63,970 nt of DNA, filler included, from Candidatus Woesearchaeota archaeon (GCA_018399355.1; 9 parts of 9 records of this genome joined end to end with filler, not necessarily neighbours in it); one strand, 5' to 3'; positions 1-63,970 are shown, counted from the whole stretch's first letter. The notes: a model not told the origin generated them from the sequence alone. A program made the numbers and translations.

Positions 1-56
1 CTTATAGACGAAACAAATCGCCAAATTCTTTCAAAAAAATTAAAAAAAATTTAGAA

Positions 57-254
57 TTATTTCTTTCTCAGATAATATATCAAATACAAGGCTGCAACTC
101 CCACCAAAATATACACTAAATTCATCAGCCAAGTCACTGAACCAAATATCGCTGAAACAAGGTTGAAGTTTAACAAACCAACCAGTCCCCAGTTAAGGCC
201 TCCAACAATGACCAAAACCAAAGCTATCCAATCTAATACACTTTTTTCTGCCAT
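57..254 (-). CDS. DUF378 family small membrane protein
   Basis: LDWIALVLVIVGGLNWGLVGLLNFNLVSAIFG matches the DUF378 signature; two hydrophobic segments. Confidence 0.85.
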   Translation of the reverse strand: MAEKSVLDWIALVLVIVGGLNWGLVGLLNFNLVSAIFGSVTWLMNLVYILVGVAALYLIYYLRKK

Positions 255-400
255 TTAATCACCCCTTAAGTTTTTTATATATAATGCATATTTTAGTATT
301 TAAACCTTTTGCAATTTCGGAAGAATTCCGAGGTTTTTTAAAAACATTTATAAATCACCAAAAATAATTCAAATATTATCATCAACATATAGGTGAGCTA

Positions 401-2230
401 ATGGTTAAAAATAAAAAAAAGCAAAACAAAAATTCTGAAGATAATTTCAAGGAGATTGAGTCAAAACTTCCAAAAGACGCGCAAAAAAAGCTCAAAAACA
501 TAAAATTAAAGCTTGACAAATTCAAGGATTCTGTTATAAAAAAATTTGAGGATTACATAATAGGGGTTGCTCTGCTGCCTCCAAAAAAGCCAGAGAAAGA
601 GGGAGACCCGCCGTCTGAAGACATAAATGTTCTTGTTCTTGTTGATGATTCTGACAGCAAAAAAATGTCAAAAGAGGAATTAAAGGAAAAGCTCTCATCC
701 ATTATAGAGGACATGGCAAAAAAAACTGATGGAAATTTAAAGCCCCATACAATAATTATTTCAGAGCTCTGGCAGAGTTGCTATGACGGAAAATATGACA
801 TGCTTGAGATGATTGCAATGTCAGCCCCTGTCTATGATAAGGGAATGCTTTCTGCAATAAAAATAGCTGAAATTCATAAGTCAATGACAATAAAAAAGTT
901 TGAAAAGTATATAGTTAGTTATGTATTGGCAGGCTCTTTAGTCCAGGGCAGGGCAACGCCTGAGTCAGATATTGACGTCTTTATAGTTGTTGATGACACT
1001 GATGTAAAGAAGATGACAAGGGCTGAACTTAAAGACAAATTAAGGGCAATAATAATACAGATGGGATTTGAAGCAGGTGAGATGACTGGAATAAAGAACA
1101 AGCTTAATGTGCAGGTCTATATATTAACTGACTTCTGGGACAATATAAAAGAAGCCAATCCAATAATATTCACTTTCCTGAGAGATGGTATCCCCCTGTA
1201 TGATAGGGGAATCTTCATGCCATGGAAACAATTGCTGAAGATGGGAAAGATAAAGCCTTCAACAGAGGCAATAGACATGTACATGCACAGTGGAGAGCAG
1301 ATGCTGAAGGCAGTGAATTTAAAGATAAGGGACCTTGCTATGGAAGATACATATTGGGCGATACTGACACCAAGCCAGGCTGCATTAATGCTTTATGGAG
1401 TTGCCCCTCCAACACCAAAGGAAACTCCTGATTTAATGAGGCAGATATTTGTAAAAAAAGAAAAGATGCTCGAAGATAAATATGTTAAAATTCTTGAGAA
1501 AAATATACAGATTAGAAAAGAATGTGAACATGGTTCAAAAAAGCAAGTCAGCGGAAAGGAGATTGACGAGCTTCTTGAGAATGCAGAACAATATCTTAAG
1601 AGGATAAAGAAGCTTTTCGGGCAAATAGAAAAAACAAAAGAAGAAGAATCAATAGTCCATATTTATGAGACAGCATCAACAATAGTAAGGGATGTGCTTA
1701 AAACACAAGGAGTTTTCAATGTAAAGGATACAGAGCTGGAAAAAAAGTTCAATGATGAAATAATATGTAAGGCGAATGTCCCTGCAAAATTCCTAAGGAT
1801 ATTCAAGGAGATAATAAAGGCAAAAAAAGATTATGACCAGAAAAAGCTTACAAAAACAGAAATTGAAAGCATAAAAAAGAAATCCCAGGAATTCATAAGG
1901 TTTATGATAGAACATATACAGAGGAAGAGGGGAATAGAAATAGAGAAAGCCAAGATAAAGGTTAAGTACGGAGAAAAGTATGGTGAAATCCTTTTGCTTG
2001 GAAACAAGGCGTATATAATACATGATATTGACAGCGAGGAAAAGACAGTTACAAAAGCAAGCATAAAAGATGACGGAAGCCTTGGTAAGATAACAGAAAG
2101 TTCTTTTGAAGAGCTTGAGAAAGATTTAGCAAATATGGAAAACTTCTCAAGGGTTTTCATAAAACAGCCAATATTTGAGGATATGAGAAAGCTATTCGGA
2201 AAAGATGTTGAGATACTTGTGAACTACTAA
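401..2230 (+). CDS. Tandem nucleotidyltransferase (MNT-like) domain plus HEPN domain protein
   Basis: GSLVQGRATPESDIDVFIVVDD is a Pol-beta-type GS...DxD motif; degenerate upstream copy DINVLVLVDD; helical HEPN-like region with RKECEH (Rx4H); GGTGA RBS. Confidence 0.7.
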   Translation: MVKNKKKQNKNSEDNFKEIESKLPKDAQKKLKNIKLKLDKFKDSVIKKFEDYIIGVALLPPKKPEKEGDPPSEDINVLVLVDDSDSKKMSKEELKEKLSSIIEDMAKKTDGNLKPHTIIISELWQSCYDGKYDMLEMIAMSAPVYDKGMLSAIKIAEIHKSMTIKKFEKYIVSYVLAGSLVQGRATPESDIDVFIVVDDTDVKKMTRAELKDKLRAIIIQMGFEAGEMTGIKNKLNVQVYILTDFWDNIKEANPIIFTFLRDGIPLYDRGIFMPWKQLLKMGKIKPSTEAIDMYMHSGEQMLKAVNLKIRDLAMEDTYWAILTPSQAALMLYGVAPPTPKETPDLMRQIFVKKEKMLEDKYVKILEKNIQIRKECEHGSKKQVSGKEIDELLENAEQYLKRIKKLFGQIEKTKEEESIVHIYETASTIVRDVLKTQGVFNVKDTELEKKFNDEIICKANVPAKFLRIFKEIIKAKKDYDQKKLTKTEIESIKKKSQEFIRFMIEHIQRKRGIEIEKAKIKVKYGEKYGEILLLGNKAYIIHDIDSEEKTVTKASIKDDGSLGKITESSFEELEKDLANMENFSRVFIKQPIFEDMRKLFGKDVEILVNY

Positions 2231-2308
2231 TAGCTTTTCTGTTATATATTTTTGTTTTACTATATTTTTATTAATCAGAACTCTATTTTAAATTTTTAAG
2301 GGGTTTAT

Positions 2309-2875
2309 ATGTCAGCTAAATACAAAACTGGTTATAGGATATGCGATGCAATGACAAAAAAGCCGATAACGGTTTCTCCAGATGTTTCTGTTTATGAATG
2401 CGCATTAAAAATGAGGCAGCACGGAATAGGCGGCCTTATTGTAACACAAGAAAACAGGCTTCTTGGTATACTTTCTGACAAAGACATTGTGAGAAGGGTT
2501 ATTGCAAGCAAGCAAGATCCGAAAAAGCTTAAGGCAAAAGATGTGATGGTAAATAATGTTATAACCATAACTCCTGAAAAAGATATCTATGATGCCCTTG
2601 TAAAAATGAAAGACAGGGACATAAGGCACCTTCCTGTGATGGATAAAAAAGAAATGATTGGATTATTAACATTAAAAGACATACTGAAAATACAGCCAGA
2701 GCTTTTCGAACTTATGGTCGAAAAATATGAGCTAAGGGAAGAGTCAAGAAAGCCTGTTTTTGGAGGGGCAATATCAGAGGGAATATGCGAAGCATGCGGC
2801 TTTCCGTCAACTTATTTAGCTGAAGTAGAAGGCTCGTTTCTATGCAGGAAGTGCGCAACCAAACGCCGCGTTTAG
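2309..2875 (+). CDS. CBS-pair protein with C-terminal zinc ribbon
   Basis: Two CBS repeats (DAMTKKPITVSPD...GILSDKDI; DVMVNNVITITPE...RHLPV...GLLTLKDI) and CEACG...CRKC. Confidence 0.85.
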   Translation: MSAKYKTGYRICDAMTKKPITVSPDVSVYECALKMRQHGIGGLIVTQENRLLGILSDKDIVRRVIASKQDPKKLKAKDVMVNNVITITPEKDIYDALVKMKDRDIRHLPVMDKKEMIGLLTLKDILKIQPELFELMVEKYELREESRKPVFGGAISEGICEACGFPSTYLAEVEGSFLCRKCATKRRV

Positions 2876-2916
2876 AAACCTTTAAATATGTTTTATTTTT
2901 CTTTCTTACCTATCCT

Positions 2917-3022
2917 GCGGGGGTAGCAAAGCCTGGAAAATGCGCAGGACTTAAGGCGCTTGCTTTTCAGTAAGATATCCTGTCTCTTAGTGAGTCCGTG
3001 GGTTCAAATCCCATCCCCCGCA
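2917..3022 (+). tRNA. tRNA-Leu(TAA) with 21-nt canonical 37/38 intron (2956-2976)
   Basis: Acceptor GCGGGGG/CCCCCGC, anticodon stem CAGGA/TCCTG, long variable arm, GGTTCAAATCC; BHB central helix CTTA/TAAG with 3-nt bulges AGG and ATA. Confidence 0.92.
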
Positions 3023-3033
3023 TATAAATAATC

Positions 3034-4161
3034 ATGGTGATAATAATGAAAATAAATAGAGCAATACAAATTTTTTTAGTGGTTTTTTTAGTTGGAAACA
3101 TGATGGTTTCTGCAGCTGTAGACTCAAACTATGAATGTGAGGATGAGAACTGCATGGAAGGAACTAAAATAAGCTTCAATGTAACTGTACTCAACAACAT
3201 AAACAAAACAATTATTGTAAAAGATGTTTATATAAAGGAAAGAGATTACGGAACTATTCTTGCTTATGATACAAGCGATGACATTGTCTTAAATCTAAAT
3301 GAGGCTTATGACTTTAGATTTGAAAGCACAGTAAAGGCCCCAACGCAAGGTTACACTTTTTATTATGTTCCATGCTTCACTGTTTCACACATGGAAAATC
3401 CTGATGAAGAAACAGAGATTTGCGGAAAGATAGTAAAAAGCTTTACAGTTATACCTCTTGACAAGATTGAGTGCAGAACTGATGATGGATGTGCTGATGA
3501 TGAATACTGCAATACATTCAGTTTATATAAATGTGTAAAGCTGGACTGTGAGGAAGGCCAAACAATAGTAAACCATAAGTGCGTTGATATTCTCCCACAG
3601 CAGATAACAGTTGTAAACTGGTGGAATGTTTTTATTGTTTTGCTGGGAATAATTGTTGGAATAATGCTTTTGCTTTTGCTGTTTGGAAAAAAAGAAGAGA
3701 GTGATGATGATTTTGATATTGATTTGACTAATGAAGAAACAGATGAACACAAGAAGGATGCAGAAAAAATAAATAAAGAAGAAAAAGAGCAAGCAGCTCA
3801 AGAAAAGAAGGAAAAGCCAGAAGAAAGCAAGAAAACAGAAAAAAAGAACAAGGCAGAAAAAGAGTTTAAAGAAAACCAGAAGGATAATAATCCTGAAAAA
3901 CCTGAACAGGATGAAAAAACAGAAGAAAATCCTGAAAGAAAAATGAAAAAGAAAAAGGCAAGAAAAAAATACAAAAAGGTAAATAAGGAAATAAAGCCGG
4001 TTATAGACAATGAATACAGCCTTGAAGATGAAAAAAACGAAGAAATAAAGAAGAAAAACTCTGGAGAGTCAGTCTATGAAGAAGAGACTAACCAAGGCGT
4101 TGTTGACTACGAAGGATACGATGACGAAGATGATGAGGAAAACAGGAATCCTTTCATTTAG
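3034..4161 (+). CDS. Secreted/membrane-anchored Cys-rich protein with long charged cytoplasmic tail
   Basis: N-terminal signal peptide, Cys-rich modules, TM (WWNVFIVLLGIIVGIMLLLLLF), Lys/Glu low-complexity tail. Confidence 0.7.
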   Translation: MVIIMKINRAIQIFLVVFLVGNMMVSAAVDSNYECEDENCMEGTKISFNVTVLNNINKTIIVKDVYIKERDYGTILAYDTSDDIVLNLNEAYDFRFESTVKAPTQGYTFYYVPCFTVSHMENPDEETEICGKIVKSFTVIPLDKIECRTDDGCADDEYCNTFSLYKCVKLDCEEGQTIVNHKCVDILPQQITVVNWWNVFIVLLGIIVGIMLLLLLFGKKEESDDDFDIDLTNEETDEHKKDAEKINKEEKEQAAQEKKEKPEESKKTEKKNKAEKEFKENQKDNNPEKPEQDEKTEENPERKMKKKKARKKYKKVNKEIKPVIDNEYSLEDEKNEEIKKKNSGESVYEEETNQGVVDYEGYDDEDDEENRNPFI

Positions 4162-4189
4162 AAATTTAGGTTAGCTTTATTTTTATTTT

Positions 4190-4261
4190 GCCCCGGTGGC
4201 TTAGTGGTATAGCGCCACCTTGGTAAGGTGGAGGTCGCGAGTTCGACTCTCGCTCGGGGCT
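4190..4261 (+). tRNA. tRNA-Thr(GGT)
   Basis: GCCCCGG/TCGGGGC acceptor, CCACC-TT GGT AA-GGTGG, GCGAG TTCGACT CTCGC. Confidence 0.95.
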
Positions 4262-4332
4262 TTATGGGGCTCCGGCCAGAGGCTAGGAGCCGCATCTGTT
4301 TTTACCAGATTTTTTAAAAAATCTGCGCTGAT

Positions 4333-4354
4333 TTCAAATTTTGCTCGGGGCTTT
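4333..4354 (+). repeat. Degenerate direct repeat of the tRNA-Thr 3' end (att-like)
   Basis: TTCAAATTTTGCTCGGGGCTTT vs the tRNA 3' end TTCGACTCTCGCTCGGGGCTTT. Confidence 0.55.
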
Positions 4355-4399
4355 TTTTCCATAAGATTTATATATTCTTTGTAATCTTAAGTTATTATC

Positions 4400-4602
4400 G
4401 GGCCCGTGGTCTAGTGGCTATGACATCACCTTGACGTGGTGAGGATCCCCGGTTCAAAACAAATGGTTACGCTCATTTGATACGCAAGGGCAGGCATTGA
4501 ATTAAAAATTCAAGCCCACCGAGCTCGCTAACGCTCGCATAAAATACAAGTTTTAGCTTAAAATCAAAGATGTAGCATTTGGTGAAAGTCCGGGCGGGCC
4601 CA
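4400..4602 (+). tRNA. tRNA-Val(GAC) with 130-nt intron in the T-loop at position 59/60 (intron 4459-4588)
   Basis: GGGCCCG/CGGGCCC acceptor, TCACC-TT GAC GT-GGTGA, T-stem CCCGG/CCGGG; removing 4459-4588 gives the T-loop TTCAAAT; BHB-like TTCA/TGAA helix with AAA and AGT bulges. Confidence 0.88.
4460..4538 (+). repeat. Structured ~80-nt element, copy 1 (inside tRNA-Val intron)
   Basis: Near-identical to 38999-39076(-): GGTTACGCTCA..ACGCAAGGGC..TTGAATTAAAAATTCAAGCCCACCG.GCTCGCT..CGCTCGC. Confidence 0.9.
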
Positions 4603-4604
4603 TA

Positions 4605-4667
4605 CAGCTTCTTGCTAAGTTGGCATGCAAGTCTAGCATAAAACTGGACGTGCTCACTGAAGCTTGC
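4605..4667 (+). repeat. Structured element, copy 2 (2 nt downstream of tRNA-Val), shortened and degenerate
   Basis: CAGCTTCTTGCTAAGTTGGCATGCAAG...CGTGCTCACT, matching 38879-38957(-) CAGCTTCTTGCTAAGCTGGCACGCAGG. Confidence 0.8.
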
Positions 4668-4776
4668 AAGCTAAAAATAAGAGGTGTGAAAAATCAGAAA
4701 GATTAAAGACGACTTATCAAAATATTTTATTCTTTTAATCTTTATTGTATTTATCCTACTTACATTTATCATCTTA

Positions 4777-5751
4777 ATGCCTTATATAACTACTATTCTT
4801 ACCAGCGCTATAATCGCCTACCTTTTCTTTCCATTGTATAAATGGATTCTAAAAAAAACAAAAAGAAAAAACCTTTCTGCAACTATTGTCATGGTTTTGA
4901 TTGTTATTCTTTTGCTTATTCCCTCTATTTTCATTATAAATTTATTTACAAGAGAGATAAGCTCTGTTTATTTTGGAGTTAGGAGCAGGATACAGCAGGG
5001 CAATATAATTGGAGAGGATTACCAGGATGACCCATTAACTGAAAAGGCAAATTATTTTTTGGTTGATTTGATGAAAAGGCCTGAATTCCTAAATTATATA
5101 GACAGGGCAATAAATTCAATAATAGGTACTCTATCAACATTTATTGTTACAATACCAAAAAGAATAGTGAGCTTCTTTGTAATGATGTTTCTTTTATTCT
5201 TCTTTATAAGAGATGGTGAGTTGATTATACAGAAGTGTGAAAAGTTTGTTCCAATAACAATAAAACACAAAAACCAGGTTGTGAAAAAATTTGGAGATGT
5301 GACTCATGGAGTGATATATGGATATTTTTTAACATCATTAGTTCAGGGAGTAGTTGGATTAGTTGGACTTTATACATTTGGAATAAGCTCTCCTTTGATA
5401 TGGGGTATAGTGATGATGATAGCTGCCATGATACCCTTTGTAGGAGCTCCGGTTGTATGGATTCCTTTGGGTGTTGTAAAGCTTATACAGGGAATAACAG
5501 CAGGAAGCACATTAGGAATACTTCAGGGAGCAGGGCTTTTGCTTTACGGATTTTTGGTAATTTCAACAATTGATGACATAGTAAGGCCAAAGATAATCGG
5601 CCACAGGGCAAAAATCCATCCTGTTGTAATACTTCTTGGAATAGTGGGAGGGGTTTCAACTTTTGGCTTTATAGGCTTGTTTGTTGGACCTTTAGTTCTT
5701 TCACTTTTATTAACGTTTATAGAGATATACAAAAATGAAACTCAAAGTTAA
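4777..5751 (+). CDS. AI-2E family (PerM/UPF0118) transporter; true start probably upstream near 4693
   Basis: Multi-TM; IPFVGAPVVWIP, STIDDIVRPKIIG, IHPVVILLGIVGG..FGFIGLFVGP motifs; the frame is open upstream to 4690 and encodes an extra TM. Confidence 0.9.
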   Translation: MPYITTILTSAIIAYLFFPLYKWILKKTKRKNLSATIVMVLIVILLLIPSIFIINLFTREISSVYFGVRSRIQQGNIIGEDYQDDPLTEKANYFLVDLMKRPEFLNYIDRAINSIIGTLSTFIVTIPKRIVSFFVMMFLLFFFIRDGELIIQKCEKFVPITIKHKNQVVKKFGDVTHGVIYGYFLTSLVQGVVGLVGLYTFGISSPLIWGIVMMIAAMIPFVGAPVVWIPLGVVKLIQGITAGSTLGILQGAGLLLYGFLVISTIDDIVRPKIIGHRAKIHPVVILLGIVGGVSTFGFIGLFVGPLVLSLLLTFIEIYKNETQS

Positions 5752-7231
5752 GGACATGGACATAGCAACAGGCCTGCCCCTTGTTGCAATAGTAAACAAA
5801 AAAGATGCAAATAAGCTTGACCTCTATTATGAAGACAGGATTCTTATAAAAAAAGGCAAGCAGTGCGTTGTTGCCATAACTAATATCTCAGAATCAAACA
5901 AGTTTGTTCCAGAGGGAAAGATAGGACTTTGTGAAGAGGTATTGAAAAAAATTAATTCAAAAACAGGCGACAGTGTGAATATATCAATTGTCTCTAGGCC
6001 TGCATCGCTTAGTTATATCAGAAAAAAGCTTAACAAAGGAAAACTAAGCTATAAAGAATTTTATGAAATAATACAGGATATAATAAACAACAGGCTAAGC
6101 CAGGTTGAGACAGCTTATTTTGTGGCTGCATGCTACACCCATGAGCTTGATTTAGAGGAAAGCGTTTCTTTGACCAAGGCAATGGTAAACACAGGAGAGA
6201 TATTAAAGCTGAAAAAATATCCTGTGATGGACAAGCACTGCATTGGCGGTGTTGCTGGAAACAGGACAACAATGATAGTGCTGCCCATAGTTGCTGCAGC
6301 AGGGCTTGCAATGCCAAAAACATCCTCAAGAAGCATAACAAGTCCTGCAGGAACAGCAGACACAATGGAAGTTCTTGCCAATGTAAATCTTTCTGTGAAT
6401 GAAATGAAGCATATTGTTGAAAAAATCAACGGCTGTCTTGTCTGGGGAGGTTCATTAAACCTTGCTCCTGCTGATGACAAGATAATAAGAGTTGAGCATC
6501 CTCTTTCATTGGATCCTGTTGGGCAACTGCTTGCGAGCGTCCTTGCAAAGAAAAAATCTGTTTCAGCAACCCATCTTCTTATTGACATACCTCTTGGAAA
6601 GGGAGCAAAAATTGAAACAAGAAAAAAAGCCATGAAGTACAAAAAACTTTTTGAAGAGATATGCAAAAAGCTGGGAATACAAGTTAAGGTAATAATAACA
6701 GACGGCTCTCAGCCAATTGGAAACGGAATTGGGCCATCGTTAGAGGCAAGGGATATTTTATGGGTTTTGAAAAATCATCCAAATCAACCTTATGATTTAA
6801 GAGAAAAGTCATTAAAAATGGCTGGAATCATGCTTGAGATGGGGAAAAAGGCAAAAAAAGGCCAGGGTTATAAAAAAGCTCTTGAGATTCTTGAATCAGG
6901 AAAGGCGTATGAAAAGATGAGCGAGATAATAAAAGCACAGGGCGGAAAAACAATAGGCCCTGAGAAGATAAAGGTTGGAAGATTAAGGCATGATTTTAAG
7001 GCAAAGAAAAATGGCACTATTTTGCATATTGATAACAAGTCCATATCAAAAATAGCCAGAGCTTCAGGAGCTCCTCAAAGCATTGCATCAGGAGTTTACA
7101 TTCACAAGCATGCTGGCCAAAAAGTGAAAAAACATGAAAAGATAATCACAATATATTCTGAAAACAAAAGTAAATTGAATTATGCTGTTGAGATTCTTGA
7201 TAAAATCAATGGAATTAAGGTTGTTTCCTGA
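5735..7231 (+). CDS. AMP phosphorylase (thymidine phosphorylase family)
   Basis: DKHCIGGVAGN, PKTSSRSITSPAGTADTMEVLA, WGGSLNLAPADD; N-terminal extra domain typical of archaeal AMP phosphorylase. Confidence 0.9.
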   Translation: MKLKVKDMDIATGLPLVAIVNKKDANKLDLYYEDRILIKKGKQCVVAITNISESNKFVPEGKIGLCEEVLKKINSKTGDSVNISIVSRPASLSYIRKKLNKGKLSYKEFYEIIQDIINNRLSQVETAYFVAACYTHELDLEESVSLTKAMVNTGEILKLKKYPVMDKHCIGGVAGNRTTMIVLPIVAAAGLAMPKTSSRSITSPAGTADTMEVLANVNLSVNEMKHIVEKINGCLVWGGSLNLAPADDKIIRVEHPLSLDPVGQLLASVLAKKKSVSATHLLIDIPLGKGAKIETRKKAMKYKKLFEEICKKLGIQVKVIITDGSQPIGNGIGPSLEARDILWVLKNHPNQPYDLREKSLKMAGIMLEMGKKAKKGQGYKKALEILESGKAYEKMSEIIKAQGGKTIGPEKIKVGRLRHDFKAKKNGTILHIDNKSISKIARASGAPQSIASGVYIHKHAGQKVKKHEKIITIYSENKSKLNYAVEILDKINGIKVVS

Positions 7232-7760
7232 AAAGCTCTGGATTTTCAAGGTGGATTAAGGCCATGATAATTGCCTGCTCTGTGTAGTCTTTTCTTGTGA
7301 TTCTTCCTTTTGTAAGATAACCTACAACTCCTTCAGAATATCCTATTCTTTTGTTTTCTGTAAGTTTTGTTCTGTGCATTGCCTCATCTATTTCAATATT
7401 TTCTGACAAGACAAGCTCTGTGACCTTTAAAGGATATTCAAAGCTTGATGACAAACCAAGGTGAAAATCTTTTCCGTCATAGATTGCGCATGCAGTAACA
7501 TCCATATACCCTGATTTTGTATAAGGCACTTCCATTAAGCCGCTCTCTATGCCGAAGCTGTAATCGCAGTTTTCAAATGAGTTTTCAGCTCTTTTCATAG
7601 CTCCATTTATTGTTTCTTTCAATGACTTAGGCTGGTTGTCAACTCCTGAGTCTGCATCAAATGAAACAAGTTCTGCATCACAGAAAAGCTTATATTTCAT
7701 TACAGCGTCTTTCACAGCATCAAGCTTTATCTTGTTTTTTGAGCCAATGTTAATTTTCAT
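7215..7760 (-). CDS. yjjX: Inosine/xanthosine triphosphatase (YjjX family)
   Basis: GSKNKIK, SGVDNQP, ETINGAMKRA, FGIESG, GVVGYLTKGRITRKDY. Confidence 0.88.
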   Translation of the reverse strand: MKINIGSKNKIKLDAVKDAVMKYKLFCDAELVSFDADSGVDNQPKSLKETINGAMKRAENSFENCDYSFGIESGLMEVPYTKSGYMDVTACAIYDGKDFHLGLSSSFEYPLKVTELVLSENIEIDEAMHRTKLTENKRIGYSEGVVGYLTKGRITRKDYTEQAIIMALIHLENPELFRKQP

Positions 7761-7934
7761 AAAAAAATAAGAATAAATCACTTTTATAAATTTAATGATT
7801 TAACAAAACAGAAGTGCTGTATACTAATTTGTAACCACTTACTTGTGACAAAAAACAAAACATTTATATAGTAGTAATGCTACTAATATTGTAGTATAAA
7901 CTATAATATTAAAAGAAGATGAGGAGGGATAAAC

Positions 7935-8501
7935 ATGGTAAATCTTGAAGATTTAATGGGAAAATTTGGAGAGATAGATAAAATTAACAAAGACCTTTAT
8001 TTCAGGGCACATGGATCAGTATCACATTACATAGAAGATAATGGAAACAGTTGGAGCAATCTTAATGAGCAGCAGCAAAGAGAAGCAGCAGAAAAATACA
8101 AAAATGGATTTAATAAAGGAATTATAGATATATCCCAAGTAACAGCAGGAAATGAAATTGGAGAGGCATTGATTTCAAACTTTGGCAATTTTAGTGAAGA
8201 GCATGTTAAAGCAATTCAGAAAGATCCTGTTAGTGGTATTTCACAGGCTTATCAGCATGGAACAAGAAGTATAAATTCAAAACTGTCTGATTTGGTAAGA
8301 AACGGGTTTCAATACACAGATATACCTGCATTGGTGCAGGAAGTTAGTAGTTACGCGAATGTTCCTCTTGACGCAAACAAGGTTGAAACAAAGGATGTTA
8401 TGATTGGATTGTTAAGCTCATGCTACGGGCTTAAAAAAGGAAATGAACAGATGAGAGATGAATTTAAACCTTACATGCCTGATCCACAACCACAGGAATA
8501 A
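7935..8501 (+). CDS. Hypothetical protein
   Basis: 188-aa ORF with GAGGAGG RBS, upstream TATA-like TTTATATA and downstream T-tract; no motif recognised. Confidence 0.7.
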   Translation: MVNLEDLMGKFGEIDKINKDLYFRAHGSVSHYIEDNGNSWSNLNEQQQREAAEKYKNGFNKGIIDISQVTAGNEIGEALISNFGNFSEEHVKAIQKDPVSGISQAYQHGTRSINSKLSDLVRNGFQYTDIPALVQEVSSYANVPLDANKVETKDVMIGLLSSCYGLKKGNEQMRDEFKPYMPDPQPQE

Positions 8502-8612
8502 TTTTTTATTTTTTTATTTTTTTTCATCCTAAACATCGAAATACTTTCTTTTTTCTTTATGATATTGATTGTATCCTAAAAACATATTCATTTTTAATAG
8601 CATAAAAATGAC

Positions 8613-8712
8613 NNNNNNNNNNNNNNNNNNNNNNNNNNNNNNNNNNNNNNNNNNNNTTAATTAATTAANNNNNNNNNNNNNNNNNNNNNNNNNNNNNNNN
8701 NNNNNNNNNNNN
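8613..8712. other. Artificial contig linker
   Basis: N44-TTAATTAATTAA-N44 (stops in all six frames). Confidence 0.98.
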
Positions 8713-8857
8713 GCATGAGGGCGCTGTAAACACCAAAAGATGCCGGCCCCAAAACCTTAGCAATAATCAACCCTGTCAAGACAGAAAAGAAATAAGCACT
8801 GTATCTTGCTATTGTAAATATTGATGTGTCTCTTATTATCTCTTTTTCATTGGCCAT
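8713..8857 (-). CDS. Oligosaccharide flippase (Wzx-like), N-terminal part, truncated at contig end
   Basis: IIRDTSIFTIARY...IIAKVLGPASFGVYS is a typical Wzx N-terminus. Confidence 0.75.
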
Positions 8858-8936
8858 CTTAGAACTATCCCAGGATAATCAAAAATCTTTATAAACTTAA
8901 TGATTTATTTTTTCATATTGATTGCAGCCAAAAACT

Positions 8937-10400
8937 TTAATCTATCCTGTAAACATAACTAAAAGGCCTATTTCTTGTCTTATAAACTTCTTTAAGCTGG
9001 AAATTTGTAATTTCAGTTATTCTTTCATCGGGCAAATCTGAGATTATAAAATCAGGTTTTTGTTTCTGCCAATCAACGTAAATAAGCTTGTTATCTAAAA
9101 AATCCTTAACAAAATAACCATGTATAGTCATTCCTTCTTCTCCTTCTAAAAAGATAATTGAGACTTTCGAGTTTAGTAAAATATTTCTATTTGCCCATTC
9201 TATAGCTTGGGCCCTGTGCTCAGACCTTTGAGAATAAATTGAAGGTAGGGGAATCACTTTATCAATTGAGTCCTTAAAAGAGCCATAGCTTAATACTGCA
9301 CTTAAGAACATAAAGCTAACCAAGCACAAAATGATAAGGATAAATTTAAAATTTTTTGATTTAAACCTTAATCTTTTAAAATCAAGAAAAGCAAAAATAG
9401 TCAGTATTGGAATAAGGGGTGTTAGGTATCTTGTCCTTGACATTATAACGTGAAATACTGATGATGGATTATAGTTTAATGCTATATGCGCAAAAATAAA
9501 GATTATGCAATTTCCAATAACTAAAAGCCAAAAAGTATCTTTTTTCTTCCAAGCAAATGTTGCCCTCTTTAAAATAAATGGAAGAAGAAAGGAAAAAGTC
9601 AACAATATCGCAATAGTATAAACAACAAACATGTAAGGTATTTTTACCCAAAATGATAAAACCTCTGAATAACCACTTCCTTCTGGAAATAGTCCCTTAA
9701 ATATTATTACATTCCTCAAAATCCAGAGACAAACAGGCAATGATGCTGCCATAACAAAAGAAATATTTTCTATTATCTTCTCTCGCCTAAAGATATTATA
9801 CACGCTGAATAAGACAAATAAAATAATAAAAAAACCAGAGGTAAATCTTGTGATTATAGCCAGCCCAAAAATAAGTCCAGCTAATAAGTAAGATGATAAA
9901 CTCTTTTTAAGAAAATAAATAAGAATACCTAAAATTAACAAGAAACTAGCTAAACTCTCTGAAAGAGGCAATATTCCATTAAAATAAAAAAACCAAGGGT
10001 TAAACAATACTAGTAATGATACAAAAAAGCTTTCTGTTCTTTTTATTTTTAAAAACCTTGAAAAAAGATAAACAAAAACAATGGTAAGTGAACTCCAAAA
10101 TATTGCAGAGAATTTTATTGCATAAACAGATTTTCCAAATATAAGAAAGAATGGAACACTGAATAAAGGAAATAATGGAGGATAGTTACCATGAGGTAAA
10201 TCACTACCAGAAGAAATAGGGCTTGAATATGCGAAGTTAGTAGCAATATGTTCAGTAAGTTCAGCATAGTAATTGCTATCGCCAGAGATAGGATAATTCC
10301 AAGAAGGTATTTTTGTAGCAATAGCTAAAATAAAAAGAAACAAGATGATATAAAAATCGAATGAGTGTGTTTTAAGTAATGATTTTTTAATATTGTTCAT
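8937..10400 (-). CDS. GT-C (ArnT/PMT_2-like) membrane glycosyltransferase
   Basis: GDSNYYAEL, YPPLFPL, LSESLA, GLAIITR, RYLTPLIP motifs; many TMs. Confidence 0.8.
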   Translation of the reverse strand: MNNIKKSLLKTHSFDFYIILFLFILAIATKIPSWNYPISGDSNYYAELTEHIATNFAYSSPISSGSDLPHGNYPPLFPLFSVPFFLIFGKSVYAIKFSAIFWSSLTIVFVYLFSRFLKIKRTESFFVSLLVLFNPWFFYFNGILPLSESLASFLLILGILIYFLKKSLSSYLLAGLIFGLAIITRFTSGFFIILFVLFSVYNIFRREKIIENISFVMAASLPVCLWILRNVIIFKGLFPEGSGYSEVLSFWVKIPYMFVVYTIAILLTFSFLLPFILKRATFAWKKKDTFWLLVIGNCIIFIFAHIALNYNPSSVFHVIMSRTRYLTPLIPILTIFAFLDFKRLRFKSKNFKFILIILCLVSFMFLSAVLSYGSFKDSIDKVIPLPSIYSQRSEHRAQAIEWANRNILLNSKVSIIFLEGEEGMTIHGYFVKDFLDNKLIYVDWQKQKPDFIISDLPDERITEITNFQLKEVYKTRNRPFSYVYRID

Positions 10401-10473
10401 ATTAAATCAAAATTCTTAAGAGATATATAAATTTATGTAAATGACCAATTAAGATTAACTTAAAAATAAAAAA

Positions 10474-11751
10474 TTATCTTCCAATTCCCTTATATACAAT
10501 ACCAAGAACTTTAATCCTCTCCTTATCAAGGCAGTTCTTTCCATCTATAACTACCTTAACGTCTTTTTCTTTTAACATAATAGGCCTTAATGCCTTAAAC
10601 TCAGGATGGTCTGTTGCAATGACAATGCACTCTGCATCAAGGGCCTCATCTAAATCTTTAACTGTTGACTTATCCAGAATATAAGGGTCAAACACCTTTA
10701 AATCTGCCCCTAAATTTTCAAGCTCTTTAATAATTTCAAGAGCAGGGCTTTCTCTCATATCATCCACACCGCCCTTGTAAGCCAATCCAAGAACAGTTAT
10801 CTTTGTATCCTTAACAGATTTATCAATCTCATTAAGTCCCTGAATAACCTTCTCAACAGTGTAATGCGGCATGCTGTTGTTTATTTCCCTTGTAAGATTT
10901 AAAAACTGGTGGGTAAAGCCGTTTTGCCTTGCCCTGCTTATCAGATAATAAGGGTCAACCTTTATGCAATGGCCTCCAACGCCGCATCCGGGCCAATGCG
11001 GCATAAAACCAAATGGTTTTGTGCTAGCTCCCTTAATAACCTCTGTAACATCTATCCCCATTTTGTCAAATGATTTCGCCATCTCATTCACAAAAGCTAT
11101 ATTGACGTCCCTGAATGTATTTTCCATTATCTTTGTTGCCTCTGCTGCCTTAATTGAGTTTAGTTCAAGAACCTCAGAGCTTGTTAATGTGCGGTAAAAT
11201 TCAGATGACATTTTTAGTCCCTCAACACTTAAAGCGCCTATAACTCTTGGAAGGTTATTTACATTCCATTTTTTATTTCCCGGATCAACCCTTTCAGGGC
11301 AGTAAGCCAGATAAAAATCCTCTCCCGCTTTTAATCCTAATTTCTCTAAAATCGGCTTGACAATCTCTTCTGTTGTTCCTGGAAATACAGTTGATTCAAT
11401 AACAATTAAATCTCCTCTCTTTAAATTTTCAGAAACTGTTTTTGCAGCTTTTTCCAAAGGCTTCAAATCAGGATTATAATGTGCATCTATTGGCGTTGGA
11501 ACGCATATTATGATTATATCAGCCTCTCCAATTACTTCAGGATTAGTTGCAACATCTATCTTGTCCTTAAGCTTATCAAGTTTTTCTTCAAGAAATTTAT
11601 CTTTTATAGGGCTCTTGCCCTCGCTTATAATCTTAACTGATTTTTCATTTATATCAAAGCCGTATGTCTTATAACCTTTTTCAATGCAAAGGCACAACAA
11701 AGGCAGTCCTACATAACCCAAACCAACGACACAAACCTTCCTATTTAACAT
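10474..11751 (-). CDS. Nucleotide-sugar dehydrogenase (UDP-N-acetylhexosamine 6-dehydrogenase, WecC/WbpA-like)
   Basis: GLGYVGLP, ICVPTP, ESTVFPGTT, CPERVDPG, GVGGHCI, GLAYK. Confidence 0.92.
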   Translation of the reverse strand: MLNRKVCVVGLGYVGLPLLCLCIEKGYKTYGFDINEKSVKIISEGKSPIKDKFLEEKLDKLKDKIDVATNPEVIGEADIIIICVPTPIDAHYNPDLKPLEKAAKTVSENLKRGDLIVIESTVFPGTTEEIVKPILEKLGLKAGEDFYLAYCPERVDPGNKKWNVNNLPRVIGALSVEGLKMSSEFYRTLTSSEVLELNSIKAAEATKIMENTFRDVNIAFVNEMAKSFDKMGIDVTEVIKGASTKPFGFMPHWPGCGVGGHCIKVDPYYLISRARQNGFTHQFLNLTREINNSMPHYTVEKVIQGLNEIDKSVKDTKITVLGLAYKGGVDDMRESPALEIIKELENLGADLKVFDPYILDKSTVKDLDEALDAECIVIATDHPEFKALRPIMLKEKDVKVVIDGKNCLDKERIKVLGIVYKGIGR

Positions 11752-11816
11752 AACACTAAATATATTGAAAATCTTTATAAAGTTAATGATTTTTCAAATC
11801 TATTAAGGGGGTAGAT

Positions 11817-12794
11817 ATGGATATATTAATCACAGGAGGAGCTGGATTCATTGGTTTTCATGTGGCAAAATCTCTATTAGAGAGAGGAGACAATGTTACA
11901 ATAATAGACAATTTCAATGACTATTATGATGTTAACTTAAAAGAAGCCAGAATAAAAGAATTAGGCAATCACAATAATCTCAATTTGATAAGAGCGGATA
12001 TTTCTGACCATAATGCAATGGATGATATTTTCAAAAATCATAAATTCAACAAGATATGCCATCTTGCTGCGCAGGCAGGTGTAAGATACTCTCTTGAAAA
12101 TCCATTGGTTTATGAAAAATCAAATATAATGGGAACATTGGTAATGCTTGAGATGGCCAGAAAATACAGCATAAAGGACTTTGTTTTTGCATCAAGCAGT
12201 TCTGTTTACGGCAATAACAAAAAAACACCTTTTTCAGAAGATGACAATGTCGACCATCCTGTGTCATTTTATGCTGCAACAAAGAAATCAAATGAGTTAA
12301 TGGCTTACACGTATCATCATCTTTATCAAATAAACTGCACAGGATTAAGATTTTTTACAGTTTATGGAGAATTTGGAAGGCCTGATATGGCTTATTTCAA
12401 GTTCACAAAAGCCATTTTAGAAGACAAGCCAATTGATATTTACAACAATGGGAAGATGAAAAGGGATTTTACATATATCTCAGACATCACAGACGGAGTT
12501 CTTGCTGCAATAGACAATCCCTTCCCATATGAAATAATCAACCTTGGCAACAATAATCCAGTAGAGCTTTCTTACTTTATAGAATGCATAGAAAAGGCAG
12601 TAGGTAAAAAGGCAAAAAAGAATATGATGCCTATGCAAAAAGGCGATGTTCCAATAACATATGCTGATATAAGCAATGCAGAAAAACTTTTAAATTATAA
12701 ACCAAGTGTTAAAATAGGGCAGGGAATTGAAAAATTTGTTGAATGGTACAAGGATTATTATGGGTATTCTCAATGCAAAAAATGGAAAAATTAA
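11817..12794 (+). CDS. NAD-dependent epimerase (UDP-glucuronate 4-epimerase-like)
   Basis: TGGAGFIG, HLAAQAGVRYS, SSSSVYG, YAATKK, GRPDMA. Confidence 0.92.
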   Translation: MDILITGGAGFIGFHVAKSLLERGDNVTIIDNFNDYYDVNLKEARIKELGNHNNLNLIRADISDHNAMDDIFKNHKFNKICHLAAQAGVRYSLENPLVYEKSNIMGTLVMLEMARKYSIKDFVFASSSSVYGNNKKTPFSEDDNVDHPVSFYAATKKSNELMAYTYHHLYQINCTGLRFFTVYGEFGRPDMAYFKFTKAILEDKPIDIYNNGKMKRDFTYISDITDGVLAAIDNPFPYEIINLGNNNPVELSYFIECIEKAVGKKAKKNMMPMQKGDVPITYADISNAEKLLNYKPSVKIGQGIEKFVEWYKDYYGYSQCKKWKN

Positions 12795-14440
12795 GAGATA
12801 TTTATGCAGAAAAGGCGCTTTGCCAAATACCAAGATTACTTACTCTTCTTGACAGAAATGAATTCTCAAAGACGTATGGTTCATTTCAAAGAACTTACTG
12901 GCTTGACAAAAGCGATGATTTTGTAAATGCTCTGCCCCAGTATGGAGTTCATTCACTTGCCTTAGTTTATAGTTATAAAATGCCTAATAATATTTATTAT
13001 AACAATAAAAAAATAAAAAAGTGGGCAATTGCGGCCATGAATTACTGGGTTAAGATACAGCACAAAGATGGTTCATTTGATGAATTCTACTATAATGAGC
13101 ATGGATGGGCAGGACCAACTGGATTCCTTCTGTATGCAATGGTTGAATCGTATAAGCTTTTGTGTGAAGGAATGACAAAAAATGAAAAAGAAAATTTTCT
13201 TAAAGCATGCAGGAAAGCAGCAATATTTCTAGGCAAATATGATGAATCAGGAATTCTGGCAAACCATCACGCAATGGCTTTGCTACCGATATATGATACT
13301 TATACTCTCCTTAAAGATGAATACTTATTAAAGTTGTTCCATGATAAGTTAAAATACTTTTATACCCTTGTTTCAGAAGAGGGATGGTCTCTGGAGTACG
13401 ATGGACCAGATATAGGGTATTTATCTGCAACAGTTAGTTTTTTATCAAAACTTCACAATTTAGGATATAAAGATGATAAGATAGAAAGAGTAATTAAAAA
13501 ATCAATAGAATTCTCTAGTTATTTTGTTTATCCAAATAACTATTATGCGGGAAGTATGGGCTCAAGGCAAACCCTGCATTTTTATCCGCATGGTTATGAG
13601 ATATTTGCAGAAAAAATACCTCTTGCAGGAAGAATTGCTGACAAGATGCTTGAAGGTTTAAGTGAAGGAAAGCTAGTGCCCCCGGAGATACAGGCAGATA
13701 GATATTTTCTTTATAGAATACCTGAATTCTTGCTTTCATATATAGACTACAACAAAAAAAGAAAATCTGATGAGTCAAAGCTTCCCTATGAAAAGAAAGA
13801 TTTTACAACCAACTTTAAGCATGCAGGAATTTATGTAAAAAAAATAAGAGATACTTACTTTCTTTGCAACATGAAAAAGGGGGGAGTGATAAAAATATTT
13901 GATGTAAGAAACAAAAAAGTTATATTAAATGATGACTGTTATGTAGGAAAACTAGACAACAATAAAGCTATAACCTCTCAATGGGTAGACAATAAACTTA
14001 AGATAGAATCAGATGATAACAAGGTAATTGTAAAAGGAAAACTTAATTTTATTCCACAGAAAAATTTTACGCCATTAAAAGGTATTATGTTCAGGGTTGT
14101 AATGTTCTTGTTGGGATGGAATACTTTTTTATCTTACCATTTAAAAGGTTTGATAAGGAAGATAATTATCTTTGGAAAAAACAAACCAGATGTTTATTTT
14201 ACCAGGGAGATAGAGTTTAAAGACAGTATTATTATAAAAGATTCCATAAAAAACAAATCAAAGAATAATATAAACTATTTTAAGATTGGTGGATGTTCTT
14301 ATGTAAGGTATGTACCCCAATCAAGATTTTTTCAACCGGTAGAACTTGAAATACAGGGATATGAACTAAACAAAGAAGAATTGTCTAAATTTAATAAAAC
14401 AAAAACATTTAAAACTGAGAGGAAAATTGAGATCAAATAG
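12773..14440 (+). CDS. Hypothetical protein in glycosylation cluster (possible alpha/alpha-toroid, heparinase-like)
   Basis: Long ORF; QHKDGSFDEFY, LANHHAM, EEGWSLEYDGPDIGY resemble lyase/toroid-type proteins (weak). Confidence 0.6.
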   Translation: MQKMEKLRDIYAEKALCQIPRLLTLLDRNEFSKTYGSFQRTYWLDKSDDFVNALPQYGVHSLALVYSYKMPNNIYYNNKKIKKWAIAAMNYWVKIQHKDGSFDEFYYNEHGWAGPTGFLLYAMVESYKLLCEGMTKNEKENFLKACRKAAIFLGKYDESGILANHHAMALLPIYDTYTLLKDEYLLKLFHDKLKYFYTLVSEEGWSLEYDGPDIGYLSATVSFLSKLHNLGYKDDKIERVIKKSIEFSSYFVYPNNYYAGSMGSRQTLHFYPHGYEIFAEKIPLAGRIADKMLEGLSEGKLVPPEIQADRYFLYRIPEFLLSYIDYNKKRKSDESKLPYEKKDFTTNFKHAGIYVKKIRDTYFLCNMKKGGVIKIFDVRNKKVILNDDCYVGKLDNNKAITSQWVDNKLKIESDDNKVIVKGKLNFIPQKNFTPLKGIMFRVVMFLLGWNTFLSYHLKGLIRKIIIFGKNKPDVYFTREIEFKDSIIIKDSIKNKSKNNINYFKIGGCSYVRYVPQSRFFQPVELEIQGYELNKEELSKFNKTKTFKTERKIEIK

Positions 14441-15350
14441 CCTAGTTTATCCAAATCTCAAGAAAAAGATAAAACCTTTAAATATATTAATTATTAGTGT
14501 TGTGACCATACTAATTTTCTACTGGCTCTTATCAAAAATATCTTTCTTGAAATCAATTCAAATAATACTAAAAGCGAATCTTGTTTTCATAATATTATCT
14601 TTACTATTCTTGTTCTTAATTTTATTTTTTTTGATAGTGAGATGGTTATTCATTTTGAGAACATTACATCCAAAATCCAAATTTCATGATTCTTTAATAT
14701 CAACAATGTCTGCTTCATCCTTAAATTCTATTTTGCCTTCAAAACTGGGAGATTTATTCAAAGTCTATTATTTCAGAAATTATGGTATTTCTCAAATGGT
14801 TGGGGCTGTTTTCACAGAAAGGTTATTAGACATTATTACACTAACCTTGCTCTTGATTATGGGTTCTTTAACCTTAAATAAACCTATTTTTGTTTATATA
14901 TCTATTACAATAATGCTAATTTTTATTATATCGATGTCCTTGTTGTATGTACTAAGAAAAAAATTAAATAGATATTTATTATTAAAAAATCTTTTGTACT
15001 CAATTAATTGGATTATTAAGAGGCCATTCAAAGCCCTTATTTTATTTTTATTATCTTTACTAATATGGTTTTCTTCTATCATACAAATATACCTTTTATT
15101 TTTAGCAGTATCAGCAGATGTTAGTCTTTTATATTTCAGTTCAGCTATTATCATTGTTATCTTCATAAGCCTTATACCAATAACAATTGCAGGTATGGGC
15201 ACAAGAGAAAGTGCTATCCTATATCTTTTTTCGAATTTTGCAAGTAATGAGGTTCTTCTTGCTGCTGGCCTATTATTTTCTTTTTTTAGATATTGGCTCC
15301 TATCAATTTTAGGTATTCCTTTCCTGTATTCAGCAATAAGAAAGAAGTAG
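14427..15350 (+). CDS. Lysylphosphatidylglycerol-synthase TM / UPF0104 flippase-like protein
   Basis: RW...LNSILPSKLGDLFKVYY, ERLLD, LIPITIAGMGTRE. Confidence 0.88.
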   Translation: MRSNSLVYPNLKKKIKPLNILIISVVTILIFYWLLSKISFLKSIQIILKANLVFIILSLLFLFLILFFLIVRWLFILRTLHPKSKFHDSLISTMSASSLNSILPSKLGDLFKVYYFRNYGISQMVGAVFTERLLDIITLTLLLIMGSLTLNKPIFVYISITIMLIFIISMSLLYVLRKKLNRYLLLKNLLYSINWIIKRPFKALILFLLSLLIWFSSIIQIYLLFLAVSADVSLLYFSSAIIIVIFISLIPITIAGMGTRESAILYLFSNFASNEVLLAAGLLFSFFRYWLLSILGIPFLYSAIRKK

Positions 15351-15353
15351 CAA

Positions 15354-16027
15354 TTATTTTCTCCCTACAATCAATTGGTTGCACATAATCCAATGTAAGC
15401 CTATTTTGTTAAGAAAATTTTCTATTGGAATTTCAAATGGCATACCAACTGGAGAAATCATAAACCTTTTTAATTTAAGTACCTTAAATTGATTATCCAC
15501 TAACAACTTTTTTAATTCTTTTAGATTATATGTCTTAAAATGAGTATCATCTTTCAGATGTCCAACCAAAGTTCCTAATCTTTCAAAAAAAGGATTTGGT
15601 GTAGTGATAATTATTATCCCTCCTTCCTTTAGAATTCTGTATGTTTCTTTTAAAAATATTTCTGGGTTTTTCAAATGTTCTATCATTGCAGTGGAGATTA
15701 ATACATCAAAACTGTTATCCTCAAATTTTAAATCAAGCGCATTCCCTTGTATCAAGTGTTTTTTTATCTCTTTATTTGCAAGATTTATTAATTCTTGGTC
15801 AAAGTCAATTCTTGGTCAAAGTCAATACCTTTATATTCCGTAACGTTGATCTTTTTAATAATTAATTCTAACATCTTACCATCAGCACAACCAACATCTA
15901 TGATGGATTGAACGTTTTTTCCATAATATTTCAGAATAATCTTGATTACCTCGCTTGTTCTCCTCCTGAGACGATAACCTAATGCTTTTTTCTTTTCTCT
16001 GTCCTTATAGTATTCTTTATAATCCAT
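15354..16027 (-). pseudogene. Class I SAM-dependent methyltransferase, frameshifted by a 17-bp tandem duplication
   Basis: 5' ORF has IIDVGCADG; 3' ORF has FEDNSFDVL..IEHL..LKEGG..TTPN; removing one repeat unit gives a single 218-aa frame. Confidence 0.85.
15790..15823. repeat. Perfect 17-bp tandem duplication AATTCTTGGTCAAAGTC x2
   Basis: Units at 15790-15806 and 15807-15823. Confidence 0.95.
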
Positions 16028-16028
16028 C

Positions 16029-16886
16029 TTATTTATACCTCACGATTATATGGGCTATCAGACCAAACATGAATATCTGCAATGCGGTTAGCATCAGAAG
16101 CAGAACTGTTACATCCATTAATTGGCCCAAAAAAGATATACTGTAAACTGCAATAAAAACAGCTATTAAAGTTAGAAATAAACTTATTATTGAAAATATT
16201 TTAATGGGATTAAAAAGCAAGGTCATTTTCAAAATTAGATTGTTAAAATTATAAAAATCAAAAGGAGAAATACTAGATTTTCCTTTTCTCTCAAAATAAT
16301 TGATAGGTACATATTTTAGGTTATAACCCTTGCTCAAAAAAGACATTGTTATTGTAGATGTAAATGAAAATCTTTCAGGGTATAGTTTCCAAAATTCTAA
16401 GCATTTTTCCTTTTCAAAAATTCTCATACCTGAGTTCAAATCAGGTATTTTCTTTTTAACTAGAAAACCAGCAAACTTATTTAAAAACCATTTTGGAACC
16501 CTTCTTAAAAGAGGTATATTGGTATTTCTTATGTTCCTTGCTCCAATAACCATATCATAATCATTTATATGTTTAACCAGATTAGGTATCTCGTTTATGG
16601 GATAAGTTCCATCTGCATCTGTAATCAATATCCATTTACCTTTTGCTTCCCTTATACCTCTTTTTAATGAAGCTCCATATCCTCTGTTTGGTTGGTTATG
16701 CAGAACTTTTATTCCATTTATCTTATCAAGGATTTCCCCACTTTCATCTTCAGAACAATCATTTATGGTTATAATTTCATAATCATAATTGATAGAGCCC
16801 ATTACTTTCTTTAAGGATTCTATTGTTTCTTTTGCAGCTTTTTCCTCGTTATAAACAGGAATAATAACAGATATTAGTTGAGTCAT
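16029..16886 (-). CDS. GT2 glycosyltransferase (DPM1-like) with two C-terminal TMs
   Basis: SVIIPVYNEE, NDCSED, NRGYGASL, TDADGTY, DLNSGMR. Confidence 0.9.
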   Translation of the reverse strand: MTQLISVIIPVYNEEKAAKETIESLKKVMGSINYDYEIITINDCSEDESGEILDKINGIKVLHNQPNRGYGASLKRGIREAKGKWILITDADGTYPINEIPNLVKHINDYDMVIGARNIRNTNIPLLRRVPKWFLNKFAGFLVKKKIPDLNSGMRIFEKEKCLEFWKLYPERFSFTSTITMSFLSKGYNLKYVPINYFERKGKSSISPFDFYNFNNLILKMTLLFNPIKIFSIISLFLTLIAVFIAVYSISFLGQLMDVTVLLLMLTALQIFMFGLIAHIIVRYK

Positions 16887-16992
16887 TCTATCTACTGAAT
16901 AGTAAGTTATTTAAATAAGTTTCTATGAGAGTAAATAATAAAAAGAATGTCTTTTAATAATAAACTTACAATTTAAATTTTTGTGATAAAAG

Positions 16993-17103
16993 ATGAAAAT
17001 AAAAAAGATGTTGGTAAAACTGCTGGGGATATTGCTCTTTGTTTTTATAATCACAAAAATTGATTTGGGTAATTTCTTTAATCTTTTAAAAAATATAAAT
17101 TTA
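16993..17103 (+). CDS. Probable second UPF0104 flippase-like protein, N-terminal fragment
   Basis: MKIKKMLVKLLGILLFVFIITKIDLGNFFNLLKNINL runs into the contig end and resembles the N-terminus of 14427..15350. Confidence 0.5.
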
Positions 17104-17203
17104 NNNNNNNNNNNNNNNNNNNNNNNNNNNNNNNNNNNNNNNNNNNNTTAATTAATTAANNNNNNNNNNNNNNNNNNNNNNNNNNNNNNNNNNNNNNNNN
17201 NNN
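17104..17203. other. Artificial contig linker
   Basis: N44-TTAATTAATTAA-N44. Confidence 0.98.
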
Positions 17204-17208
17204 TTCTT

Positions 17209-17604
17209 TTAAGTATTCAGTATATTTTCTGATTTAATAAAATTGCCATCTTTAATTGTGTTATAAATAACCTTGTCTAATGAATGAACTTTTTCGTTTT
17301 CATAGATCATTAAGTTTTTGTTTTTCCCCTTGCTTTTGTCAAAGGTAACTATAACCGAACTTCCCATTTTTGAGGGGTTATCAGTCATTCCTATTCCTTG
17401 TTTTGGGATTATTATTCCAGCCCTTTTATTATTTTCAATATAGCCAAGCTCATTAACAGGAGCATTATTTTCCTGCAAAAAGTAATCAATTATTCCTGAA
17501 ATCCTTTTTGCGCTGTTTTTATCAACTTTTAGAATTCTCTTCTTATTTAATGGATATTTATTTAATATTTTTGCATCAAGATCAATTGTATATTTATTCT
17601 TCAT
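17209..17604 (-). CDS. Hypothetical protein
   Basis: 131-aa ORF co-oriented with upstream operon. Confidence 0.5.
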   Translation of the reverse strand: MKNKYTIDLDAKILNKYPLNKKRILKVDKNSAKRISGIIDYFLQENNAPVNELGYIENNKRAGIIIPKQGIGMTDNPSKMGSSVIVTFDKSKGKNKNLMIYENEKVHSLDKVIYNTIKDGNFIKSENILNT

Positions 17605-17629
17605 ATATAGATAATATTAAGCATATTAT

Positions 17630-18205
17630 TTAAAACTTTCTTTTTATACCTACTATAAAATGAATAATTACTGAAATAAAGAGCGATAAAATAATGGTGA
17701 TAATAAAAAAACTTCTGAAAAAGCTTTGCTGGTAAACCTGAATCATTAGTGAGTCAGATGAAAACTGCCAATTGCCCTGTGGAAAAAGAAGTAAATGAAA
17801 AAATGTAAAAAAGATATTGAAAAATAATAATATGATAAGAGATAAAAAACCAATAAAGAGTATTATTAATGTGGATTTTTTGATCTGATTGAGTTTTATT
17901 TTTCTTTTGTAAACTAAAACAAAAAAGGTGATTAATAACACAATAAAAATAAATTGCTGAATTAGAATAAGGTTTCTCACATCTTTCATATGGGATTTTT
18001 CATTATCGCTGAAATCAACATTCAGCTCTTGGCTGAACCCTGTAATATATTCGGTGACATTTTTATCAATTTCAAAAAAATAAGTATTATTGCTGTATCT
18101 TTCTATTAATTTTTGGTGAAACCAGCTGCAATGAATAAGAATATTGAATGAAAGAAGTATCAAAAAAAACGCAATCAAGAGTCCTATTAAAAAATCTTTT
18201 TTCAT
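17630..18205 (-). CDS. DUF1461/TIGR01906-like membrane protein
   Basis: EKSHMKDVRNL and FFTFFHLLLFPQGNWQF..SLMIQVY motifs. Confidence 0.8.
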   Translation of the reverse strand: MKKDFLIGLLIAFFLILLSFNILIHCSWFHQKLIERYSNNTYFFEIDKNVTEYITGFSQELNVDFSDNEKSHMKDVRNLILIQQFIFIVLLITFFVLVYKRKIKLNQIKKSTLIILFIGFLSLIILLFFNIFFTFFHLLLFPQGNWQFSSDSLMIQVYQQSFFRSFFIITIILSLFISVIIHFIVGIKRKF

Positions 18206-19203
18206 TATGATTTCTCAATTTTTGGATATGTTCCTGGAAGCATAAAAACCTTGTCTGTCTTAACAGCAAGCCCTTTCTCGCCAAGCATCTCTTTTGAGCT
18301 CATCTTTGCAGCCCCATAGCATATCAGCTCTTTTTTCAAGGTCATAACTGCAACAATATCCTGCTTTTCTATTCCTGAATCTAACTGAGATATTCCTGGA
18401 AGATTAAGGTTTGCTCCATGACATAAACTGTCTACGGCGCTGTCAAGAACATAAATCTTTAAAAGATGCTCTACTGCCTTTTCAATTGGCTGTATGCAAT
18501 ACCTGATATATTTTTCATTCTTTTCTTCGTTAAAATAATAAAATGCATCTGTTAAATCCTGCATTGTAACAAGGTTAGTTAATTCATTGAATGGACCTGC
18601 CTTTGTTCTTCTAAGCTCCACCATATGCGCGCCGCATCCAAGCTGCTTTCCTATATCATGTATCAGTTTTCTTATGTATGTTCCTGCCTCACATCCAACT
18701 TTGAACAGAACATCCCTATCATTAATCTCCATTATATCAATATAATAAACGCTTCTCTGTCTTTTCCTTCTTTTTACAGCGCTTTTTATAGGGGGAATTT
18801 GATATATCTTGCCAACAAATTTACCGCACACTTCCATTATCTTGTCTTCAGAGACATCTTTATGAATATGCATTAAAGCAACGTACTCTTTTCCTGCTGT
18901 GAGGAGCAACTGAACAACTCTTGTTGCCCTTCCAAGGGCCAATGGAAGCGCGCCTGTAACTCCTGGATCAAGAGTCCCTGAATGCCCTGCCTTGGATATG
19001 CTGAGAATTTTTTGCACATAATCGCTTACCTGGTGGCTCGTAGGACCAGAAGGCTTGTCTATATTGACTATTCCATAATTTATCAGCTCTTTGACAGGCA
19101 TGTTCTCTGGAATACAGCCAAATTTATCGCTTGTTTCAGCTTTTTTCCTGATTAGAATTTGTCTTTTATGCTTTTCAAAAGGCAAGAGGTTATTTTTTTC
19201 CAT
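18205..19203 (-). CDS. cbf5: H/ACA RNA-guided pseudouridine synthase Cbf5
   Basis: IDKPSGPTSHQV, GHSGTLDPGVTG, CEAGTYIRKL, C-terminal PUA domain. Confidence 0.95.
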   Translation of the reverse strand: MEKNNLLPFEKHKRQILIRKKAETSDKFGCIPENMPVKELINYGIVNIDKPSGPTSHQVSDYVQKILSISKAGHSGTLDPGVTGALPLALGRATRVVQLLLTAGKEYVALMHIHKDVSEDKIMEVCGKFVGKIYQIPPIKSAVKRRKRQRSVYYIDIMEINDRDVLFKVGCEAGTYIRKLIHDIGKQLGCGAHMVELRRTKAGPFNELTNLVTMQDLTDAFYYFNEEKNEKYIRYCIQPIEKAVEHLLKIYVLDSAVDSLCHGANLNLPGISQLDSGIEKQDIVAVMTLKKELICYGAAKMSSKEMLGEKGLAVKTDKVFMLPGTYPKIEKS

Positions 19204-19240
19204 AAAAAAAAGATTATTTAATTATTTAATAAGGTTTTGA

Positions 19241-19834
19241 TTATTTAGAATTAGTTTTTGGCTTTTCAGCCTTTTCCTTGGTTTCTTTTTTAATTACATC
19301 AGTTGCAGTTTCTTTCTTTTCTTCTTTTGCTGGTTTCTCTTTTGATTTTTCTTCAGATTCTTCTTTTTTTAACTCCTTGCCTTCATCTGGTTTGTTTTCC
19401 TGCTCCTTTGCTTCTTTCTTTTGCCCTGTTTTCTCTTCAGGTTGTTTTTTATCTTCCTTCTTTGCTGTTTTGTTTTTGTCTTCTTTATTTTCCTCGGGTT
19501 TTTCTGTTTTTTTTGCAGGCTTGTTTTTCTCTTGTTTTGGCTTTTCAACCGGAGCTCCCACTAATTCTGCCTTGACTAATCCATCGTCATACTTTTCAAC
19601 CTTGACTTTTAACTTATGAGGTGGGTTCTTAATTCCATTCTCCCATACTTTTAAGTTTAAATATTTTCCAAGCTTAATATTATCTGATTTCATATGCTTT
19701 ATTAGAAATTCCTTTACAGCAGAGATTGTTTTTTTTGCTCTCTTATATTTAGGAGTCTTTTGAAACTCTTTTCTAAGAGGGATAACATACTCTCTTTCAA
19801 TTGATATTTTTGGTTTTTCCTCTTTCTTTGCCAT
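19241..19834 (-). CDS. rpl31e: 50S ribosomal protein L31e with long Lys/Glu-rich C-terminal extension
   Basis: EREYVIPLR...KRAKK...LNLKVWENGIKNPPHKLKVKV. Confidence 0.92.
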   Translation of the reverse strand: MAKKEEKPKISIEREYVIPLRKEFQKTPKYKRAKKTISAVKEFLIKHMKSDNIKLGKYLNLKVWENGIKNPPHKLKVKVEKYDDGLVKAELVGAPVEKPKQEKNKPAKKTEKPEENKEDKNKTAKKEDKKQPEEKTGQKKEAKEQENKPDEGKELKKEESEEKSKEKPAKEEKKETATDVIKKETKEKAEKPKTNSK

Positions 19835-19836
19835 TT

Positions 19837-20010
19837 TTATGCCTTTGTCTTTGTTCTTCTCCAAGAGCGCTTAATCTCAGTATGCCTTCCTGGATGGACT
19901 TTTCTTCCTTTTCCATAAACCTTCATAACAGTCCAAAAAGGAGCCCACCTAGTTTGCTTATTGAGTTTAGCTAATCTTAGCTTTCTGCTTAAATGCTTGT
20001 ATCTTGCCAT
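19837..20010 (-). CDS. rpl39e: 50S ribosomal protein L39e (57 aa, not in ORF track)
   Basis: MARYKHLSRKLRLAKLNKQTRWAPFWTVMKVYGKGRKVHPGRHTEIKRSWRRTKTKA; conserved position between PDCD5 and L31e. Confidence 0.92.
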   Translation of the reverse strand: MARYKHLSRKLRLAKLNKQTRWAPFWTVMKVYGKGRKVHPGRHTEIKRSWRRTKTKA

Positions 20011-20011
20011 T

Positions 20012-20329
20012 TTATTTCCTTATAATCTTGAATTTGTCTTTTTTTGGTTGTATTCTCTTAAGCAGGTTTTTCAGTGCCTCATCATCAACTTGTTTTATTC
20101 TTCCTGTGCTTATTGCCTGCCCTAAAAATGTAATGAGCTGAATTGCAAGCTCTGGATGGGCTGTTTTTATGTTTCCATACCTTTCGAGCGCTTTTTTGCT
20201 GAATGAATTTTTTACCATTGATTCCAGCTGAGCAATTTGTTGCTGGAATTGATAGTTCTCAGAGCTGTTTTGCTGTTGTTTTTTAAGTTCTTCAAGTTTT
20301 TTTCTTTTTATCTCATCAATATCATTCAT
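20012..20329 (-). CDS. PDCD5-like DNA-binding protein
   Basis: IDEIKRKKLEEL...ALERYGNIKTAHPELA...VDDEALKNLL; canonical S19e-PDCD5-L39e-L31e order. Confidence 0.9.
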   Translation of the reverse strand: MNDIDEIKRKKLEELKKQQQNSSENYQFQQQIAQLESMVKNSFSKKALERYGNIKTAHPELAIQLITFLGQAISTGRIKQVDDEALKNLLKRIQPKKDKFKIIRK

Positions 20330-20916
20330 TTTTGATTTGATTTATCATCAATTTTATCTTCCTTTGATGTTTTTTCAGCTTTTTTATCGTTATCCTGCTC
20401 GCTTTTTTTCTTATCAACAGTTTCAGCTTGCTTTATTTCTTTTTCTTTTTTTATCTCTGGTTGTTTTTCTGCCTTTTCAGGTTTTTTACCTGTGATTTTA
20501 GCTGCAACTTTATCAATAAGAGATGCTCCTTTTGGAGATATCATTCTTCCTTTGTGAATGCCTTTTTCTTGTTTTTTTACAAGCTCTGCCTGCTCAAGCT
20601 GCTGAAAGATTTTTCTTATTATGTTTCCTGAAGCGCGGTAAAACTTTTCTGGTCTCATTCCCCTGTTCTTTTTACCACCATATTTCACCCTTAGCTTTGA
20701 TACGCCGATTGGGCCGTTTTTATATGTTGCCCTTAATATGGATGCTGCTCTTATATACCACCAGTCATCTCTTGTTGGAGGTCTCTCTTTATGAGCGCCT
20801 GTTTTAACAAATTCTGTCCATAGGGGTGGCTTTATAAAATCAATTTTTTTCAGTTCTAAGGCAATTTCCTCTATTAAATCATTTTGAGGAACATTATAAA
20901 CGTTTTTCATAAGCAT
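20326..20916 (-). CDS. rps19e: 30S ribosomal protein S19e with charged C-terminal extension
   Basis: FVKTGAHKERPP..DWWYIRAASILR..GPIGVSKLR..YGG. Confidence 0.95.
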   Translation of the reverse strand: MLMKNVYNVPQNDLIEEIALELKKIDFIKPPLWTEFVKTGAHKERPPTRDDWWYIRAASILRATYKNGPIGVSKLRVKYGGKKNRGMRPEKFYRASGNIIRKIFQQLEQAELVKKQEKGIHKGRMISPKGASLIDKVAAKITGKKPEKAEKQPEIKKEKEIKQAETVDKKKSEQDNDKKAEKTSKEDKIDDKSNQK

Positions 20917-21156
20917 ACCTCCATTCTTTTACCTTTCTAAGCTAAAATAAAGGCTTAAAAGCTCTTAAAAGTTTTTTTAAATGATTTAGTTTAAAAAAGA
21001 ACTTTTAAACCTGTTAAATAAGCTTTATTTAATCTTAATATATGAAATACAGGGAAAAAACAGTTATTTAAAAAGCTTTTTATTTACAGCCTTATAATTT
21101 GGTTATTTGATTTTTTTAAGAAGGTTAAAATTATTAAAAATAAATTAAAAAAATCC

Positions 21157-21822
21157 TTATTTTAAATCATCTATATTGATTATTGGCTTTTCTAGTTTAA
21201 TTGAATCGTCTATTGCTATCCTTGGACAGGCAGTATTTACAAAACACTCAATAAAAGGAAAGTTTTCAAGCTGGCTGAAATCAATTGTATCAAATAATAA
21301 AAAGTAAAAATTCTTTTCTTTAAACCTTTTTTTCAGTTTAAATGCTTTATCAAGGTTTTTTTGAGCGGGTTTGGTTGTTAATATAACTCCTATTTCATCT
21401 GAATTAAAGAACCTAATTAATGCACCCTTGTTTTTTTTGTTAATTTTCTCAGCCTCTCTAAAATCAAATTTTTTCAGATTATTTGCAATTGGATTAAACA
21501 TAAAAACATCTTTTTTTGTTTCCAGAGAAATTGCCAGGGGATGAAAACTACCTGTTCCAATATAAAGAAATGCATCAACCTTTTTTTTAATTGATGACGC
21601 TGATAATACATCACATCCAAGCACCTGACCATGATAAACAGTATGAAATCCATTTCCTAAAAAAACAACTTTATCTTTTTCTTCAAGAGCTTTTTTTATT
21701 TCACTTAAATGGCCTATGAACTGGACTGTTGCAACTAATCCTATCTTGTTAGGCAATTTAAAAATCTTGTTTCCAATATTAATGGGTTTTTTGTATATTG
21801 CTTCAATAAAAAAAGTTTTCAT
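21157..21822 (-). CDS. dph2: Diphthamide biosynthesis Dph2-like protein, short form lacking the N-terminal domain
   Basis: GLVATVQF, GQVLGCD, YIGTGSFHPL, FVNTACPRIAIDD. Confidence 0.85.
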   Translation of the reverse strand: MKTFFIEAIYKKPINIGNKIFKLPNKIGLVATVQFIGHLSEIKKALEEKDKVVFLGNGFHTVYHGQVLGCDVLSASSIKKKVDAFLYIGTGSFHPLAISLETKKDVFMFNPIANNLKKFDFREAEKINKKNKGALIRFFNSDEIGVILTTKPAQKNLDKAFKLKKRFKEKNFYFLLFDTIDFSQLENFPFIECFVNTACPRIAIDDSIKLEKPIINIDDLK

Positions 21823-21857
21823 ATAAAAATAAATAATATGCTTGTTTTTAAATTATT

Positions 21858-22706
21858 CTATTTCAGTATGTCATAGAAAGAGTCAAATATAGGCTTGTCT
21901 GTAGTAACCAGGTGGAATTCAACTCCTAGTTCATCGCAAATCTTTGCTATTTTGGATATATGTTGCTCAAGCTTTCTTTTATAATCTGTTTTAAATCTTG
22001 GCGTTACATATGTTCTCATCATCTCTTTTGTTTCAGAATCCTTGAGTTTAAAATCTCCTTTCAATGACAAATCTCTCTCAACAGGGTCCATAACCATTAT
22101 TACCTTCATATCGTGTTCGCCAAGCATAAAAAGGGAATTTTCTATATCCTCAATATTAAATAAAAAATCTGATATTATAACTACCAAAGATTTAGAGTCA
22201 ATAATCTTCTTATACTTTGTTATTGCATCGCTGAAGTTGGAAATTCCGCTTAACTTTATATTGTTCAGATGATCAATCATATTTGCCAGATGCTTCATTC
22301 CTCTCCATGACTTAAATGTTTCAAGGTCTTCAGCAAATGTTGAAAACTGAAATCTTTCATTTTCCTTCATGCAGATAAAAGCCATTCCAACCCCAAGCAT
22401 AGAGGCATAATCAAATTTAGTTGTTGTTTTTCCATAATTCATGCTTGCGCTGTGGTCAACGATTATATGTGTGGTAAGGCTTTTGTCTTCTTCATATCTT
22501 TTTATGTAAAGGTCGTCAGTTCTTGCGAATATCCTCCAGTCAATTGACCTGAAATCATCTCCAGGAGTATAAATACGGTGATCTTTTATGTTCATACCTC
22601 TTCCGCGCATCACAGAGCGTCTAGCTCCAGTATAACTTGAGGTAACTCTTTTTCTAATGACTAAGTTAAATCTGGAAAGCTGAGACAAAAACTCGCTTGT
22701 TATCAT
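21858..22706 (-). CDS. DUF58 family vWA-like protein
   Basis: HRIYTPGDDFRSIDWRIFART, DHSASM, VIISDF. Confidence 0.92.
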   Translation of the reverse strand: MITSEFLSQLSRFNLVIRKRVTSSYTGARRSVMRGRGMNIKDHRIYTPGDDFRSIDWRIFARTDDLYIKRYEEDKSLTTHIIVDHSASMNYGKTTTKFDYASMLGVGMAFICMKENERFQFSTFAEDLETFKSWRGMKHLANMIDHLNNIKLSGISNFSDAITKYKKIIDSKSLVVIISDFLFNIEDIENSLFMLGEHDMKVIMVMDPVERDLSLKGDFKLKDSETKEMMRTYVTPRFKTDYKRKLEQHISKIAKICDELGVEFHLVTTDKPIFDSFYDILK

Positions 22707-23635
22707 TTTACCTTGTTGAGAATTTCCTTTATTGCATCATCCGTCTTCATTCCTTTTCTCTCTGCTTCAAAATTCAATATTATCCTGTGTCTTAATACAG
22801 GATAGGCCATTGTATCTATGTCTTCCCTGCTCACATATTTCCTTCCTTTTACAATGGCTCTTGCCTTTGATGCCAAAACAAGCCCTATTGATGCCCTTGG
22901 CGACGCCCCATATTCAATAAGGTTAGGATTCTTTCTTGTTTCTGAAACTATTTTAACTATTCTTCTTTTTAAATCATTTGCAATAGGAACCTGTCTTACA
23001 AGGGATTGCATTTTAATCAAATCAGATTTGTTGAAAATTGTTTTAACATTTTTCTCAGTATTCTGAAATGCATATTTGTCAACTATTTCTACCTCTTCAT
23101 CATAGCTGGGATAGCTTACATTAATCTTAAGCAAAAACCTATCTGACTGCGCTTCAGGCAAGGGATAAGTTCCTTCCTGTTCTATTGGATTTTGAGTTGC
23201 AAGGACAAAGAATGGCTTGTCAAGCTCAAAAGTCTTGTTGCCGACTGTAACCTGCTTCTCCTGCATGGCTTCCAATAATGCAGATTGTGTTTTTGGAGTT
23301 GCCCTGTTTATTTCATCCGCCAATACAATATTAGCGAATATTGGGCCTGGCTGAAACTTAAAGCTTCTTTTTCCAGAAACCTCTTCGATAATGTAAGTTC
23401 CTGTGATGTCAGACGGCATTAAATCTGGCGTATTCTGTATCCTACTGAACTTAAGGTCCATAAGGTCTGACATTGTTTTTATTGCCAGTGTTTTTGCAAG
23501 TCCTGGATATCCTTCCAATAATGCATTTGCATCGCAAAGTATTGTAATAAGAATCTGCTCAACAACTTCTTTCTGCCCGACAACAACCTTACCAACCTCT
23601 TTGTATAAATTGTCAAATGTTTCTTTTTTTATCAT
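22703..23635 (-). CDS. moxR: MoxR family AAA+ ATPase
   Basis: LEGYPGLAKT, RIQNTPDLMPSDITG, LADEINRA, ATQNPIEQEGTYPLPEAQ. Confidence 0.93.
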   Translation of the reverse strand: MIKKETFDNLYKEVGKVVVGQKEVVEQILITILCDANALLEGYPGLAKTLAIKTMSDLMDLKFSRIQNTPDLMPSDITGTYIIEEVSGKRSFKFQPGPIFANIVLADEINRATPKTQSALLEAMQEKQVTVGNKTFELDKPFFVLATQNPIEQEGTYPLPEAQSDRFLLKINVSYPSYDEEVEIVDKYAFQNTEKNVKTIFNKSDLIKMQSLVRQVPIANDLKRRIVKIVSETRKNPNLIEYGASPRASIGLVLASKARAIVKGRKYVSREDIDTMAYPVLRHRIILNFEAERKGMKTDDAIKEILNKVK

Positions 23636-23645
23636 TTTACACCTC

Positions 23646-24440
23646 TCATTCTTCAGCAAGCCTCAAAAAGTAATTTTTTACTATATCCTGCTTTTCTTTT
23701 TCTATATTTTCCTGGTAAACACCAGCTGATTCAATAAAAACTTCATCAGGAAAAAGCTGCTCAAAGTCCCTTTTTTCTTTTTCCTTGACACTGTCCAGCT
23801 TTATCTCATATCCTGAAGGCTTCAACACCATATCAATCTCTTCATCGCCCATCTCGGCAATGCTTGGATCTCCAAACATGCTTTCGCTTGCACCTGAGCC
23901 TGCAATTCTTTGGTGGCCTTGCTCTCCTCCCCCTCCTTCTTCATTGCCATCTCTTATGCTGTATATAAAATCAGAGGCTCTCTTTGCTGTATCTCTAAGA
24001 TTAAAGGATAAGTCAAATTGGGAACTAAAAACCAACAAAAAGCAAAGAACAATGCTAATTAATATTTTATAAGATATTTTTTTCTCATTCATAAAAGATG
24101 AAACATTAACATATCTCATATCATGCATAATATCTGATTTTAAGCTGTCAACAATTGGTGTCTCCATTCTGAGATTGTCTCTTGCTGTCCTTAATCTTTC
24201 ATTAAGAAAAGGATATTTTCTTTCAACTTCAAGCAGGTGTTTTTCACTTATTCCCTTTATTGAAAATATAAAAAAGTATAGCAATGCAGGAATCAAAGCA
24301 TATTCTTTATAAAAGTTAAATAATGATAAGATTATATAAACTGAAAGGAATATTAAAACAGATGTAAGAAATACATTAAACATTATTATATTGTTAAATG
24401 TAAAATTTATTTCCCTTAAAACTTTTGTGAATTTTTTCAT
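23646..24440 (-). CDS. Membrane protein of the MoxR/vWA operon
   Basis: Three TMs, VERKYPFLNERLRTARD, ends IVKNYF; co-oriented with moxR. Confidence 0.7.
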   Translation of the reverse strand: MKKFTKVLREINFTFNNIIMFNVFLTSVLIFLSVYIILSLFNFYKEYALIPALLYFFIFSIKGISEKHLLEVERKYPFLNERLRTARDNLRMETPIVDSLKSDIMHDMRYVNVSSFMNEKKISYKILISIVLCFLLVFSSQFDLSFNLRDTAKRASDFIYSIRDGNEEGGGGEQGHQRIAGSGASESMFGDPSIAEMGDEEIDMVLKPSGYEIKLDSVKEKEKRDFEQLFPDEVFIESAGVYQENIEKEKQDIVKNYFLRLAEE

Positions 24441-24468
24441 TTTGTACCTTTTGATAGATATTCTATTC

Positions 24469-24951
24469 TTAAGAAGTGCAATTGCATAATTGCAGTTCAC
24501 GTTCAAGATCTATTATTTCTTTATTTGCATCTTCAAGTTCATCTTGTGTTGATAATAAATCAGCTTGTGCTACAGCAAGTTTTGATTTTGTTGTGGCAAG
24601 CTCATCCTTTGTTTGTTTTAATTCAGCTGTTTTTGAATATAGCTGCTGCTCAAGCTTTACTTTTTCTGCTTGAACTTTATCTTTTTCTTGTTGTATATCT
24701 TTATATTGCGAGCTTAACTCTTCTTCCCTCTCCTCCTTTACCATAAGCTGGTAGCTTGTCTGGTTAAGCCTGTCCCTTTCGCTTACAAGTGTAGAGGAAA
24801 GCTCATTTAATGAATCTATCTTTTCTTTATAGTCAAGATAAAGGTCCTTGAATGTTATTTGGTAATAAATGCTTACTCCAACAAGGCATATAATACTGGC
24901 TACTAATAACAGAAAAAATCCAAAATTAACATTTCTTTTCATATATGCCAT
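24469..24951 (-). CDS. Membrane-anchored coiled-coil protein
   Basis: N-terminal TM followed by heptad-rich helix; GGTGA RBS. Confidence 0.7.
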   Translation of the reverse strand: MAYMKRNVNFGFFLLLVASIICLVGVSIYYQITFKDLYLDYKEKIDSLNELSSTLVSERDRLNQTSYQLMVKEEREEELSSQYKDIQQEKDKVQAEKVKLEQQLYSKTAELKQTKDELATTKSKLAVAQADLLSTQDELEDANKEIIDLERELQLCNCTS

Positions 24952-24976
24952 TATATCACCTGTTATTGATTATTAT

Positions 24977-25177
24977 TTATATAGATTTCCTATTTTCAGC
25001 AATCCTCCTTATGCAAACCTCTATTAAAAACAATAATAATGCGCAAAGCATGAAAATCCAGGAATAGCTTTTTTTATCAATCTTTTTCCTTCTTGAATTC
25101 TCCTTAATAAAATCAGCAATTGAAGAAGTGTTTTTTGCGTCGAAAATCTTTCCATTTGTAATACTAACCAGGTTAAA
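24977..25177 (-). CDS. C-terminal fragment of a probable vWA-associated membrane protein
   Basis: Open frame from contig end: FNLVSITNGKIFD...YSWIFMLCALLLFLIEVCIRRIAENRKSI*. Confidence 0.6.
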   Translation of the reverse strand, partial: FNLVSITNGKIFDAKNTSSIADFIKENSRRKKIDKKSYSWIFMLCALLLFLIEVCIRRIAENRKSI

Positions 25178-25179
25178 AA

Positions 25180-25279
25180 NNNNNNNNNNNNNNNNNNNNN
25201 NNNNNNNNNNNNNNNNNNNNNNNTTAATTAATTAANNNNNNNNNNNNNNNNNNNNNNNNNNNNNNNNNNNNNNNNNNNN
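25180..25279. other. Artificial contig linker
   Basis: N44-TTAATTAATTAA-N44. Confidence 0.98.
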
Positions 25280-25285
25280 GATTTC

Positions 25286-25909
25286 ATGCCTCACTACTAT
25301 TCAGAAAATCAAACAAGCCCATTAAGGCTTGATAAAATAAAATCAATTCTAAGAAATAAAGAATTTGAGTTTTACACTGGTTCAGGTGTTTTTTCAAAAA
25401 AAAAAGTTGATAAAGGAACAGAATTGTTGGTTAATAACTGCATTGTAAAGGATAACTGGAGGATTTTAGACCTCGGATGCGGCTACGGTGTTGTTGGTAT
25501 TGTTATTGGAAAAATATTTTCTTCAACAAAAATTTTAATGATTGATTTTAATAAAAGAGCTTTAAAGCTTACAAAGATGAATATTGATTTAAACAATATT
25601 AAAAATGCAGAAGTCAAGCAAAGCAATATTTACTCAAATGTTGATGAAAAGTTTAATACAATAATTGTTAACCCTCCTATAACAGCAGGAAGAAAGACAT
25701 GCTTTGATATAATTAATGGATCAAAAGAGCATCTTGAAAAAGAAGGAATCCTGCAGATCGTTGCAAAACACCGCAAGGGCGGAAAAGTATTGGGAGAGAA
25801 GATGCTTGATGTTTTTGGGAATATGGATGTTATTGCAAAAGGAGCAGGGTATAGGATTTATTCTTCTGTAAAAAATGAAAAAAACAAAACTGCAAAAGGC
25901 AATAGATGA
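25286..25909 (+). CDS. RsmC/MTS-family SAM methyltransferase
   Basis: HYYSE, GVFSKKKVDKGT, LDLGCGYG, NPPI. Confidence 0.9.
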   Translation: MPHYYSENQTSPLRLDKIKSILRNKEFEFYTGSGVFSKKKVDKGTELLVNNCIVKDNWRILDLGCGYGVVGIVIGKIFSSTKILMIDFNKRALKLTKMNIDLNNIKNAEVKQSNIYSNVDEKFNTIIVNPPITAGRKTCFDIINGSKEHLEKEGILQIVAKHRKGGKVLGEKMLDVFGNMDVIAKGAGYRIYSSVKNEKNKTAKGNR

Positions 25910-26258
25910 ACTGAAAAAAGAGGAACATTCAAAGGACAATAAAACTAAAGAAGCTAAAATTAGAAAAGAAAAGCCGCTTTATTATTACACCAAAAGAAAG
26001 AAACCCAAAAACTAATTTTAATGAAAATTTCTTTAATTAAACTATTTCTAAAAAATAATGAAAACCCTCCTTAAGTCTTTAAATATGTCATTAATAACAA
26101 TAATATTTAAATATAAGTGGTAACACTTACTTATTACTTAAGAGTAGTCTCTAAATGGATTTATTTCCATAACAGGCAAAACCAGAAATTTTTTACAGTA
26201 ATCCTTTGATTTTTATAGGGACTAAAAAATAAAAAAATAGATTGGGGGAATAAAAAAA

Positions 26259-26885
26259 ATGAAAAATAAGAAAATATTCGGAATACCATTCGTCCTATTT
26301 GTAGCAGGACTATTGGTAATAGGCGGAGCAACAGCTGTTGTTGTTAATTATTTAAGCAATACAGCAACAGCAGAAGTAACAGTTGAAAGTCCAATGACTA
26401 TTCAGTTTGCAGAAGTAGCACACGGAGATACTGTAGGAGATACAATCAATAATGTAGCAATTACAGAAACATGGTATAACAATATACAATTAGAATCTAC
26501 AACTGGATTAGGGACAAAGGAGCTTGGTTTAAAAATAGTGAATAATGCAGATTTTGATATAAAAGAAAAATGGTTAGAATTAATGCTTTCTAACAGCATT
26601 AACGATGTTAATTGTGATGACTTGTCAAGCATGACTTTTATAGATGTAGGCGCATCAGAAGGCACAGAGGAATACCATGTTATCCAAGAATTAATAGGAG
26701 CTGTTCCATGTAAGGAATTTGTTAATGGAAGTGTTGCATATTATGTGCCTATCGAAGATTTAGGAGCAGGACAAACATTCAAGTATCCTGTTACATTGAC
26801 ATTTGCTAATGTAGCACCAGCAGATTACTCAATTAATGCAGTGCTTTTGAATGAGCTACCATCATGGGTAGAACTCCCACAGTAA
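26259..26885 (+). CDS. Secreted hypothetical protein
   Basis: N-terminal signal-like segment followed by a beta-rich acidic domain; GGGG RBS; T-tract downstream. Confidence 0.7.
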   Translation: MKNKKIFGIPFVLFVAGLLVIGGATAVVVNYLSNTATAEVTVESPMTIQFAEVAHGDTVGDTINNVAITETWYNNIQLESTTGLGTKELGLKIVNNADFDIKEKWLELMLSNSINDVNCDDLSSMTFIDVGASEGTEEYHVIQELIGAVPCKEFVNGSVAYYVPIEDLGAGQTFKYPVTLTFANVAPADYSINAVLLNELPSWVELPQ

Positions 26886-26924
26886 TTTACACAATCAATT
26901 TTTTTATTTTATTTTTGGATTAAG

Positions 26925-27650
26925 ATGAAAAAAGCAACTTTAATCATGCTCATTGTAATTCTTTTGCCTAGTGTAAAGGCCATTTATGGTGGAGAAACAT
27001 TTACTTATCATTTTCCTTATTGTGATGAATTAAAGGTAAACATAACAGGCGAACTTCCAATAGATGAGGGAGAATACATAATACTAAACGACTGCACAGA
27101 AATAGAAAATAATTATTACATCTGCAATTGCAGTAATGATTACTATTTTAATGTTTCATTCAAAATCAACACACTAAATAACTACACCTTTGATTTTAAT
27201 TATGATTATTCAAAAGAAACTGAAACACAAACAAGAAGCAGAAGCAGCGGGTCATCTTCAAATCAATGGAAGTGTGGCAATTGGTCTGATTGCATAAACA
27301 ATGAGACAAAAAGGGTATGCCGGCTGAATAATGCAAATTACACGCAGTATAAAGGATGCACATCTCCTGAAGAAGAGAATGAAAAAGAAAGCAAAGGTAA
27401 CTCCAATTCTGGATCCAGGGAAGAACAGGAAAAGGAAATGCAAACTTCTCCTGAAATTACAACAAACCAAAACCAAAAAACACAGGATACAGAGGAGCAG
27501 GAACCACCAACTTCAATGCTAAACAGAATAACAGGAGCAGTAACCGGCGTTGATGGAGGAGCAATGAAAAATTCGGGTATTCTTATAATATTGTCTATAA
27601 TTTTTCTCAGCTTATTTTTATATATAAGAAAAAAGAAGCAATATTATTAG
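26925..27650 (+). CDS. Secreted, C-terminally anchored protein
   Basis: Signal peptide, WKCGNWSDC..KRVC module, S/E-rich linker, ITGAVTG motif, TM, basic tail. Confidence 0.7.
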   Translation: MKKATLIMLIVILLPSVKAIYGGETFTYHFPYCDELKVNITGELPIDEGEYIILNDCTEIENNYYICNCSNDYYFNVSFKINTLNNYTFDFNYDYSKETETQTRSRSSGSSSNQWKCGNWSDCINNETKRVCRLNNANYTQYKGCTSPEEENEKESKGNSNSGSREEQEKEMQTSPEITTNQNQKTQDTEEQEPPTSMLNRITGAVTGVDGGAMKNSGILIILSIIFLSLFLYIRKKKQYY

Positions 27651-27793
27651 TTTGTTTAGGTTGAAACAGGATAAATTGAAAATAGGATGATATTTTTTTA
27701 AGGTAATAAAAAGAAAGTTTTATAAAAATAAGAGTTATTGTTTTATTAGGGGGTATTAAGATTAAATACAATAAAAAGCAGACGATCTCTTCT

Positions 27794-28738
27794 TTGAATG
27801 ATGGTGACAAAGTTGATGATATCTTTGTTGTTAAGATAAAAAAAGCCATGTCATCTTATACAAAAGGATTCTTTTTCCAGCTTATCCTTTCAGATAACAG
27901 CGGCAAAACCCTTGATTACCGCTATTGGGGAAACAACGATGAAAAAAAAGTAAGGGAACTTTATAATTCAATAAAAAATGACTCTGTTGTCCATGTGCAG
28001 GGCAGGGTTTCTGTTTATGCAGGAAAACTTCAGCTCACAACCAACGAACCTTTTATAATAGAGCCGTTAAAAGAAGGTGAATATGACAAGTCAGATTTCA
28101 TAAAGCCTGCAAGAAAAGACTTAGATGAAATGTATTCTGGGCTTGATAAAGCAATTCTTGAAATAAAAGACGAAAAATTAAAAAAAATGCTTGAAAGCAT
28201 ATTTAACGAACCAGAAATAAAAATAAAATTCAAAGAACATCCTGGAGCAATTGAAATACACCATAACTGGATAGGGGGATTATTGGAGCATACTCTTGAG
28301 GTTTTAAGATACGCAATGCTAAGCTGCCAAACCTTTCCTGAGCTTAATAAAGACTTAGTTATAGCAGGAAGTCTTCTTCATGACATTGGAAAATTAGATG
28401 AACTTTCTGTTACATCAAGGATAAAGGGCTCAGATAAAGGACAGTTGATAGGGCATGTTGTTTTAAGCACCATCTTTGTTTCAAACAAAATGGATGAGTT
28501 TGATTTGGATGAGAACTTAAAAAATAAGCTTCTGCACATAATAATTAGCCATCATGGAAAGCTTGAGTACGGCTCTCCAAAAGAGCCGATGTTCCCAGAG
28601 GCAGTTGCTGTTTACTATGCAGATGACATGAGTTCAAGCATAGCAGAGATGCTGGAATTTGTGAAAAATTCAAAAGATGACACAGAAGACAGCTTTATGT
28701 ACAACAGAAGAAGCCAAAAAAACATTTACCTTGATTAA
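27794..28738 (+). CDS. YhaM-like 3'-5' exoribonuclease (OB-fold + HD); start possibly ATT at 27761
   Basis: LSDNSG OB fold; HHNWIGGLLEHT, LLHDIGK, GHVV, SHHG.LEYGSPKEPMFPEA. Confidence 0.88.
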   Translation: MNDGDKVDDIFVVKIKKAMSSYTKGFFFQLILSDNSGKTLDYRYWGNNDEKKVRELYNSIKNDSVVHVQGRVSVYAGKLQLTTNEPFIIEPLKEGEYDKSDFIKPARKDLDEMYSGLDKAILEIKDEKLKKMLESIFNEPEIKIKFKEHPGAIEIHHNWIGGLLEHTLEVLRYAMLSCQTFPELNKDLVIAGSLLHDIGKLDELSVTSRIKGSDKGQLIGHVVLSTIFVSNKMDEFDLDENLKNKLLHIIISHHGKLEYGSPKEPMFPEAVAVYYADDMSSSIAEMLEFVKNSKDDTEDSFMYNRRSQKNIYLD

Positions 28739-28739
28739 A

Positions 28740-28988
28740 ATGAACCATTACAAAAAAACAACAATAAAAGCACTCTTAGTGATGCTAGTCATATTTCTAT
28801 TTGTATTTTTTCTTGCCTATTACAATTTCAGCAAAGGAATACCAATCTTTGATATAGGAATGCCTGCACAGTCAGAAAACATAGTGGTGATGTTTTTTTC
28901 AGTTGCGGCCATCCTAAAAGTAATATATGATACATACAATATAGAAAATCATTTAAAATACGAAAAAAGAATTAAAGAAAACATTTAA
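28740..28988 (+). CDS. Small two-TM membrane protein
   Basis: ATG immediately after the upstream stop; two hydrophobic segments. Confidence 0.6.
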   Translation: MNHYKKTTIKALLVMLVIFLFVFFLAYYNFSKGIPIFDIGMPAQSENIVVMFFSVAAILKVIYDTYNIENHLKYEKRIKENI

Positions 28989-29013
28989 ATAAACAGAATT
29001 CGTTCTAGTTTTT

Positions 29014-30831
29014 ATGGGGGAAAAAATAAATATTGAAAAGCTTGTGCCAGATACTTCTGTGATAATTGAGGGCCTGGTTTCATCAAAAATAGAAAAAAAA
29101 GAGATAAAGCCCAAATCAATATTGATTCATGAGGCAGTTCTTGCAGAGCTTGAGCACCAGGAAAATCAGAACAAGCAAACAGGATCTCTTGGTCTAGATG
29201 AGATAAGCAGGATAAGAAAACTTTCAAAAAAGCATGATTTTTCTTTGGAATTTTCAGGAAAAAGGCCCAATGCATCACAGATAAAATACGCAACCCTCGG
29301 TGAGATTGACTCTTTGATAAGGGATATGGCTTATGATGAGGGAGCTACATTAATGACATCTGATAAAACACAGGCAAGGGTTGCAGAGGCAAAAGGAATA
29401 GATGTTATTTTTCTTGAGATAAAAAAATTATTCAAGAAGCTTAAGCTGGAAAATTATTTTGATGATACAACCATGAGCGTTCATTTAAAAGAGAACTGTT
29501 TTCCTTATGCAAAAAAAGGAATGCCCGGCTCGTGGAAATTTGTTGCAGTTAAAAAAACAAAATTGACAAGAAAAGACGTTCAGGATATAAGCCGCGAAAT
29601 AATAGAAGAATCAAAAGCATCAAAACAAGGATTTATCGAGATTGAGAGAGCAGGCTCAACAATAATCCAGCTTGGAAAATTCAGGATTGTTATAACAAGG
29701 CCGCCATTTTCAGACGGATGGGAGATAACTGCAGTAAGGCCGGTAAAAAGCCTTTCATTAGAGGAATACCAACTTTCTGAAAAACTCAACAAAAGGATAT
29801 CAGAGCAGGCAGAGGGAATTTTAATAGCGGGCTCCCCTGGAATGGGAAAGTCAACATTTGCAAAGGCACTTGCTCACTTTTATTCTGAAAAGGAAAAAAT
29901 CGTGAAAACAATAGAAGCACCAAGAGACATGATTTTAAATGACAATATAACCCAGTATGCAATCTCGCATGGAGATGCGCAGGAGATTCATGACATTTTG
30001 CTATTGTCAAGGCCGGATTATACAATATTTGATGAGATGAGAAACACTGCTGACTTTCAGTTGTTTGCAGACTTAAGATTGTCAGGAATTGGATTGGCAG
30101 GAGTTGTTCATGCGACAAACACAATAGATGCAATACAAAGATTTGTGGGAAGAATTGAGCTTGGTGTTATTCCCCAAATTATTGATACTGTAATTTTCAT
30201 AAAAAATGGAAAAGTGGATAATGTTTTAAGCTTAAAGATGGTTGTTAAAGTGCCTACAGGAATGACAGAAGCGGATCTGGCAAGGCCTGTTGTAACAGTG
30301 AATGATTTTGAGACAGGTGATTTAAGATACGAACTTTATTCTTATGGTGAAGAAACTGTGGTTGTTCCTGTTCAGGGAGGTTACAGCTCTCCTGCAGGCA
30401 AGCTGGCCTCTGAAAAAATAAAGGATTTTTTCAAAAGATATTCTGATAATGTTGAGGTTGATGTGGTTTCAGACAACAAATGCACTGTTTATGTTTCTGA
30501 GCAGGCTATTCCTGAAATAATAGGAAGGCAGGGAAAGAACATAGGCAATATTGAAAAGCAGCTTGGAATGAGCATAGATGTAAAAGAGATGCAGGAAAAA
30601 ACAAAAGGAGAGAGCATAAGCTTTAACACAGATATAAAAAAGAAAAATATTGTCTTTTACCTTGATATGAAATATAAAAACAAAAACATTGATATTTATG
30701 TTAATGATGATTACTTACTTACGGCAAAGTCAGGCAAGACAGGAATAATAAAGATAAAAAAGAACAACAAGATAGCAAGAATACTTTCTGATGCTATTAA
30801 TACTGGTGAGAAGATTAAGCTTGTTCTTTAA
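29014..30831 (+). CDS. PIN-domain ATPase with KH domain (PINA/VapC-ATPase family)
   Basis: VPDTSVII (PIN), GSPGMGKST, DEMR, GVVHA, IIGRQGKNI (KH). Confidence 0.92.
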   Translation: MGEKINIEKLVPDTSVIIEGLVSSKIEKKEIKPKSILIHEAVLAELEHQENQNKQTGSLGLDEISRIRKLSKKHDFSLEFSGKRPNASQIKYATLGEIDSLIRDMAYDEGATLMTSDKTQARVAEAKGIDVIFLEIKKLFKKLKLENYFDDTTMSVHLKENCFPYAKKGMPGSWKFVAVKKTKLTRKDVQDISREIIEESKASKQGFIEIERAGSTIIQLGKFRIVITRPPFSDGWEITAVRPVKSLSLEEYQLSEKLNKRISEQAEGILIAGSPGMGKSTFAKALAHFYSEKEKIVKTIEAPRDMILNDNITQYAISHGDAQEIHDILLLSRPDYTIFDEMRNTADFQLFADLRLSGIGLAGVVHATNTIDAIQRFVGRIELGVIPQIIDTVIFIKNGKVDNVLSLKMVVKVPTGMTEADLARPVVTVNDFETGDLRYELYSYGEETVVVPVQGGYSSPAGKLASEKIKDFFKRYSDNVEVDVVSDNKCTVYVSEQAIPEIIGRQGKNIGNIEKQLGMSIDVKEMQEKTKGESISFNTDIKKKNIVFYLDMKYKNKNIDIYVNDDYLLTAKSGKTGIIKIKKNNKIARILSDAINTGEKIKLVL

Positions 30832-31669
30832 ATGATCTTCTTGTTTTTATTGTCTGTTTCATTACTTTTTCTTTATCTTTTATACTAAGGACCTTGAGTA
30901 TCCTGTGATCTGTTATGAATCCATTAAGAAGACCTCTTTTTGCAACCCTTGGAAAAACATCATAAACAAGACTGTGGCCTTTCTCATCAAGAAACCTTGG
31001 ATTTAAAACAAAAACAGAGTTAAATGTAAGATGAGGAACCTTTGAGCTTTTTTCCTCAAAATAGACTATTTTTGTTCCGTTAACCTTAAGATAGCTTTTT
31101 GCTTCTGAGCTTCCCCAGGTCATATTTATTGTTGCATACCTGTGGTTGTTTACATGCTCGTTTAATATTTCATTTAAGTCCATATTAGGGTAATCATGTC
31201 CAAAAAAACATAGAAAATCATAGTCAACCATTCCTTTCAACAGTCTTAATGCATCCATTGTTTTTAATCCTTTGTTGTTCTCAATGTATTTTATGTAATT
31301 TCTTTTTCCAAGAATATCTTTTATTTTTATTATTATTTCCGGGAGCGAAATTATAAATATTTTCTTGAATCCATTATTCCTTAATAATTCAATCTGCTCT
31401 TCCACAAGTGTTTTTTTGTTTGGAAGTTTTGCAGTTATATTATATTCTCCGTTTTCAAGCTTCATCCTGTCATCAACATTAAAGTATTTTGTATCAGTTC
31501 CCTTGCTTAATATTACTGCTGTTCTTTCTTTATCCATTGATTTTTTAACAAGACTTCTTATTGCATCAGATCTGTTTTTTATTATTACATTATCAACAAT
31601 GTTGTCTATTCCTCTTAATACAGTTGGTTCAATCCTTAACGATATCTTTACCATATTAGTTTTTACCAT
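30815..31669 (-). CDS. Ribbon-helix-helix plus degenerate sugar-nucleotidyltransferase domain protein
   Basis: VKISLRIEPTVLRGIDNIVD...NRSDAIRSLV (RHH); TAVILSKG, TLVEEQIELL..GFKKIFI, FEEK, SLVYDVFP (NTP_transferase fold). Confidence 0.75.
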   Translation of the reverse strand: MVKTNMVKISLRIEPTVLRGIDNIVDNVIIKNRSDAIRSLVKKSMDKERTAVILSKGTDTKYFNVDDRMKLENGEYNITAKLPNKKTLVEEQIELLRNNGFKKIFIISLPEIIIKIKDILGKRNYIKYIENNKGLKTMDALRLLKGMVDYDFLCFFGHDYPNMDLNEILNEHVNNHRYATINMTWGSSEAKSYLKVNGTKIVYFEEKSSKVPHLTFNSVFVLNPRFLDEKGHSLVYDVFPRVAKRGLLNGFITDHRILKVLSIKDKEKVMKQTIKTRRSFKEQA

Positions 31670-31710
31670 AATATGATAGTAAAAATAAAGTAACTATTTA
31701 AACCTTTCTA

Positions 31711-31723
31711 TTTGTCCGACATA
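31711..31723. promoter_or_regulatory. Palindromic operator candidate 1 (TTTGTCCGACATA)
   Basis: TGTC-C-GACA palindrome, repeated at 31791-31799 in the divergent intergenic region. Confidence 0.55.
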
Positions 31724-31788
31724 TTATATAAAAATTTAGTAAAATAACTGTTATATATTTAAGAAATAAAAAAGATTAATATAGAGAT

Positions 31789-31801
31789 TATGTCCGACAA
31801 A
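31789..31801. promoter_or_regulatory. Palindromic operator candidate 2 (TATGTCCGACAAA)
   Basis: Reverse complement of site 1 except for the central base. Confidence 0.55.
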
Positions 31802-31858
31802 AATTAAATTTAAATATCTTTGTTTAGCCTAAAAAATATCTTGAGAGAGGTTAATAAA

Positions 31859-32947
31859 ATGAAAGAAAAAACATGTTTTGTTGTTGGACTGGGAAAAGTA
31901 TTTAATATCCATAAAAAAGTATTAAATAGCTTAAATATTGATATCAAGGGATACATAGACAATGATAAAAATAAATTGAATGATATGAGAAAAGGATATA
32001 ATCATGTTTTTTCTTCACTAGTAGAGGCATTTAGAGAATCTAATCCTTTTTTCTGGGATATCTGTGTTCCAAATGAGAATCACCTTGATGTTATAAAGGA
32101 AATTGCCTCTTTGGATGAAAAAGCAAATATTTTTGTTGAAAAACCTATCTGTGAATATTCTCAGATTAATGATTTAAGAGAAATAATAAACAACAATCCA
32201 GGATTGAAAATATCTGTAAATGAAAACTATCTTTCTTCAAACACCACAAAAGAAGTTAGAAAAATATTAAATGAAAAGTCTCTGAAACCACATACAATCA
32301 TATCTGAAATGAGCAAACATCGTGGTGAGGATTTTGCAAATGGAAGATTTGTTGATAAAAAACTTTATGTCTGGGGATATGAAGGCACCCATATGTTGAC
32401 AATGGTATGGGGATTGGGAGATGGATATAAACCAGATGAGATAAAATCTTCCAAAATGAAAGATGCATATATTGAAACAATAGAGGGCATAAAGAAATTT
32501 GAAAAACAAGGCGAAGGAGAGGCAGAATATATTACACAAAATGGTAAAAATGTTTTATTGAGAACATCAATGGTTGGGGAATTTAAATATTTATATCCTC
32601 CTCATGGTAAGGGTTTAATTGAAAATAAAATTCCTCAATCAGACAGAAAGACAAGATACAGGGTATTAATTGCTAAGTGTCATAATAATATTGATTTAGT
32701 TGCTTTTTATGACCCTGTTCAAGGACTTGAAGCAGGAGAATATCCTGGTTCAGTTGTTGTTATAAAAAATGGTCAGATAGATTATATAAAAGAACCCATA
32801 CCTGACAATACAATGTTTAATCACATTAGTAAGGCAGTGAACCATTTTTCAGGAAAAGAAAAAAATCCATGCGATGCTGATACAGGAATACTCAATGTTG
32901 AAACCCTGGATAAGATTGTTTCAAAAGCACTACGACAAAATGACTGA
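31859..32947 (+). CDS. Gfo/Idh/MocA family oxidoreductase
   Basis: VVGLGKV, DICVPNENH, IFVEKPI, VNENY, EGTH; GAGG RBS before ATG 31859. Confidence 0.8.
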   Translation: MKEKTCFVVGLGKVFNIHKKVLNSLNIDIKGYIDNDKNKLNDMRKGYNHVFSSLVEAFRESNPFFWDICVPNENHLDVIKEIASLDEKANIFVEKPICEYSQINDLREIINNNPGLKISVNENYLSSNTTKEVRKILNEKSLKPHTIISEMSKHRGEDFANGRFVDKKLYVWGYEGTHMLTMVWGLGDGYKPDEIKSSKMKDAYIETIEGIKKFEKQGEGEAEYITQNGKNVLLRTSMVGEFKYLYPPHGKGLIENKIPQSDRKTRYRVLIAKCHNNIDLVAFYDPVQGLEAGEYPGSVVVIKNGQIDYIKEPIPDNTMFNHISKAVNHFSGKEKNPCDADTGILNVETLDKIVSKALRQND

Positions 32948-33049
32948 AAGAAAAAATAAAATATATATAAATAACAATTTGTTTAATAATCTTTTGAGGA
33001 ATATTTTTGTACAAATAAAAAAACGCCAAAAAGGCGTTTTTGTGGACCA

Positions 33050-33149
33050 NNNNNNNNNNNNNNNNNNNNNNNNNNNNNNNNNNNNNNNNNNNNTTAATTA
33101 ATTAANNNNNNNNNNNNNNNNNNNNNNNNNNNNNNNNNNNNNNNNNNNN
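33050..33149. other. Artificial contig linker
   Basis: N44-TTAATTAATTAA-N44. Confidence 0.98.
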
Positions 33150-33150
33150 G

Positions 33151-33987
33151 TATATCTCAATACAATACCTTGAGGTAGTGCCCTTTGTGGATAAAATAAT
33201 TTACTATTTATTGTTAGCGCTTTTAGGAGTTTACATCGCTAAAGGAACATCTAAAGCAATAAATCATTTTGTGGAAAAGCAAATAAAAAAAGAGAATGAA
33301 AAGGAAAAAGGGACTAAAAGGTCAGGGTCCATGATAAAGGTCTTGGGAGTGATTGCAAAAGTGATTATATGGTCTATTGCCCTTCTTATGATTCTCTCAA
33401 ACATAGGTATAGAAATAACTCCTCTGATTGCCAGCGCCGGAGTAGGGGGAATTGCTGTTGCCCTTGCATTACAGTCTGTTTTAGGAGATTTGTTTGCAGC
33501 TTTCATAATTTACTTTGACAAGCCATTCAAGGAAGGTGATTTCATTATCATAGGAAATGATATGGGTGTTGTGAAAGAGATAGGTCTTAAGTCCACAAGA
33601 TTACAGGCATTGGGAGGACAGGAACTTATTATGTCTAACACAGAGCTTGTTAACTCAAGGATAAACAATTACAAACAGATGCAAAAAAGAAGAATAGTGT
33701 TTGGTTTTGGAGTCAAGTATGATACAGGCGAAGCAAAGCTGAAAAAAATAAAGAGCATAGTTACTAAAATATTTAAAAGCGTTAAAGATGTTGACTTTAA
33801 CAGGGTTCACTTCAAGGAATTTGGGGATTTCAGTTTGAATTATGAAGTTGTTTATTATGTTGATAAATCAGACTATAATATTTATATGGATAAACAAGAA
33901 GAGATTAACATGAAGATTTATTCTGAATTTGAGAAAGCTGGGATAGAGTTTGCATTCCCAACACAGACAATTGAAATACATAAATAA
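33151..33987 (+). CDS. mscS: Small-conductance mechanosensitive channel MscS, 5'-truncated
   Basis: LIASAGVGGIAVALALQ, DKPFKEGDFI, IGLKSTR, GIEFAFPTQT. Confidence 0.92.
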   Translation, partial: YISIQYLEVVPFVDKIIYYLLLALLGVYIAKGTSKAINHFVEKQIKKENEKEKGTKRSGSMIKVLGVIAKVIIWSIALLMILSNIGIEITPLIASAGVGGIAVALALQSVLGDLFAAFIIYFDKPFKEGDFIIIGNDMGVVKEIGLKSTRLQALGGQELIMSNTELVNSRINNYKQMQKRRIVFGFGVKYDTGEAKLKKIKSIVTKIFKSVKDVDFNRVHFKEFGDFSLNYEVVYYVDKSDYNIYMDKQEEINMKIYSEFEKAGIEFAFPTQTIEIHK

Positions 33988-34069
33988 AGATTTATTCTGA
34001 CCTTATTTATAATAACAAAAAATAAGATAATTATTAAGTTAGAAAAAACTTTAGATTAAAAATTTACCT

Positions 34070-34360
34070 CTAACTTTTGAAATTTACATTTATAGAATTT
34101 GCAACATTATGAATATAACTTTTTATTTTCTTTTCCAAATCTTTGCTGCAATTTTTATCATATTCTATAGCTATATGGTTTTTCTGGTTTAAATAATTCA
34201 ATCTTATATCAAACAGGCTAGAATTATTCTCATACAATTTAATTTTGTTTTTATCTTTAAGAAAATAAGTTTTATAGCCTTGCATTTCAGCAAAATCATC
34301 TAATACCCTTTTTATTTCTCTTGAACCAACATCTCTTTCAAATCTAATCTCTCTAATCAT
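34070..34360 (-). CDS. Hypothetical protein
   Basis: 96-aa ORF with upstream TATA-like TTTAAA. Confidence 0.5.
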   Translation of the reverse strand: MIREIRFERDVGSREIKRVLDDFAEMQGYKTYFLKDKNKIKLYENNSSLFDIRLNYLNQKNHIAIEYDKNCSKDLEKKIKSYIHNVANSINVNFKS

Positions 34361-34430
34361 TTTATATAGCTATTTAGATTTGTTTAAATATTTTATTGTA
34401 TTCCAGCAAACATAAAAATATCCTAGCTTT

Positions 34431-34601
34431 TTATTTCCTTTTTTTCATATTCTGAACCATTGCGCCGAAAACAATTCCCAGGCCTGTGCCAATAGGAGCA
34501 ATCCAGAATTTATCCATAATTATAAAGCCAAAAACAAATCCTATTGCACTGCCCATTATAAGACCAAGGCCAACATAATTTATGTCTTTTTTGCTGTCCA
34601 T
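34431..34601 (-). CDS. Small two-TM Gly-rich membrane protein (56 aa, not in ORF track)
   Basis: MDSKKDINYVGLGLIMGSAIGFVFGFIIMDKFWIAPIGTGLGIVFGAMVQNMKKRK; starts 2 nt after the PspC-gene stop. Confidence 0.7.
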   Translation of the reverse strand: MDSKKDINYVGLGLIMGSAIGFVFGFIIMDKFWIAPIGTGLGIVFGAMVQNMKKRK

Positions 34602-34603
34602 TT

Positions 34604-35596
34604 TTAATATTCTCTTACAAGTTCAGCGTATTCAATATGTAGTATATCATAATCCAGGACCAAGGCAGAAACCTCAAAGCCATAAACAATTTCTGGAAGC
34701 TCATCGCTGTCTATATAAAACCTGTACTTAAGCTCATAGCAGTTTTGCTTTAAGTGGGCATCTTGCCCTGCAAACCCTTCACATTTATTTTTCTCAACCA
34801 TGCTTAACCCGAGGTACTCCAATCCGTATCCATTATTAGCTGCATAGTTGTGGCTGTTCATTATCCTTACTTCAAGCCCTTCCCTTACCTTATTTATTCT
34901 TTCATTAAATATATTCTCAGGGACAAATTCTATAGCCTTGATTCCTTCATCACTTATTATAACCCTTTCATTAACAGCAATTCCTTTTCTGTCAACTGAT
35001 ATTCCTGAATCAGCAGTTTTATACAAAAAAAACGAGAAAAATGCAGTCAATAAAAGAAGAAAAACAACTCCTGCTAGAATCACAAAAAGCAAAACAAGGC
35101 CTTTGTTGCTTTTTTTATTTGATTTATCTGAGTTTTCTTTTTGCCCGGGCTCAATAGGAATAATTAGCCATGCAATCAGATAAGCCAAAAACGTTGAGCC
35201 ATTAATAAAAAATAAAAGCACAACAGCCAACCTGATGAAGGTAGGATCAGTATTAAAGTAATCTGCTATTCCACCGCAGACACCGCCTAAAACCTTATCA
35301 TTCCTGCTCCTGAAAAGCCTTTTTGCCTTGTCTTTTACCTTAGAGCTTGAGTTTTGATTGGTTTCCAAACCAGCACCTTTTTTACTAAAATTAAATGCAA
35401 GGTAGATAATTGCTCCGAGAACATTCAAAAATATGATTACCAGTATCCATATAAGTTTTTCAGACGTTTCTCTCCTTGAGCCAATGCAGTCAACCAATGC
35501 CCAAATCCATAAGAATATTGAAATAATTGCAATTGAAATGATTATGCTTGCAAATGCACTAATTCCCAAAAAATTACGTATCATTATCATCACCAA
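34604..35596 (-). CDS. PLDc_N + PspC domain membrane protein
   Basis: LWIWALVDC...KLIWILVIIFLNVLGAIIY (PLDc_N); LFRSRNDKVLGGVCGGIADYF..DPT..R...AYLIAWLIIP (PspC). Confidence 0.88.
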   Translation of the reverse strand: MVMIMIRNFLGISAFASIIISIAIISIFLWIWALVDCIGSRRETSEKLIWILVIIFLNVLGAIIYLAFNFSKKGAGLETNQNSSSKVKDKAKRLFRSRNDKVLGGVCGGIADYFNTDPTFIRLAVVLLFFINGSTFLAYLIAWLIIPIEPGQKENSDKSNKKSNKGLVLLFVILAGVVFLLLLTAFFSFFLYKTADSGISVDRKGIAVNERVIISDEGIKAIEFVPENIFNERINKVREGLEVRIMNSHNYAANNGYGLEYLGLSMVEKNKCEGFAGQDAHLKQNCYELKYRFYIDSDELPEIVYGFEVSALVLDYDILHIEYAELVREY

Positions 35597-35693
35597 AATA
35601 AATAAAGCATAGCTTATTTATAAATAGTATGAAAAACAAATACAGAGGATTAATACATAAAGGTTTTTAAATAATGCAATTATAATATATAAA

Positions 35694-36356
35694 ATGGCAA
35701 TAATTGATAATTTCCCTTTAATTGAATTCATATATTCATGCCTTATAATATTTCCAAGCCTTTTGATTTACATTAAAACAAAAAAAATTTACAACTTCAA
35801 AAAGCACACAGGAGTAAGATATTTCAGTAAGGCCTTTCTATTTTTTGCAATCTCTTTTTCAATAAGGTTTATCTATTTTATTTCACAAAGCTATTCAGAA
35901 TCTTCTTTATCTAAAATAATACTTTACAATAATTATCTCCTCATATTGTTTGAATTATTTTTCCTTGTGCCGGGATTTTACTTTTTTATGAGCCTGACAT
36001 ACAAAAAATTTGGAAGATACAGGAGATTAGCATGGTGCCTTGGAATTGTTTTTCTGTTTTTGGTATCATTAGTTGACTATTTCACTTACACTTTTCTTCT
36101 TATGTATATAGTTTCAATAGGTCTTTTCTCAATGAACTCTTTTATCAGCTACAGAAACTACCAGAAAAAGCCAACAAAATACGGCCAGATTTATTCAACT
36201 GCAATGGTCTTGCTTTTAATCTCATGGATACTTAATTTTTCAACGCAATATATCCTTGACAAAATTCCTTTTTTAAGGTATTATGTTTACTTTGTAAATG
36301 TGCTGGCAGTTTTGATAATGTTGTTTATTGTAAACAAAATACTTGATAATTTTTAA
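35694..36356 (+). CDS. ~7-TM membrane protein (putative sensor), paralogous to 60279..60941
   Basis: About seven hydrophobic segments; KIYNF....VRYFSKAFLFFAISF parallels KIYRI....IKLFGISFSFISISY. Confidence 0.7.
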   Translation: MAIIDNFPLIEFIYSCLIIFPSLLIYIKTKKIYNFKKHTGVRYFSKAFLFFAISFSIRFIYFISQSYSESSLSKIILYNNYLLILFELFFLVPGFYFFMSLTYKKFGRYRRLAWCLGIVFLFLVSLVDYFTYTFLLMYIVSIGLFSMNSFISYRNYQKKPTKYGQIYSTAMVLLLISWILNFSTQYILDKIPFLRYYVYFVNVLAVLIMLFIVNKILDNF

Positions 36357-36358
36357 AA

Positions 36359-36631
36359 ATGAAAAAAAGAGAAAGATTTGATGTAATAAAAGACATCCTT
36401 GAATCAATCAAGAAAAATAATGGAAAGATAAAGCCGACAAGGCTTCTATACTCTTCTAATCTATCATCACTTATGTTCAAGGATTATATCTCAGACCTTG
36501 TCAAGACAGGCCTGATAACTGAAGTCAGCAACTCAAAAAATAAAAAACATTATGAAATCACAGAAAAGGGCAATGATTTCCTCAGAAAATATTCTATGTT
36601 CAACGAGTTTGTTAGTAATTTAGGTTTATAA
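36359..36631 (+). CDS. Winged-helix DNA-binding protein (HTH_45-like)
   Basis: KRERFDVIKDIL...KPTRLLYSSNLS...Y...L...YEITEKG. Confidence 0.88.
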   Translation: MKKRERFDVIKDILESIKKNNGKIKPTRLLYSSNLSSLMFKDYISDLVKTGLITEVSNSKNKKHYEITEKGNDFLRKYSMFNEFVSNLGL

Positions 36632-36636
36632 GAAAA

Positions 36637-36759
36637 TCCCCGCTGCCGGATTTGAACCAGCAACCTTTCGGTAACAGCTGTCTGCATTTCATCCATTCTC
36701 CTTACGAGATAGTCGGGCAGAATCTACAGCCGAACGCTCTACCATTGAGCTAAACGGGG
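36637..36759 (-). tRNA. tRNA-Tyr(GTA) with 51-nt 37/38 intron (36673-36723)
   Basis: CCCCGTT/AGCGGGG acceptor (C1:G72), TTCGG-CT GTA G|A-CCGAA, GCTGG TTCAAAT CCGGC. Confidence 0.9.
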
Positions 36760-36780
36760 TCAAAAATTAAGAAAAAATCT

Positions 36781-38241
36781 TTATTTATATAGCTTTTGAT
36801 TTTTTTCATCAACAAGGTCAACTCTATTCGACCTTGTTATTGAAATCTTTCCATTTTTGTTTTCATACTTCACTATTGCAGGCCTTAAACTGAAAGGACC
36901 CAATATACTTAGCCTTGACTTTATCTTATAAGTTATCAGTCTTTCTTCAAATGCATCAAGAACATCAACATTCCACTTTACCATATTTCCTTTTTTGTCA
37001 TGCATAATTATTTTTGTGGGTTTTAAGGTTCCTATCTGGAAGTCATTTTCTATATCTGCTATATTCGGAACCCCATCTATGATTGAAACATTTTTTATCT
37101 GTCTTCCTGTCCTGTTTCTCACATTCATTATAACTTTTATCTCTGTTATTCCTCCTTCTTTTGTTCCAAGCACAACTGCCTGTTTTTTTACAATTATATC
37201 CCCTCTTAGTAAGTAATAAAGAACCAATAAGACAAATGCAAAAGCTATTACAAATGCAGGGGGCCTAAAGTTTGTAATAACCATAACCTCTGTTTTTTCA
37301 GCTGGCTTTAAATCAACATCAAGGGCCCTATATCTTTTTCCATTTTCTTTAATAACATACATTTTTGGATTTGTGGATGTAACCAAATCCTTGAAGAATC
37401 CCATCTCAATTTTTAGTGTTTCCTGTCTCTTTATATTACCATCATTCGTGTATGTTATTTTCTGCTCTGTTTTTAAAAAAGACCTTTCTTCAAAAGAAGA
37501 GTACTTTATTTCTGAGTATGAAACTACATTTACTGGAATATCTTCAACAGACCTTATTTTTTCTCCATATACATAAAGCTCTAATTTAAGAGTATCTTCT
37601 TTAGGGGGTTGCAAAGGGTCAATTGAATAGGTTATAACAATTGTTTTTTCTTCAAGGGGTTTTAAAGAAGTTACTGTTTCCTTATTTATAACAATACTTG
37701 AAAGCCTTATGTTAAGTTCAGATATATTTAATGGATTTCTGTTCTTTAAATTAACCTTTATCTGAAAGCTTTCTCCTGGCTTTATATTTTCAGGAATTTC
37801 AACATCTGCAGTCACAGTAGGAGGATAAGTTCCTGCCTTTTCTCCCGAATTTAAATAAATATGAAGGTTTATTTCTTCTAAGGCTCCTGTTCTGGTTGAC
37901 TTAACTTTTACTGGAATCCTGTACAGGCTTGGAGGCATTTCTGATACAGGCATAGCAGATATCTTGATTTTTCTTGTTGCCCCTTTTGTTACAGTTACTG
38001 TTGAATCTTTTGGTGGAAGAATCTGCATGCTCCACTTTGGGTTAATTCCAAAGCTTATTCTATAGCTATCATCAAAACTTTCATCATTGTTTATTATTAA
38101 ATAAAATTCTGCTGCCTCATTTACTACTACATTATCTTTTATTGTTTCATAATCTAATGAAAATCCTGGATTAGCATAAGCAAGAGACAAGCTAAGCAAA
38201 AGTACACCAAATATAAGAAAACTGCTTTTAAATATACCCAT
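36781..38241 (-). CDS. Secreted membrane-anchored protein with Ig-like/CARDB-like domains
   Basis: Signal peptide, beta-rich repeats, internal TM, DUF11-like VRNRTG..IKNVSIIDGVP. Confidence 0.65.
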   Translation of the reverse strand: MGIFKSSFLIFGVLLLSLSLAYANPGFSLDYETIKDNVVVNEAAEFYLIINNDESFDDSYRISFGINPKWSMQILPPKDSTVTVTKGATRKIKISAMPVSEMPPSLYRIPVKVKSTRTGALEEINLHIYLNSGEKAGTYPPTVTADVEIPENIKPGESFQIKVNLKNRNPLNISELNIRLSSIVINKETVTSLKPLEEKTIVITYSIDPLQPPKEDTLKLELYVYGEKIRSVEDIPVNVVSYSEIKYSSFEERSFLKTEQKITYTNDGNIKRQETLKIEMGFFKDLVTSTNPKMYVIKENGKRYRALDVDLKPAEKTEVMVITNFRPPAFVIAFAFVLLVLYYLLRGDIIVKKQAVVLGTKEGGITEIKVIMNVRNRTGRQIKNVSIIDGVPNIADIENDFQIGTLKPTKIIMHDKKGNMVKWNVDVLDAFEERLITYKIKSRLSILGPFSLRPAIVKYENKNGKISITRSNRVDLVDEKNQKLYK

Positions 38242-38319
38242 TAACTACCACCGCTCTTATTTATAAATGTTTAATATAGTATTTTATATATAAATCTTTC
38301 TAAAGTAAAACACAAATTA

Positions 38320-38856
38320 TTAACCAAACTCTTCTTTTAACAGGCCATATCTTAATTCATCACAGTATCTTCCATTCTGGAACCTGTGTTTCCTTAATCT
38401 TCCTTCGTATTTAAAGCCGAGTCTTTCAAGAACCTTTGCAGAATCAGTGTTTTCATGGTTAAGTTTTGCAAATATTCTTCTGAAGCCCAATTTATTAAAT
38501 CCAAAACCAACAATTATTTTTGCTGCCTCAGACGCATAACCCTTTTTTCTGAATGGTTTTCCAATCCAATATCCAAGCTCTGCATTTTTATTTTTGTAAT
38601 TTATGTTAAATAAAGAAACCATTCCAATTATTTGGTTATTTAATTCTATTCCAAGGCCATACTCTTCTTTTTTCTCGAGTTTTTCTCTGTTTTTCTTTAT
38701 AAAACTTAAAGCATCTTCAATTTTGTAAGGATAAGGAATATGTACTGTATATTTGCTTATTGATTTATCCTGGGCATGTTCTTTAATTGATTCAGCATCC
38801 TTAACTTCAGGAGTTCTGAGATTGATCCTTTTTCCTTTTATGAAAATTTTTTCCAT
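38320..38856 (-). CDS. GNAT N-acetyltransferase (RimJ/RimL family)
   Basis: AELGYWIGKPFRKKGYASEA, ENTDSAKVLERLGFKYEGRLR; ATG at 38856. Confidence 0.9.
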   Translation of the reverse strand: MEKIFIKGKRINLRTPEVKDAESIKEHAQDKSISKYTVHIPYPYKIEDALSFIKKNREKLEKKEEYGLGIELNNQIIGMVSLFNINYKNKNAELGYWIGKPFRKKGYASEAAKIIVGFGFNKLGFRRIFAKLNHENTDSAKVLERLGFKYEGRLRKHRFQNGRYCDELRYGLLKEEFG

Positions 38857-38878
38857 TTTTCTTAGATTTAAAACTTCT

Positions 38879-38957
38879 GCGAGCGAAGCGAGCGTGAGGG
38901 ACTTCAATTGCTTTGCAATTGAATGTCGCTCCTGCGTGCCAGCTTAGCAAGAAGCTG
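38879..38957 (-). repeat. Structured element, copy 4 (2 nt downstream of tRNA-Pro)
   Basis: CAGCTT-CTTGCT-AAGCTG GCACGCAGGAGCGACA TTCAATTGC-AAA-GCAATTGAA GTCCCTCACGCTCGCTTCGCTCGC. Confidence 0.85.
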
Positions 38958-38959
38958 AG

Positions 38960-39136
38960 TGGGGCCGCCGAGACTTTCAAAAATGATTCCACTTTTTTGC
39001 GAGCGAAGCGAGCACGGTGGGCTTGAATTTTTAATTCAACGCCCGCCCTTGCGTGCCAACTGAGCGTAACCAGCTGTTTGAACTCGGGTTACCAGCTCCC
39101 CGAGCTGGAATGATAGCCAAACTACACTACGGCCCC
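38960..39136 (-). tRNA. tRNA-Pro(GGG) with 103-nt T-loop intron at 59/60 (38974-39076); unusual C33
   Basis: GGGGCCG/CGGCCCC acceptor, CCAGC-TC GGG GA-GCTGG, T-stem CCGAG/CTCGG; splicing gives TTCAAAT; intron ends TGAAAG as in tRNA-Val. Confidence 0.85.
38999..39076 (-). repeat. Structured element, copy 3 (inside tRNA-Pro intron)
   Basis: CAGCTG-GTTACGCT-CAGTTG GCACGCAAGGGCGGGCG TTGAATT-AAA-AATTCAA GCCCACCGTGCTCGCTTCGCTCGC. Confidence 0.9.
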
Positions 39137-39174
39137 AACAGAAACAAAGACAACCCTTTAATTTAAAAATCTTT

Positions 39175-40164
39175 TTATGAGGAAACAGAGCTTACATGCT
39201 CTTCCTTGTTCACTTTCATTATATTGCTCACAAAACTTTCTATCTTGTTTTCATGAGAAACTATTATCGACTGTCTTGCGTCGAGTTCATCAAATACATT
39301 TTTTACCTTGTCAAGCTGGTTTGTTGAAAATCCATCCGTTGGCTCATCAAGAATTATGATATCCTTTGTTTTTATCCCTTCAACAATATCATTTATAACC
39401 TTATTCAGAGCAAGCCTGTAAGCTAATGCAAGTGATGTTCTTTCTCCTCCGCTTAAATGCTCGATGCTTGTCTCATATTCATTCTGCTCTATCACTGGAG
39501 TAAATTCCTCATCCAATCTTGCGGTAATATTCTCCTCTTCCATTAAAATGTCAAACCATTTTTTAAACAATTCATTAAACTCCTGATGAACCTTAAGCAT
39601 TACCTGCCTTTCCATCATTGACATTAATTTAACAAAATATTCATCAATCCAATTCCTTAACTGCTTAAGATAATCCAGCTTGTTTTTTGCCTTTTCTTTT
39701 TCATTTATCTCTTTTTCAAGGCTTTCAACTGTTTTTTTAATTCCTTCGACCTCTTTATCAATCTCTGCTTTATTTATTTCAAGCTGCTTTTCATTTTCAA
39801 GAATTTGGTCATGCTCTTTTCTTATCTTTTTGTATTCATCCTCAATTGTTTCAAAACTCTTAAGTTGTTCATTCAAGCTTAATTTTTCATTATTTATTCC
39901 GCCTACTTCTCTTTTTAATGACGCAACATATCTTAACCTTTCCTCTATATTTTTTTCTTTTTCATTTCTTAAGTTTATCATATTTTGCTTTTCATTCAGC
40001 TTATTTTTTGAATCATTTATTTTTTTAAAAACTTCTTTTAACTGCAATATTGTCTTTTTTTCCTGTTCTAAATCAATAGATTTCAAGGAACCATGCTCTT
40101 TTTTTAATTCACATTCTTCAGAAAAAATATTTTCAAGAATCTTATTTTTTTCATCTATCTCTTT
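39175..40164 (-). CDS. rad50: Rad50/SMC-like ATPase, C-terminal part (5'-truncated)
   Basis: Coiled coil followed by LSGGE signature, IIILDEPTDGFS Walker B, IVSH. Confidence 0.8.
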   Translation of the reverse strand, partial: KEIDEKNKILENIFSEECELKKEHGSLKSIDLEQEKKTILQLKEVFKKINDSKNKLNEKQNMINLRNEKEKNIEERLRYVASLKREVGGINNEKLSLNEQLKSFETIEDEYKKIRKEHDQILENEKQLEINKAEIDKEVEGIKKTVESLEKEINEKEKAKNKLDYLKQLRNWIDEYFVKLMSMMERQVMLKVHQEFNELFKKWFDILMEEENITARLDEEFTPVIEQNEYETSIEHLSGGERTSLALAYRLALNKVINDIVEGIKTKDIIILDEPTDGFSTNQLDKVKNVFDELDARQSIIVSHENKIESFVSNIMKVNKEEHVSSVSS

Positions 40165-40166
40165 TG

Positions 40167-40266
40167 NNNNNNNNNNNNNNNNNNNNNNNNNNNNNNNNNN
40201 NNNNNNNNNNTTAATTAATTAANNNNNNNNNNNNNNNNNNNNNNNNNNNNNNNNNNNNNNNNNNNN
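40167..40266. other. Artificial contig linker
   Basis: N44-TTAATTAATTAA-N44. Confidence 0.98.
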
Positions 40267-41781
40267 AGTATAATCCTAATAGCCTTTATCTTTTTTATTT
40301 TCATTCTTCCAAAAAAAAGATTAAATATTCTAATTATTTTTCTTTTTGGTTTTTCATTATTTGTTGTTATTTTGTTAATTTATAATCTTTCAGTATTTGG
40401 CAATATTTTCACTCTATCTTATTATCACATAGATCAATCACCTAATGACAATAGAATAAATAAGTACGATGAAGATTTAATTGAGTTATGGAATCATAAA
40501 AATGAAACAATAGAATATATAAATTTTGATCCTTTAGTAAAAGAAAATCATTTTGTATGTGTTTATGCCTTAACCTATATTAATTCTCCTCAAATAAGAC
40601 CTTCTCAAATAAGAGTTGGAAGTACTGGAAATATAAAAATATGGTTAAATAATCAATTAATATTAAATGAAGAAGGTTTAAAAAAAGCAGTGATAAACCA
40701 AGAAATTAAAGAAGTAAAATTGATAAGAGGATGGAATAAATTTTTACTTAAGGAATGCAGATATATGGATGATTATTTTGAATTATTTTTTGTAATAACA
40801 GATGATGCTGGAAATATATATAGGGATATAGAATATAATGCTCTGATTAATGATACCAATAAAATTTTTGAAAGAAAGTCCAAAGAGGATGGAACCAAAT
40901 GGTTAATAATTGGACCTTTTGATTATATTGATGAGAACTACACACTAAAAAAAGGAGATTATTTCCCAAAAATTAATGATAGGGCAAATCCTCCTGAATA
41001 TGAAATCATTCTAAATAAAAGTTATTATGGGAAACAAGGAGTAGTTAAATGGCAACCTTTATCATTGGAAAATCAAAAAAAAACAGAAAAAAGTTATTTA
41101 GAAGTTTTTTTTAATGGGAGTCCTAATTTTTATTATTTATTTAATTTTTCAATTAGATTACTATTTTATCCTTACAGAGGTTTAATTTTTTACAATCCTA
41201 TTTTAATTTTATCATTTATAACTCTTTTTCTTATGTATAAAGAATATAAAAAAATTACATTTCTAATTTTATCTTCCTTTATTTTTCTTATACTCCTTAT
41301 AATATTCTCAACATTTATGTGGTGGGGGGGGTCTTCATTCGGTTCAAGATTTTTTTTACATATTATACCTTTTTTTATGCTACCTCTAATATTCATCCTT
41401 AAAAAGTTAAATAAAAATATGTTATTAATAATTCTATTTTTAAGTATTTTTATAAATTTGTTAGGTATGCAGGAATTCGAACAGATAATCACAATCTCAA
41501 AATGGGATAGACCAAATTCTGTAAAGGAAGTAACAAGAAATACATTAACACTCTATAATAAAGAAATTTATTCAATGAAACCATTAGGAAATCCTTTATT
41601 CACTTACTACATGCCTCTTTTCTTTAAATATGGCCCACGAAGCATACTAATAGAAGAAATGTTTGGATTTAGATTGCCTCCATTTCTGAATGTGTTTGTC
41701 TTGATTGTGATAGTTGCATTTATATGGAAAAAAGAGATATTCTTTAAAGAAAACAAAATAAGAAAAATATCAAAGAAATAA
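40267..41781 (+). CDS. Multi-TM GT-C-like membrane protein with inserted beta-sandwich domain (5'-truncated)
   Basis: LLFYPYRGLIFYNP, WWGGSSFGSRFF; soluble insert VYALTYI...IKIWLN...VKLIRGWNKFLLK. Confidence 0.65.
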   Translation, partial: SIILIAFIFFIFILPKKRLNILIIFLFGFSLFVVILLIYNLSVFGNIFTLSYYHIDQSPNDNRINKYDEDLIELWNHKNETIEYINFDPLVKENHFVCVYALTYINSPQIRPSQIRVGSTGNIKIWLNNQLILNEEGLKKAVINQEIKEVKLIRGWNKFLLKECRYMDDYFELFFVITDDAGNIYRDIEYNALINDTNKIFERKSKEDGTKWLIIGPFDYIDENYTLKKGDYFPKINDRANPPEYEIILNKSYYGKQGVVKWQPLSLENQKKTEKSYLEVFFNGSPNFYYLFNFSIRLLFYPYRGLIFYNPILILSFITLFLMYKEYKKITFLILSSFIFLILLIIFSTFMWWGGSSFGSRFFLHIIPFFMLPLIFILKKLNKNMLLIILFLSIFINLLGMQEFEQIITISKWDRPNSVKEVTRNTLTLYNKEIYSMKPLGNPLFTYYMPLFFKYGPRSILIEEMFGFRLPPFLNVFVLIVIVAFIWKKEIFFKENKIRKISKK

Positions 41782-42648
41782 CCACTTCGTGCTTTCAGCC
41801 ACATCCCAAACATAATGCTTTTTCTTCTTTATGTAAAAATCATAAATCCCAAGGAGCCTTGAGTAGGCCTCCAAAGTAATTGCGCCTAAGGCCCAAAACA
41901 AAAACAATGGCCTAAATTCCAAAACCCTAAAAAGTTTTTTAATTACCAAAGGCCATTTCATTGTGATTGTGTTATATTTCTTGCAATTTTTAAGTTCAAG
42001 ATGTCCAGCATATATCCTTCTCCTCTGCTTTATGAAATCTTTTACATTTGAAGGCCCTTTATTGTAAACAATCGCATCCTTGGCATAATAATCCTTAAAT
42101 CCTTTGTTCTTTATGCTCATTGCAATATGTTGCTCATCTACAGCTGTTTTAAGAATTTCATTAATCACATTTCTGAAGGAAATCATTTCTCCAAACTTAA
42201 CATTTTCCAATGATATCTCATGATGAAGATTCCATAAAAGGTGGACGGCAAATCCCATAAAGCTGTTTTTTTCATTTATTGGAACAGGGCGAGATGCGCA
42301 GATTCCAATTTCTTTATTTAAGAGCGGAATGCAAAGCCTTTCCACACAATCATATTTTGGGATTGTGTCTGCACTTTCCAAAACAAGAATCTTTGATTTT
42401 GCATTCTTTAAAAATAAGTTTATAGCTGAAAATTTGCCCTTTCTTTCATTCTCAGTTATAAGCTTAAGGAGTTTGTTCTCTTTGGAAATTCTCCCTACAA
42501 TCTCATTTGTTTTATCCTTGCTTCCACTGGAAACAACTATTATCTCCTTAATTTTAACCTTATCAATCTTTTGATTAATCAATGAATATATCAATCTTTC
42601 AATGTTTTTTTCTTCATTATGTGCGATTACTCCAACAGAAATTTCCAT
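41770..42648 (-). CDS. GT2 glycosyltransferase
   Basis: VGVIAHNEE, SGSKDKT, RKGK, SADT, QRRR. Confidence 0.88.
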   Translation of the reverse strand: MEISVGVIAHNEEKNIERLIYSLINQKIDKVKIKEIIVVSSGSKDKTNEIVGRISKENKLLKLITENERKGKFSAINLFLKNAKSKILVLESADTIPKYDCVERLCIPLLNKEIGICASRPVPINEKNSFMGFAVHLLWNLHHEISLENVKFGEMISFRNVINEILKTAVDEQHIAMSIKNKGFKDYYAKDAIVYNKGPSNVKDFIKQRRRIYAGHLELKNCKKYNTITMKWPLVIKKLFRVLEFRPLFLFWALGAITLEAYSRLLGIYDFYIKKKKHYVWDVAESTKWLFL

Positions 42649-42758
42649 AAATATTAAAAATTCATTTAATTTATATAATTTATCAAAAAAATATAAAACA
42701 AAGAATATGGCTTTTGATAACAGAAAAGATTATTAACAACTCCTTATTTATATAAAAT

Positions 42759-42935
42759 ATGAACAAAAAAGGATATATTGACCCTGGGACAGGAGGGATG
42801 ATAATAAGTGGAGGGATATGGCCAATAATAGTTGCTGTTTTTCTTTTCATAACTGGTTTTTTCTCAAGATATCTAATAAAACCAATAAAAAAAGGAGTAT
42901 TATCTTTATGGCAAAAAATAAAAGCAAAAAATTAA
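42759..42935 (+). CDS. 58-aa membrane microprotein with YIDPGTG motif (not in ORF track)
   Basis: MNKKGYIDPGTGGMIISGGIWPIIVAVFLFITGFFSRYLIKPIKKGVLSLWQKIKAKN; overlaps the start of the next gene. Confidence 0.75.
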   Translation: MNKKGYIDPGTGGMIISGGIWPIIVAVFLFITGFFSRYLIKPIKKGVLSLWQKIKAKN

Positions 42936-44836
42936 TAAGACTAATAACCTGCTTAGTGATAGTCATAATAGTTTTAATAATTATTTTAAGGCCTGCAAAT
43001 AAAATGAGCAATGCAAAATACAAAAAAGTGCTTTTGATTGGTATAGATGGTATGGACCCAAAAATAAGTGAAAAGCTTATGTCAGAGGGCAAACTGCCCA
43101 ATTTCAAAAAATTAGCAGATAATGGAACCTTTGTTAACCTTAACACATCTTACCCTCCACATAGCCCAGTCGCGTGGACAACAATAGCCACAGGAACTAA
43201 TCCTGGAAAACATAATGTATTTGATTTCATAAGAAGGAACCCTGAAAACTATATGCCTGAGCTTTCTTTGTCAAAATCAGCAAGTGGCCTGGCTGGAACT
43301 GAATACAGTTCTTATGTTAAATCAGACTCTTTTTGGAAATTAACAAGCAAGAACAATATCCCAACTGATGTTATCAGGTGGCCAGTAACTTTTCCTCCTG
43401 AAAGAATTGAGGGAAAGATGCTCTCTGGATTAGGTGTTCCTGATATAAAGGGATTTCTAAGTGGATACAGTTTTTACACTGAAAATGAAATTAAGCAAGA
43501 TGATACCTCAGCAAATAAGGTTATAAAGGTTGAAAGAGAAAGAAATTCAATAAAAACAGAGGTTTATGGTCCGAGAACAACAAAAAATAATAAGATTGTT
43601 GAAATAGCTGTTCCAATGAATATAGAAATTCTTGATGGAAAGGCAAAGATCAATATCAATGAAAAAAGCTATCTTGTTGAAGAAGAAGGCTGGAGTTACT
43701 GGATAAAGGCTGAATTTAAGGTTTCTATGATAAAAAAAGTTTCTGGAATATTTAAGGTGTATCTTAAAAGCACCAGCCCATTTGAGATGTATATTACGGC
43801 CATACAAATAGACCCTGAAAAGCCAGTTGTTGATATATCTTATCCAAAACAGTATTCAAAAGAACTTGCTGAAGAGATAGGATTATACTACACTCTTGGA
43901 GCACCTGAAGAAACAGGAGGATATATTGATAAAAGGATAGATGAAGAAGCATTTAAAAAACAAATATATCAGATTGAAAAAGAAAGAGAGGATATGTTTT
44001 GGGAAAGATTTAATAAGTTCAATGAAAAAGAAGAAGGCCTGCTTGCCTTTGTCTTTGATGCCTCAGACAGGGTGCAGCACTGTTTCTGGGAAGAAAAAGT
44101 TCTTGAAGGAAATGATGAGGAACTGTCTATAAATCCTTTTGTTGAAGAATATTTCATTGAAAAAGACAAATTTCTTGAAAAGGTTTTAAATGAAATAGAC
44201 AATGAAACTGCACTCATAATAATTTCTGACCATGGTTTTACATCATTTGAAAGGGCAGTGAACATAAACACATGGCTATATGAAAATGGATTTTTAAGTC
44301 TTAAAAAGGAAATAATAAATGAGAATGATGGAGCTTTGTTTAGCTATGTTGACTGGGAAAACACAAAAGCGTATTCAGTTGGATTCAACAGCATATATAT
44401 TAATCTTAAAGGAAGGGAAAGAAATGGAATTGTTGAAAACAAAGAACAGGTTGTAGATGAAATAATTAAAAAAATTGAGTCTTTTATTGATGAAGAAACA
44501 GAAAAAAATGTTGTTTACAATGCTTATAAATCAGAGGATATTCATTCAGGAGATTATATGAAAAATAGCCCTGATATAATAATTGGTTTTAATCCTGGTT
44601 ATAGGATGGACTGGAAGAGCCCTATAGGTGCATTCAGCAAAAAAATAATAGTTGAAAACAAAAAGGTTTGGGATGGAGACCACCTAGTTGACCCTACTTT
44701 TGTTCCAGGAGTATTATTCTCAAATATTAAAATCAAAAAAAATTCTTCTCACCAGGTTGATATTGCACCAACTGTCCTTGATATGCTCGGTGTAAAAATA
44801 CCAAAAAATATTGATGGAAAGAGTCTTCTTGAATAA
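42908..44836 (+). CDS. Alkaline-phosphatase superfamily (type I phosphodiesterase/NPP-like) protein, membrane-anchored
   Basis: LIGIDGMD, SPVAWTTIATGTNPGKHNVFDF, DRVQH, ISDHGF, GDH, DIAPTVL; GGAG RBS before ATG 42908. Confidence 0.9.
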   Translation: MAKNKSKKLIRLITCLVIVIIVLIIILRPANKMSNAKYKKVLLIGIDGMDPKISEKLMSEGKLPNFKKLADNGTFVNLNTSYPPHSPVAWTTIATGTNPGKHNVFDFIRRNPENYMPELSLSKSASGLAGTEYSSYVKSDSFWKLTSKNNIPTDVIRWPVTFPPERIEGKMLSGLGVPDIKGFLSGYSFYTENEIKQDDTSANKVIKVERERNSIKTEVYGPRTTKNNKIVEIAVPMNIEILDGKAKININEKSYLVEEEGWSYWIKAEFKVSMIKKVSGIFKVYLKSTSPFEMYITAIQIDPEKPVVDISYPKQYSKELAEEIGLYYTLGAPEETGGYIDKRIDEEAFKKQIYQIEKEREDMFWERFNKFNEKEEGLLAFVFDASDRVQHCFWEEKVLEGNDEELSINPFVEEYFIEKDKFLEKVLNEIDNETALIIISDHGFTSFERAVNINTWLYENGFLSLKKEIINENDGALFSYVDWENTKAYSVGFNSIYINLKGRERNGIVENKEQVVDEIIKKIESFIDEETEKNVVYNAYKSEDIHSGDYMKNSPDIIIGFNPGYRMDWKSPIGAFSKKIIVENKKVWDGDHLVDPTFVPGVLFSNIKIKKNSSHQVDIAPTVLDMLGVKIPKNIDGKSLLE

Positions 44837-44895
44837 GATAAAAGAAAGGTATAAATATTCATTGCATGAATTAAATCAAACTATTTGAGTCAAAT

Positions 44896-46275
44896 ATGGT
44901 AAATAAAGAGCTAGTTAAGAAAATAAGGGAAGACCTTAAAAAGTATAGTGAAGAAGAGGTAAGAAAAATACTAATTAAAGAGGACTATCCAAAAGAGCGA
45001 GCTGATAGTGTGATTAAGGCTGCTGTTGAAATTAATAAACAAGAAAAAAATAATGATAAATTAAGGAAAAGACCATTTGAAAAAAAGAAGAATAATTTAA
45101 AATTATTGGTTTTTTTTGTTATACCTTTAATATTGTTCTTCTCGTTTGTTATGGAAACAAAGAATAAAGATTTCAATCAAAAATTAACTTTTGAAGAATT
45201 AATATCCTTGCCTTATCTGGATTATTCAGAAGAAGATGCAGATGAAACCAAAAGAGGAGTAGTGCTCTATAATAAAGAACTTGCTTTTGATGGTTACAAC
45301 CTTTATGAAAACTCTTTAATAGATATGGAAGGAGATGAAATCCATTCATGGCCTTTTCTTATTTTTTATGGACTTATAGATAACAGAGGTAATATTATTT
45401 CTATGTGGAATGAAGAATCAAAGGAAATAATCAAGCGTGACTGGAGCTCTAAAAAGATATGGAAAAAAAATACAGAAGCCCATCATGACATAGCTTTTTC
45501 TGGTGATAACACTATTTTAGTGCCCTCTAGAAATGTATATAAATACAATAAAAGAGAAGTTTATTTTGATTCAATTATAGAATTAAATCAAGAGAAGGGT
45601 AAGGAAATTTCCAGATGGTCAACCTATGAACACCTTACTGAATTAAAGCAATTTCATAAGCCTTCTCCTTTGGATTATCTGAAGTCTTTTTCTGTTCATG
45701 AATTAGGCTCAGTAAAGGAAGGAGAGGATTATGATTATTATCATTTGAATTCAATTCAAGTGCTTCCTGAGACAGATTTAGGTAAAAAAGACAAGCGTTT
45801 TCAAAAAGGTAATTGGCTTCTTAGTTTTCGTAATGTTAACTTAATTGCAATTTTAGACAAAGATACAGAGAAAGTTGTCTGGAGTTGGGGAACAGAGGAA
45901 TTAGATAAACAACACTCACCAAGAATGTTGAAAAATGGGAATATATTGATTTATGATAATGGATTTAATAGGGGTTACACAAGGATTATAGAAATGAACC
46001 CAGTTAAAAGAGAGATTGTATGGGAATATAAGGCAAACCCTCCTGAATCCTTTTATTCTGAAATACAAGGCTATGCCCAAAGACTCCCTAATGGAAATAC
46101 ACTTATCACAGAATCTACCAAAGGGAGGGTTTTTGAAATCACTAAAAATGGAACAATTGTGTGGGAATGGTTTAATCCTCAAACAAAGGATGAAAGAAAA
46201 AGAAAAGTTGTATATAGAATGGAACGTTACCCTAAAGATTATATAGATAAAATAATTGAATTAAATGAAAAGTAA
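44896..46275 (+). CDS. Arylsulfotransferase (ASST) family protein
   Basis: LIDMEG..IHSW, HHD, YYHLNSI, QHSP, YDNG, AQRLPNGNTLITES. Confidence 0.85.
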   Translation: MVNKELVKKIREDLKKYSEEEVRKILIKEDYPKERADSVIKAAVEINKQEKNNDKLRKRPFEKKKNNLKLLVFFVIPLILFFSFVMETKNKDFNQKLTFEELISLPYLDYSEEDADETKRGVVLYNKELAFDGYNLYENSLIDMEGDEIHSWPFLIFYGLIDNRGNIISMWNEESKEIIKRDWSSKKIWKKNTEAHHDIAFSGDNTILVPSRNVYKYNKREVYFDSIIELNQEKGKEISRWSTYEHLTELKQFHKPSPLDYLKSFSVHELGSVKEGEDYDYYHLNSIQVLPETDLGKKDKRFQKGNWLLSFRNVNLIAILDKDTEKVVWSWGTEELDKQHSPRMLKNGNILIYDNGFNRGYTRIIEMNPVKREIVWEYKANPPESFYSEIQGYAQRLPNGNTLITESTKGRVFEITKNGTIVWEWFNPQTKDERKRKVVYRMERYPKDYIDKIIELNEK

Positions 46276-46327
46276 TGTACAATTAAAAGAATATCTATCT
46301 CAAAAATATAGTGAATTTCAAAATATA

Positions 46328-46402
46328 TAGCGGGGAAAGGATTTGAACCTTTGACCTATGGGTTATGGGCCCATCGGGCACTCCTGGCTGCCCCACCCCG
46401 CT
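46328..46402 (-). tRNA. Initiator tRNA-Met(CAT)
   Basis: A1:T72 (AGCGGGG/CCCCGCT), three G:C pairs in the anticodon stem, loop CC CAT AA, AAAGG TTCAAAT CCTTT. Confidence 0.93.
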
Positions 46403-46505
46403 GCAATAGTTGGGTTTTTATACTTGTTTATAAGTCTTTTGCATTATAAATGCTTAATAAGAAAAACAAAATAAATAAATAGATTATATTTAAAATATAA
46501 TAAAA

Positions 46506-46906
46506 ATGAAACAAAACAAAATAAGCAGTCAGATGAAGAAAATCAATATGATCTCATTTTTTATCCTTTCCTTAATTATTTTGTGTATTTATACTTTTTT
46601 ATATTACAATTTCGGGTTCTTGAGGTATGATGAATATGAAAAAATCTGTGAAAGCCTAAAAGATGATCAATCAATCAGAGAATGTTATTTTGAATTTGCT
46701 GAAGGTAATGAGAAAAGTGAGATATGCAAAAAAATAGATAATATTGATTCAAGGAATTATTGTTTTGCTGTTGTAAAAGAAAATGAAGGGTATTGTGGAG
46801 ATATTAAAGACGATAGTTATAGGGAAGATTGTTATATTGATATTGCTAAAGAGAATGAAGACAGTGAGATATGCAAAAAAATAGATAATATTGATTCAAG
46901 GAATTA
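46506..46906 (+). CDS. Membrane-anchored Cys-repeat protein, 3'-truncated
   Basis: TM followed by CY...EICKKIDNIDSRN repeats; 44-bp DNA repeat at 46716-46759 and 46863-46906. Confidence 0.7.
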
Positions 46907-47006
46907 NNNNNNNNNNNNNNNNNNNNNNNNNNNNNNNNNNNNNNNNNNNNTTAATTAATTAANNNNNNNNNNNNNNNNNNNNNNNNNNNNNNNNNNNNNN
47001 NNNNNN
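46907..47006. other. Artificial contig linker
   Basis: N44-TTAATTAATTAA-N44. Confidence 0.98.
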
Positions 47007-47007
47007 T

Positions 47008-47142
47008 GAAAATAATGAAATAGATGTATATGCAGTAATGATAAAACCAGACCCTGATACTTTTGCAACAAAATACATATGCTATTTAAAGGTTGATTCG
47101 GGAGATTATGAATCAAAGACATTTTATGTAACCATACAATAG
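47008..47142 (+). CDS. C-terminal fragment of a paralogue of the downstream lipoprotein
   Basis: ENNEIDVYAVMIKPDPDTFATKYICYLKVDSGDYESKTFYVTIQ* parallels KGNIEVFPLTINVTGDALPTQYKCRAFIGPENYATMAFGITV. Confidence 0.5.
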   Translation, partial: ENNEIDVYAVMIKPDPDTFATKYICYLKVDSGDYESKTFYVTIQ

Positions 47143-47242
47143 GTAAAAAAAGAGTACCAGATTACATTACAATCAAGAAAACACCCTAAATCAAAATATT
47201 TAAATAGAATAATCAACTAGATATAACAAAAAAGGTGATAAA

Positions 47243-47812
47243 ATGAAAAAAATAATTTTTCTTACTTTGGTATTAAGTTTGTTTTTGGTTTCAGGATGTG
47301 CTGAACAAACTGAGAATGAAGAAGATTCCAGTGAATCTGCAGATGTTGATGTTCAAGAACCTGAGGATAATACAGGGGAGGATTCTGATTTGACAGAACC
47401 AATTGAAGTAGTTGAAGAAGAAGAACCTGAACCAGCTGAAGCAAATGAATTAAGGGAGAAAATTGCAGACAGAAAAAATAAATTTGCAATGACAACTTCC
47501 TCGCTTACAATTGAAAGAAGAAACCAAGAGACTCTTTTCTTTGGATTAATGAACCAAAAAGATGAGGTATCTGACTTCACCTTTGAATTTTCATGTTATC
47601 AGGCAATGCACTCTGCAGCAAAGCCGGAAACAGACATAATTTTTGAATACACAGAAAAAATAGAAAATCTTGAGAAAGGCAATATAGAAGTTTTTCCTTT
47701 AACTATAAATGTAACAGGGGATGCACTTCCAACACAGTACAAATGCAGGGCATTTATAGGGCCTGAAAACTACGCAACAATGGCCTTTGGAATAACAGTT
47801 GTAAATCCGTAA
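47243..47812 (+). CDS. Putative lipoprotein
   Basis: Lipobox LVSGC after a hydrophobic stretch; acidic linker; GGTGA RBS. Confidence 0.75.
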   Translation: MKKIIFLTLVLSLFLVSGCAEQTENEEDSSESADVDVQEPEDNTGEDSDLTEPIEVVEEEEPEPAEANELREKIADRKNKFAMTTSSLTIERRNQETLFFGLMNQKDEVSDFTFEFSCYQAMHSAAKPETDIIFEYTEKIENLEKGNIEVFPLTINVTGDALPTQYKCRAFIGPENYATMAFGITVVNP

Positions 47813-47844
47813 GTTATATAAACTTTTTAAAATCATTCTAGTGT

Positions 47845-49224
47845 ATGACTAAGATAAAGTGCGGCCTTGAAATACATGGATATATCAATGTAGAGAACAA
47901 AACTAAATTATTCTGTAACTGTTCTATTGATGAAAACGCAAAACCAAATACAAACATATGTCCAATATGCACTGCAATGCCTGGCTCAAAGCCCATGCTT
48001 CCGAACAAGGGAGCAGTAGATAAAATAATTGCAATTGCTCTAATGCTGGATTGTAAAATAAATAAGAGGATGCTCTTTCAGAGAAAGCATTACTCATGGC
48101 CCGACCTTCCCTCTGGCTACCAAAGAACAATATCCGGCTCATACTCTAATCCTGTTGGTATAAATGGAAAATTTCTTGGAATAAGAATAGCAGATATTCA
48201 CTTAGAGGAAGACCCTGCAAGGTGGGATCCTATAACTGGAGAAGTAGATTATAACCGCTCTGGAACACCATTAGTTGAAATAGTTACAGAGCCTGACTTT
48301 AAATCAACAGATGAATTAAGAAATTGGTTAAAGTCATTGTTGACTGCATTAAGCTACATAAAAGCAATAGATAAAAACGCAGGAGTAAAGGCAGACACAA
48401 ATGTTTCTATAGAACCAAATTTCAACAGGGTTGAGGTAAAGAATGTTAATTCTTTCAGCAATATTGTTAAGGCAGCAGAATACGAAATTTTAAGGCAACA
48501 AGAAGAATTAAAAGAAGGCAAGAAAATAGAGCAGCAAACAAGGGCATTTGATGAAAAAAACAATAAGACACTTTTCATGCGCTCGAAAGAACAGGCCGCA
48601 GATTACATGTTTATTCCAGAACCAGACCTGCCGGCAATAAAACTTGATGATGATTACATTGAAAAGATAAGAAAAACCCTTCCTGAGAAACCAGATGAAA
48701 AAATAAAAAGGTTAATTAAAGAATACAAGCTGAAAAAAGATGATGCATTTGTTTTATGCTCAGATATAGCACTTTCAGAATTGTTTGAAAGAGTCACAAA
48801 AAAAGTTAGCCCAGAGATTGCAGTAAGATGGCTTAGGTTTGAGCTTCTAAGGGTTTTAAACTATCATAAGAAAGAGATTGAGGAAGTAAAATTAGACGAA
48901 AAAAATCTTATAGAGCTTCTTCTATTGATTGAAAATAAAAAAATCACAGAGGCTACAGCAAAAAAAATGATTGAAAAATTGGTTGAAAAGCCTTTTGATG
49001 TGAAAAAATATGTAAAAGAAAACAAGCTTGAGTCAATATCAGATAAAGGAGAACTTGAAAAATTATGCAAGGATGTTATAAAGAACAATAAAAACGTTGT
49101 TGATGATTACAAAAGCGGAAAAAAGGAAGCTCTTAATTACTTGGTTGGGCAGGTAATGAGGGCTACTAAAGGAAAGGCATCTCCAAAAGAATTAAATGAA
49201 ATATTTAAAAAATTAATAAGTTAA
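47845..49224 (+). CDS. gatB: Asp/Glu-tRNA amidotransferase subunit B
   Basis: GLEIH, KLFC, RKHYSWPDLP, HLEEDPA, DYNRSGTPLVEIVTEPD, VEVKN, YqeY tail GQVMRATKGKA. Confidence 0.95.
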   Translation: MTKIKCGLEIHGYINVENKTKLFCNCSIDENAKPNTNICPICTAMPGSKPMLPNKGAVDKIIAIALMLDCKINKRMLFQRKHYSWPDLPSGYQRTISGSYSNPVGINGKFLGIRIADIHLEEDPARWDPITGEVDYNRSGTPLVEIVTEPDFKSTDELRNWLKSLLTALSYIKAIDKNAGVKADTNVSIEPNFNRVEVKNVNSFSNIVKAAEYEILRQQEELKEGKKIEQQTRAFDEKNNKTLFMRSKEQAADYMFIPEPDLPAIKLDDDYIEKIRKTLPEKPDEKIKRLIKEYKLKKDDAFVLCSDIALSELFERVTKKVSPEIAVRWLRFELLRVLNYHKKEIEEVKLDEKNLIELLLLIENKKITEATAKKMIEKLVEKPFDVKKYVKENKLESISDKGELEKLCKDVIKNNKNVVDDYKSGKKEALNYLVGQVMRATKGKASPKELNEIFKKLIS

Positions 49225-49225
49225 A

Positions 49226-50410
49226 ATGAAAACATACCAAAATCCTTTCTTGCACAAAAATGAAACAAAGGTAAAAAATATTCAGGAAAAAGATGATTTT
49301 TTACTTGTTGAACTAGAGGACACTATTTTTTATCCTGGAGGTGGCGGACAGCCGCATGACAAAGGAATAATTAAAAATGAAAATTTTGATGGTGAATTAG
49401 TTGAAGTCTCAAAAAAAGATGGAAAAATAATCCATAAAATAAAACAAGTCAAAGGAAAATTAAGCAGTGGAGATTCTGTTATATGCGAACAGGATATTGA
49501 AAGAAGGCTAAGCTTATTGAGAATGCACTCAGGAGAGCATATATTCATGGGGGCAATGTTAAAAATAATAAAAGACATTAAGGTTAATAAAATAAATCTT
49601 AGAGAAGACGAGTCATCGCTTTTTGTTAAATGTGATGATCTCACATGGGATCAAATTTTCAAGGCAGAAAAAATAACAAACCAAATAATAAAAGAAGGAC
49701 GCGATATAATTGTAAAAGATGTTTCAAAAGAGGAAGCTGCAAAAATTCCAGGATTAAGAATAAAACTTGATAGAATAAAAGATGAGAAAATAAGGATTGT
49801 TGAGATTAAAAATCATGATATTTCAGCATGTGCAGGAGTTCACGCACTAAAGACAGACTTTATTGGAAATTTTCTGGTTACAAAGTTTAATCTTGTCCAT
49901 GGATCTTATGAAATAAGATTTAAGACAAATATTTCTGATGAATTTTTTGATTACGCAAGAGTTTTAAGAAAAACAACATCAATAATAAAAAAAGATGTAA
50001 CACAGATTCCCGAATTTGTTGAAAATTTAATTAAAGACAATGAAGAAAAGACAGCAAAGCTCCGCGAGTTAAGTGCAAAGATTGCAGATGATTTTAAACA
50101 GGAAAAAATCAAGGATATTAATTTTATTTACAGCATATTTGAGGATATAGAAAAGAAACAGTTAACAGACAAGGCAAACTCACTGAAAAAAGAAAAAACA
50201 GTTGTTTGCTTCCTAAACAAGCTTAAGGATAATGCACAGGTAATAATAACCTGCTCAGAGGATTCCGGTTTTAAAGCAAATGAACTTCTAAAAACAATAC
50301 TGGAAAAATTTAATGGAAAGGGCGGCGGCCGCGATAACTTTGCAATGGGAGCAATAAAACCAGAGTTCTGTGATAAGGTCATTGAAACCATTAAAGAACT
50401 ATTAAAATAA
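49226..50410 (+). CDS. Alanyl-tRNA editing protein (AlaX) with DHHA1 domain
   Basis: TIFYPGGGGQPHD, HSGEH, CAGVH, GKGGG. Confidence 0.88.
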   Translation: MKTYQNPFLHKNETKVKNIQEKDDFLLVELEDTIFYPGGGGQPHDKGIIKNENFDGELVEVSKKDGKIIHKIKQVKGKLSSGDSVICEQDIERRLSLLRMHSGEHIFMGAMLKIIKDIKVNKINLREDESSLFVKCDDLTWDQIFKAEKITNQIIKEGRDIIVKDVSKEEAAKIPGLRIKLDRIKDEKIRIVEIKNHDISACAGVHALKTDFIGNFLVTKFNLVHGSYEIRFKTNISDEFFDYARVLRKTTSIIKKDVTQIPEFVENLIKDNEEKTAKLRELSAKIADDFKQEKIKDINFIYSIFEDIEKKQLTDKANSLKKEKTVVCFLNKLKDNAQVIITCSEDSGFKANELLKTILEKFNGKGGGRDNFAMGAIKPEFCDKVIETIKELLK

Positions 50411-50460
50411 ATGCTTTTCATCAAAAACTTTATATAATAACTCTGTTGCACATATATAAA

Positions 50461-52890
50461 ATGGAACTACCCAAGCATTACGAACCAAGAGAAGCTGAAA
50501 ATAAATGGCAAGAGTACTGGGAGAAGGAAAAAATATACAAGTTTGACCCTGACTCAGATAAAGAGATTTATTCATGCGACACTCCTCCTCCAACAGTTTC
50601 AGGAAAGATGCACATAGGCCATGCTTTAGCTTATTCGCAGGCAGACTATGTCATGCGCTTCCAGAGAATGCTTGGAAAAAATATTTTTTATCCATTTGGC
50701 TTTGATGATAATGGTTTAGCGACAGAGCGTTTTGTAGAGAGAAAATGTAATATAAGGGCAAGAGACCTTCCAAGACCGGAATTCATAAAACTCTGCTTAA
50801 ATGAAACAAAAGAAGCAGAAAAAGAGCTTAAAAAAGACTGGTCATCATTGGGAATTTCTCCTGACTGGTCTATAAATTATAGAACAATTGATGAATGGTG
50901 CAGAAAGACATCGCAGAGGTCATTTATTGAATTATACAAAAAAGGCCGCGAATACAGGAAAGAAGCTCCAACTATATGGTGCCCTAAGTGCCAGACAGCA
51001 ATTGCCCAGGTTGAATTAGAAGACAAGGAACAGGCGAGCACATTTAATCATATCTTTTTTGGCCTTGAAAATTCTGATAAAAAATTAGAAATAGCAACAA
51101 CAAGGCCAGAGCTATTGCCATCATGCGTTGGCGTTTTTGTAAATCCAGACGATGAAAGATACAAGGATTTAATTGGAAAAAATGCAGTTGTTCCCCTATT
51201 TGATTATAAGGTTCCTATAATGAGCGATAAAAGGGCCAACCCTGAAAAAGGGACTGGAATAGTAATGTGCTGTACTTTTGGCGATTTAGCTGATATTGAA
51301 TGGTGGAGCGCTTATAATCTTCCATTGAAAATAAGCATAACAACGGATGGAATAATGAATGAGGTTGCTGGAAAATACAAAGGGTTTAAAATTAATGATG
51401 CAAGAAAACAGATAATTGAGGATTTAGAATCAAATAAATTATTGATAAAGCAAGAGAAGATAAACCATACTTTAAATGTTCATGAGCGCTGCGGAACAGA
51501 AGTTGAATTCTTGGTTACAAAACAATGGTTTTTGAAATACCTTGATATTAAAGACAAGCTTTTGGAGTTTGGAAACAAACTTAACTGGTATCCAAAGCAT
51601 ATGAAAGTAAGGTATGATAACTGGATTAATGGATTGCAGTGGGACTGGTGTTTATCAAGACAGCGCTTTTACGGAGTACAGATTCCTGTATGGTATTGCG
51701 AAAAATGTGAGGAAGTTATTCTTGCAAAAGAAGAGGATTTGCCAATTGATCCTACTGTGGATAAGCCGCCAGTAAGCAAGTGCCCTAAATGCGGACATGA
51801 AAAATTAATCCCTGAAAAAGATGTTTTTGATACATGGGCTACATCAAGCTTAACACCCATGATTGCAACCAAATGGAGAGAGGATGATAAATTTTTTAAT
51901 AAGATGACTCCTATGTGCTTGAGAAGCAACGGACATGATATAATAACATTCTGGCTCTTTAACACAGTTGTTAAGATGCTCTTGCACGAGGATAAGCTGC
52001 CATGGAAAGATGTTATGGTGAATGGGCATGCTCTTGACCCAAAAGGAAAGAAGATGAGCAAGAGCAAGGGCAATATAGTTGAGCCAAAGGTTGTTCTTGA
52101 AAAGCATGGAACAGATGCAATGCGGTTTTGGGCAGCATCAGCAAAGCTTGGCTCAGACATTCCGTATCAGGAAAAAGAACTTATGTCTGGAAAGAAGATG
52201 ATAACCAAGATGTGGAACGCATCAAAATTTGTTATTATGAATCTTGAAGATTATAAACCAAAAGAAGTTGAGCTTGAAAATATTGATAAATGGATACTTT
52301 CAAAACTTAACAAGCTGGTTAAAGGGTGTACTGACTCATTTTTAGAATATGATTTCTCAAGAACAAAAGCAGAGACAGAAAAGTTCTTCTGGAGAGAATT
52401 TTGTGATAATTATCTTGAGATGGTCAAGGACAGGCTTTACAATTCTGAAAGCTATGAAAATAAAGCAGTCGAGTCTGCAAAATATACTTTATATAAAGTT
52501 AATCTTGCAATATTAAAGTTAATGGCTCCTATAATGCCTCACATTACAGAAGAGATATATCATCTTTACTTTGCAGATATTGAAGGATTGAAGAGCATAC
52601 ATATTTCTGAGTGGCCAAAATACGATGAAAAATTTGTTTATGAAGATATTGAAAAAGCAGGAGATGATGCAGTAAGTGTTATAGCTGCTGTAAGAAAATA
52701 TAAGTCTGAAAATAATTTATCATTAAACAAGCCAATCAAGAAGCTTTCAATAAGCTGTGATAATAAAGAAAGTATTGAGAAAGTTCTTGAGGCTGTTAAG
52801 GCCACAACAAAGGCCGAGGAAATTGATTTTGTTGATAATGCAGAAATAGAAACAACAAATCCAAAAATAAAAATTTCTATTGATTCCTAG
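50461..52890 (+). CDS. valS: Valine--tRNA ligase
   Basis: DTPPPTVSGKMHIGH, DWCLSRQR, KMSKSKGN. Confidence 0.96.
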   Translation: MELPKHYEPREAENKWQEYWEKEKIYKFDPDSDKEIYSCDTPPPTVSGKMHIGHALAYSQADYVMRFQRMLGKNIFYPFGFDDNGLATERFVERKCNIRARDLPRPEFIKLCLNETKEAEKELKKDWSSLGISPDWSINYRTIDEWCRKTSQRSFIELYKKGREYRKEAPTIWCPKCQTAIAQVELEDKEQASTFNHIFFGLENSDKKLEIATTRPELLPSCVGVFVNPDDERYKDLIGKNAVVPLFDYKVPIMSDKRANPEKGTGIVMCCTFGDLADIEWWSAYNLPLKISITTDGIMNEVAGKYKGFKINDARKQIIEDLESNKLLIKQEKINHTLNVHERCGTEVEFLVTKQWFLKYLDIKDKLLEFGNKLNWYPKHMKVRYDNWINGLQWDWCLSRQRFYGVQIPVWYCEKCEEVILAKEEDLPIDPTVDKPPVSKCPKCGHEKLIPEKDVFDTWATSSLTPMIATKWREDDKFFNKMTPMCLRSNGHDIITFWLFNTVVKMLLHEDKLPWKDVMVNGHALDPKGKKMSKSKGNIVEPKVVLEKHGTDAMRFWAASAKLGSDIPYQEKELMSGKKMITKMWNASKFVIMNLEDYKPKEVELENIDKWILSKLNKLVKGCTDSFLEYDFSRTKAETEKFFWREFCDNYLEMVKDRLYNSESYENKAVESAKYTLYKVNLAILKLMAPIMPHITEEIYHLYFADIEGLKSIHISEWPKYDEKFVYEDIEKAGDDAVSVIAAVRKYKSENNLSLNKPIKKLSISCDNKESIEKVLEAVKATTKAEEIDFVDNAEIETTNPKIKISIDS

Positions 52891-53031
52891 TTATATGCAA
52901 TTAGGTTTTCACTAGTCTAAATCTCATTCTTCTTTTAGAAAAAGAAGCAAAAGAGGGAGTCTAGGTGCTACGCACATATTGCCTTTTACTTCGTAAAAGA
53001 AATTTATTAAGAGGGAGCTTTTAAAAAAGTC

Positions 53032-53131
53032 NNNNNNNNNNNNNNNNNNNNNNNNNNNNNNNNNNNNNNNNNNNNTTAATTAATTAANNNNNNNNNNNNN
53101 NNNNNNNNNNNNNNNNNNNNNNNNNNNNNNN
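53032..53131. other. Artificial contig linker
   Basis: N44-TTAATTAATTAA-N44. Confidence 0.98.
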
Positions 53132-53146
53132 TTAGACCACCGGCGC
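53132..53146 (-). tRNA. Possible 5' end of a tRNA gene cut by the contig end
   Basis: GCGCCGG-TG-GTCTAA fits acceptor strand, U8 and D-stem start; TTTAAA about 30 nt upstream; only 15 nt visible. Confidence 0.4.
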
Positions 53147-53235
53147 GGATCGAATTAAGATAAGGTGGTTATACTCCATTTAAAAAGTTTACTGATAAAA
53201 ACAGAAAAATTATTCTATTCTAAAATAAAGAGAAA

Positions 53236-54453
53236 TTAAATATTTGAGGGTGGATACATCTTGTTTAAAAGATTTATATAATCTTGGAGATGTCTTGTGA
53301 TAAGGAAATTTTTCTTTATATGCTCATGCCCTGCTTTTCCCATCTTTTCCCTTAACTTCTTATCCTCAATCAGATTAACTGCCTTTTTTACACCTTCTTT
53401 GCAGTCTTTGATTATATACCCTGTTTTTCCGTTTATTATCTGCAATGGGATTCCTCCTGCAGGGGTTCCTATAACCGGGGTTTTTTTCCAGAGAGCCTCT
53501 GCCACTGTAAGACCAAAACCCTCTCTTATTGAATTCTGGAATACAAAAGCAGACTCTTTCTGAAGAACATTAACAAGCAGGTCATTATTTTGTGTTATAG
53601 TGACTATATCTCCATCTTTTTCTGCAATCTGCCTTATCTTGTGATAAAGTATCGGGCCCTCAGGGTCATCCCCTGCCATATCACCCATGAATATAAGTTG
53701 GCAGTCCATCTTTTCCTTAATTTTCTTAAACATTTTTATAATTCCTATATGGCCTTTCCATGGGTCAAATCTTCCTATTTGTGTTATGATTGGCTTGTCT
53801 GTATCAATTCCCATGTTTGAAAGAATTCTTTTTGATTTCATGTTGTTTATTTCCTTGTTTTTAGCAGAAATAGGGTCTATGCTTGGATGAATAATAATCT
53901 GCGGCTTTTTAATGGATTTAATCTTGAACTTTTTTGATGATACTATAACTCCATCATACATTTTTATGTAAGGCAATAAAAAATTCAAGGCATCATCATT
54001 CGGGTTTGAGAGGTCAATGTGGCATCTCCATATCCAGTTGTTTTTCTTTTCATAGTTTGCAATCATTCCTAATGGCTGAGGGTCATGAACAATAACAGCA
54101 TCGTGGGATTTTATGTGGTTTATCAATGCATTTCTTTTGCAGTATTCAAGGTATATGTTTTTTCTGTTTGCAGTTACCTTTCCCTTTTTTCCCTGAAGAA
54201 AGTTATGGAATTTTTTGGTAACATTAAAAAAAGAGTGGCTTCCAAGAATAACCCTCCATCCAGTGTCTATCCCAATATCATTCATAAGAAAAACCAGTGA
54301 GTTAAGAATCTCAGCAACTCCTCCCCCCATAGATGTTGCATTAATATGAACAACATGCTTGTCCTGGAGATTTTCTGCGCTTTGCCTTATTGCTTTTATT
54401 TTTTCACTTCCGATAATCTTTTTGTAGCTGTTTAAATTAGGAATCATTGTCAA
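53236..54453 (-). CDS. treT: Trehalose synthase TreT-like GT4 glycosyltransferase
   Basis: HINATSMGGGVAEIL, HDPQP, WRCHID, RFDPWKG, DDPEG, EGFGLTVAEALWK. Confidence 0.85.
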   Translation of the reverse strand: MTMIPNLNSYKKIIGSEKIKAIRQSAENLQDKHVVHINATSMGGGVAEILNSLVFLMNDIGIDTGWRVILGSHSFFNVTKKFHNFLQGKKGKVTANRKNIYLEYCKRNALINHIKSHDAVIVHDPQPLGMIANYEKKNNWIWRCHIDLSNPNDDALNFLLPYIKMYDGVIVSSKKFKIKSIKKPQIIIHPSIDPISAKNKEINNMKSKRILSNMGIDTDKPIITQIGRFDPWKGHIGIIKMFKKIKEKMDCQLIFMGDMAGDDPEGPILYHKIRQIAEKDGDIVTITQNNDLLVNVLQKESAFVFQNSIREGFGLTVAEALWKKTPVIGTPAGGIPLQIINGKTGYIIKDCKEGVKKAVNLIEDKKLREKMGKAGHEHIKKNFLITRHLQDYINLLNKMYPPSNI

Positions 54454-54549
54454 TGCCTCTTTTTTAGTTGTTTTATGCCCTGCTATTTATAATTTTTGAT
54501 TAGAAAAAAAATGAAAATAAATTTAGTGTTAACCTAAACAGTTAATTGA

Positions 54550-54879
54550 TTATAAATTTTTTTCAGCTTCTGAATCATCATTTCCAAAATCTGAAGTATC
54601 AACATCATCTTCTGGGCTTTGTTCAGGCTCCTTGTCTTCATAATCTTTTTCCTGTACAGGCTCTTTCTTGCTCTTTTCGCCTGACTGTCCTTTTAACACA
54701 ACATTTCTTGCCTGCCTTCCCTTGTCTGTTTCAGCAGCCTCAAATTCAACTTCTGTGTTTTCGTTAAGGCGAGCTCCCTGCTCAATGCCTGTATGATGAA
54801 CAAAGTAATCCTGTCCATCTTCTCCTTGTATAAACCCATATCCTTTTTTTATGTTGTACCACTTAACTTTTCCTTCCAT
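54550..54879 (-). CDS. Cold-shock domain protein with acidic tail
   Basis: GKVKWYN..KGYGFI...DYFVH (RNP1/RNP2). Confidence 0.92.
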   Translation of the reverse strand: MEGKVKWYNIKKGYGFIQGEDGQDYFVHHTGIEQGARLNENTEVEFEAAETDKGRQARNVVLKGQSGEKSKKEPVQEKDYEDKEPEQSPEDDVDTSDFGNDDSEAEKNL

Positions 54880-55004
54880 TTTTTTATTCCTCTACTTGTT
54901 TTTTAGCCAAAAAATGGCATATTCCCTTATGTTATACTCTTTCTTTTTAAACTTTTTGGTAAAAAACAAAATATATTTTTAAAGAAAAAAGCAAAAATTT
55001 AAAT

Positions 55005-55059
55005 ATAAGTATAAATATAAGTAATATAATATAGTCATAAATAAGTAAATAAATAAGTA
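55005..55059 (+). repeat. 12-bp-period AT-rich tandem repeat (core ATAAGTA) upstream of AbrB-like gene
   Basis: ATAAGTA at 55005, 55017, 55041 and 55053; degenerate unit near 55029. Confidence 0.55.
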
Positions 55060-55063
55060 TAAA

Positions 55064-55243
55064 ATGCATGAAATAAGAAGAAAGCTGTACAAAAGAGGGT
55101 CAAGCTATGAAACAACTATTCCTATGCCTATGCTTTTTAGTTTTGATTTAAGCAAGAAACATGATGTTGTTTTTTGTTTTGACCCTAAAAAGAATATCTG
55201 GCTTGTAAGAGTTGAAGAATCCAAAAAAACAAAAAAGAGGTAA
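55064..55243 (+). CDS. 59-aa AbrB/SpoVT-like small DNA-binding protein (not in ORF track)
   Basis: MHEIRRKLYKRGSSYETTIPMPMLFSFDLSKKHDVVF... matches the RKL.K.G.S...TIP swapped-hairpin pattern. Confidence 0.65.
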   Translation: MHEIRRKLYKRGSSYETTIPMPMLFSFDLSKKHDVVFCFDPKKNIWLVRVEESKKTKKR

Positions 55244-55247
55244 GAAT

Positions 55248-55553
55248 ATGGAAAAATTAAAAGAGATGATGAACAGCCTTGGACATGAGGATTTGATTAA
55301 CTTAAAAAAAGATTTAGAAAACAATCAAGGCAATTTAATAAAGGATATAATAAAACAGAAGATAGATGATATAGAAAGCAACAATAACTCAATATGCGTT
55401 GTCTGCGGAAGGGCATTAAACCCCCATATAACTGGCCATTATACATTGATTTTTGGGCCCCGAGATTTAAGAAAAAAGGCAAATTTCTGCGCTCTTGACT
55501 GTCTGCAGTATTTTTTAAGCAAGATTAAGCAGACTAAAATCATAAGAGAATGA
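55248..55553 (+). CDS. Small zinc-finger (TRASH/MYM-like) protein
   Basis: CVVCG...FCALDC; GAGGT RBS before ATG 55248. Confidence 0.7.
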   Translation: MEKLKEMMNSLGHEDLINLKKDLENNQGNLIKDIIKQKIDDIESNNNSICVVCGRALNPHITGHYTLIFGPRDLRKKANFCALDCLQYFLSKIKQTKIIRE

Positions 55554-55602
55554 CTATCATAGTATATAAACATTTAAAAATAAACTGAAATTCGCTTTTA
55601 AC

Positions 55603-56145
55603 ATGGCAGAATACATCTATGAAACAAAAATACCTAAAGAGAGAATAGCAGTTCTTATAGGCAAAGACGGTGAAACAAAAAAACAGATAGAGTCTGAGAC
55701 AAAGGTAAAACTGAGAATAGACTCTAATGAAGGAGACGTCTTCATAGAGGGCAATGATGCAATAGGCCTTTACAACTCAAGAGAGGTTGTCAAGGCAATA
55801 GGCCGAGGATTCAACCCTGATATAGCCCTTCTTTTGCTTAAGCAAGATTATACCCTTGAGATAATAAGTATCAAGGAGTTTATCAATTCAAAAAAACAGG
55901 AGATAAGACTAAAGGGAAGGGTTATAGGGGCAGAAGGGAAAAGCAGGAAAACAGTTGAAATTCTCACTGAAACATACATATGCGTTTATGGAAAAACAAT
56001 AGGAATAATCGGAATTGCTGACAACGTTGCTAATGCAAAAAGGGCAGTTGAATCATTGCTTAACGGAAGCCCTCACTCAAGCGTTTATAAATGGCTTGAA
56101 AAAAGGAGGAGAGAAATTAAAACCCAGGAAATGGATATGAAATAA
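55603..56145 (+). CDS. KH-domain pre-rRNA processing protein (Dim2/Pno1)
   Basis: IAVLIGKDG, KAIGRGF, KGRVIGAEGKSR, GSPHSSVY; precedes top6B. Confidence 0.92.
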   Translation: MAEYIYETKIPKERIAVLIGKDGETKKQIESETKVKLRIDSNEGDVFIEGNDAIGLYNSREVVKAIGRGFNPDIALLLLKQDYTLEIISIKEFINSKKQEIRLKGRVIGAEGKSRKTVEILTETYICVYGKTIGIIGIADNVANAKRAVESLLNGSPHSSVYKWLEKRRREIKTQEMDMK

Positions 56146-56161
56146 AAAAAGAGATGATAGT

Positions 56162-57859
56162 ATGATAAGACAGACAGAGCTTAATGAACTTACAGAAAAA
56201 AATCCGGATTTAGTTGAAGAAAAAACAGCAAAAGCCCATGAGCTTGCAAAAAAGCAGCGTGATATCTCGGTTGCTGAGTTTTTTAGCAGAAACAGACATC
56301 TTCTCGGCTTTGACAATAAAAGAAAGGCATTATTAACTACAATAAAGGAAGCTGTTGACAACTCTCTTGATGCATGCGAGGAAGCAGAAATTCTTCCTGA
56401 GATAAACATTCAGGCAATTGACATGGAAAATGACCGCTTTAGGGTTGTTGTCGAAGATAACGGGCCTGGCATAGTAAAAAAACAAATCCCTAAAATATTT
56501 GCAAAACTTCTTTACGGAAGCAAGTTCTTTAAGCTCAGCCAGAGCAGAGGACAGCAGGGAATAGGAATCTCAGCTTCTGTTATGTATGGGCAGCTTACAA
56601 CAGGAAGACCTGCAAAGATAATATCCAAGATATCAAAAGATGACCCTGCGCATTACTATGAGCTTCATATAGACACACAGAAAAACAAGCCAGAAATTGT
56701 CAAAGAGCAGGTTGTTGAATGGGAAAAAGACCATGGCACAAAAATTGAGATTGATATTGAGGCTTCTTATCTTAAGGGAGGTCAAAGCATTGATGAATAT
56801 ATAAAACAGACAGCAATTGTAAATCCTCATGCAACTATAATATACACAAATCCCAAGGCAGAGCAGAAGATTTTTGCAAGGGTTTCAGAAAAGCTTCCAA
56901 AACAGCCAAAAGAAATAAAGCCTCATCCTTATGGAGTTGAGCTGGGAAGGATGATGAAGATGCTAAAGCTCACTGATGCAAAAACACTTCAAAGCTTTCT
57001 CACTAATGAATTTTCAAGAGTTGGAGCGGGAACTGCAAAACAGATATGCGAAAATGCATTTCTTCTTCCAAAAACAAAACCAGGAAGCCTTTCCATGGAA
57101 ATGGCTGAAAAGCTTCTCAAAGGAATAAAGCAGACAAAGATAATATCTCCTCCAACTGACTGCATTTCTCCAATAGGCCAGGAGCTTGTTGAGAAAGGAT
57201 TGAGAAAAGAGATAAATGCAGAATTTTACTGCTCTGTGACAAGGCCGCCAAGCGTTTACAGCGGAAACCCTTTTGTTATTGAGGTTGGCTTGGCTTACGG
57301 AGGAGAGCAGCCAGGAGATAAGACAGCAAATTTACTGAGGTTTGCAAACAGGGTTCCTTTGTTGTATCAGCAAAGCGCATGCGCAATGTTCAAGTCAGTT
57401 GTTTCAACAGCATGGAGAAACTATGGATTACAGCAAAGCAACGGCTCTCTTCCAATGGCTCCATTAACAATTCTTGTCCATATATCTTCTGTATGGGTTC
57501 CTTTTACCTCAGAAAGTAAGGAGGCAATAGCGCATTATCCTGAAATTATAAAGGAAATAAAATTAGCTTTGCAGGAAGCTGGAAGAAAACTTGGCTCTTA
57601 TGTGAAAAAGAAAAAGCGCGTTGGCTTTGAAATGAAGAAAAGAGGTTACATAGAAAAATATATCTCTCATGTTGGAGAAACATTAAAGGAATTAATTGGC
57701 TTTGATGAAATAGAGGAAAAAAAGGTTGAAGAGATTTTAAAAGAAATCCTCGAGAAAAAAAGAGGAAAGCTTGATGATATTGGATTTGACAAAACAAAAA
57801 ATGAGGATTTTGATGAAGAGTTTGCTTTGAAAAAAGATGAGGGTGATTATGATGAGTAA
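56162..57859 (+). CDS. top6B: DNA topoisomerase VI subunit B
   Basis: EAVDNSLDA, EDNGPG, SRGQQGIGIS, RFANRVPL, VPFTSESKEA. Confidence 0.96.
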   Translation: MIRQTELNELTEKNPDLVEEKTAKAHELAKKQRDISVAEFFSRNRHLLGFDNKRKALLTTIKEAVDNSLDACEEAEILPEINIQAIDMENDRFRVVVEDNGPGIVKKQIPKIFAKLLYGSKFFKLSQSRGQQGIGISASVMYGQLTTGRPAKIISKISKDDPAHYYELHIDTQKNKPEIVKEQVVEWEKDHGTKIEIDIEASYLKGGQSIDEYIKQTAIVNPHATIIYTNPKAEQKIFARVSEKLPKQPKEIKPHPYGVELGRMMKMLKLTDAKTLQSFLTNEFSRVGAGTAKQICENAFLLPKTKPGSLSMEMAEKLLKGIKQTKIISPPTDCISPIGQELVEKGLRKEINAEFYCSVTRPPSVYSGNPFVIEVGLAYGGEQPGDKTANLLRFANRVPLLYQQSACAMFKSVVSTAWRNYGLQQSNGSLPMAPLTILVHISSVWVPFTSESKEAIAHYPEIIKEIKLALQEAGRKLGSYVKKKKRVGFEMKKRGYIEKYISHVGETLKELIGFDEIEEKKVEEILKEILEKKRGKLDDIGFDKTKNEDFDEEFALKKDEGDYDE

Positions 57860-58937
57860 TGATATTAATCTCAAGATAAAAGGCGTTGCTGAGCAAATAT
57901 ACAAAAAAATAAAAAAGAAAGAGCAGCCAAACCTTGATGTTCCACTGCGTTCTCTTAGTAATGTTAGTTATGATGATAATGAGGGTTATTTCAAGCTCTT
58001 GGGAAAGAAAAAAACAAGGACGCTTACTGCATCAACAATAAAAACATTTGCCCAGAGCCTTAGGATGATGGTTTTGTCAAAGCAGCTTGTTGAAAGCAAA
58101 GACCTTGCAACCAAAAGAGAGGTTTATTATGTTTCAAAAAACTGGGGCGATGCAAAATTCAATGACCAGCCCGAATCAGACTCAACAATGGATGATGTTG
58201 AGGCAATGCTTTTAGCGCAAAGGGAAAAAATGGGATTTGTTCCTGAGGAAGATGGAGGGGCAGTTACAGGAAAGCTTAAGATAATTGAAAAAGATATTGA
58301 AACAGGAAAAACAAATACTGTTGATTGTACAAAGTTTGTTTCAGGAGCTTACAATATTCCCAATCAGGTTGAGGACCTTGAGTTTCAGACAGATGCAAAA
58401 TTTATTCTTGCGATTGAGACAGCAGGTATGTTTCAAAGACTGGTTAAGCACAAGTACTGGGAAAAGGCTAATTGTTTGCTTGTTTCCCTTAAAGGTGTTC
58501 CTTCAAGAGCATGCAGGCGTTTCATAAGGCGCTTAAGTGATGAGCATAATCTTCCTGTTTATGTTTTTACAGACTGTGACTTTTATGGTTTTATGAACAT
58601 TTACAGGACTTTAAAAGTCGGAAGCGGAAATGCCGCCCACATCAATAAGTTTTTCTGCGTGCCTAAAGCTCAGTTTATAGGCCTTACTCCACAGGATATA
58701 ATAGATTATAAATTGCCGACTCATAAATTAAAAGATGTTGATATAAAGAGAGGAAAGGATGCTATGAAGAATGACCCTTTTGTTCACCACCACAAGGAAT
58801 GGCAGAAGGCAATAAAGCAGCTTAATGATATGAAAGTCAGGGCAGAACAGCAGGCATTGGCCGTGGGTGGCCTTAACTTCGTCATGGATAAATACCTTCC
58901 TGATAAATTAAAAAATCACAAGACATGGCTGCCTTAA
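57849..58937 (+). CDS. top6A: DNA topoisomerase VI subunit A
   Basis: TKREVYY (catalytic Tyr), IETAGMFQRL, KGVPSRA, DCD, AEQQAL. Confidence 0.95.
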   Translation: MMSNDINLKIKGVAEQIYKKIKKKEQPNLDVPLRSLSNVSYDDNEGYFKLLGKKKTRTLTASTIKTFAQSLRMMVLSKQLVESKDLATKREVYYVSKNWGDAKFNDQPESDSTMDDVEAMLLAQREKMGFVPEEDGGAVTGKLKIIEKDIETGKTNTVDCTKFVSGAYNIPNQVEDLEFQTDAKFILAIETAGMFQRLVKHKYWEKANCLLVSLKGVPSRACRRFIRRLSDEHNLPVYVFTDCDFYGFMNIYRTLKVGSGNAAHINKFFCVPKAQFIGLTPQDIIDYKLPTHKLKDVDIKRGKDAMKNDPFVHHHKEWQKAIKQLNDMKVRAEQQALAVGGLNFVMDKYLPDKLKNHKTWLP

Positions 58938-59008
58938 TCCAAAATTAAAAATTTTAATTTAAAAAAATATAAAATTATTATTAAAAATGAAATTAAATGC
59001 AAATATGA

Positions 59009-59108
59009 NNNNNNNNNNNNNNNNNNNNNNNNNNNNNNNNNNNNNNNNNNNNTTAATTAATTAANNNNNNNNNNNNNNNNNNNNNNNNNNNNNNNNNNNN
59101 NNNNNNNN
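59009..59108. other. Artificial contig linker
   Basis: N44-TTAATTAATTAA-N44. Confidence 0.98.
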
Positions 59109-59130
59109 TAAAAACTTTAAGAAAAATTAA

Positions 59131-59790
59131 TTAATACACTTGGCACTTTTTTGAGTCCATCTCTTGCTCGATGCCATCTCCACAACATGCTCTCTCGCAG
59201 TTTCTTCCTAAGCATGCACAATCAGATAGACAGCTAAAGCAATCTTCTCCTAACTCACATATTCCGTTTCCACATACTGTTGATGCACAGTCATTGTCAT
59301 CAGTGTAATCACACCCTGCTGGACAGCATCCATCATCGTTCTGGCAGGCAGTTACATCTTCATAAATGCAGTAAGCATCACATGTTCCAGCATAATTACA
59401 ACTATCTGTAGTGCATGCATTGTTATCATCACAATCTGTATCATAACTGCATGAAGGTATTATACATTTACTGTCACAACATATCTCTCCTGAAAAACAA
59501 TCTGCATCTGAAGAGCATTCTGGTACTGCTTCAGCAATAGGCAACCCATATCCTGTTGCAGTGTCATAACCTGTTGAATAAATATCCTTTATCACAGTTC
59601 TAAGATAATCTCTTGTTTCCTGCGCTGTTCCCTGCCATAATTTAGCAGCTAATCCGCTTACATGTGGTGTTGCCATTGATGTTCCACTCATATAACCATA
59701 GCATCCATTGTTCAAGGTGCTTTCAACACTAACTCCTGGTGATGCAAACTCAATCCTTTTCATTCAACAAAGACTTCTTTTTTGTTTAAT
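59131..59790 (-). pseudogene. Subtilisin (S8) protease remnant: catalytic-Ser region plus Cys-rich tail; Asp/His region missing
   Basis: EFASPGV..ST...MSGTSMATPHVSG, GYG, CDDNNACTTDSC; in-frame TGA directly before ATG 59763. Confidence 0.7.
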
Positions 59791-59819
59791 CCTTTTTCAC
59801 CTCCTACATTTAATCTCAC

Positions 59820-60032
59820 TTACGTGGATTTCCTTATCTTCAATCTCCCAAAAAGTAGCTTTCTACCTCTCTTGGAATCATCAATCTTCCGTTTTGGTCT
59901 CCATATATCATCTTCATCACCCCAGGCATGTGCAGTGTGCACATTTGGTTTAATCAGGATATTGCCACTAATATCCAATTCCCAATGGTATAAGTCACTT
60001 AGAAGCAACTTGTCGTTTTGTATGTTGTTCAT
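59820..60032 (-). CDS. 70-aa hypothetical protein
   Basis: GGAGGTGA RBS; ATGA overlap with the upstream 37-aa ORF. Confidence 0.55.
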   Translation of the reverse strand: MNNIQNDKLLLSDLYHWELDISGNILIKPNVHTAHAWGDEDDIWRPKRKIDDSKRGRKLLFGRLKIRKST

Positions 60033-60142
60033 GCTCTCACCTCCATATTGTTATTAAGATCATATATGCTTGGCACAATACCAAACCTTTCCCAATAGGA
60101 AACCCTCTGTTCTTTTATCCATAATTCCTGAAATGTTGTCAT
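60029..60142 (-). CDS. 37-aa hypothetical peptide (not in ORF track)
   Basis: MTTFQELWIKEQRVSYWERFGIVPSIYDLNNNMEVRA; GGAGGT RBS; translational coupling to the next ORF. Confidence 0.5.
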   Translation of the reverse strand: MTTFQELWIKEQRVSYWERFGIVPSIYDLNNNMEVRA

Positions 60143-60278
60143 GTTTATCGACCTCCGATTTGTTTATGAGAATTGAATATGAACAATGTTTAAATATAAT
60201 TTTAAAGAAAAATCTTATAAGAAATCTGAGTAAACCTACCAAAACTTTAAAAAAGGGAATCATAATCTAAATAATATA

Positions 60279-60941
60279 ATGTCACTAACTTATTTATCTC
60301 CATCCTGGTTCTTTGGATATGAGGTAGTTTTGGAACTCTTGTTTGCAGTAATAGCTTTAACAGTAGCTTTATTTGCACTCAAGATATACAGAATAAGTTA
60401 TCAAAATCAGATAAAGCTTTTTGGCATATCTTTCTCATTTATATCTATATCTTACTTCATCCAATCAGTTTTCAATTATCTGATAATATCTAAAGCAAAT
60501 GAAAATATTAGCAGAATTTTTAAGATACAATCTATCGCAAGGTTTGATGCTATGGGGTTGTATGCCCATATCTTTTTCATGACACTTGGTTTAGTGATTC
60601 TTGCTTTTATGACCTTTAAATCGGACAAAACAAGAATCTTCTGGCTTATGCTCATAACAATTCTCTTTGGAATCTTTTTGAGTGTGAATATTCTTTATAC
60701 ATTCTCCCTGTTTTCATCAATCTATCTTGTATTCTTGTCCTGGCATTTCATCAACAACTACTTGCAGAACAGGCAGAAGAAAACTCTGTTAATAGCATTG
60801 GCCTTCCTCTTTTTATTGTTTGGAAGTTTCCACTTTCTCATACCTGTGAATCATCAACTGTTCTATGTAATAGGGCAAATCCTTGAACTCTTTGCATACC
60901 TATTGATACTACTTAATTTTTACCTAGTCCGGAAAAAATGA
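60279..60941 (+). CDS. ~7-TM membrane protein (putative sensor)
   Basis: About seven TMs; same length (220 aa) and layout as 35694..36356. Confidence 0.75.
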   Translation: MSLTYLSPSWFFGYEVVLELLFAVIALTVALFALKIYRISYQNQIKLFGISFSFISISYFIQSVFNYLIISKANENISRIFKIQSIARFDAMGLYAHIFFMTLGLVILAFMTFKSDKTRIFWLMLITILFGIFLSVNILYTFSLFSSIYLVFLSWHFINNYLQNRQKKTLLIALAFLFLLFGSFHFLIPVNHQLFYVIGQILELFAYLLILLNFYLVRKK

Positions 60942-60947
60942 GGAAAA

Positions 60948-61226
60948 ATGAATAAGAAGCGTGATCGGCTTGAGATAATACATGACATATTGTATTCCAT
61001 AAGAGAAAAGGCAGGAGTAGTTAAGCAAACCCATATCCTATACAAATCAAACCTTTCGCATCAGATGCTTGTTGAATACGTTGGAGAACTTATTGACAAG
61101 AGCTTCATCGTTGAAAAGGAGGACAAGAAAGGTAAGAACCATTATGAGCTGACAGATAAGGGACATAATTATCTCAGTGATTATAAGACCATCAGAAACT
61201 TTGTTGATTCTTATGGATTGAATTAG
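60948..61226 (+). CDS. Winged-helix DNA-binding protein (HTH_45-like)
   Basis: KRDRLEIIHDIL...KQTHILYKSNLS...YELTDKG. Confidence 0.88.
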   Translation: MNKKRDRLEIIHDILYSIREKAGVVKQTHILYKSNLSHQMLVEYVGELIDKSFIVEKEDKKGKNHYELTDKGHNYLSDYKTIRNFVDSYGLN

Positions 61227-61382
61227 ATTAAATTACAATGGTTTGTCATTTAATTCTTGTTGAGGCGATTAAGTCCCAGCCCTGAGTTTCTCATTAAAAA
61301 AACTTAGTTTTAATTTTTTTATCTTCTTTAAAATAAGCTAAACAAAATTTAAGTAATAAAAAAAAGAAAAAGATTATAGTCT

Positions 61383-62987
61383 TTATTGTATTTCCTGGCA
61401 TACTCCATCTATACATTCATAACCTTCTTCACACAAACTGTCGTCTGGTATATGGTCGCATGAATCAGTTGTTTCATTACAGCTGTCTATCGTACAAACA
61501 CTGCCATCATCGCAGTCTGGAGGAGTTCCTGCCTGGCAATCTAAAGCAACATTACAGTATTCTTCTCCGTTGCACCATAATCCATCATCACACAAACTAT
61601 TATCTGCTGTATGGTCACATGAGTCTGTATCCTCATTACAGCTGTCTATTGTGCATTCAATTCCGTCATCACAATTTACTGTAGTTCCTGCCTGGCATGT
61701 ATTATCAACACATGTCTCAGCGCCATTGCACCATAATTCATCATCACATTCAGAATCAGTTTCACACTCTACTTCTTCAATCTCTTCACAAACTCCGTCT
61801 ATGCACTCATATCCTTCATCACAATCTTCATCTGATTCGCATTCTTCTTCCTCTTCTTCTATTTCTTCAACTTCATCTTCATCTATATCTTTACCAACAA
61901 CTCCGCTCTTTGAAATCACTGGTAAAAGATTGTACTCATTGTTTTGTCCTTTCTTCACGACATTTATATCAAAAACAAAAGTTGTTACTTGTCCATCCAC
62001 TACTTCAAAAGATTTTATTATTTGCAGTTTTCCGCTTGGAACCATGACATTTGCTGTTTCACCATTTGCTTTAGCATCAACAGAATCAACATAAAGTTCG
62101 ATTTTATTGTACATTCCAGGCTCGAGTTCTGTTGACAACACTTCCATAGAGGATTCTCCTACTACTTTAGTTAAATCAACTGATGCATCAAGGTCTTTTT
62201 CTTCAAAGCCTTTTCCATCTCCTCCTATCTTGAATATCCTTGTTTTTGAAAGCTCAACAATCAAATATTCAAAATCCTCAATGTCTGCTGGTGCATCTGA
62301 GACCAATAATCTGAAATTATCTCCTTCTTTACCCTTATCATCAGAACCTGCATCTTCTGGCTTGTTTTCTGAATCACCTGATGGAGATCGTCCTGCTTCT
62401 CCTGACTGATCGGAAGGTATTTCACTGCCAACAGCCTGTAATGCTCTTTGAATTCCTTGTTTTGCCTGTTCAGGTGAATTCTCTAACATTTCTGTAAGTG
62501 TTTCCTGAGCAACCTCATTAGCTCTCTCACGGTTTCTCTCAGTTAATCTGTTCAAAGCCCGTTCTCTTCCTTCAGCACTGTTCTGCATGGCATTTTCAAT
62601 GCCCTGCCTTGCTTGTTCAGGAACTTTTTCATAAACTTCAGCTAACACTTCCATATGTCTTGATGTCTGCCTTGCAACCTCTTCTGCTTTTTCCTCACTA
62701 TTATTTGCTTCCCTGATTCTTTTTTGTATTGCATTTTCATACCTTTCTCTGGCTTTTTCCAGGGCATTTAATTTGTTTTCCTGGGCCATTGCCACTACTT
62801 CTGCCCCTTTCTCATTTGCAAGGGACTCAGCAGATTGCAGGCCATCAAACATTGTATCCAGGAAATAGAAGGGACTGTCTGGGGTCATGCCAGGATTTTC
62901 AAGATCTTCTGGCAGTGCAAAAGCACTCATTGAAAAAACTAGAATTACAAATACTAATAAAACTGGTTTTAAGTATTTCATATACAT
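61383..62987 (-). CDS. Secreted multidomain protein (DUF5667-like helical + DUF4382 + Cys-rich repeats)
   Basis: PGMTPDSPFYFLD; FRLLVSDAP...VPSGKLQI..F...TTFVFD; CDDGIECTIDSCNE repeats. Confidence 0.8.
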   Translation of the reverse strand: MYMKYLKPVLLVFVILVFSMSAFALPEDLENPGMTPDSPFYFLDTMFDGLQSAESLANEKGAEVVAMAQENKLNALEKARERYENAIQKRIREANNSEEKAEEVARQTSRHMEVLAEVYEKVPEQARQGIENAMQNSAEGRERALNRLTERNRERANEVAQETLTEMLENSPEQAKQGIQRALQAVGSEIPSDQSGEAGRSPSGDSENKPEDAGSDDKGKEGDNFRLLVSDAPADIEDFEYLIVELSKTRIFKIGGDGKGFEEKDLDASVDLTKVVGESSMEVLSTELEPGMYNKIELYVDSVDAKANGETANVMVPSGKLQIIKSFEVVDGQVTTFVFDINVVKKGQNNEYNLLPVISKSGVVGKDIDEDEVEEIEEEEEECESDEDCDEGYECIDGVCEEIEEVECETDSECDDELWCNGAETCVDNTCQAGTTVNCDDGIECTIDSCNEDTDSCDHTADNSLCDDGLWCNGEEYCNVALDCQAGTPPDCDDGSVCTIDSCNETTDSCDHIPDDSLCEEGYECIDGVCQEIQ

Positions 62988-63049
62988 CACCTTAGGCCAA
63001 TGAATGTATTTATTATTAATAAAGGTTTTCTTTTATACATCTGTTAATT

Positions 63050-63970
63050 TTATATTAGAAATGTCCTGTCCTGAATTCTTTCTGAAATTTCGCCCTTAAG
63101 GTTTTTTGTTATTAGCTGCTTTACTTCATCTTTATTATGATTGCTTAAAAGCCAGGCCAATTTAATAAAAGAAGTTTCAGGAGTCATATCACTTAAATGG
63201 CCTAAAACTCCAATCTCCTGCAATTCTCTTAAAGGAGTATAAACATTCATCTGGATTCTGCCGTAAATTGTCTGGGAAGACATGACTACTATAAGGCCTT
63301 CCTTTATCATTTTTTTCAAGGAATCAGATATTTTCTTGTTCTCCTTTGTATGCTCATCTATTTCTTCATTTGGGAGATGGCCAAGACCTGTTCCCTCAAC
63401 AACAAGGCCGTCAAAATTTTTATAAACTAAAAATTCCTCAGCAAACATGTTTGTATGGGTTTTAACAATTCCAACCTTGATTTTTTCATTAAACAATTTT
63501 AATTTTAATTTTTTATCATTTTTCTTTTCATAATCTTTTTTCATAAATGAGATATTCTTTTCATTGAAATTAACCCTTGCAATGGGTGTTGAATTTATTG
63601 GCCTGAATGCATCCCTTCTTGAAGTGTGCATCTTTCTTGTCTTTAATGCAGGCAGTATTAAGCAAGAATCATCACTCATATTTTCATGCATGCATATTGA
63701 AACATCTGCAAAATCAGAATTTGCAATAAAATAACAGGCAGAAATTAAGTTAACAGCAGCATCTGTTGAACCTCTATCTGAACTTCTCTGAGAGCCAACC
63801 ATTATAATAGGAACAGGCAAATCTTCTAAAATAAACCTTAATGCAGCGCTTGTGTAATGCATTGTATCCGTTCCATGGGTTATTATTATTCCATCTGTTC
63901 CGGACTTTATCTCTTTTTCAATCTCTTTGGCGATAATATTATAATGTGGAAACCTCATCATCTCTGACTG
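63050..63970 (-). CDS. gatD: Glu-tRNA(Gln) amidotransferase subunit D, 5'-truncated by window
   Basis: THGTDTMHYT, GSQRSSDRGS, KMHTSRRDAF, GTGLGH. Confidence 0.93.
   Translation of the reverse strand, partial: QSEMMRFPHYNIIAKEIEKEIKSGTDGIIITHGTDTMHYTSAALRFILEDLPVPIIMVGSQRSSDRGSTDAAVNLISACYFIANSDFADVSICMHENMSDDSCLILPALKTRKMHTSRRDAFRPINSTPIARVNFNEKNISFMKKDYEKKNDKKLKLKLFNEKIKVGIVKTHTNMFAEEFLVYKNFDGLVVEGTGLGHLPNEEIDEHTKENKKISDSLKKMIKEGLIVVMSSQTIYGRIQMNVYTPLRELQEIGVLGHLSDMTPETSFIKLAWLLSNHNKDEVKQLITKNLKGEISERIQDRTFLI

What the first reader, a model, noticed from the sequence alone, without database searches (positions are those of the whole stretch)
4460..39076. Four-copy structured element occupying identical positions inside and just behind two different tRNA genes: candidate tRNA-targeting mobile element rescued by splicing
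Seen: tRNA-Val (4400-4602,+) and tRNA-Pro (38960-39136,-) lie on different contigs but share one layout. An element copy sits at the 5' end of a T-loop 59/60 intron (4460-4538; 38999-39076), and a second copy starts exactly 2 nt after the discriminator A (4605-4667; 38879-38957). The shared fold is a short hairpin P1, then GCACG...CGTGC (imperfect in some copies) enclosing a long hairpin, then GCTCGCTTCGCTCGC. P1 covaries (CAGCTG/CAGTTG, CAAATG/CATTTG, CAGCTT/AAGCTG, CAGCTT/AAGTTG), as does the distal hairpin (TTGAATT/AATTCAA vs TTCAATTGC/GCAATTGAA vs TCTAG/CTGGA). Intron copies resemble each other, and trailer copies resemble each other, more than the two copies at one locus do. Established: BHB introns at non-canonical tRNA positions, and their spread between tRNA genes, are described in Thermoproteales. 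Inference: a non-coding, non-autonomous element or structured RNA spreads between tRNA 3' regions and is removed by splicing (intron copy) and 3'-end processing (trailer copy). No mobilising enzyme is visible here. The coordinates span the two loci only, not the DNA between them.
Basis: partly seen in the sequence, partly recalled or inferred. Interest (0 to 1): 0.9.

Follow-up and report, generated by a model that had tools for sequence, protein, structure and literature searches.

The report
Structured repeat filling tRNA T-loop introns
A conserved three-hairpin sequence sits at the start of an intron in the T-loop of many tRNA genes of this tiny archaeon and its relatives, and just behind some of them, which gives a concrete handle on how archaeal tRNA introns are copied from gene to gene.

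Summary
The element (E, 63-81 nt) has 12 copies in this 0.92-Mb genome, not four. All 12 are tied to tRNA genes. Eight tRNA genes carry E at the 5' end of a position 59/60 T-loop intron, one of them as a tandem pair, and three carry a copy 2-3 nt behind the discriminator.

E occurs in 12 of 12 other genomes of the same family. Weaker relatives occur in 6 of 88 genomes from other families of the order. There the element sits in T-loop, D-loop and 37/38 introns.

E folds into three hairpins, P1, P2 and P3. P1 and P3 are backed by compensatory changes.

The intron 3' end YGAAAG pairs with the universal T-loop TTCR. Together with P1, or a long-range helix, this builds a bulge-helix-bulge splice motif. 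The genome encodes EndA and RtcB.

Trailer copies are, at least in part, relics of duplicated intron-plus-3'-exon units. Intron contents are swapped between non-orthologous tRNA genes within one genus.

A few copies lie outside tRNA genes, flanking toxin-antitoxin and ATPase cassettes.

No Rfam family matches, no mobilising enzyme was found, and splicing is not shown. The scan noted similar elements before in other DPANN genomes. I rate this a new variant of a known kind.

The parts
4400..4602 (+). tRNA-Val(GAC) gene: 5' exon 4400-4458, T-loop 59/60 intron 4459-4588 (130 nt), 3' exon 4589-4602
   Evidence: Acceptor, T-stem and anticodon read from the sequence. The custom closure scan found the gene. 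ARAGORN and Rfam did not call it.
4460..4539 (+). E copy at the intron 5' end: P1 CAAATG/CATTTG, type-a P2, P3 tail
   Evidence: Covariance model hit of 87.1 bits, E 1.7e-17; alignment.
4576..4588 (+). Intron 3' end: CATTTG (helix B partner of the first intron hexamer), G, TGAA (pairs with T-loop TTCA 4453-4456), AG (3' bulge together with T60 at 4589)
   Evidence: The MFE fold of 4448-4594 gives helix, 3-nt bulge, 4-bp helix, 3-nt bulge, helix; z = -3.98.
4605..4668 (+). E copy in the Val trailer (type-b P2), starting 2 nt after discriminator A4602
   Evidence: Covariance model hit of 62.5 bits. Orthologous trailer copies occur in G006, G008 (degenerate) and G012; only the tail remains in G004; none in G001.
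38960..39136 (-). tRNA-Pro(GGG) gene: 5' exon 39136-39077, intron 39076-38974 (103 nt), 3' exon 38973-38960
   Evidence: The fold of 38968-39087 gives the T-stem, the 3' bulge AGU, a UUCAAA/UUUGAA helix and then P1; there is no 5' bulge, so the motif is relaxed.
38998..39076 (-). E copy at the Pro intron 5' end (P1 CAGCTG/CAGTTG, type-a P2)
   Evidence: Covariance model hit of 86 bits.
38878..38957 (-). E copy in the Pro trailer (type-c P2), 2 nt after discriminator A38960, followed by GAAG|TTTT
   Evidence: Covariance model hit of 82.9 bits. A trailer copy is present behind Pro(GGG) in G001, G002, G004, G007 and G012. In G004:C9 it is followed by a decayed second 3' exon.

Best explanation
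E is the conserved structured core of a proliferating family of protein-spliced tRNA introns specialised for T-loop position 59/60. In the pre-tRNA, T-loop nucleotides 54-57 (TTCR) pair with the YGAA that lies two nucleotides before the intron's 3' end. This forms the 4-bp central helix. A58-A59-N and A-G-T60 form the two bulges. The T-stem is one flanking helix. The other is hairpin P1 at the very start of E, or a long-range helix between the P1 5' strand and a complementary hexamer just before YGAAAG. The host splicing endonuclease (EndA) would cut and RtcB would join. Because the T-loop is nearly the same in all tRNAs, one intron design fits any tRNA gene. Copies are exchanged between tRNA genes at the DNA level, probably by recombination or gene conversion through the shared T-arm and the conserved ends of E. 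The intron-plus-3'-exon unit can also be duplicated, giving arrays of the form 5' exon-(E-3' exon)n. The downstream units decay and leave 'trailer' copies. What is shown: the anatomy, the covariation, the distribution, the arrays and the intron replacement between congeners. What is inferred: splicing itself, the route of copying, and why the loops and junction of E are conserved.
For: All six complete T-loop-interrupted tRNA genes carry E, as do two more that are cut by contig ends. Thirteen other tRNA genes have plain 7-nt T-loops. Of 156 unique hits in 14 genomes, 101 start directly after TTCRA(N). A further 23 lie deeper in a T-loop intron (two misfiled on hand check), 21 are in trailers (one misfiled), 5 follow another E, and 6 are other. 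The scan that collected the 59 T-loop introns required the 4-bp central helix, a purine-A-purine just before the last intron base, and a T or G before the T-stem 3' strand, so these features hold by construction. All 59 end AG or AA, followed by T (G in one). Helix B of at least 5 bp is present in 41 of 59, against 35% (691 of 1965) for mismatched intron pairs. MFE folds of the Val and Gly(C17) substrates give a canonical H-B3-H4-B3-H motif with z = -4.0 and -3.7. P1 and P3 covary. EndA and RtcB genes are present. Arrays with a second 3' exon occur at G001:C61, G002:C46, G004:C9 and G004:C85 (0-2 mismatches of 14, null p = 0 of 200 shuffles each), and at G005:C60 by eye. The linker of the second unit in G004:C9 resembles the first-unit linker of this window's Pro gene. 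Between G000 and G001, three of six introns are conserved (0.90-0.97) and two are replaced (0.44 and 0.71) with exons 0.96-1.00 identical. Contigs of a related strain in a public run carry a different P2 and tail in the Pro trailer copy.
Against: No RNA data show splicing, excised introns or circles. The one RNA run covers only 39131-39336. Eighteen of 59 introns have a helix B of 4 bp or less, and the Pro intron lacks a 5' bulge in the MFE fold, so cleavage would need a broad-specificity enzyme; the EndA gene is cut at a contig end and was not typed. A BHB needs only P1 and YGAAAG. That does not explain why the P1 loop, the junction GCACGCA, the P2 loop and P3 are conserved across families. 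Seventeen of 21 trailer copies have no recognisable second 3' exon. The C45 trailer copy differs from G001 without any exon duplicate. One trailer copy is inverted (G010:C70), and some copies lie away from tRNA genes. Recombination between introns alone does not predict these.
Confidence: 0.6

Rival explanations
1. E is a non-autonomous DNA-level mobile or recombination module (MITE-like or att-like). It inserts in many places and survives in tRNA genes only where its own ends (P1 and YGAAAG) create a splice motif with the T-loop. Trailer, intergenic and cassette-flanking copies are the neutral insertions.
For: Copies occur outside tRNA genes. G009:C115 carries E after a PIN toxin-antitoxin cassette and after a ParE cassette, beside an AAA_14/DUF4143 gene. 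G004:C100 has an AAA_14/DUF4143 gene between two E copies at the contig ends. G009:C5 has a tandem of E plus a 64-nt spacer. The trailer copy in G010:C70 is inverted. In 80 metagenome loci, 17 of 105 unique copies were filed 'other', and about 12 of those are non-tRNA by eye, often antisense just upstream of a ribosome-binding site. The ends are conserved and the middle is variable. Trailer copies are present or absent between close species. Contigs break at E (C48, C71, C17).
Against: No enzyme was found. IS200-type TnpA is present in 3 of 5 genomes (only a fragment in G000), and its element ends are unlike E. RT is present in 1 of 5 genomes and absent from G000. The tyrosine recombinases are not next to E. 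E has no terminal inverted repeats, no target duplication, and no uniform target sequence apart from a loose ...YNA before (A)CAGC (by eye). Two viral-contig scans gave only chance hits. The non-tRNA share is small in family genomes (5-6 of 156).
Confidence: 0.25
2. E is a functional RNA or cis-acting RNA signal, for example a protein-binding scaffold or a processing or modification signal. It would be released from pre-tRNAs by splicing and 3' processing and kept by selection, and would not merely be selfish.
For: The loop and junction sequences (P1 loop GUUACGCU, junction ACACGCAAG, P2 loop AUAAA, P3 GCUCGC) are conserved between families of the order, in introns at three different tRNA positions. 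E is always at the intron 5' end and in tRNA sense in 150 or so of 156 copies. The Pro(GGG) and Val(GAC) trailer copies are retained across genera. The NCGC motif recurs four times (by eye).
Against: The middle hairpin is freely swapped among three or more types. Trailer copies decay (G008:C33, G004:C3), are lost (G001) or are inverted (G010:C70). No Rfam family matches, and no C/D or H/ACA boxes are present. Wobble-pair evidence for the sense strand is mixed: P1 favours sense, while P2 and P3 fold better antisense, and the whole element is more stable antisense in 76 of 84 copies.
Confidence: 0.15
3. The layout is an assembly artefact of a repeat in a fragmented metagenome bin.
For: E is a repeat that breaks contigs (C48, C71, C17). 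Public-run contigs branch at E towards other tRNA genes (loose end at 39079 in run X1).
Against: The same exon-E-exon-E order recurs in independent assemblies of 12 other family genomes and in 80 metagenome loci. The G001 orthologs are 90-97% identical across whole introns.
Confidence: 0.02

Closest known systems
Non-canonical BHB/hBH tRNA introns at position 59/60, e.g. [quoted passage not shown]
   Same: The intron position in the T-loop is the same. The splice motif is bulge-helix-bulge or a relaxed form of it. The host is a DPANN archaeon with EndA. Passages read in PMC5829648 name the 59/60 hBH intron of ARMAN-2.
   Different: Here one conserved three-hairpin module fills the intron in eight tRNA genes of one genome and across a whole family, and it also lies behind tRNA genes. 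No such shared module is described in the passages I read.
Transposed tRNA-intron families of Thermoproteales (Fujishima et al. 2010, recalled; cited in papers listed; the paper itself was not read)
   Same: Related intron sequences occur in non-orthologous tRNA genes, implying copying between genes. The mechanism is unknown.
   Different: The phylum is different. The core is a strongly structured one with covariation and order-wide conservation. Arrays of intron plus 3' exon occur, as do trailer, inverted and non-tRNA copies.
tRNA gene disruption by an integrating mobile element in Caldiarchaeum subterraneum (PMC3293823, abstract read)
   Same: Duplicated tRNA fragments lie beside an intron-containing gene. 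Intron gain is linked to DNA recombination.
   Different: There a 1.8-kb recombinase-encoding element lies between the fragments. Here the repeated unit is 63-81 nt with no gene, and it is the 3' exon that is duplicated.
Integron attC sites and cassette arrays in Archaea (PMC9668308, passages read)
   Same: A structured site of 60-140 nt with conserved ends and a variable middle lies at the boundaries of toxin-antitoxin and other accessory cassettes (G009:C115).
   Different: E lacks the inverted R''/R' core pairing of its two ends (motif recalled). It folds as three separate hairpins. No integron integrase lies beside it, and about 95% of copies are in tRNA genes.
IS200/IS605-derived hairpin MITEs (PATEs; recalled)
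   Same: They are hairpin-ended, have no terminal inverted repeats, and insert in a fixed orientation.
   Different: The ends of the IS200-like elements in these genomes do not resemble E, and E has no constant target tetranucleotide.

Membership tests
Archaeal protein-spliced (BHB) tRNA intron, non-canonical position 59/60 | Removing the insert restores a canonical tRNA (7-nt T-loop, closed T-stem and acceptor stem) | tested here: met
   Val, Pro and four other complete genes close perfectly. The same holds for 59 introns in relatives.
Archaeal protein-spliced (BHB) tRNA intron, non-canonical position 59/60 | Two 3-nt bulges separated by a 4-bp helix at the exon-intron boundaries, or a relaxed hBH/HBh' form | tested here: met
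   The MFE folds are canonical for Val and Gly(C17) and relaxed for Pro. The central helix is present in all 59 introns because the search required it. Helix B of at least 5 bp is present in 41 of 59.
Archaeal protein-spliced (BHB) tRNA intron, non-canonical position 59/60 | The host encodes a splicing endonuclease and an RtcB ligase | tested here: met
   PF01974 scores 50.7 bits at C56, a gene cut by the contig end. PF01139 scores 524 bits at C6.
Archaeal protein-spliced (BHB) tRNA intron, non-canonical position 59/60 | The intron is actually removed from the RNA | not testable with these tools
   Only contigs of public runs were available. The RNA run does not cover the tRNA.
Transposed tRNA-intron families (Thermoproteales type) | Near-identical intron sequence in non-orthologous tRNA genes of one genome | tested here: met
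   The Val(GAC) and Gly(CCC) copies are 97.5% identical over 80 nt. The best match of the C17 copy is non-orthologous.
Rfam RNA families (any of 4227) | A match at the gathering score, or any credible E-value | tested here: not met
   Only tRNA hits appear in the window. On five loci at E up to 10, only tRNA partial matches and sub-threshold noise appear.
IS200/IS605-derived MITE | Ends resemble the ends of an autonomous IS with TnpA in the same genomes | tested here: not met
   The flanks of TnpA in G006:C40, G004:C74 and G000:C13 carry other hairpins. The nhmmer search with the E profile finds only the unrelated tRNA intron copy.
Integron attC site | The 5' and 3' ends pair with each other (R''/R', L''/L'), giving one long hairpin | tested here: not met
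   The covariation supports three local hairpins; P3 pairs within the tail. The long end-to-end pairing appears only in antisense MFE folds and uses different partners for P1 types 1 and 2. The attC core motifs were recalled and not scanned with the attC model.
Integron attC site | Located at cassette boundaries near an integron integrase | tested here: inconclusive
   Cassette-boundary copies occur in G009:C115. Tyrosine recombinases exist in the genomes but are not adjacent.
Box C/D or H/ACA guide RNA carried in a tRNA intron | C/D or ACA boxes and a K-turn | tested here: not met
   No boxes are visible by eye. Rfam snoRNA hits score 15-20 bits against gathering scores of 37-85.

The most novel reading that the evidence does not exclude
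E is a small DNA element that carries its own splice motif. Wherever it lands after position 59 of any tRNA gene, its first hairpin and its terminal YGAAAG pair with the universal T-loop and turn the insertion into an intron that the host endonuclease removes. The same element also serves as a portable recombination site that flanks accessory gene cassettes. That would be a direct, general mechanism for the gain of archaeal tRNA introns.
Probability: 0.25. Interest if true: 0.85.

Novelty: new variant of a known kind. Interest (0 to 1): 0.6.

Why it matters
How archaeal tRNA introns arrive at new genes is still open. [quoted passage not shown]

This family shows three things. It is one intron design that fits every tRNA, because it pairs with the invariant T-loop. 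Its contents have been replaced between congeneric species. It also leaves intermediates, namely arrays of intron plus 3' exon and intronless genes that still carry a copy behind them.

This makes the question testable with long-read population data and with a simple cleavage assay.

It also matters practically. Standard tRNA finders miss these genes, so tRNA sets of such genomes look incomplete, and the repeat breaks assemblies.

Tried and rejected
- **Rfam.** The window at gathering score and five loci at E up to 10 gave no family for E.
- **Self-splicing.** I considered a ribozyme reading, but the host has EndA and RtcB and there is no ribozyme match. I dropped it.
- **IS200/IS605-derived MITE.** TnpA is found in 3 of 5 genomes, but its element ends are unlike E.
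- **Reverse transcriptase route.** RVT_1 is present in 1 of 5 genomes and absent from G000.
- **Integrase adjacency.** Tyrosine recombinases are present in 5 of 5 genomes, none next to E.
- **Viral contigs.** Two patterns were scanned. One gave 26 loci and the other none. The covariance model scored at most 25 bits, and the best hit is a coding sequence.
- **Genome-contig scan.** The tail pattern was too loose. The one Nanoarchaeota hit is not E.
- **Public runs.** All four runs laid are contigs. They give no joint across the introns and no RNA cover of the tRNA, so they say nothing about splicing.
It is not conserved.
- **Long end-to-end hairpin ('model II').** It is favoured only on the antisense strand and is not consistent between P1 types.
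- **Pseudoknot between the P1 loop and the junction.** CUUGC/GCAAG is complementary in some copies, but there is no clean covariation (by eye). I left it open.
- **Leader-trailer pairing.** I looked by eye for a BHB at the tRNA 3' end formed by leader-trailer pairing and found none.
- **Papers.** Searches found no description of this element. Supplements were not opened.

Full report
**What the window is.** The window is nine contigs of one 918-kb, 33% GC assembly of 85 contigs, joined by N spacers. The Val locus is on contig C33 and the Pro locus on C39. The assembly is rated 97.5% complete and 0.69% contaminated. No tool named the organism.

**Checking the observation.** Both tRNA genes are real and are missed by ARAGORN and by the Rfam tRNA model because of a long insert in the T-loop.
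- tRNA-Val(GAC) runs 4400-4602. Its T-stem CCCGG (4448-4452) closes with CCGGG (4590-4594). The T-loop is TTCAAA (4453-4458) plus T4589, so the insert 4459-4588 lies between positions 59 and 60.
- tRNA-Pro(GGG) runs 39136-38960 on the minus strand, with the insert at 39076-38974.
- An element copy starts at or one base after the first intron base in each gene. A second copy starts two bases after each discriminator A.

**Copy number and distribution.** A profile and a covariance model (R1) built from the copies find 12 copies in this genome and nothing else credible; the next hit has E = 0.77. All 12 are tied to tRNA genes.
- Intron 5' ends: Val(GAC), Pro(GGG), Val(CAC) on C45, and the genes on C7, C17, C3, C71 (two tandem copies in one intron) and C48 (cut by the contig end).
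- Trailers: Val(GAC), Pro(GGG) and Val(CAC).
- A closure scan found 19 tRNA genes with T-stem and acceptor pairing. Six have a T-loop insert and all six carry E. Thirteen have a plain 7-nt loop.
- Among 100 relatives, all 12 other genomes of the same family have the element (1 to 20 matches each). Six of 88 genomes of other families of the order have 1-3 weaker matches.

**Structure.** E consists of five parts:
- P1, a 6-bp stem with a loop of GUUACGCU or CUUGCU.
- A conserved junction, G-(GC/AU/AC)-ACGCA-R.
- P2, a hairpin of at least three interchangeable types.
- P3, GCUCGC-loop-GCUCGC.
- A final A.

On 88 matches (85 distinct) aligned to the model, 98.9% of 748 cells in P1 and P3 form standard pairs, against 89.1% after shuffling. 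There are 79 cells with changes on both sides against 22.6, and 0 of 500 shuffles reach this. Sliding the partners by 1-3 columns drops pairing to 13-43%. The P3 pair at columns 78/93 is G-C in 61 rows and A-U in 17. P2 stems differ between types and between copies of one type by paired changes, for example UUGAAUU/AAUUCAA, UUGGAUU/AAUCCAA and UUGCUUA/..AGCAA (by eye).

**Which strand matters is not settled.** In P1 and P3, G·U (11) outnumbers A·C (4). However, P2 and P3 fold better as antisense, and the whole element is more stable antisense in 76 of 84 copies. I cannot explain this.

**The splice motif.** I collected 59 distinct T-loop introns from 14 genomes. In each, the four T-loop bases TTCR pair with the YGAA (or UGGA) that precedes the last two intron bases, though my search required this. 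The last two bases are AG or AA, followed by T60 (G in one intron).

The first intron hexamer is the P1 5' strand. It finds a complementary run of at least 5 bp within three bases of that YGAA in 41 of 59 introns, against 35% (691 of 1965) when 5' and 3' ends of different introns are combined. So the P1 5' strand has two possible partners: the local P1 3' strand, and a distal segment that closes the intron.

Folding the Val substrate gives T-stem, 3-nt bulge AGU, 4-bp helix, 3-nt bulge AAA and a 6-bp helix B (z = -3.98). The Gly(C17) substrate gives the same with a 9-bp helix B. The Pro substrate has the 3' bulge but no 5' bulge, and P1 stacks on an extended helix. The placement of cleavage within the bulges is recalled knowledge. 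EndA and RtcB genes are present, with EndA cut by a contig end. Nothing here shows splicing. The only RNA run found does not cover the tRNA, and all runs were available as contigs only.

**What the trailer copies are.** In relatives, the copy behind a tRNA gene is often followed by a second 3' splice site and a second 3' exon.
- G001:C61 (Pro-CGG) reads 5' exon, E, ..UGAAAA|TCTCAGCGGCCCCA, TT, E, ..UUGAAAG|TCTCAGCGGCCCA.
- G004:C85 and G002:C46 have two 3' exons with 0 and 1 mismatches and a partial third E.
- G004:C9 (Pro-GGG, the ortholog of this window's gene) has three units with a decaying second exon.

Among 21 genuine trailer copies, 4 have a second 3' exon with at most 2 of 14 mismatches within 220 nt, with 0 of 200 shuffles as good. 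Two of the 23 rows printed were invalid, and I dropped them. G005:C60 adds a case by eye: an intronless tRNA, then E, then a second 3' exon. More decayed remnants follow the trailer copies of G012:C81, G009:C46, G006:C14 and G009:C95. This window's Pro trailer copy is followed by GAAG|TTTT.

The linker of the second unit in G004:C9 resembles the linker of the first unit here. That suggests a newer unit was placed upstream and the older one displaced.

Not all trailer copies fit this picture.
- The Val(CAC) trailer copy of this genome is absent from the G001 ortholog, with no exon duplicate on either side.
- G002:C7 has an intronless Val(UAC) gene with only a trailer copy.
- G010:C70 has the Val(GAC) trailer copy inverted.

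**Exchange between genes.** I compared this genome with G001 of the same genus. Three of six introns are orthologously conserved (0.90-0.97 identity, exons 1.00). Two (C7, C17) have 0.96-1.00 identical exons but replaced introns (0.71 and 0.44), and their E parts match non-orthologous genes best; C17 is 0.94 identical to Val(GAC) of the same genome. One had no clear ortholog. Contigs of a related strain in a public run carry a different P2 and tail in the Pro trailer copy, at depth 3.2 on one contig.

**Census.** There are 156 unique profile hits in 14 genomes, 11 of them family genomes searched in full:

| Context | Hits |
|---|---|
| Directly after the T-loop | 101 |
| Deeper in a T-loop intron, after a partial P1-junction module | 23 |
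| Trailer | 21 |
| After another E | 5 |
| Other | 6 |

Hand check moved three rows. Clear non-tRNA copies are G004:C100, G009:C5 (two) and G009:C115 (two); G007:C27 is unclear.

G009:C115 is an island of accessory genes, with E after two of the cassettes and a weak third match: two PIN toxin-antitoxin pairs, a ParE pair, an AAA_14/DUF4143 ATPase, a KAP-like NTPase and a nucleotidyltransferase. G004:C100 is a 1.55-kb contig with an AAA_14/DUF4143 gene between two E copies.

About 12 of the 'other' copies are non-tRNA by eye, several antisense just upstream of a ribosome-binding site.

**Deeper relatives.** In other families of the order, the same core sits at the 5' end of T-loop introns (G021, G013, G034), of a D-loop intron (G073) and of a 37/38 intron (G086). 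The core there is P1 with loop UUACGCU, junction ACACGCAAG, P2 with loop AUAAA, and P3. Each time the intron 3' end is complementary to the local exon and to the P1 5' strand. One copy is intergenic (G027). A splice motif alone does not require this much conservation of loops and junction, so some sequence-specific partner is likely. I could not identify it.

**Mechanism and rivals.** The best-supported reading is a proliferating family of protein-spliced introns adapted to the universal T-loop. Exchange happens at the DNA level and intron-plus-3'-exon units are duplicated; trailer copies are partly relics of that process (confidence 0.6).

The main rival is that E is itself a small DNA element or recombination site that survives in tRNA genes because it brings its own splice motif (0.25). 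It explains the inverted, intergenic and cassette-flanking copies, but it lacks an enzyme. IS200-type TnpA ends do not match, RT is nearly absent, and recombinases are not adjacent. A functional RNA is possible (0.15). An assembly artefact is very unlikely (0.02).

**Comparison with what is known.** Introns at 59/60 in DPANN archaea are described (PMC5829648, passages). Intron families shared between tRNA genes in Thermoproteales are also described (recalled; cited in the listings). Four searches found no paper describing this element.

Earlier notes of this scan report similar repeat-filled T-loop introns in other DPANN genomes. All were marked as partly failing later checks, so I relied only on what I tested here.

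What I consider new here:
- The covariation-backed three-hairpin core with order-wide conservation.
- The dual pairing of its first hexamer.
- The arrays of intron plus 3' exon.
- The intronless genes that keep a copy behind them.
- The link to cassette islands.

Noticed in passing
L248 (G009:C115:1-8764), E at 2685-2747, 3569-3642, weak at 6789-6864: An accessory island in a relative. It holds two RHH+PIN pairs, a ParE pair, an AAA_14/DUF4143 ATPase, a KAP-like NTPase and a nucleotidyltransferase. E copies follow two of the cassettes, which makes the layout resemble an integron cassette array without an integrase in view.
   Followed up: partly
L081 (G004:C100, 1551 nt) and L350/L351 (one metagenome contig): An AAA_14/DUF4143 ATPase gene is bracketed by two direct E copies, antisense to the gene. 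The same roughly 35-nt sequence (ctgcggctctcggtatatggacatcgtcgatgg) follows E here and in G009:C115.
   Followed up: partly
L242/L249 (G009:C5:1-400): A tandem of E plus a 64-nt C/A-rich spacer, repeated two to three times, with no tRNA nearby. It lies next to a Schlafen/AlbA_2 gene and a zinc-ribbon plus PD-(D/E)XK nuclease gene.
   Followed up: no
window 2917-3022 (+), 36637-36759 (-), 4190-4261 (+), 46328-46402 (-): Four other tRNA genes lie in the window. Leu(UAA) and Tyr(GUA) have anticodon-loop introns of 21 and 51 nt with no E. Thr(GGU) lies 139 nt upstream of Val(GAC). The fourth is Met(CAU).
   Followed up: partly
G000 contigs C48 (1-58), C71 (end 2399), C17 (start): Contigs end inside or next to E copies, so the repeat fragments the assembly. 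More tRNA genes with E may therefore be missing from the bin. ARAGORN finds only 15 tRNA genes in a genome rated 97.5% complete.
   Followed up: partly
All E copies (alignment A3): The antisense strand folds more stably than the sense strand in 76 of 84 copies. Type-a P2 keeps a C·A mismatch in sense, which is G·U in antisense. The first two junction bases track the P1 type (GC with CAGCUG, AU with CAAAUG, AC with CRACUG). These are unexplained.
   Followed up: partly
L233 (G000:C13:5513-5842): A truncated IS200-like TnpA ORF of 109 aa, holding the first half of the Y1 domain, lies between glycosyltransferase and epimerase genes. Full copies occur in G006:C40 and G004:C74.
   Followed up: partly
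L017/L245-type introns, e.g. G005:C60, G009:C13, G004:C3: Some introns start with an extra partial P1-junction module before the full E, and long introns carry a further module (GCUCGCA-AAAA-UGYGAG hairpin plus GAUUAAAGCC). The introns are therefore mosaics of several repeat modules.
   Followed up: no
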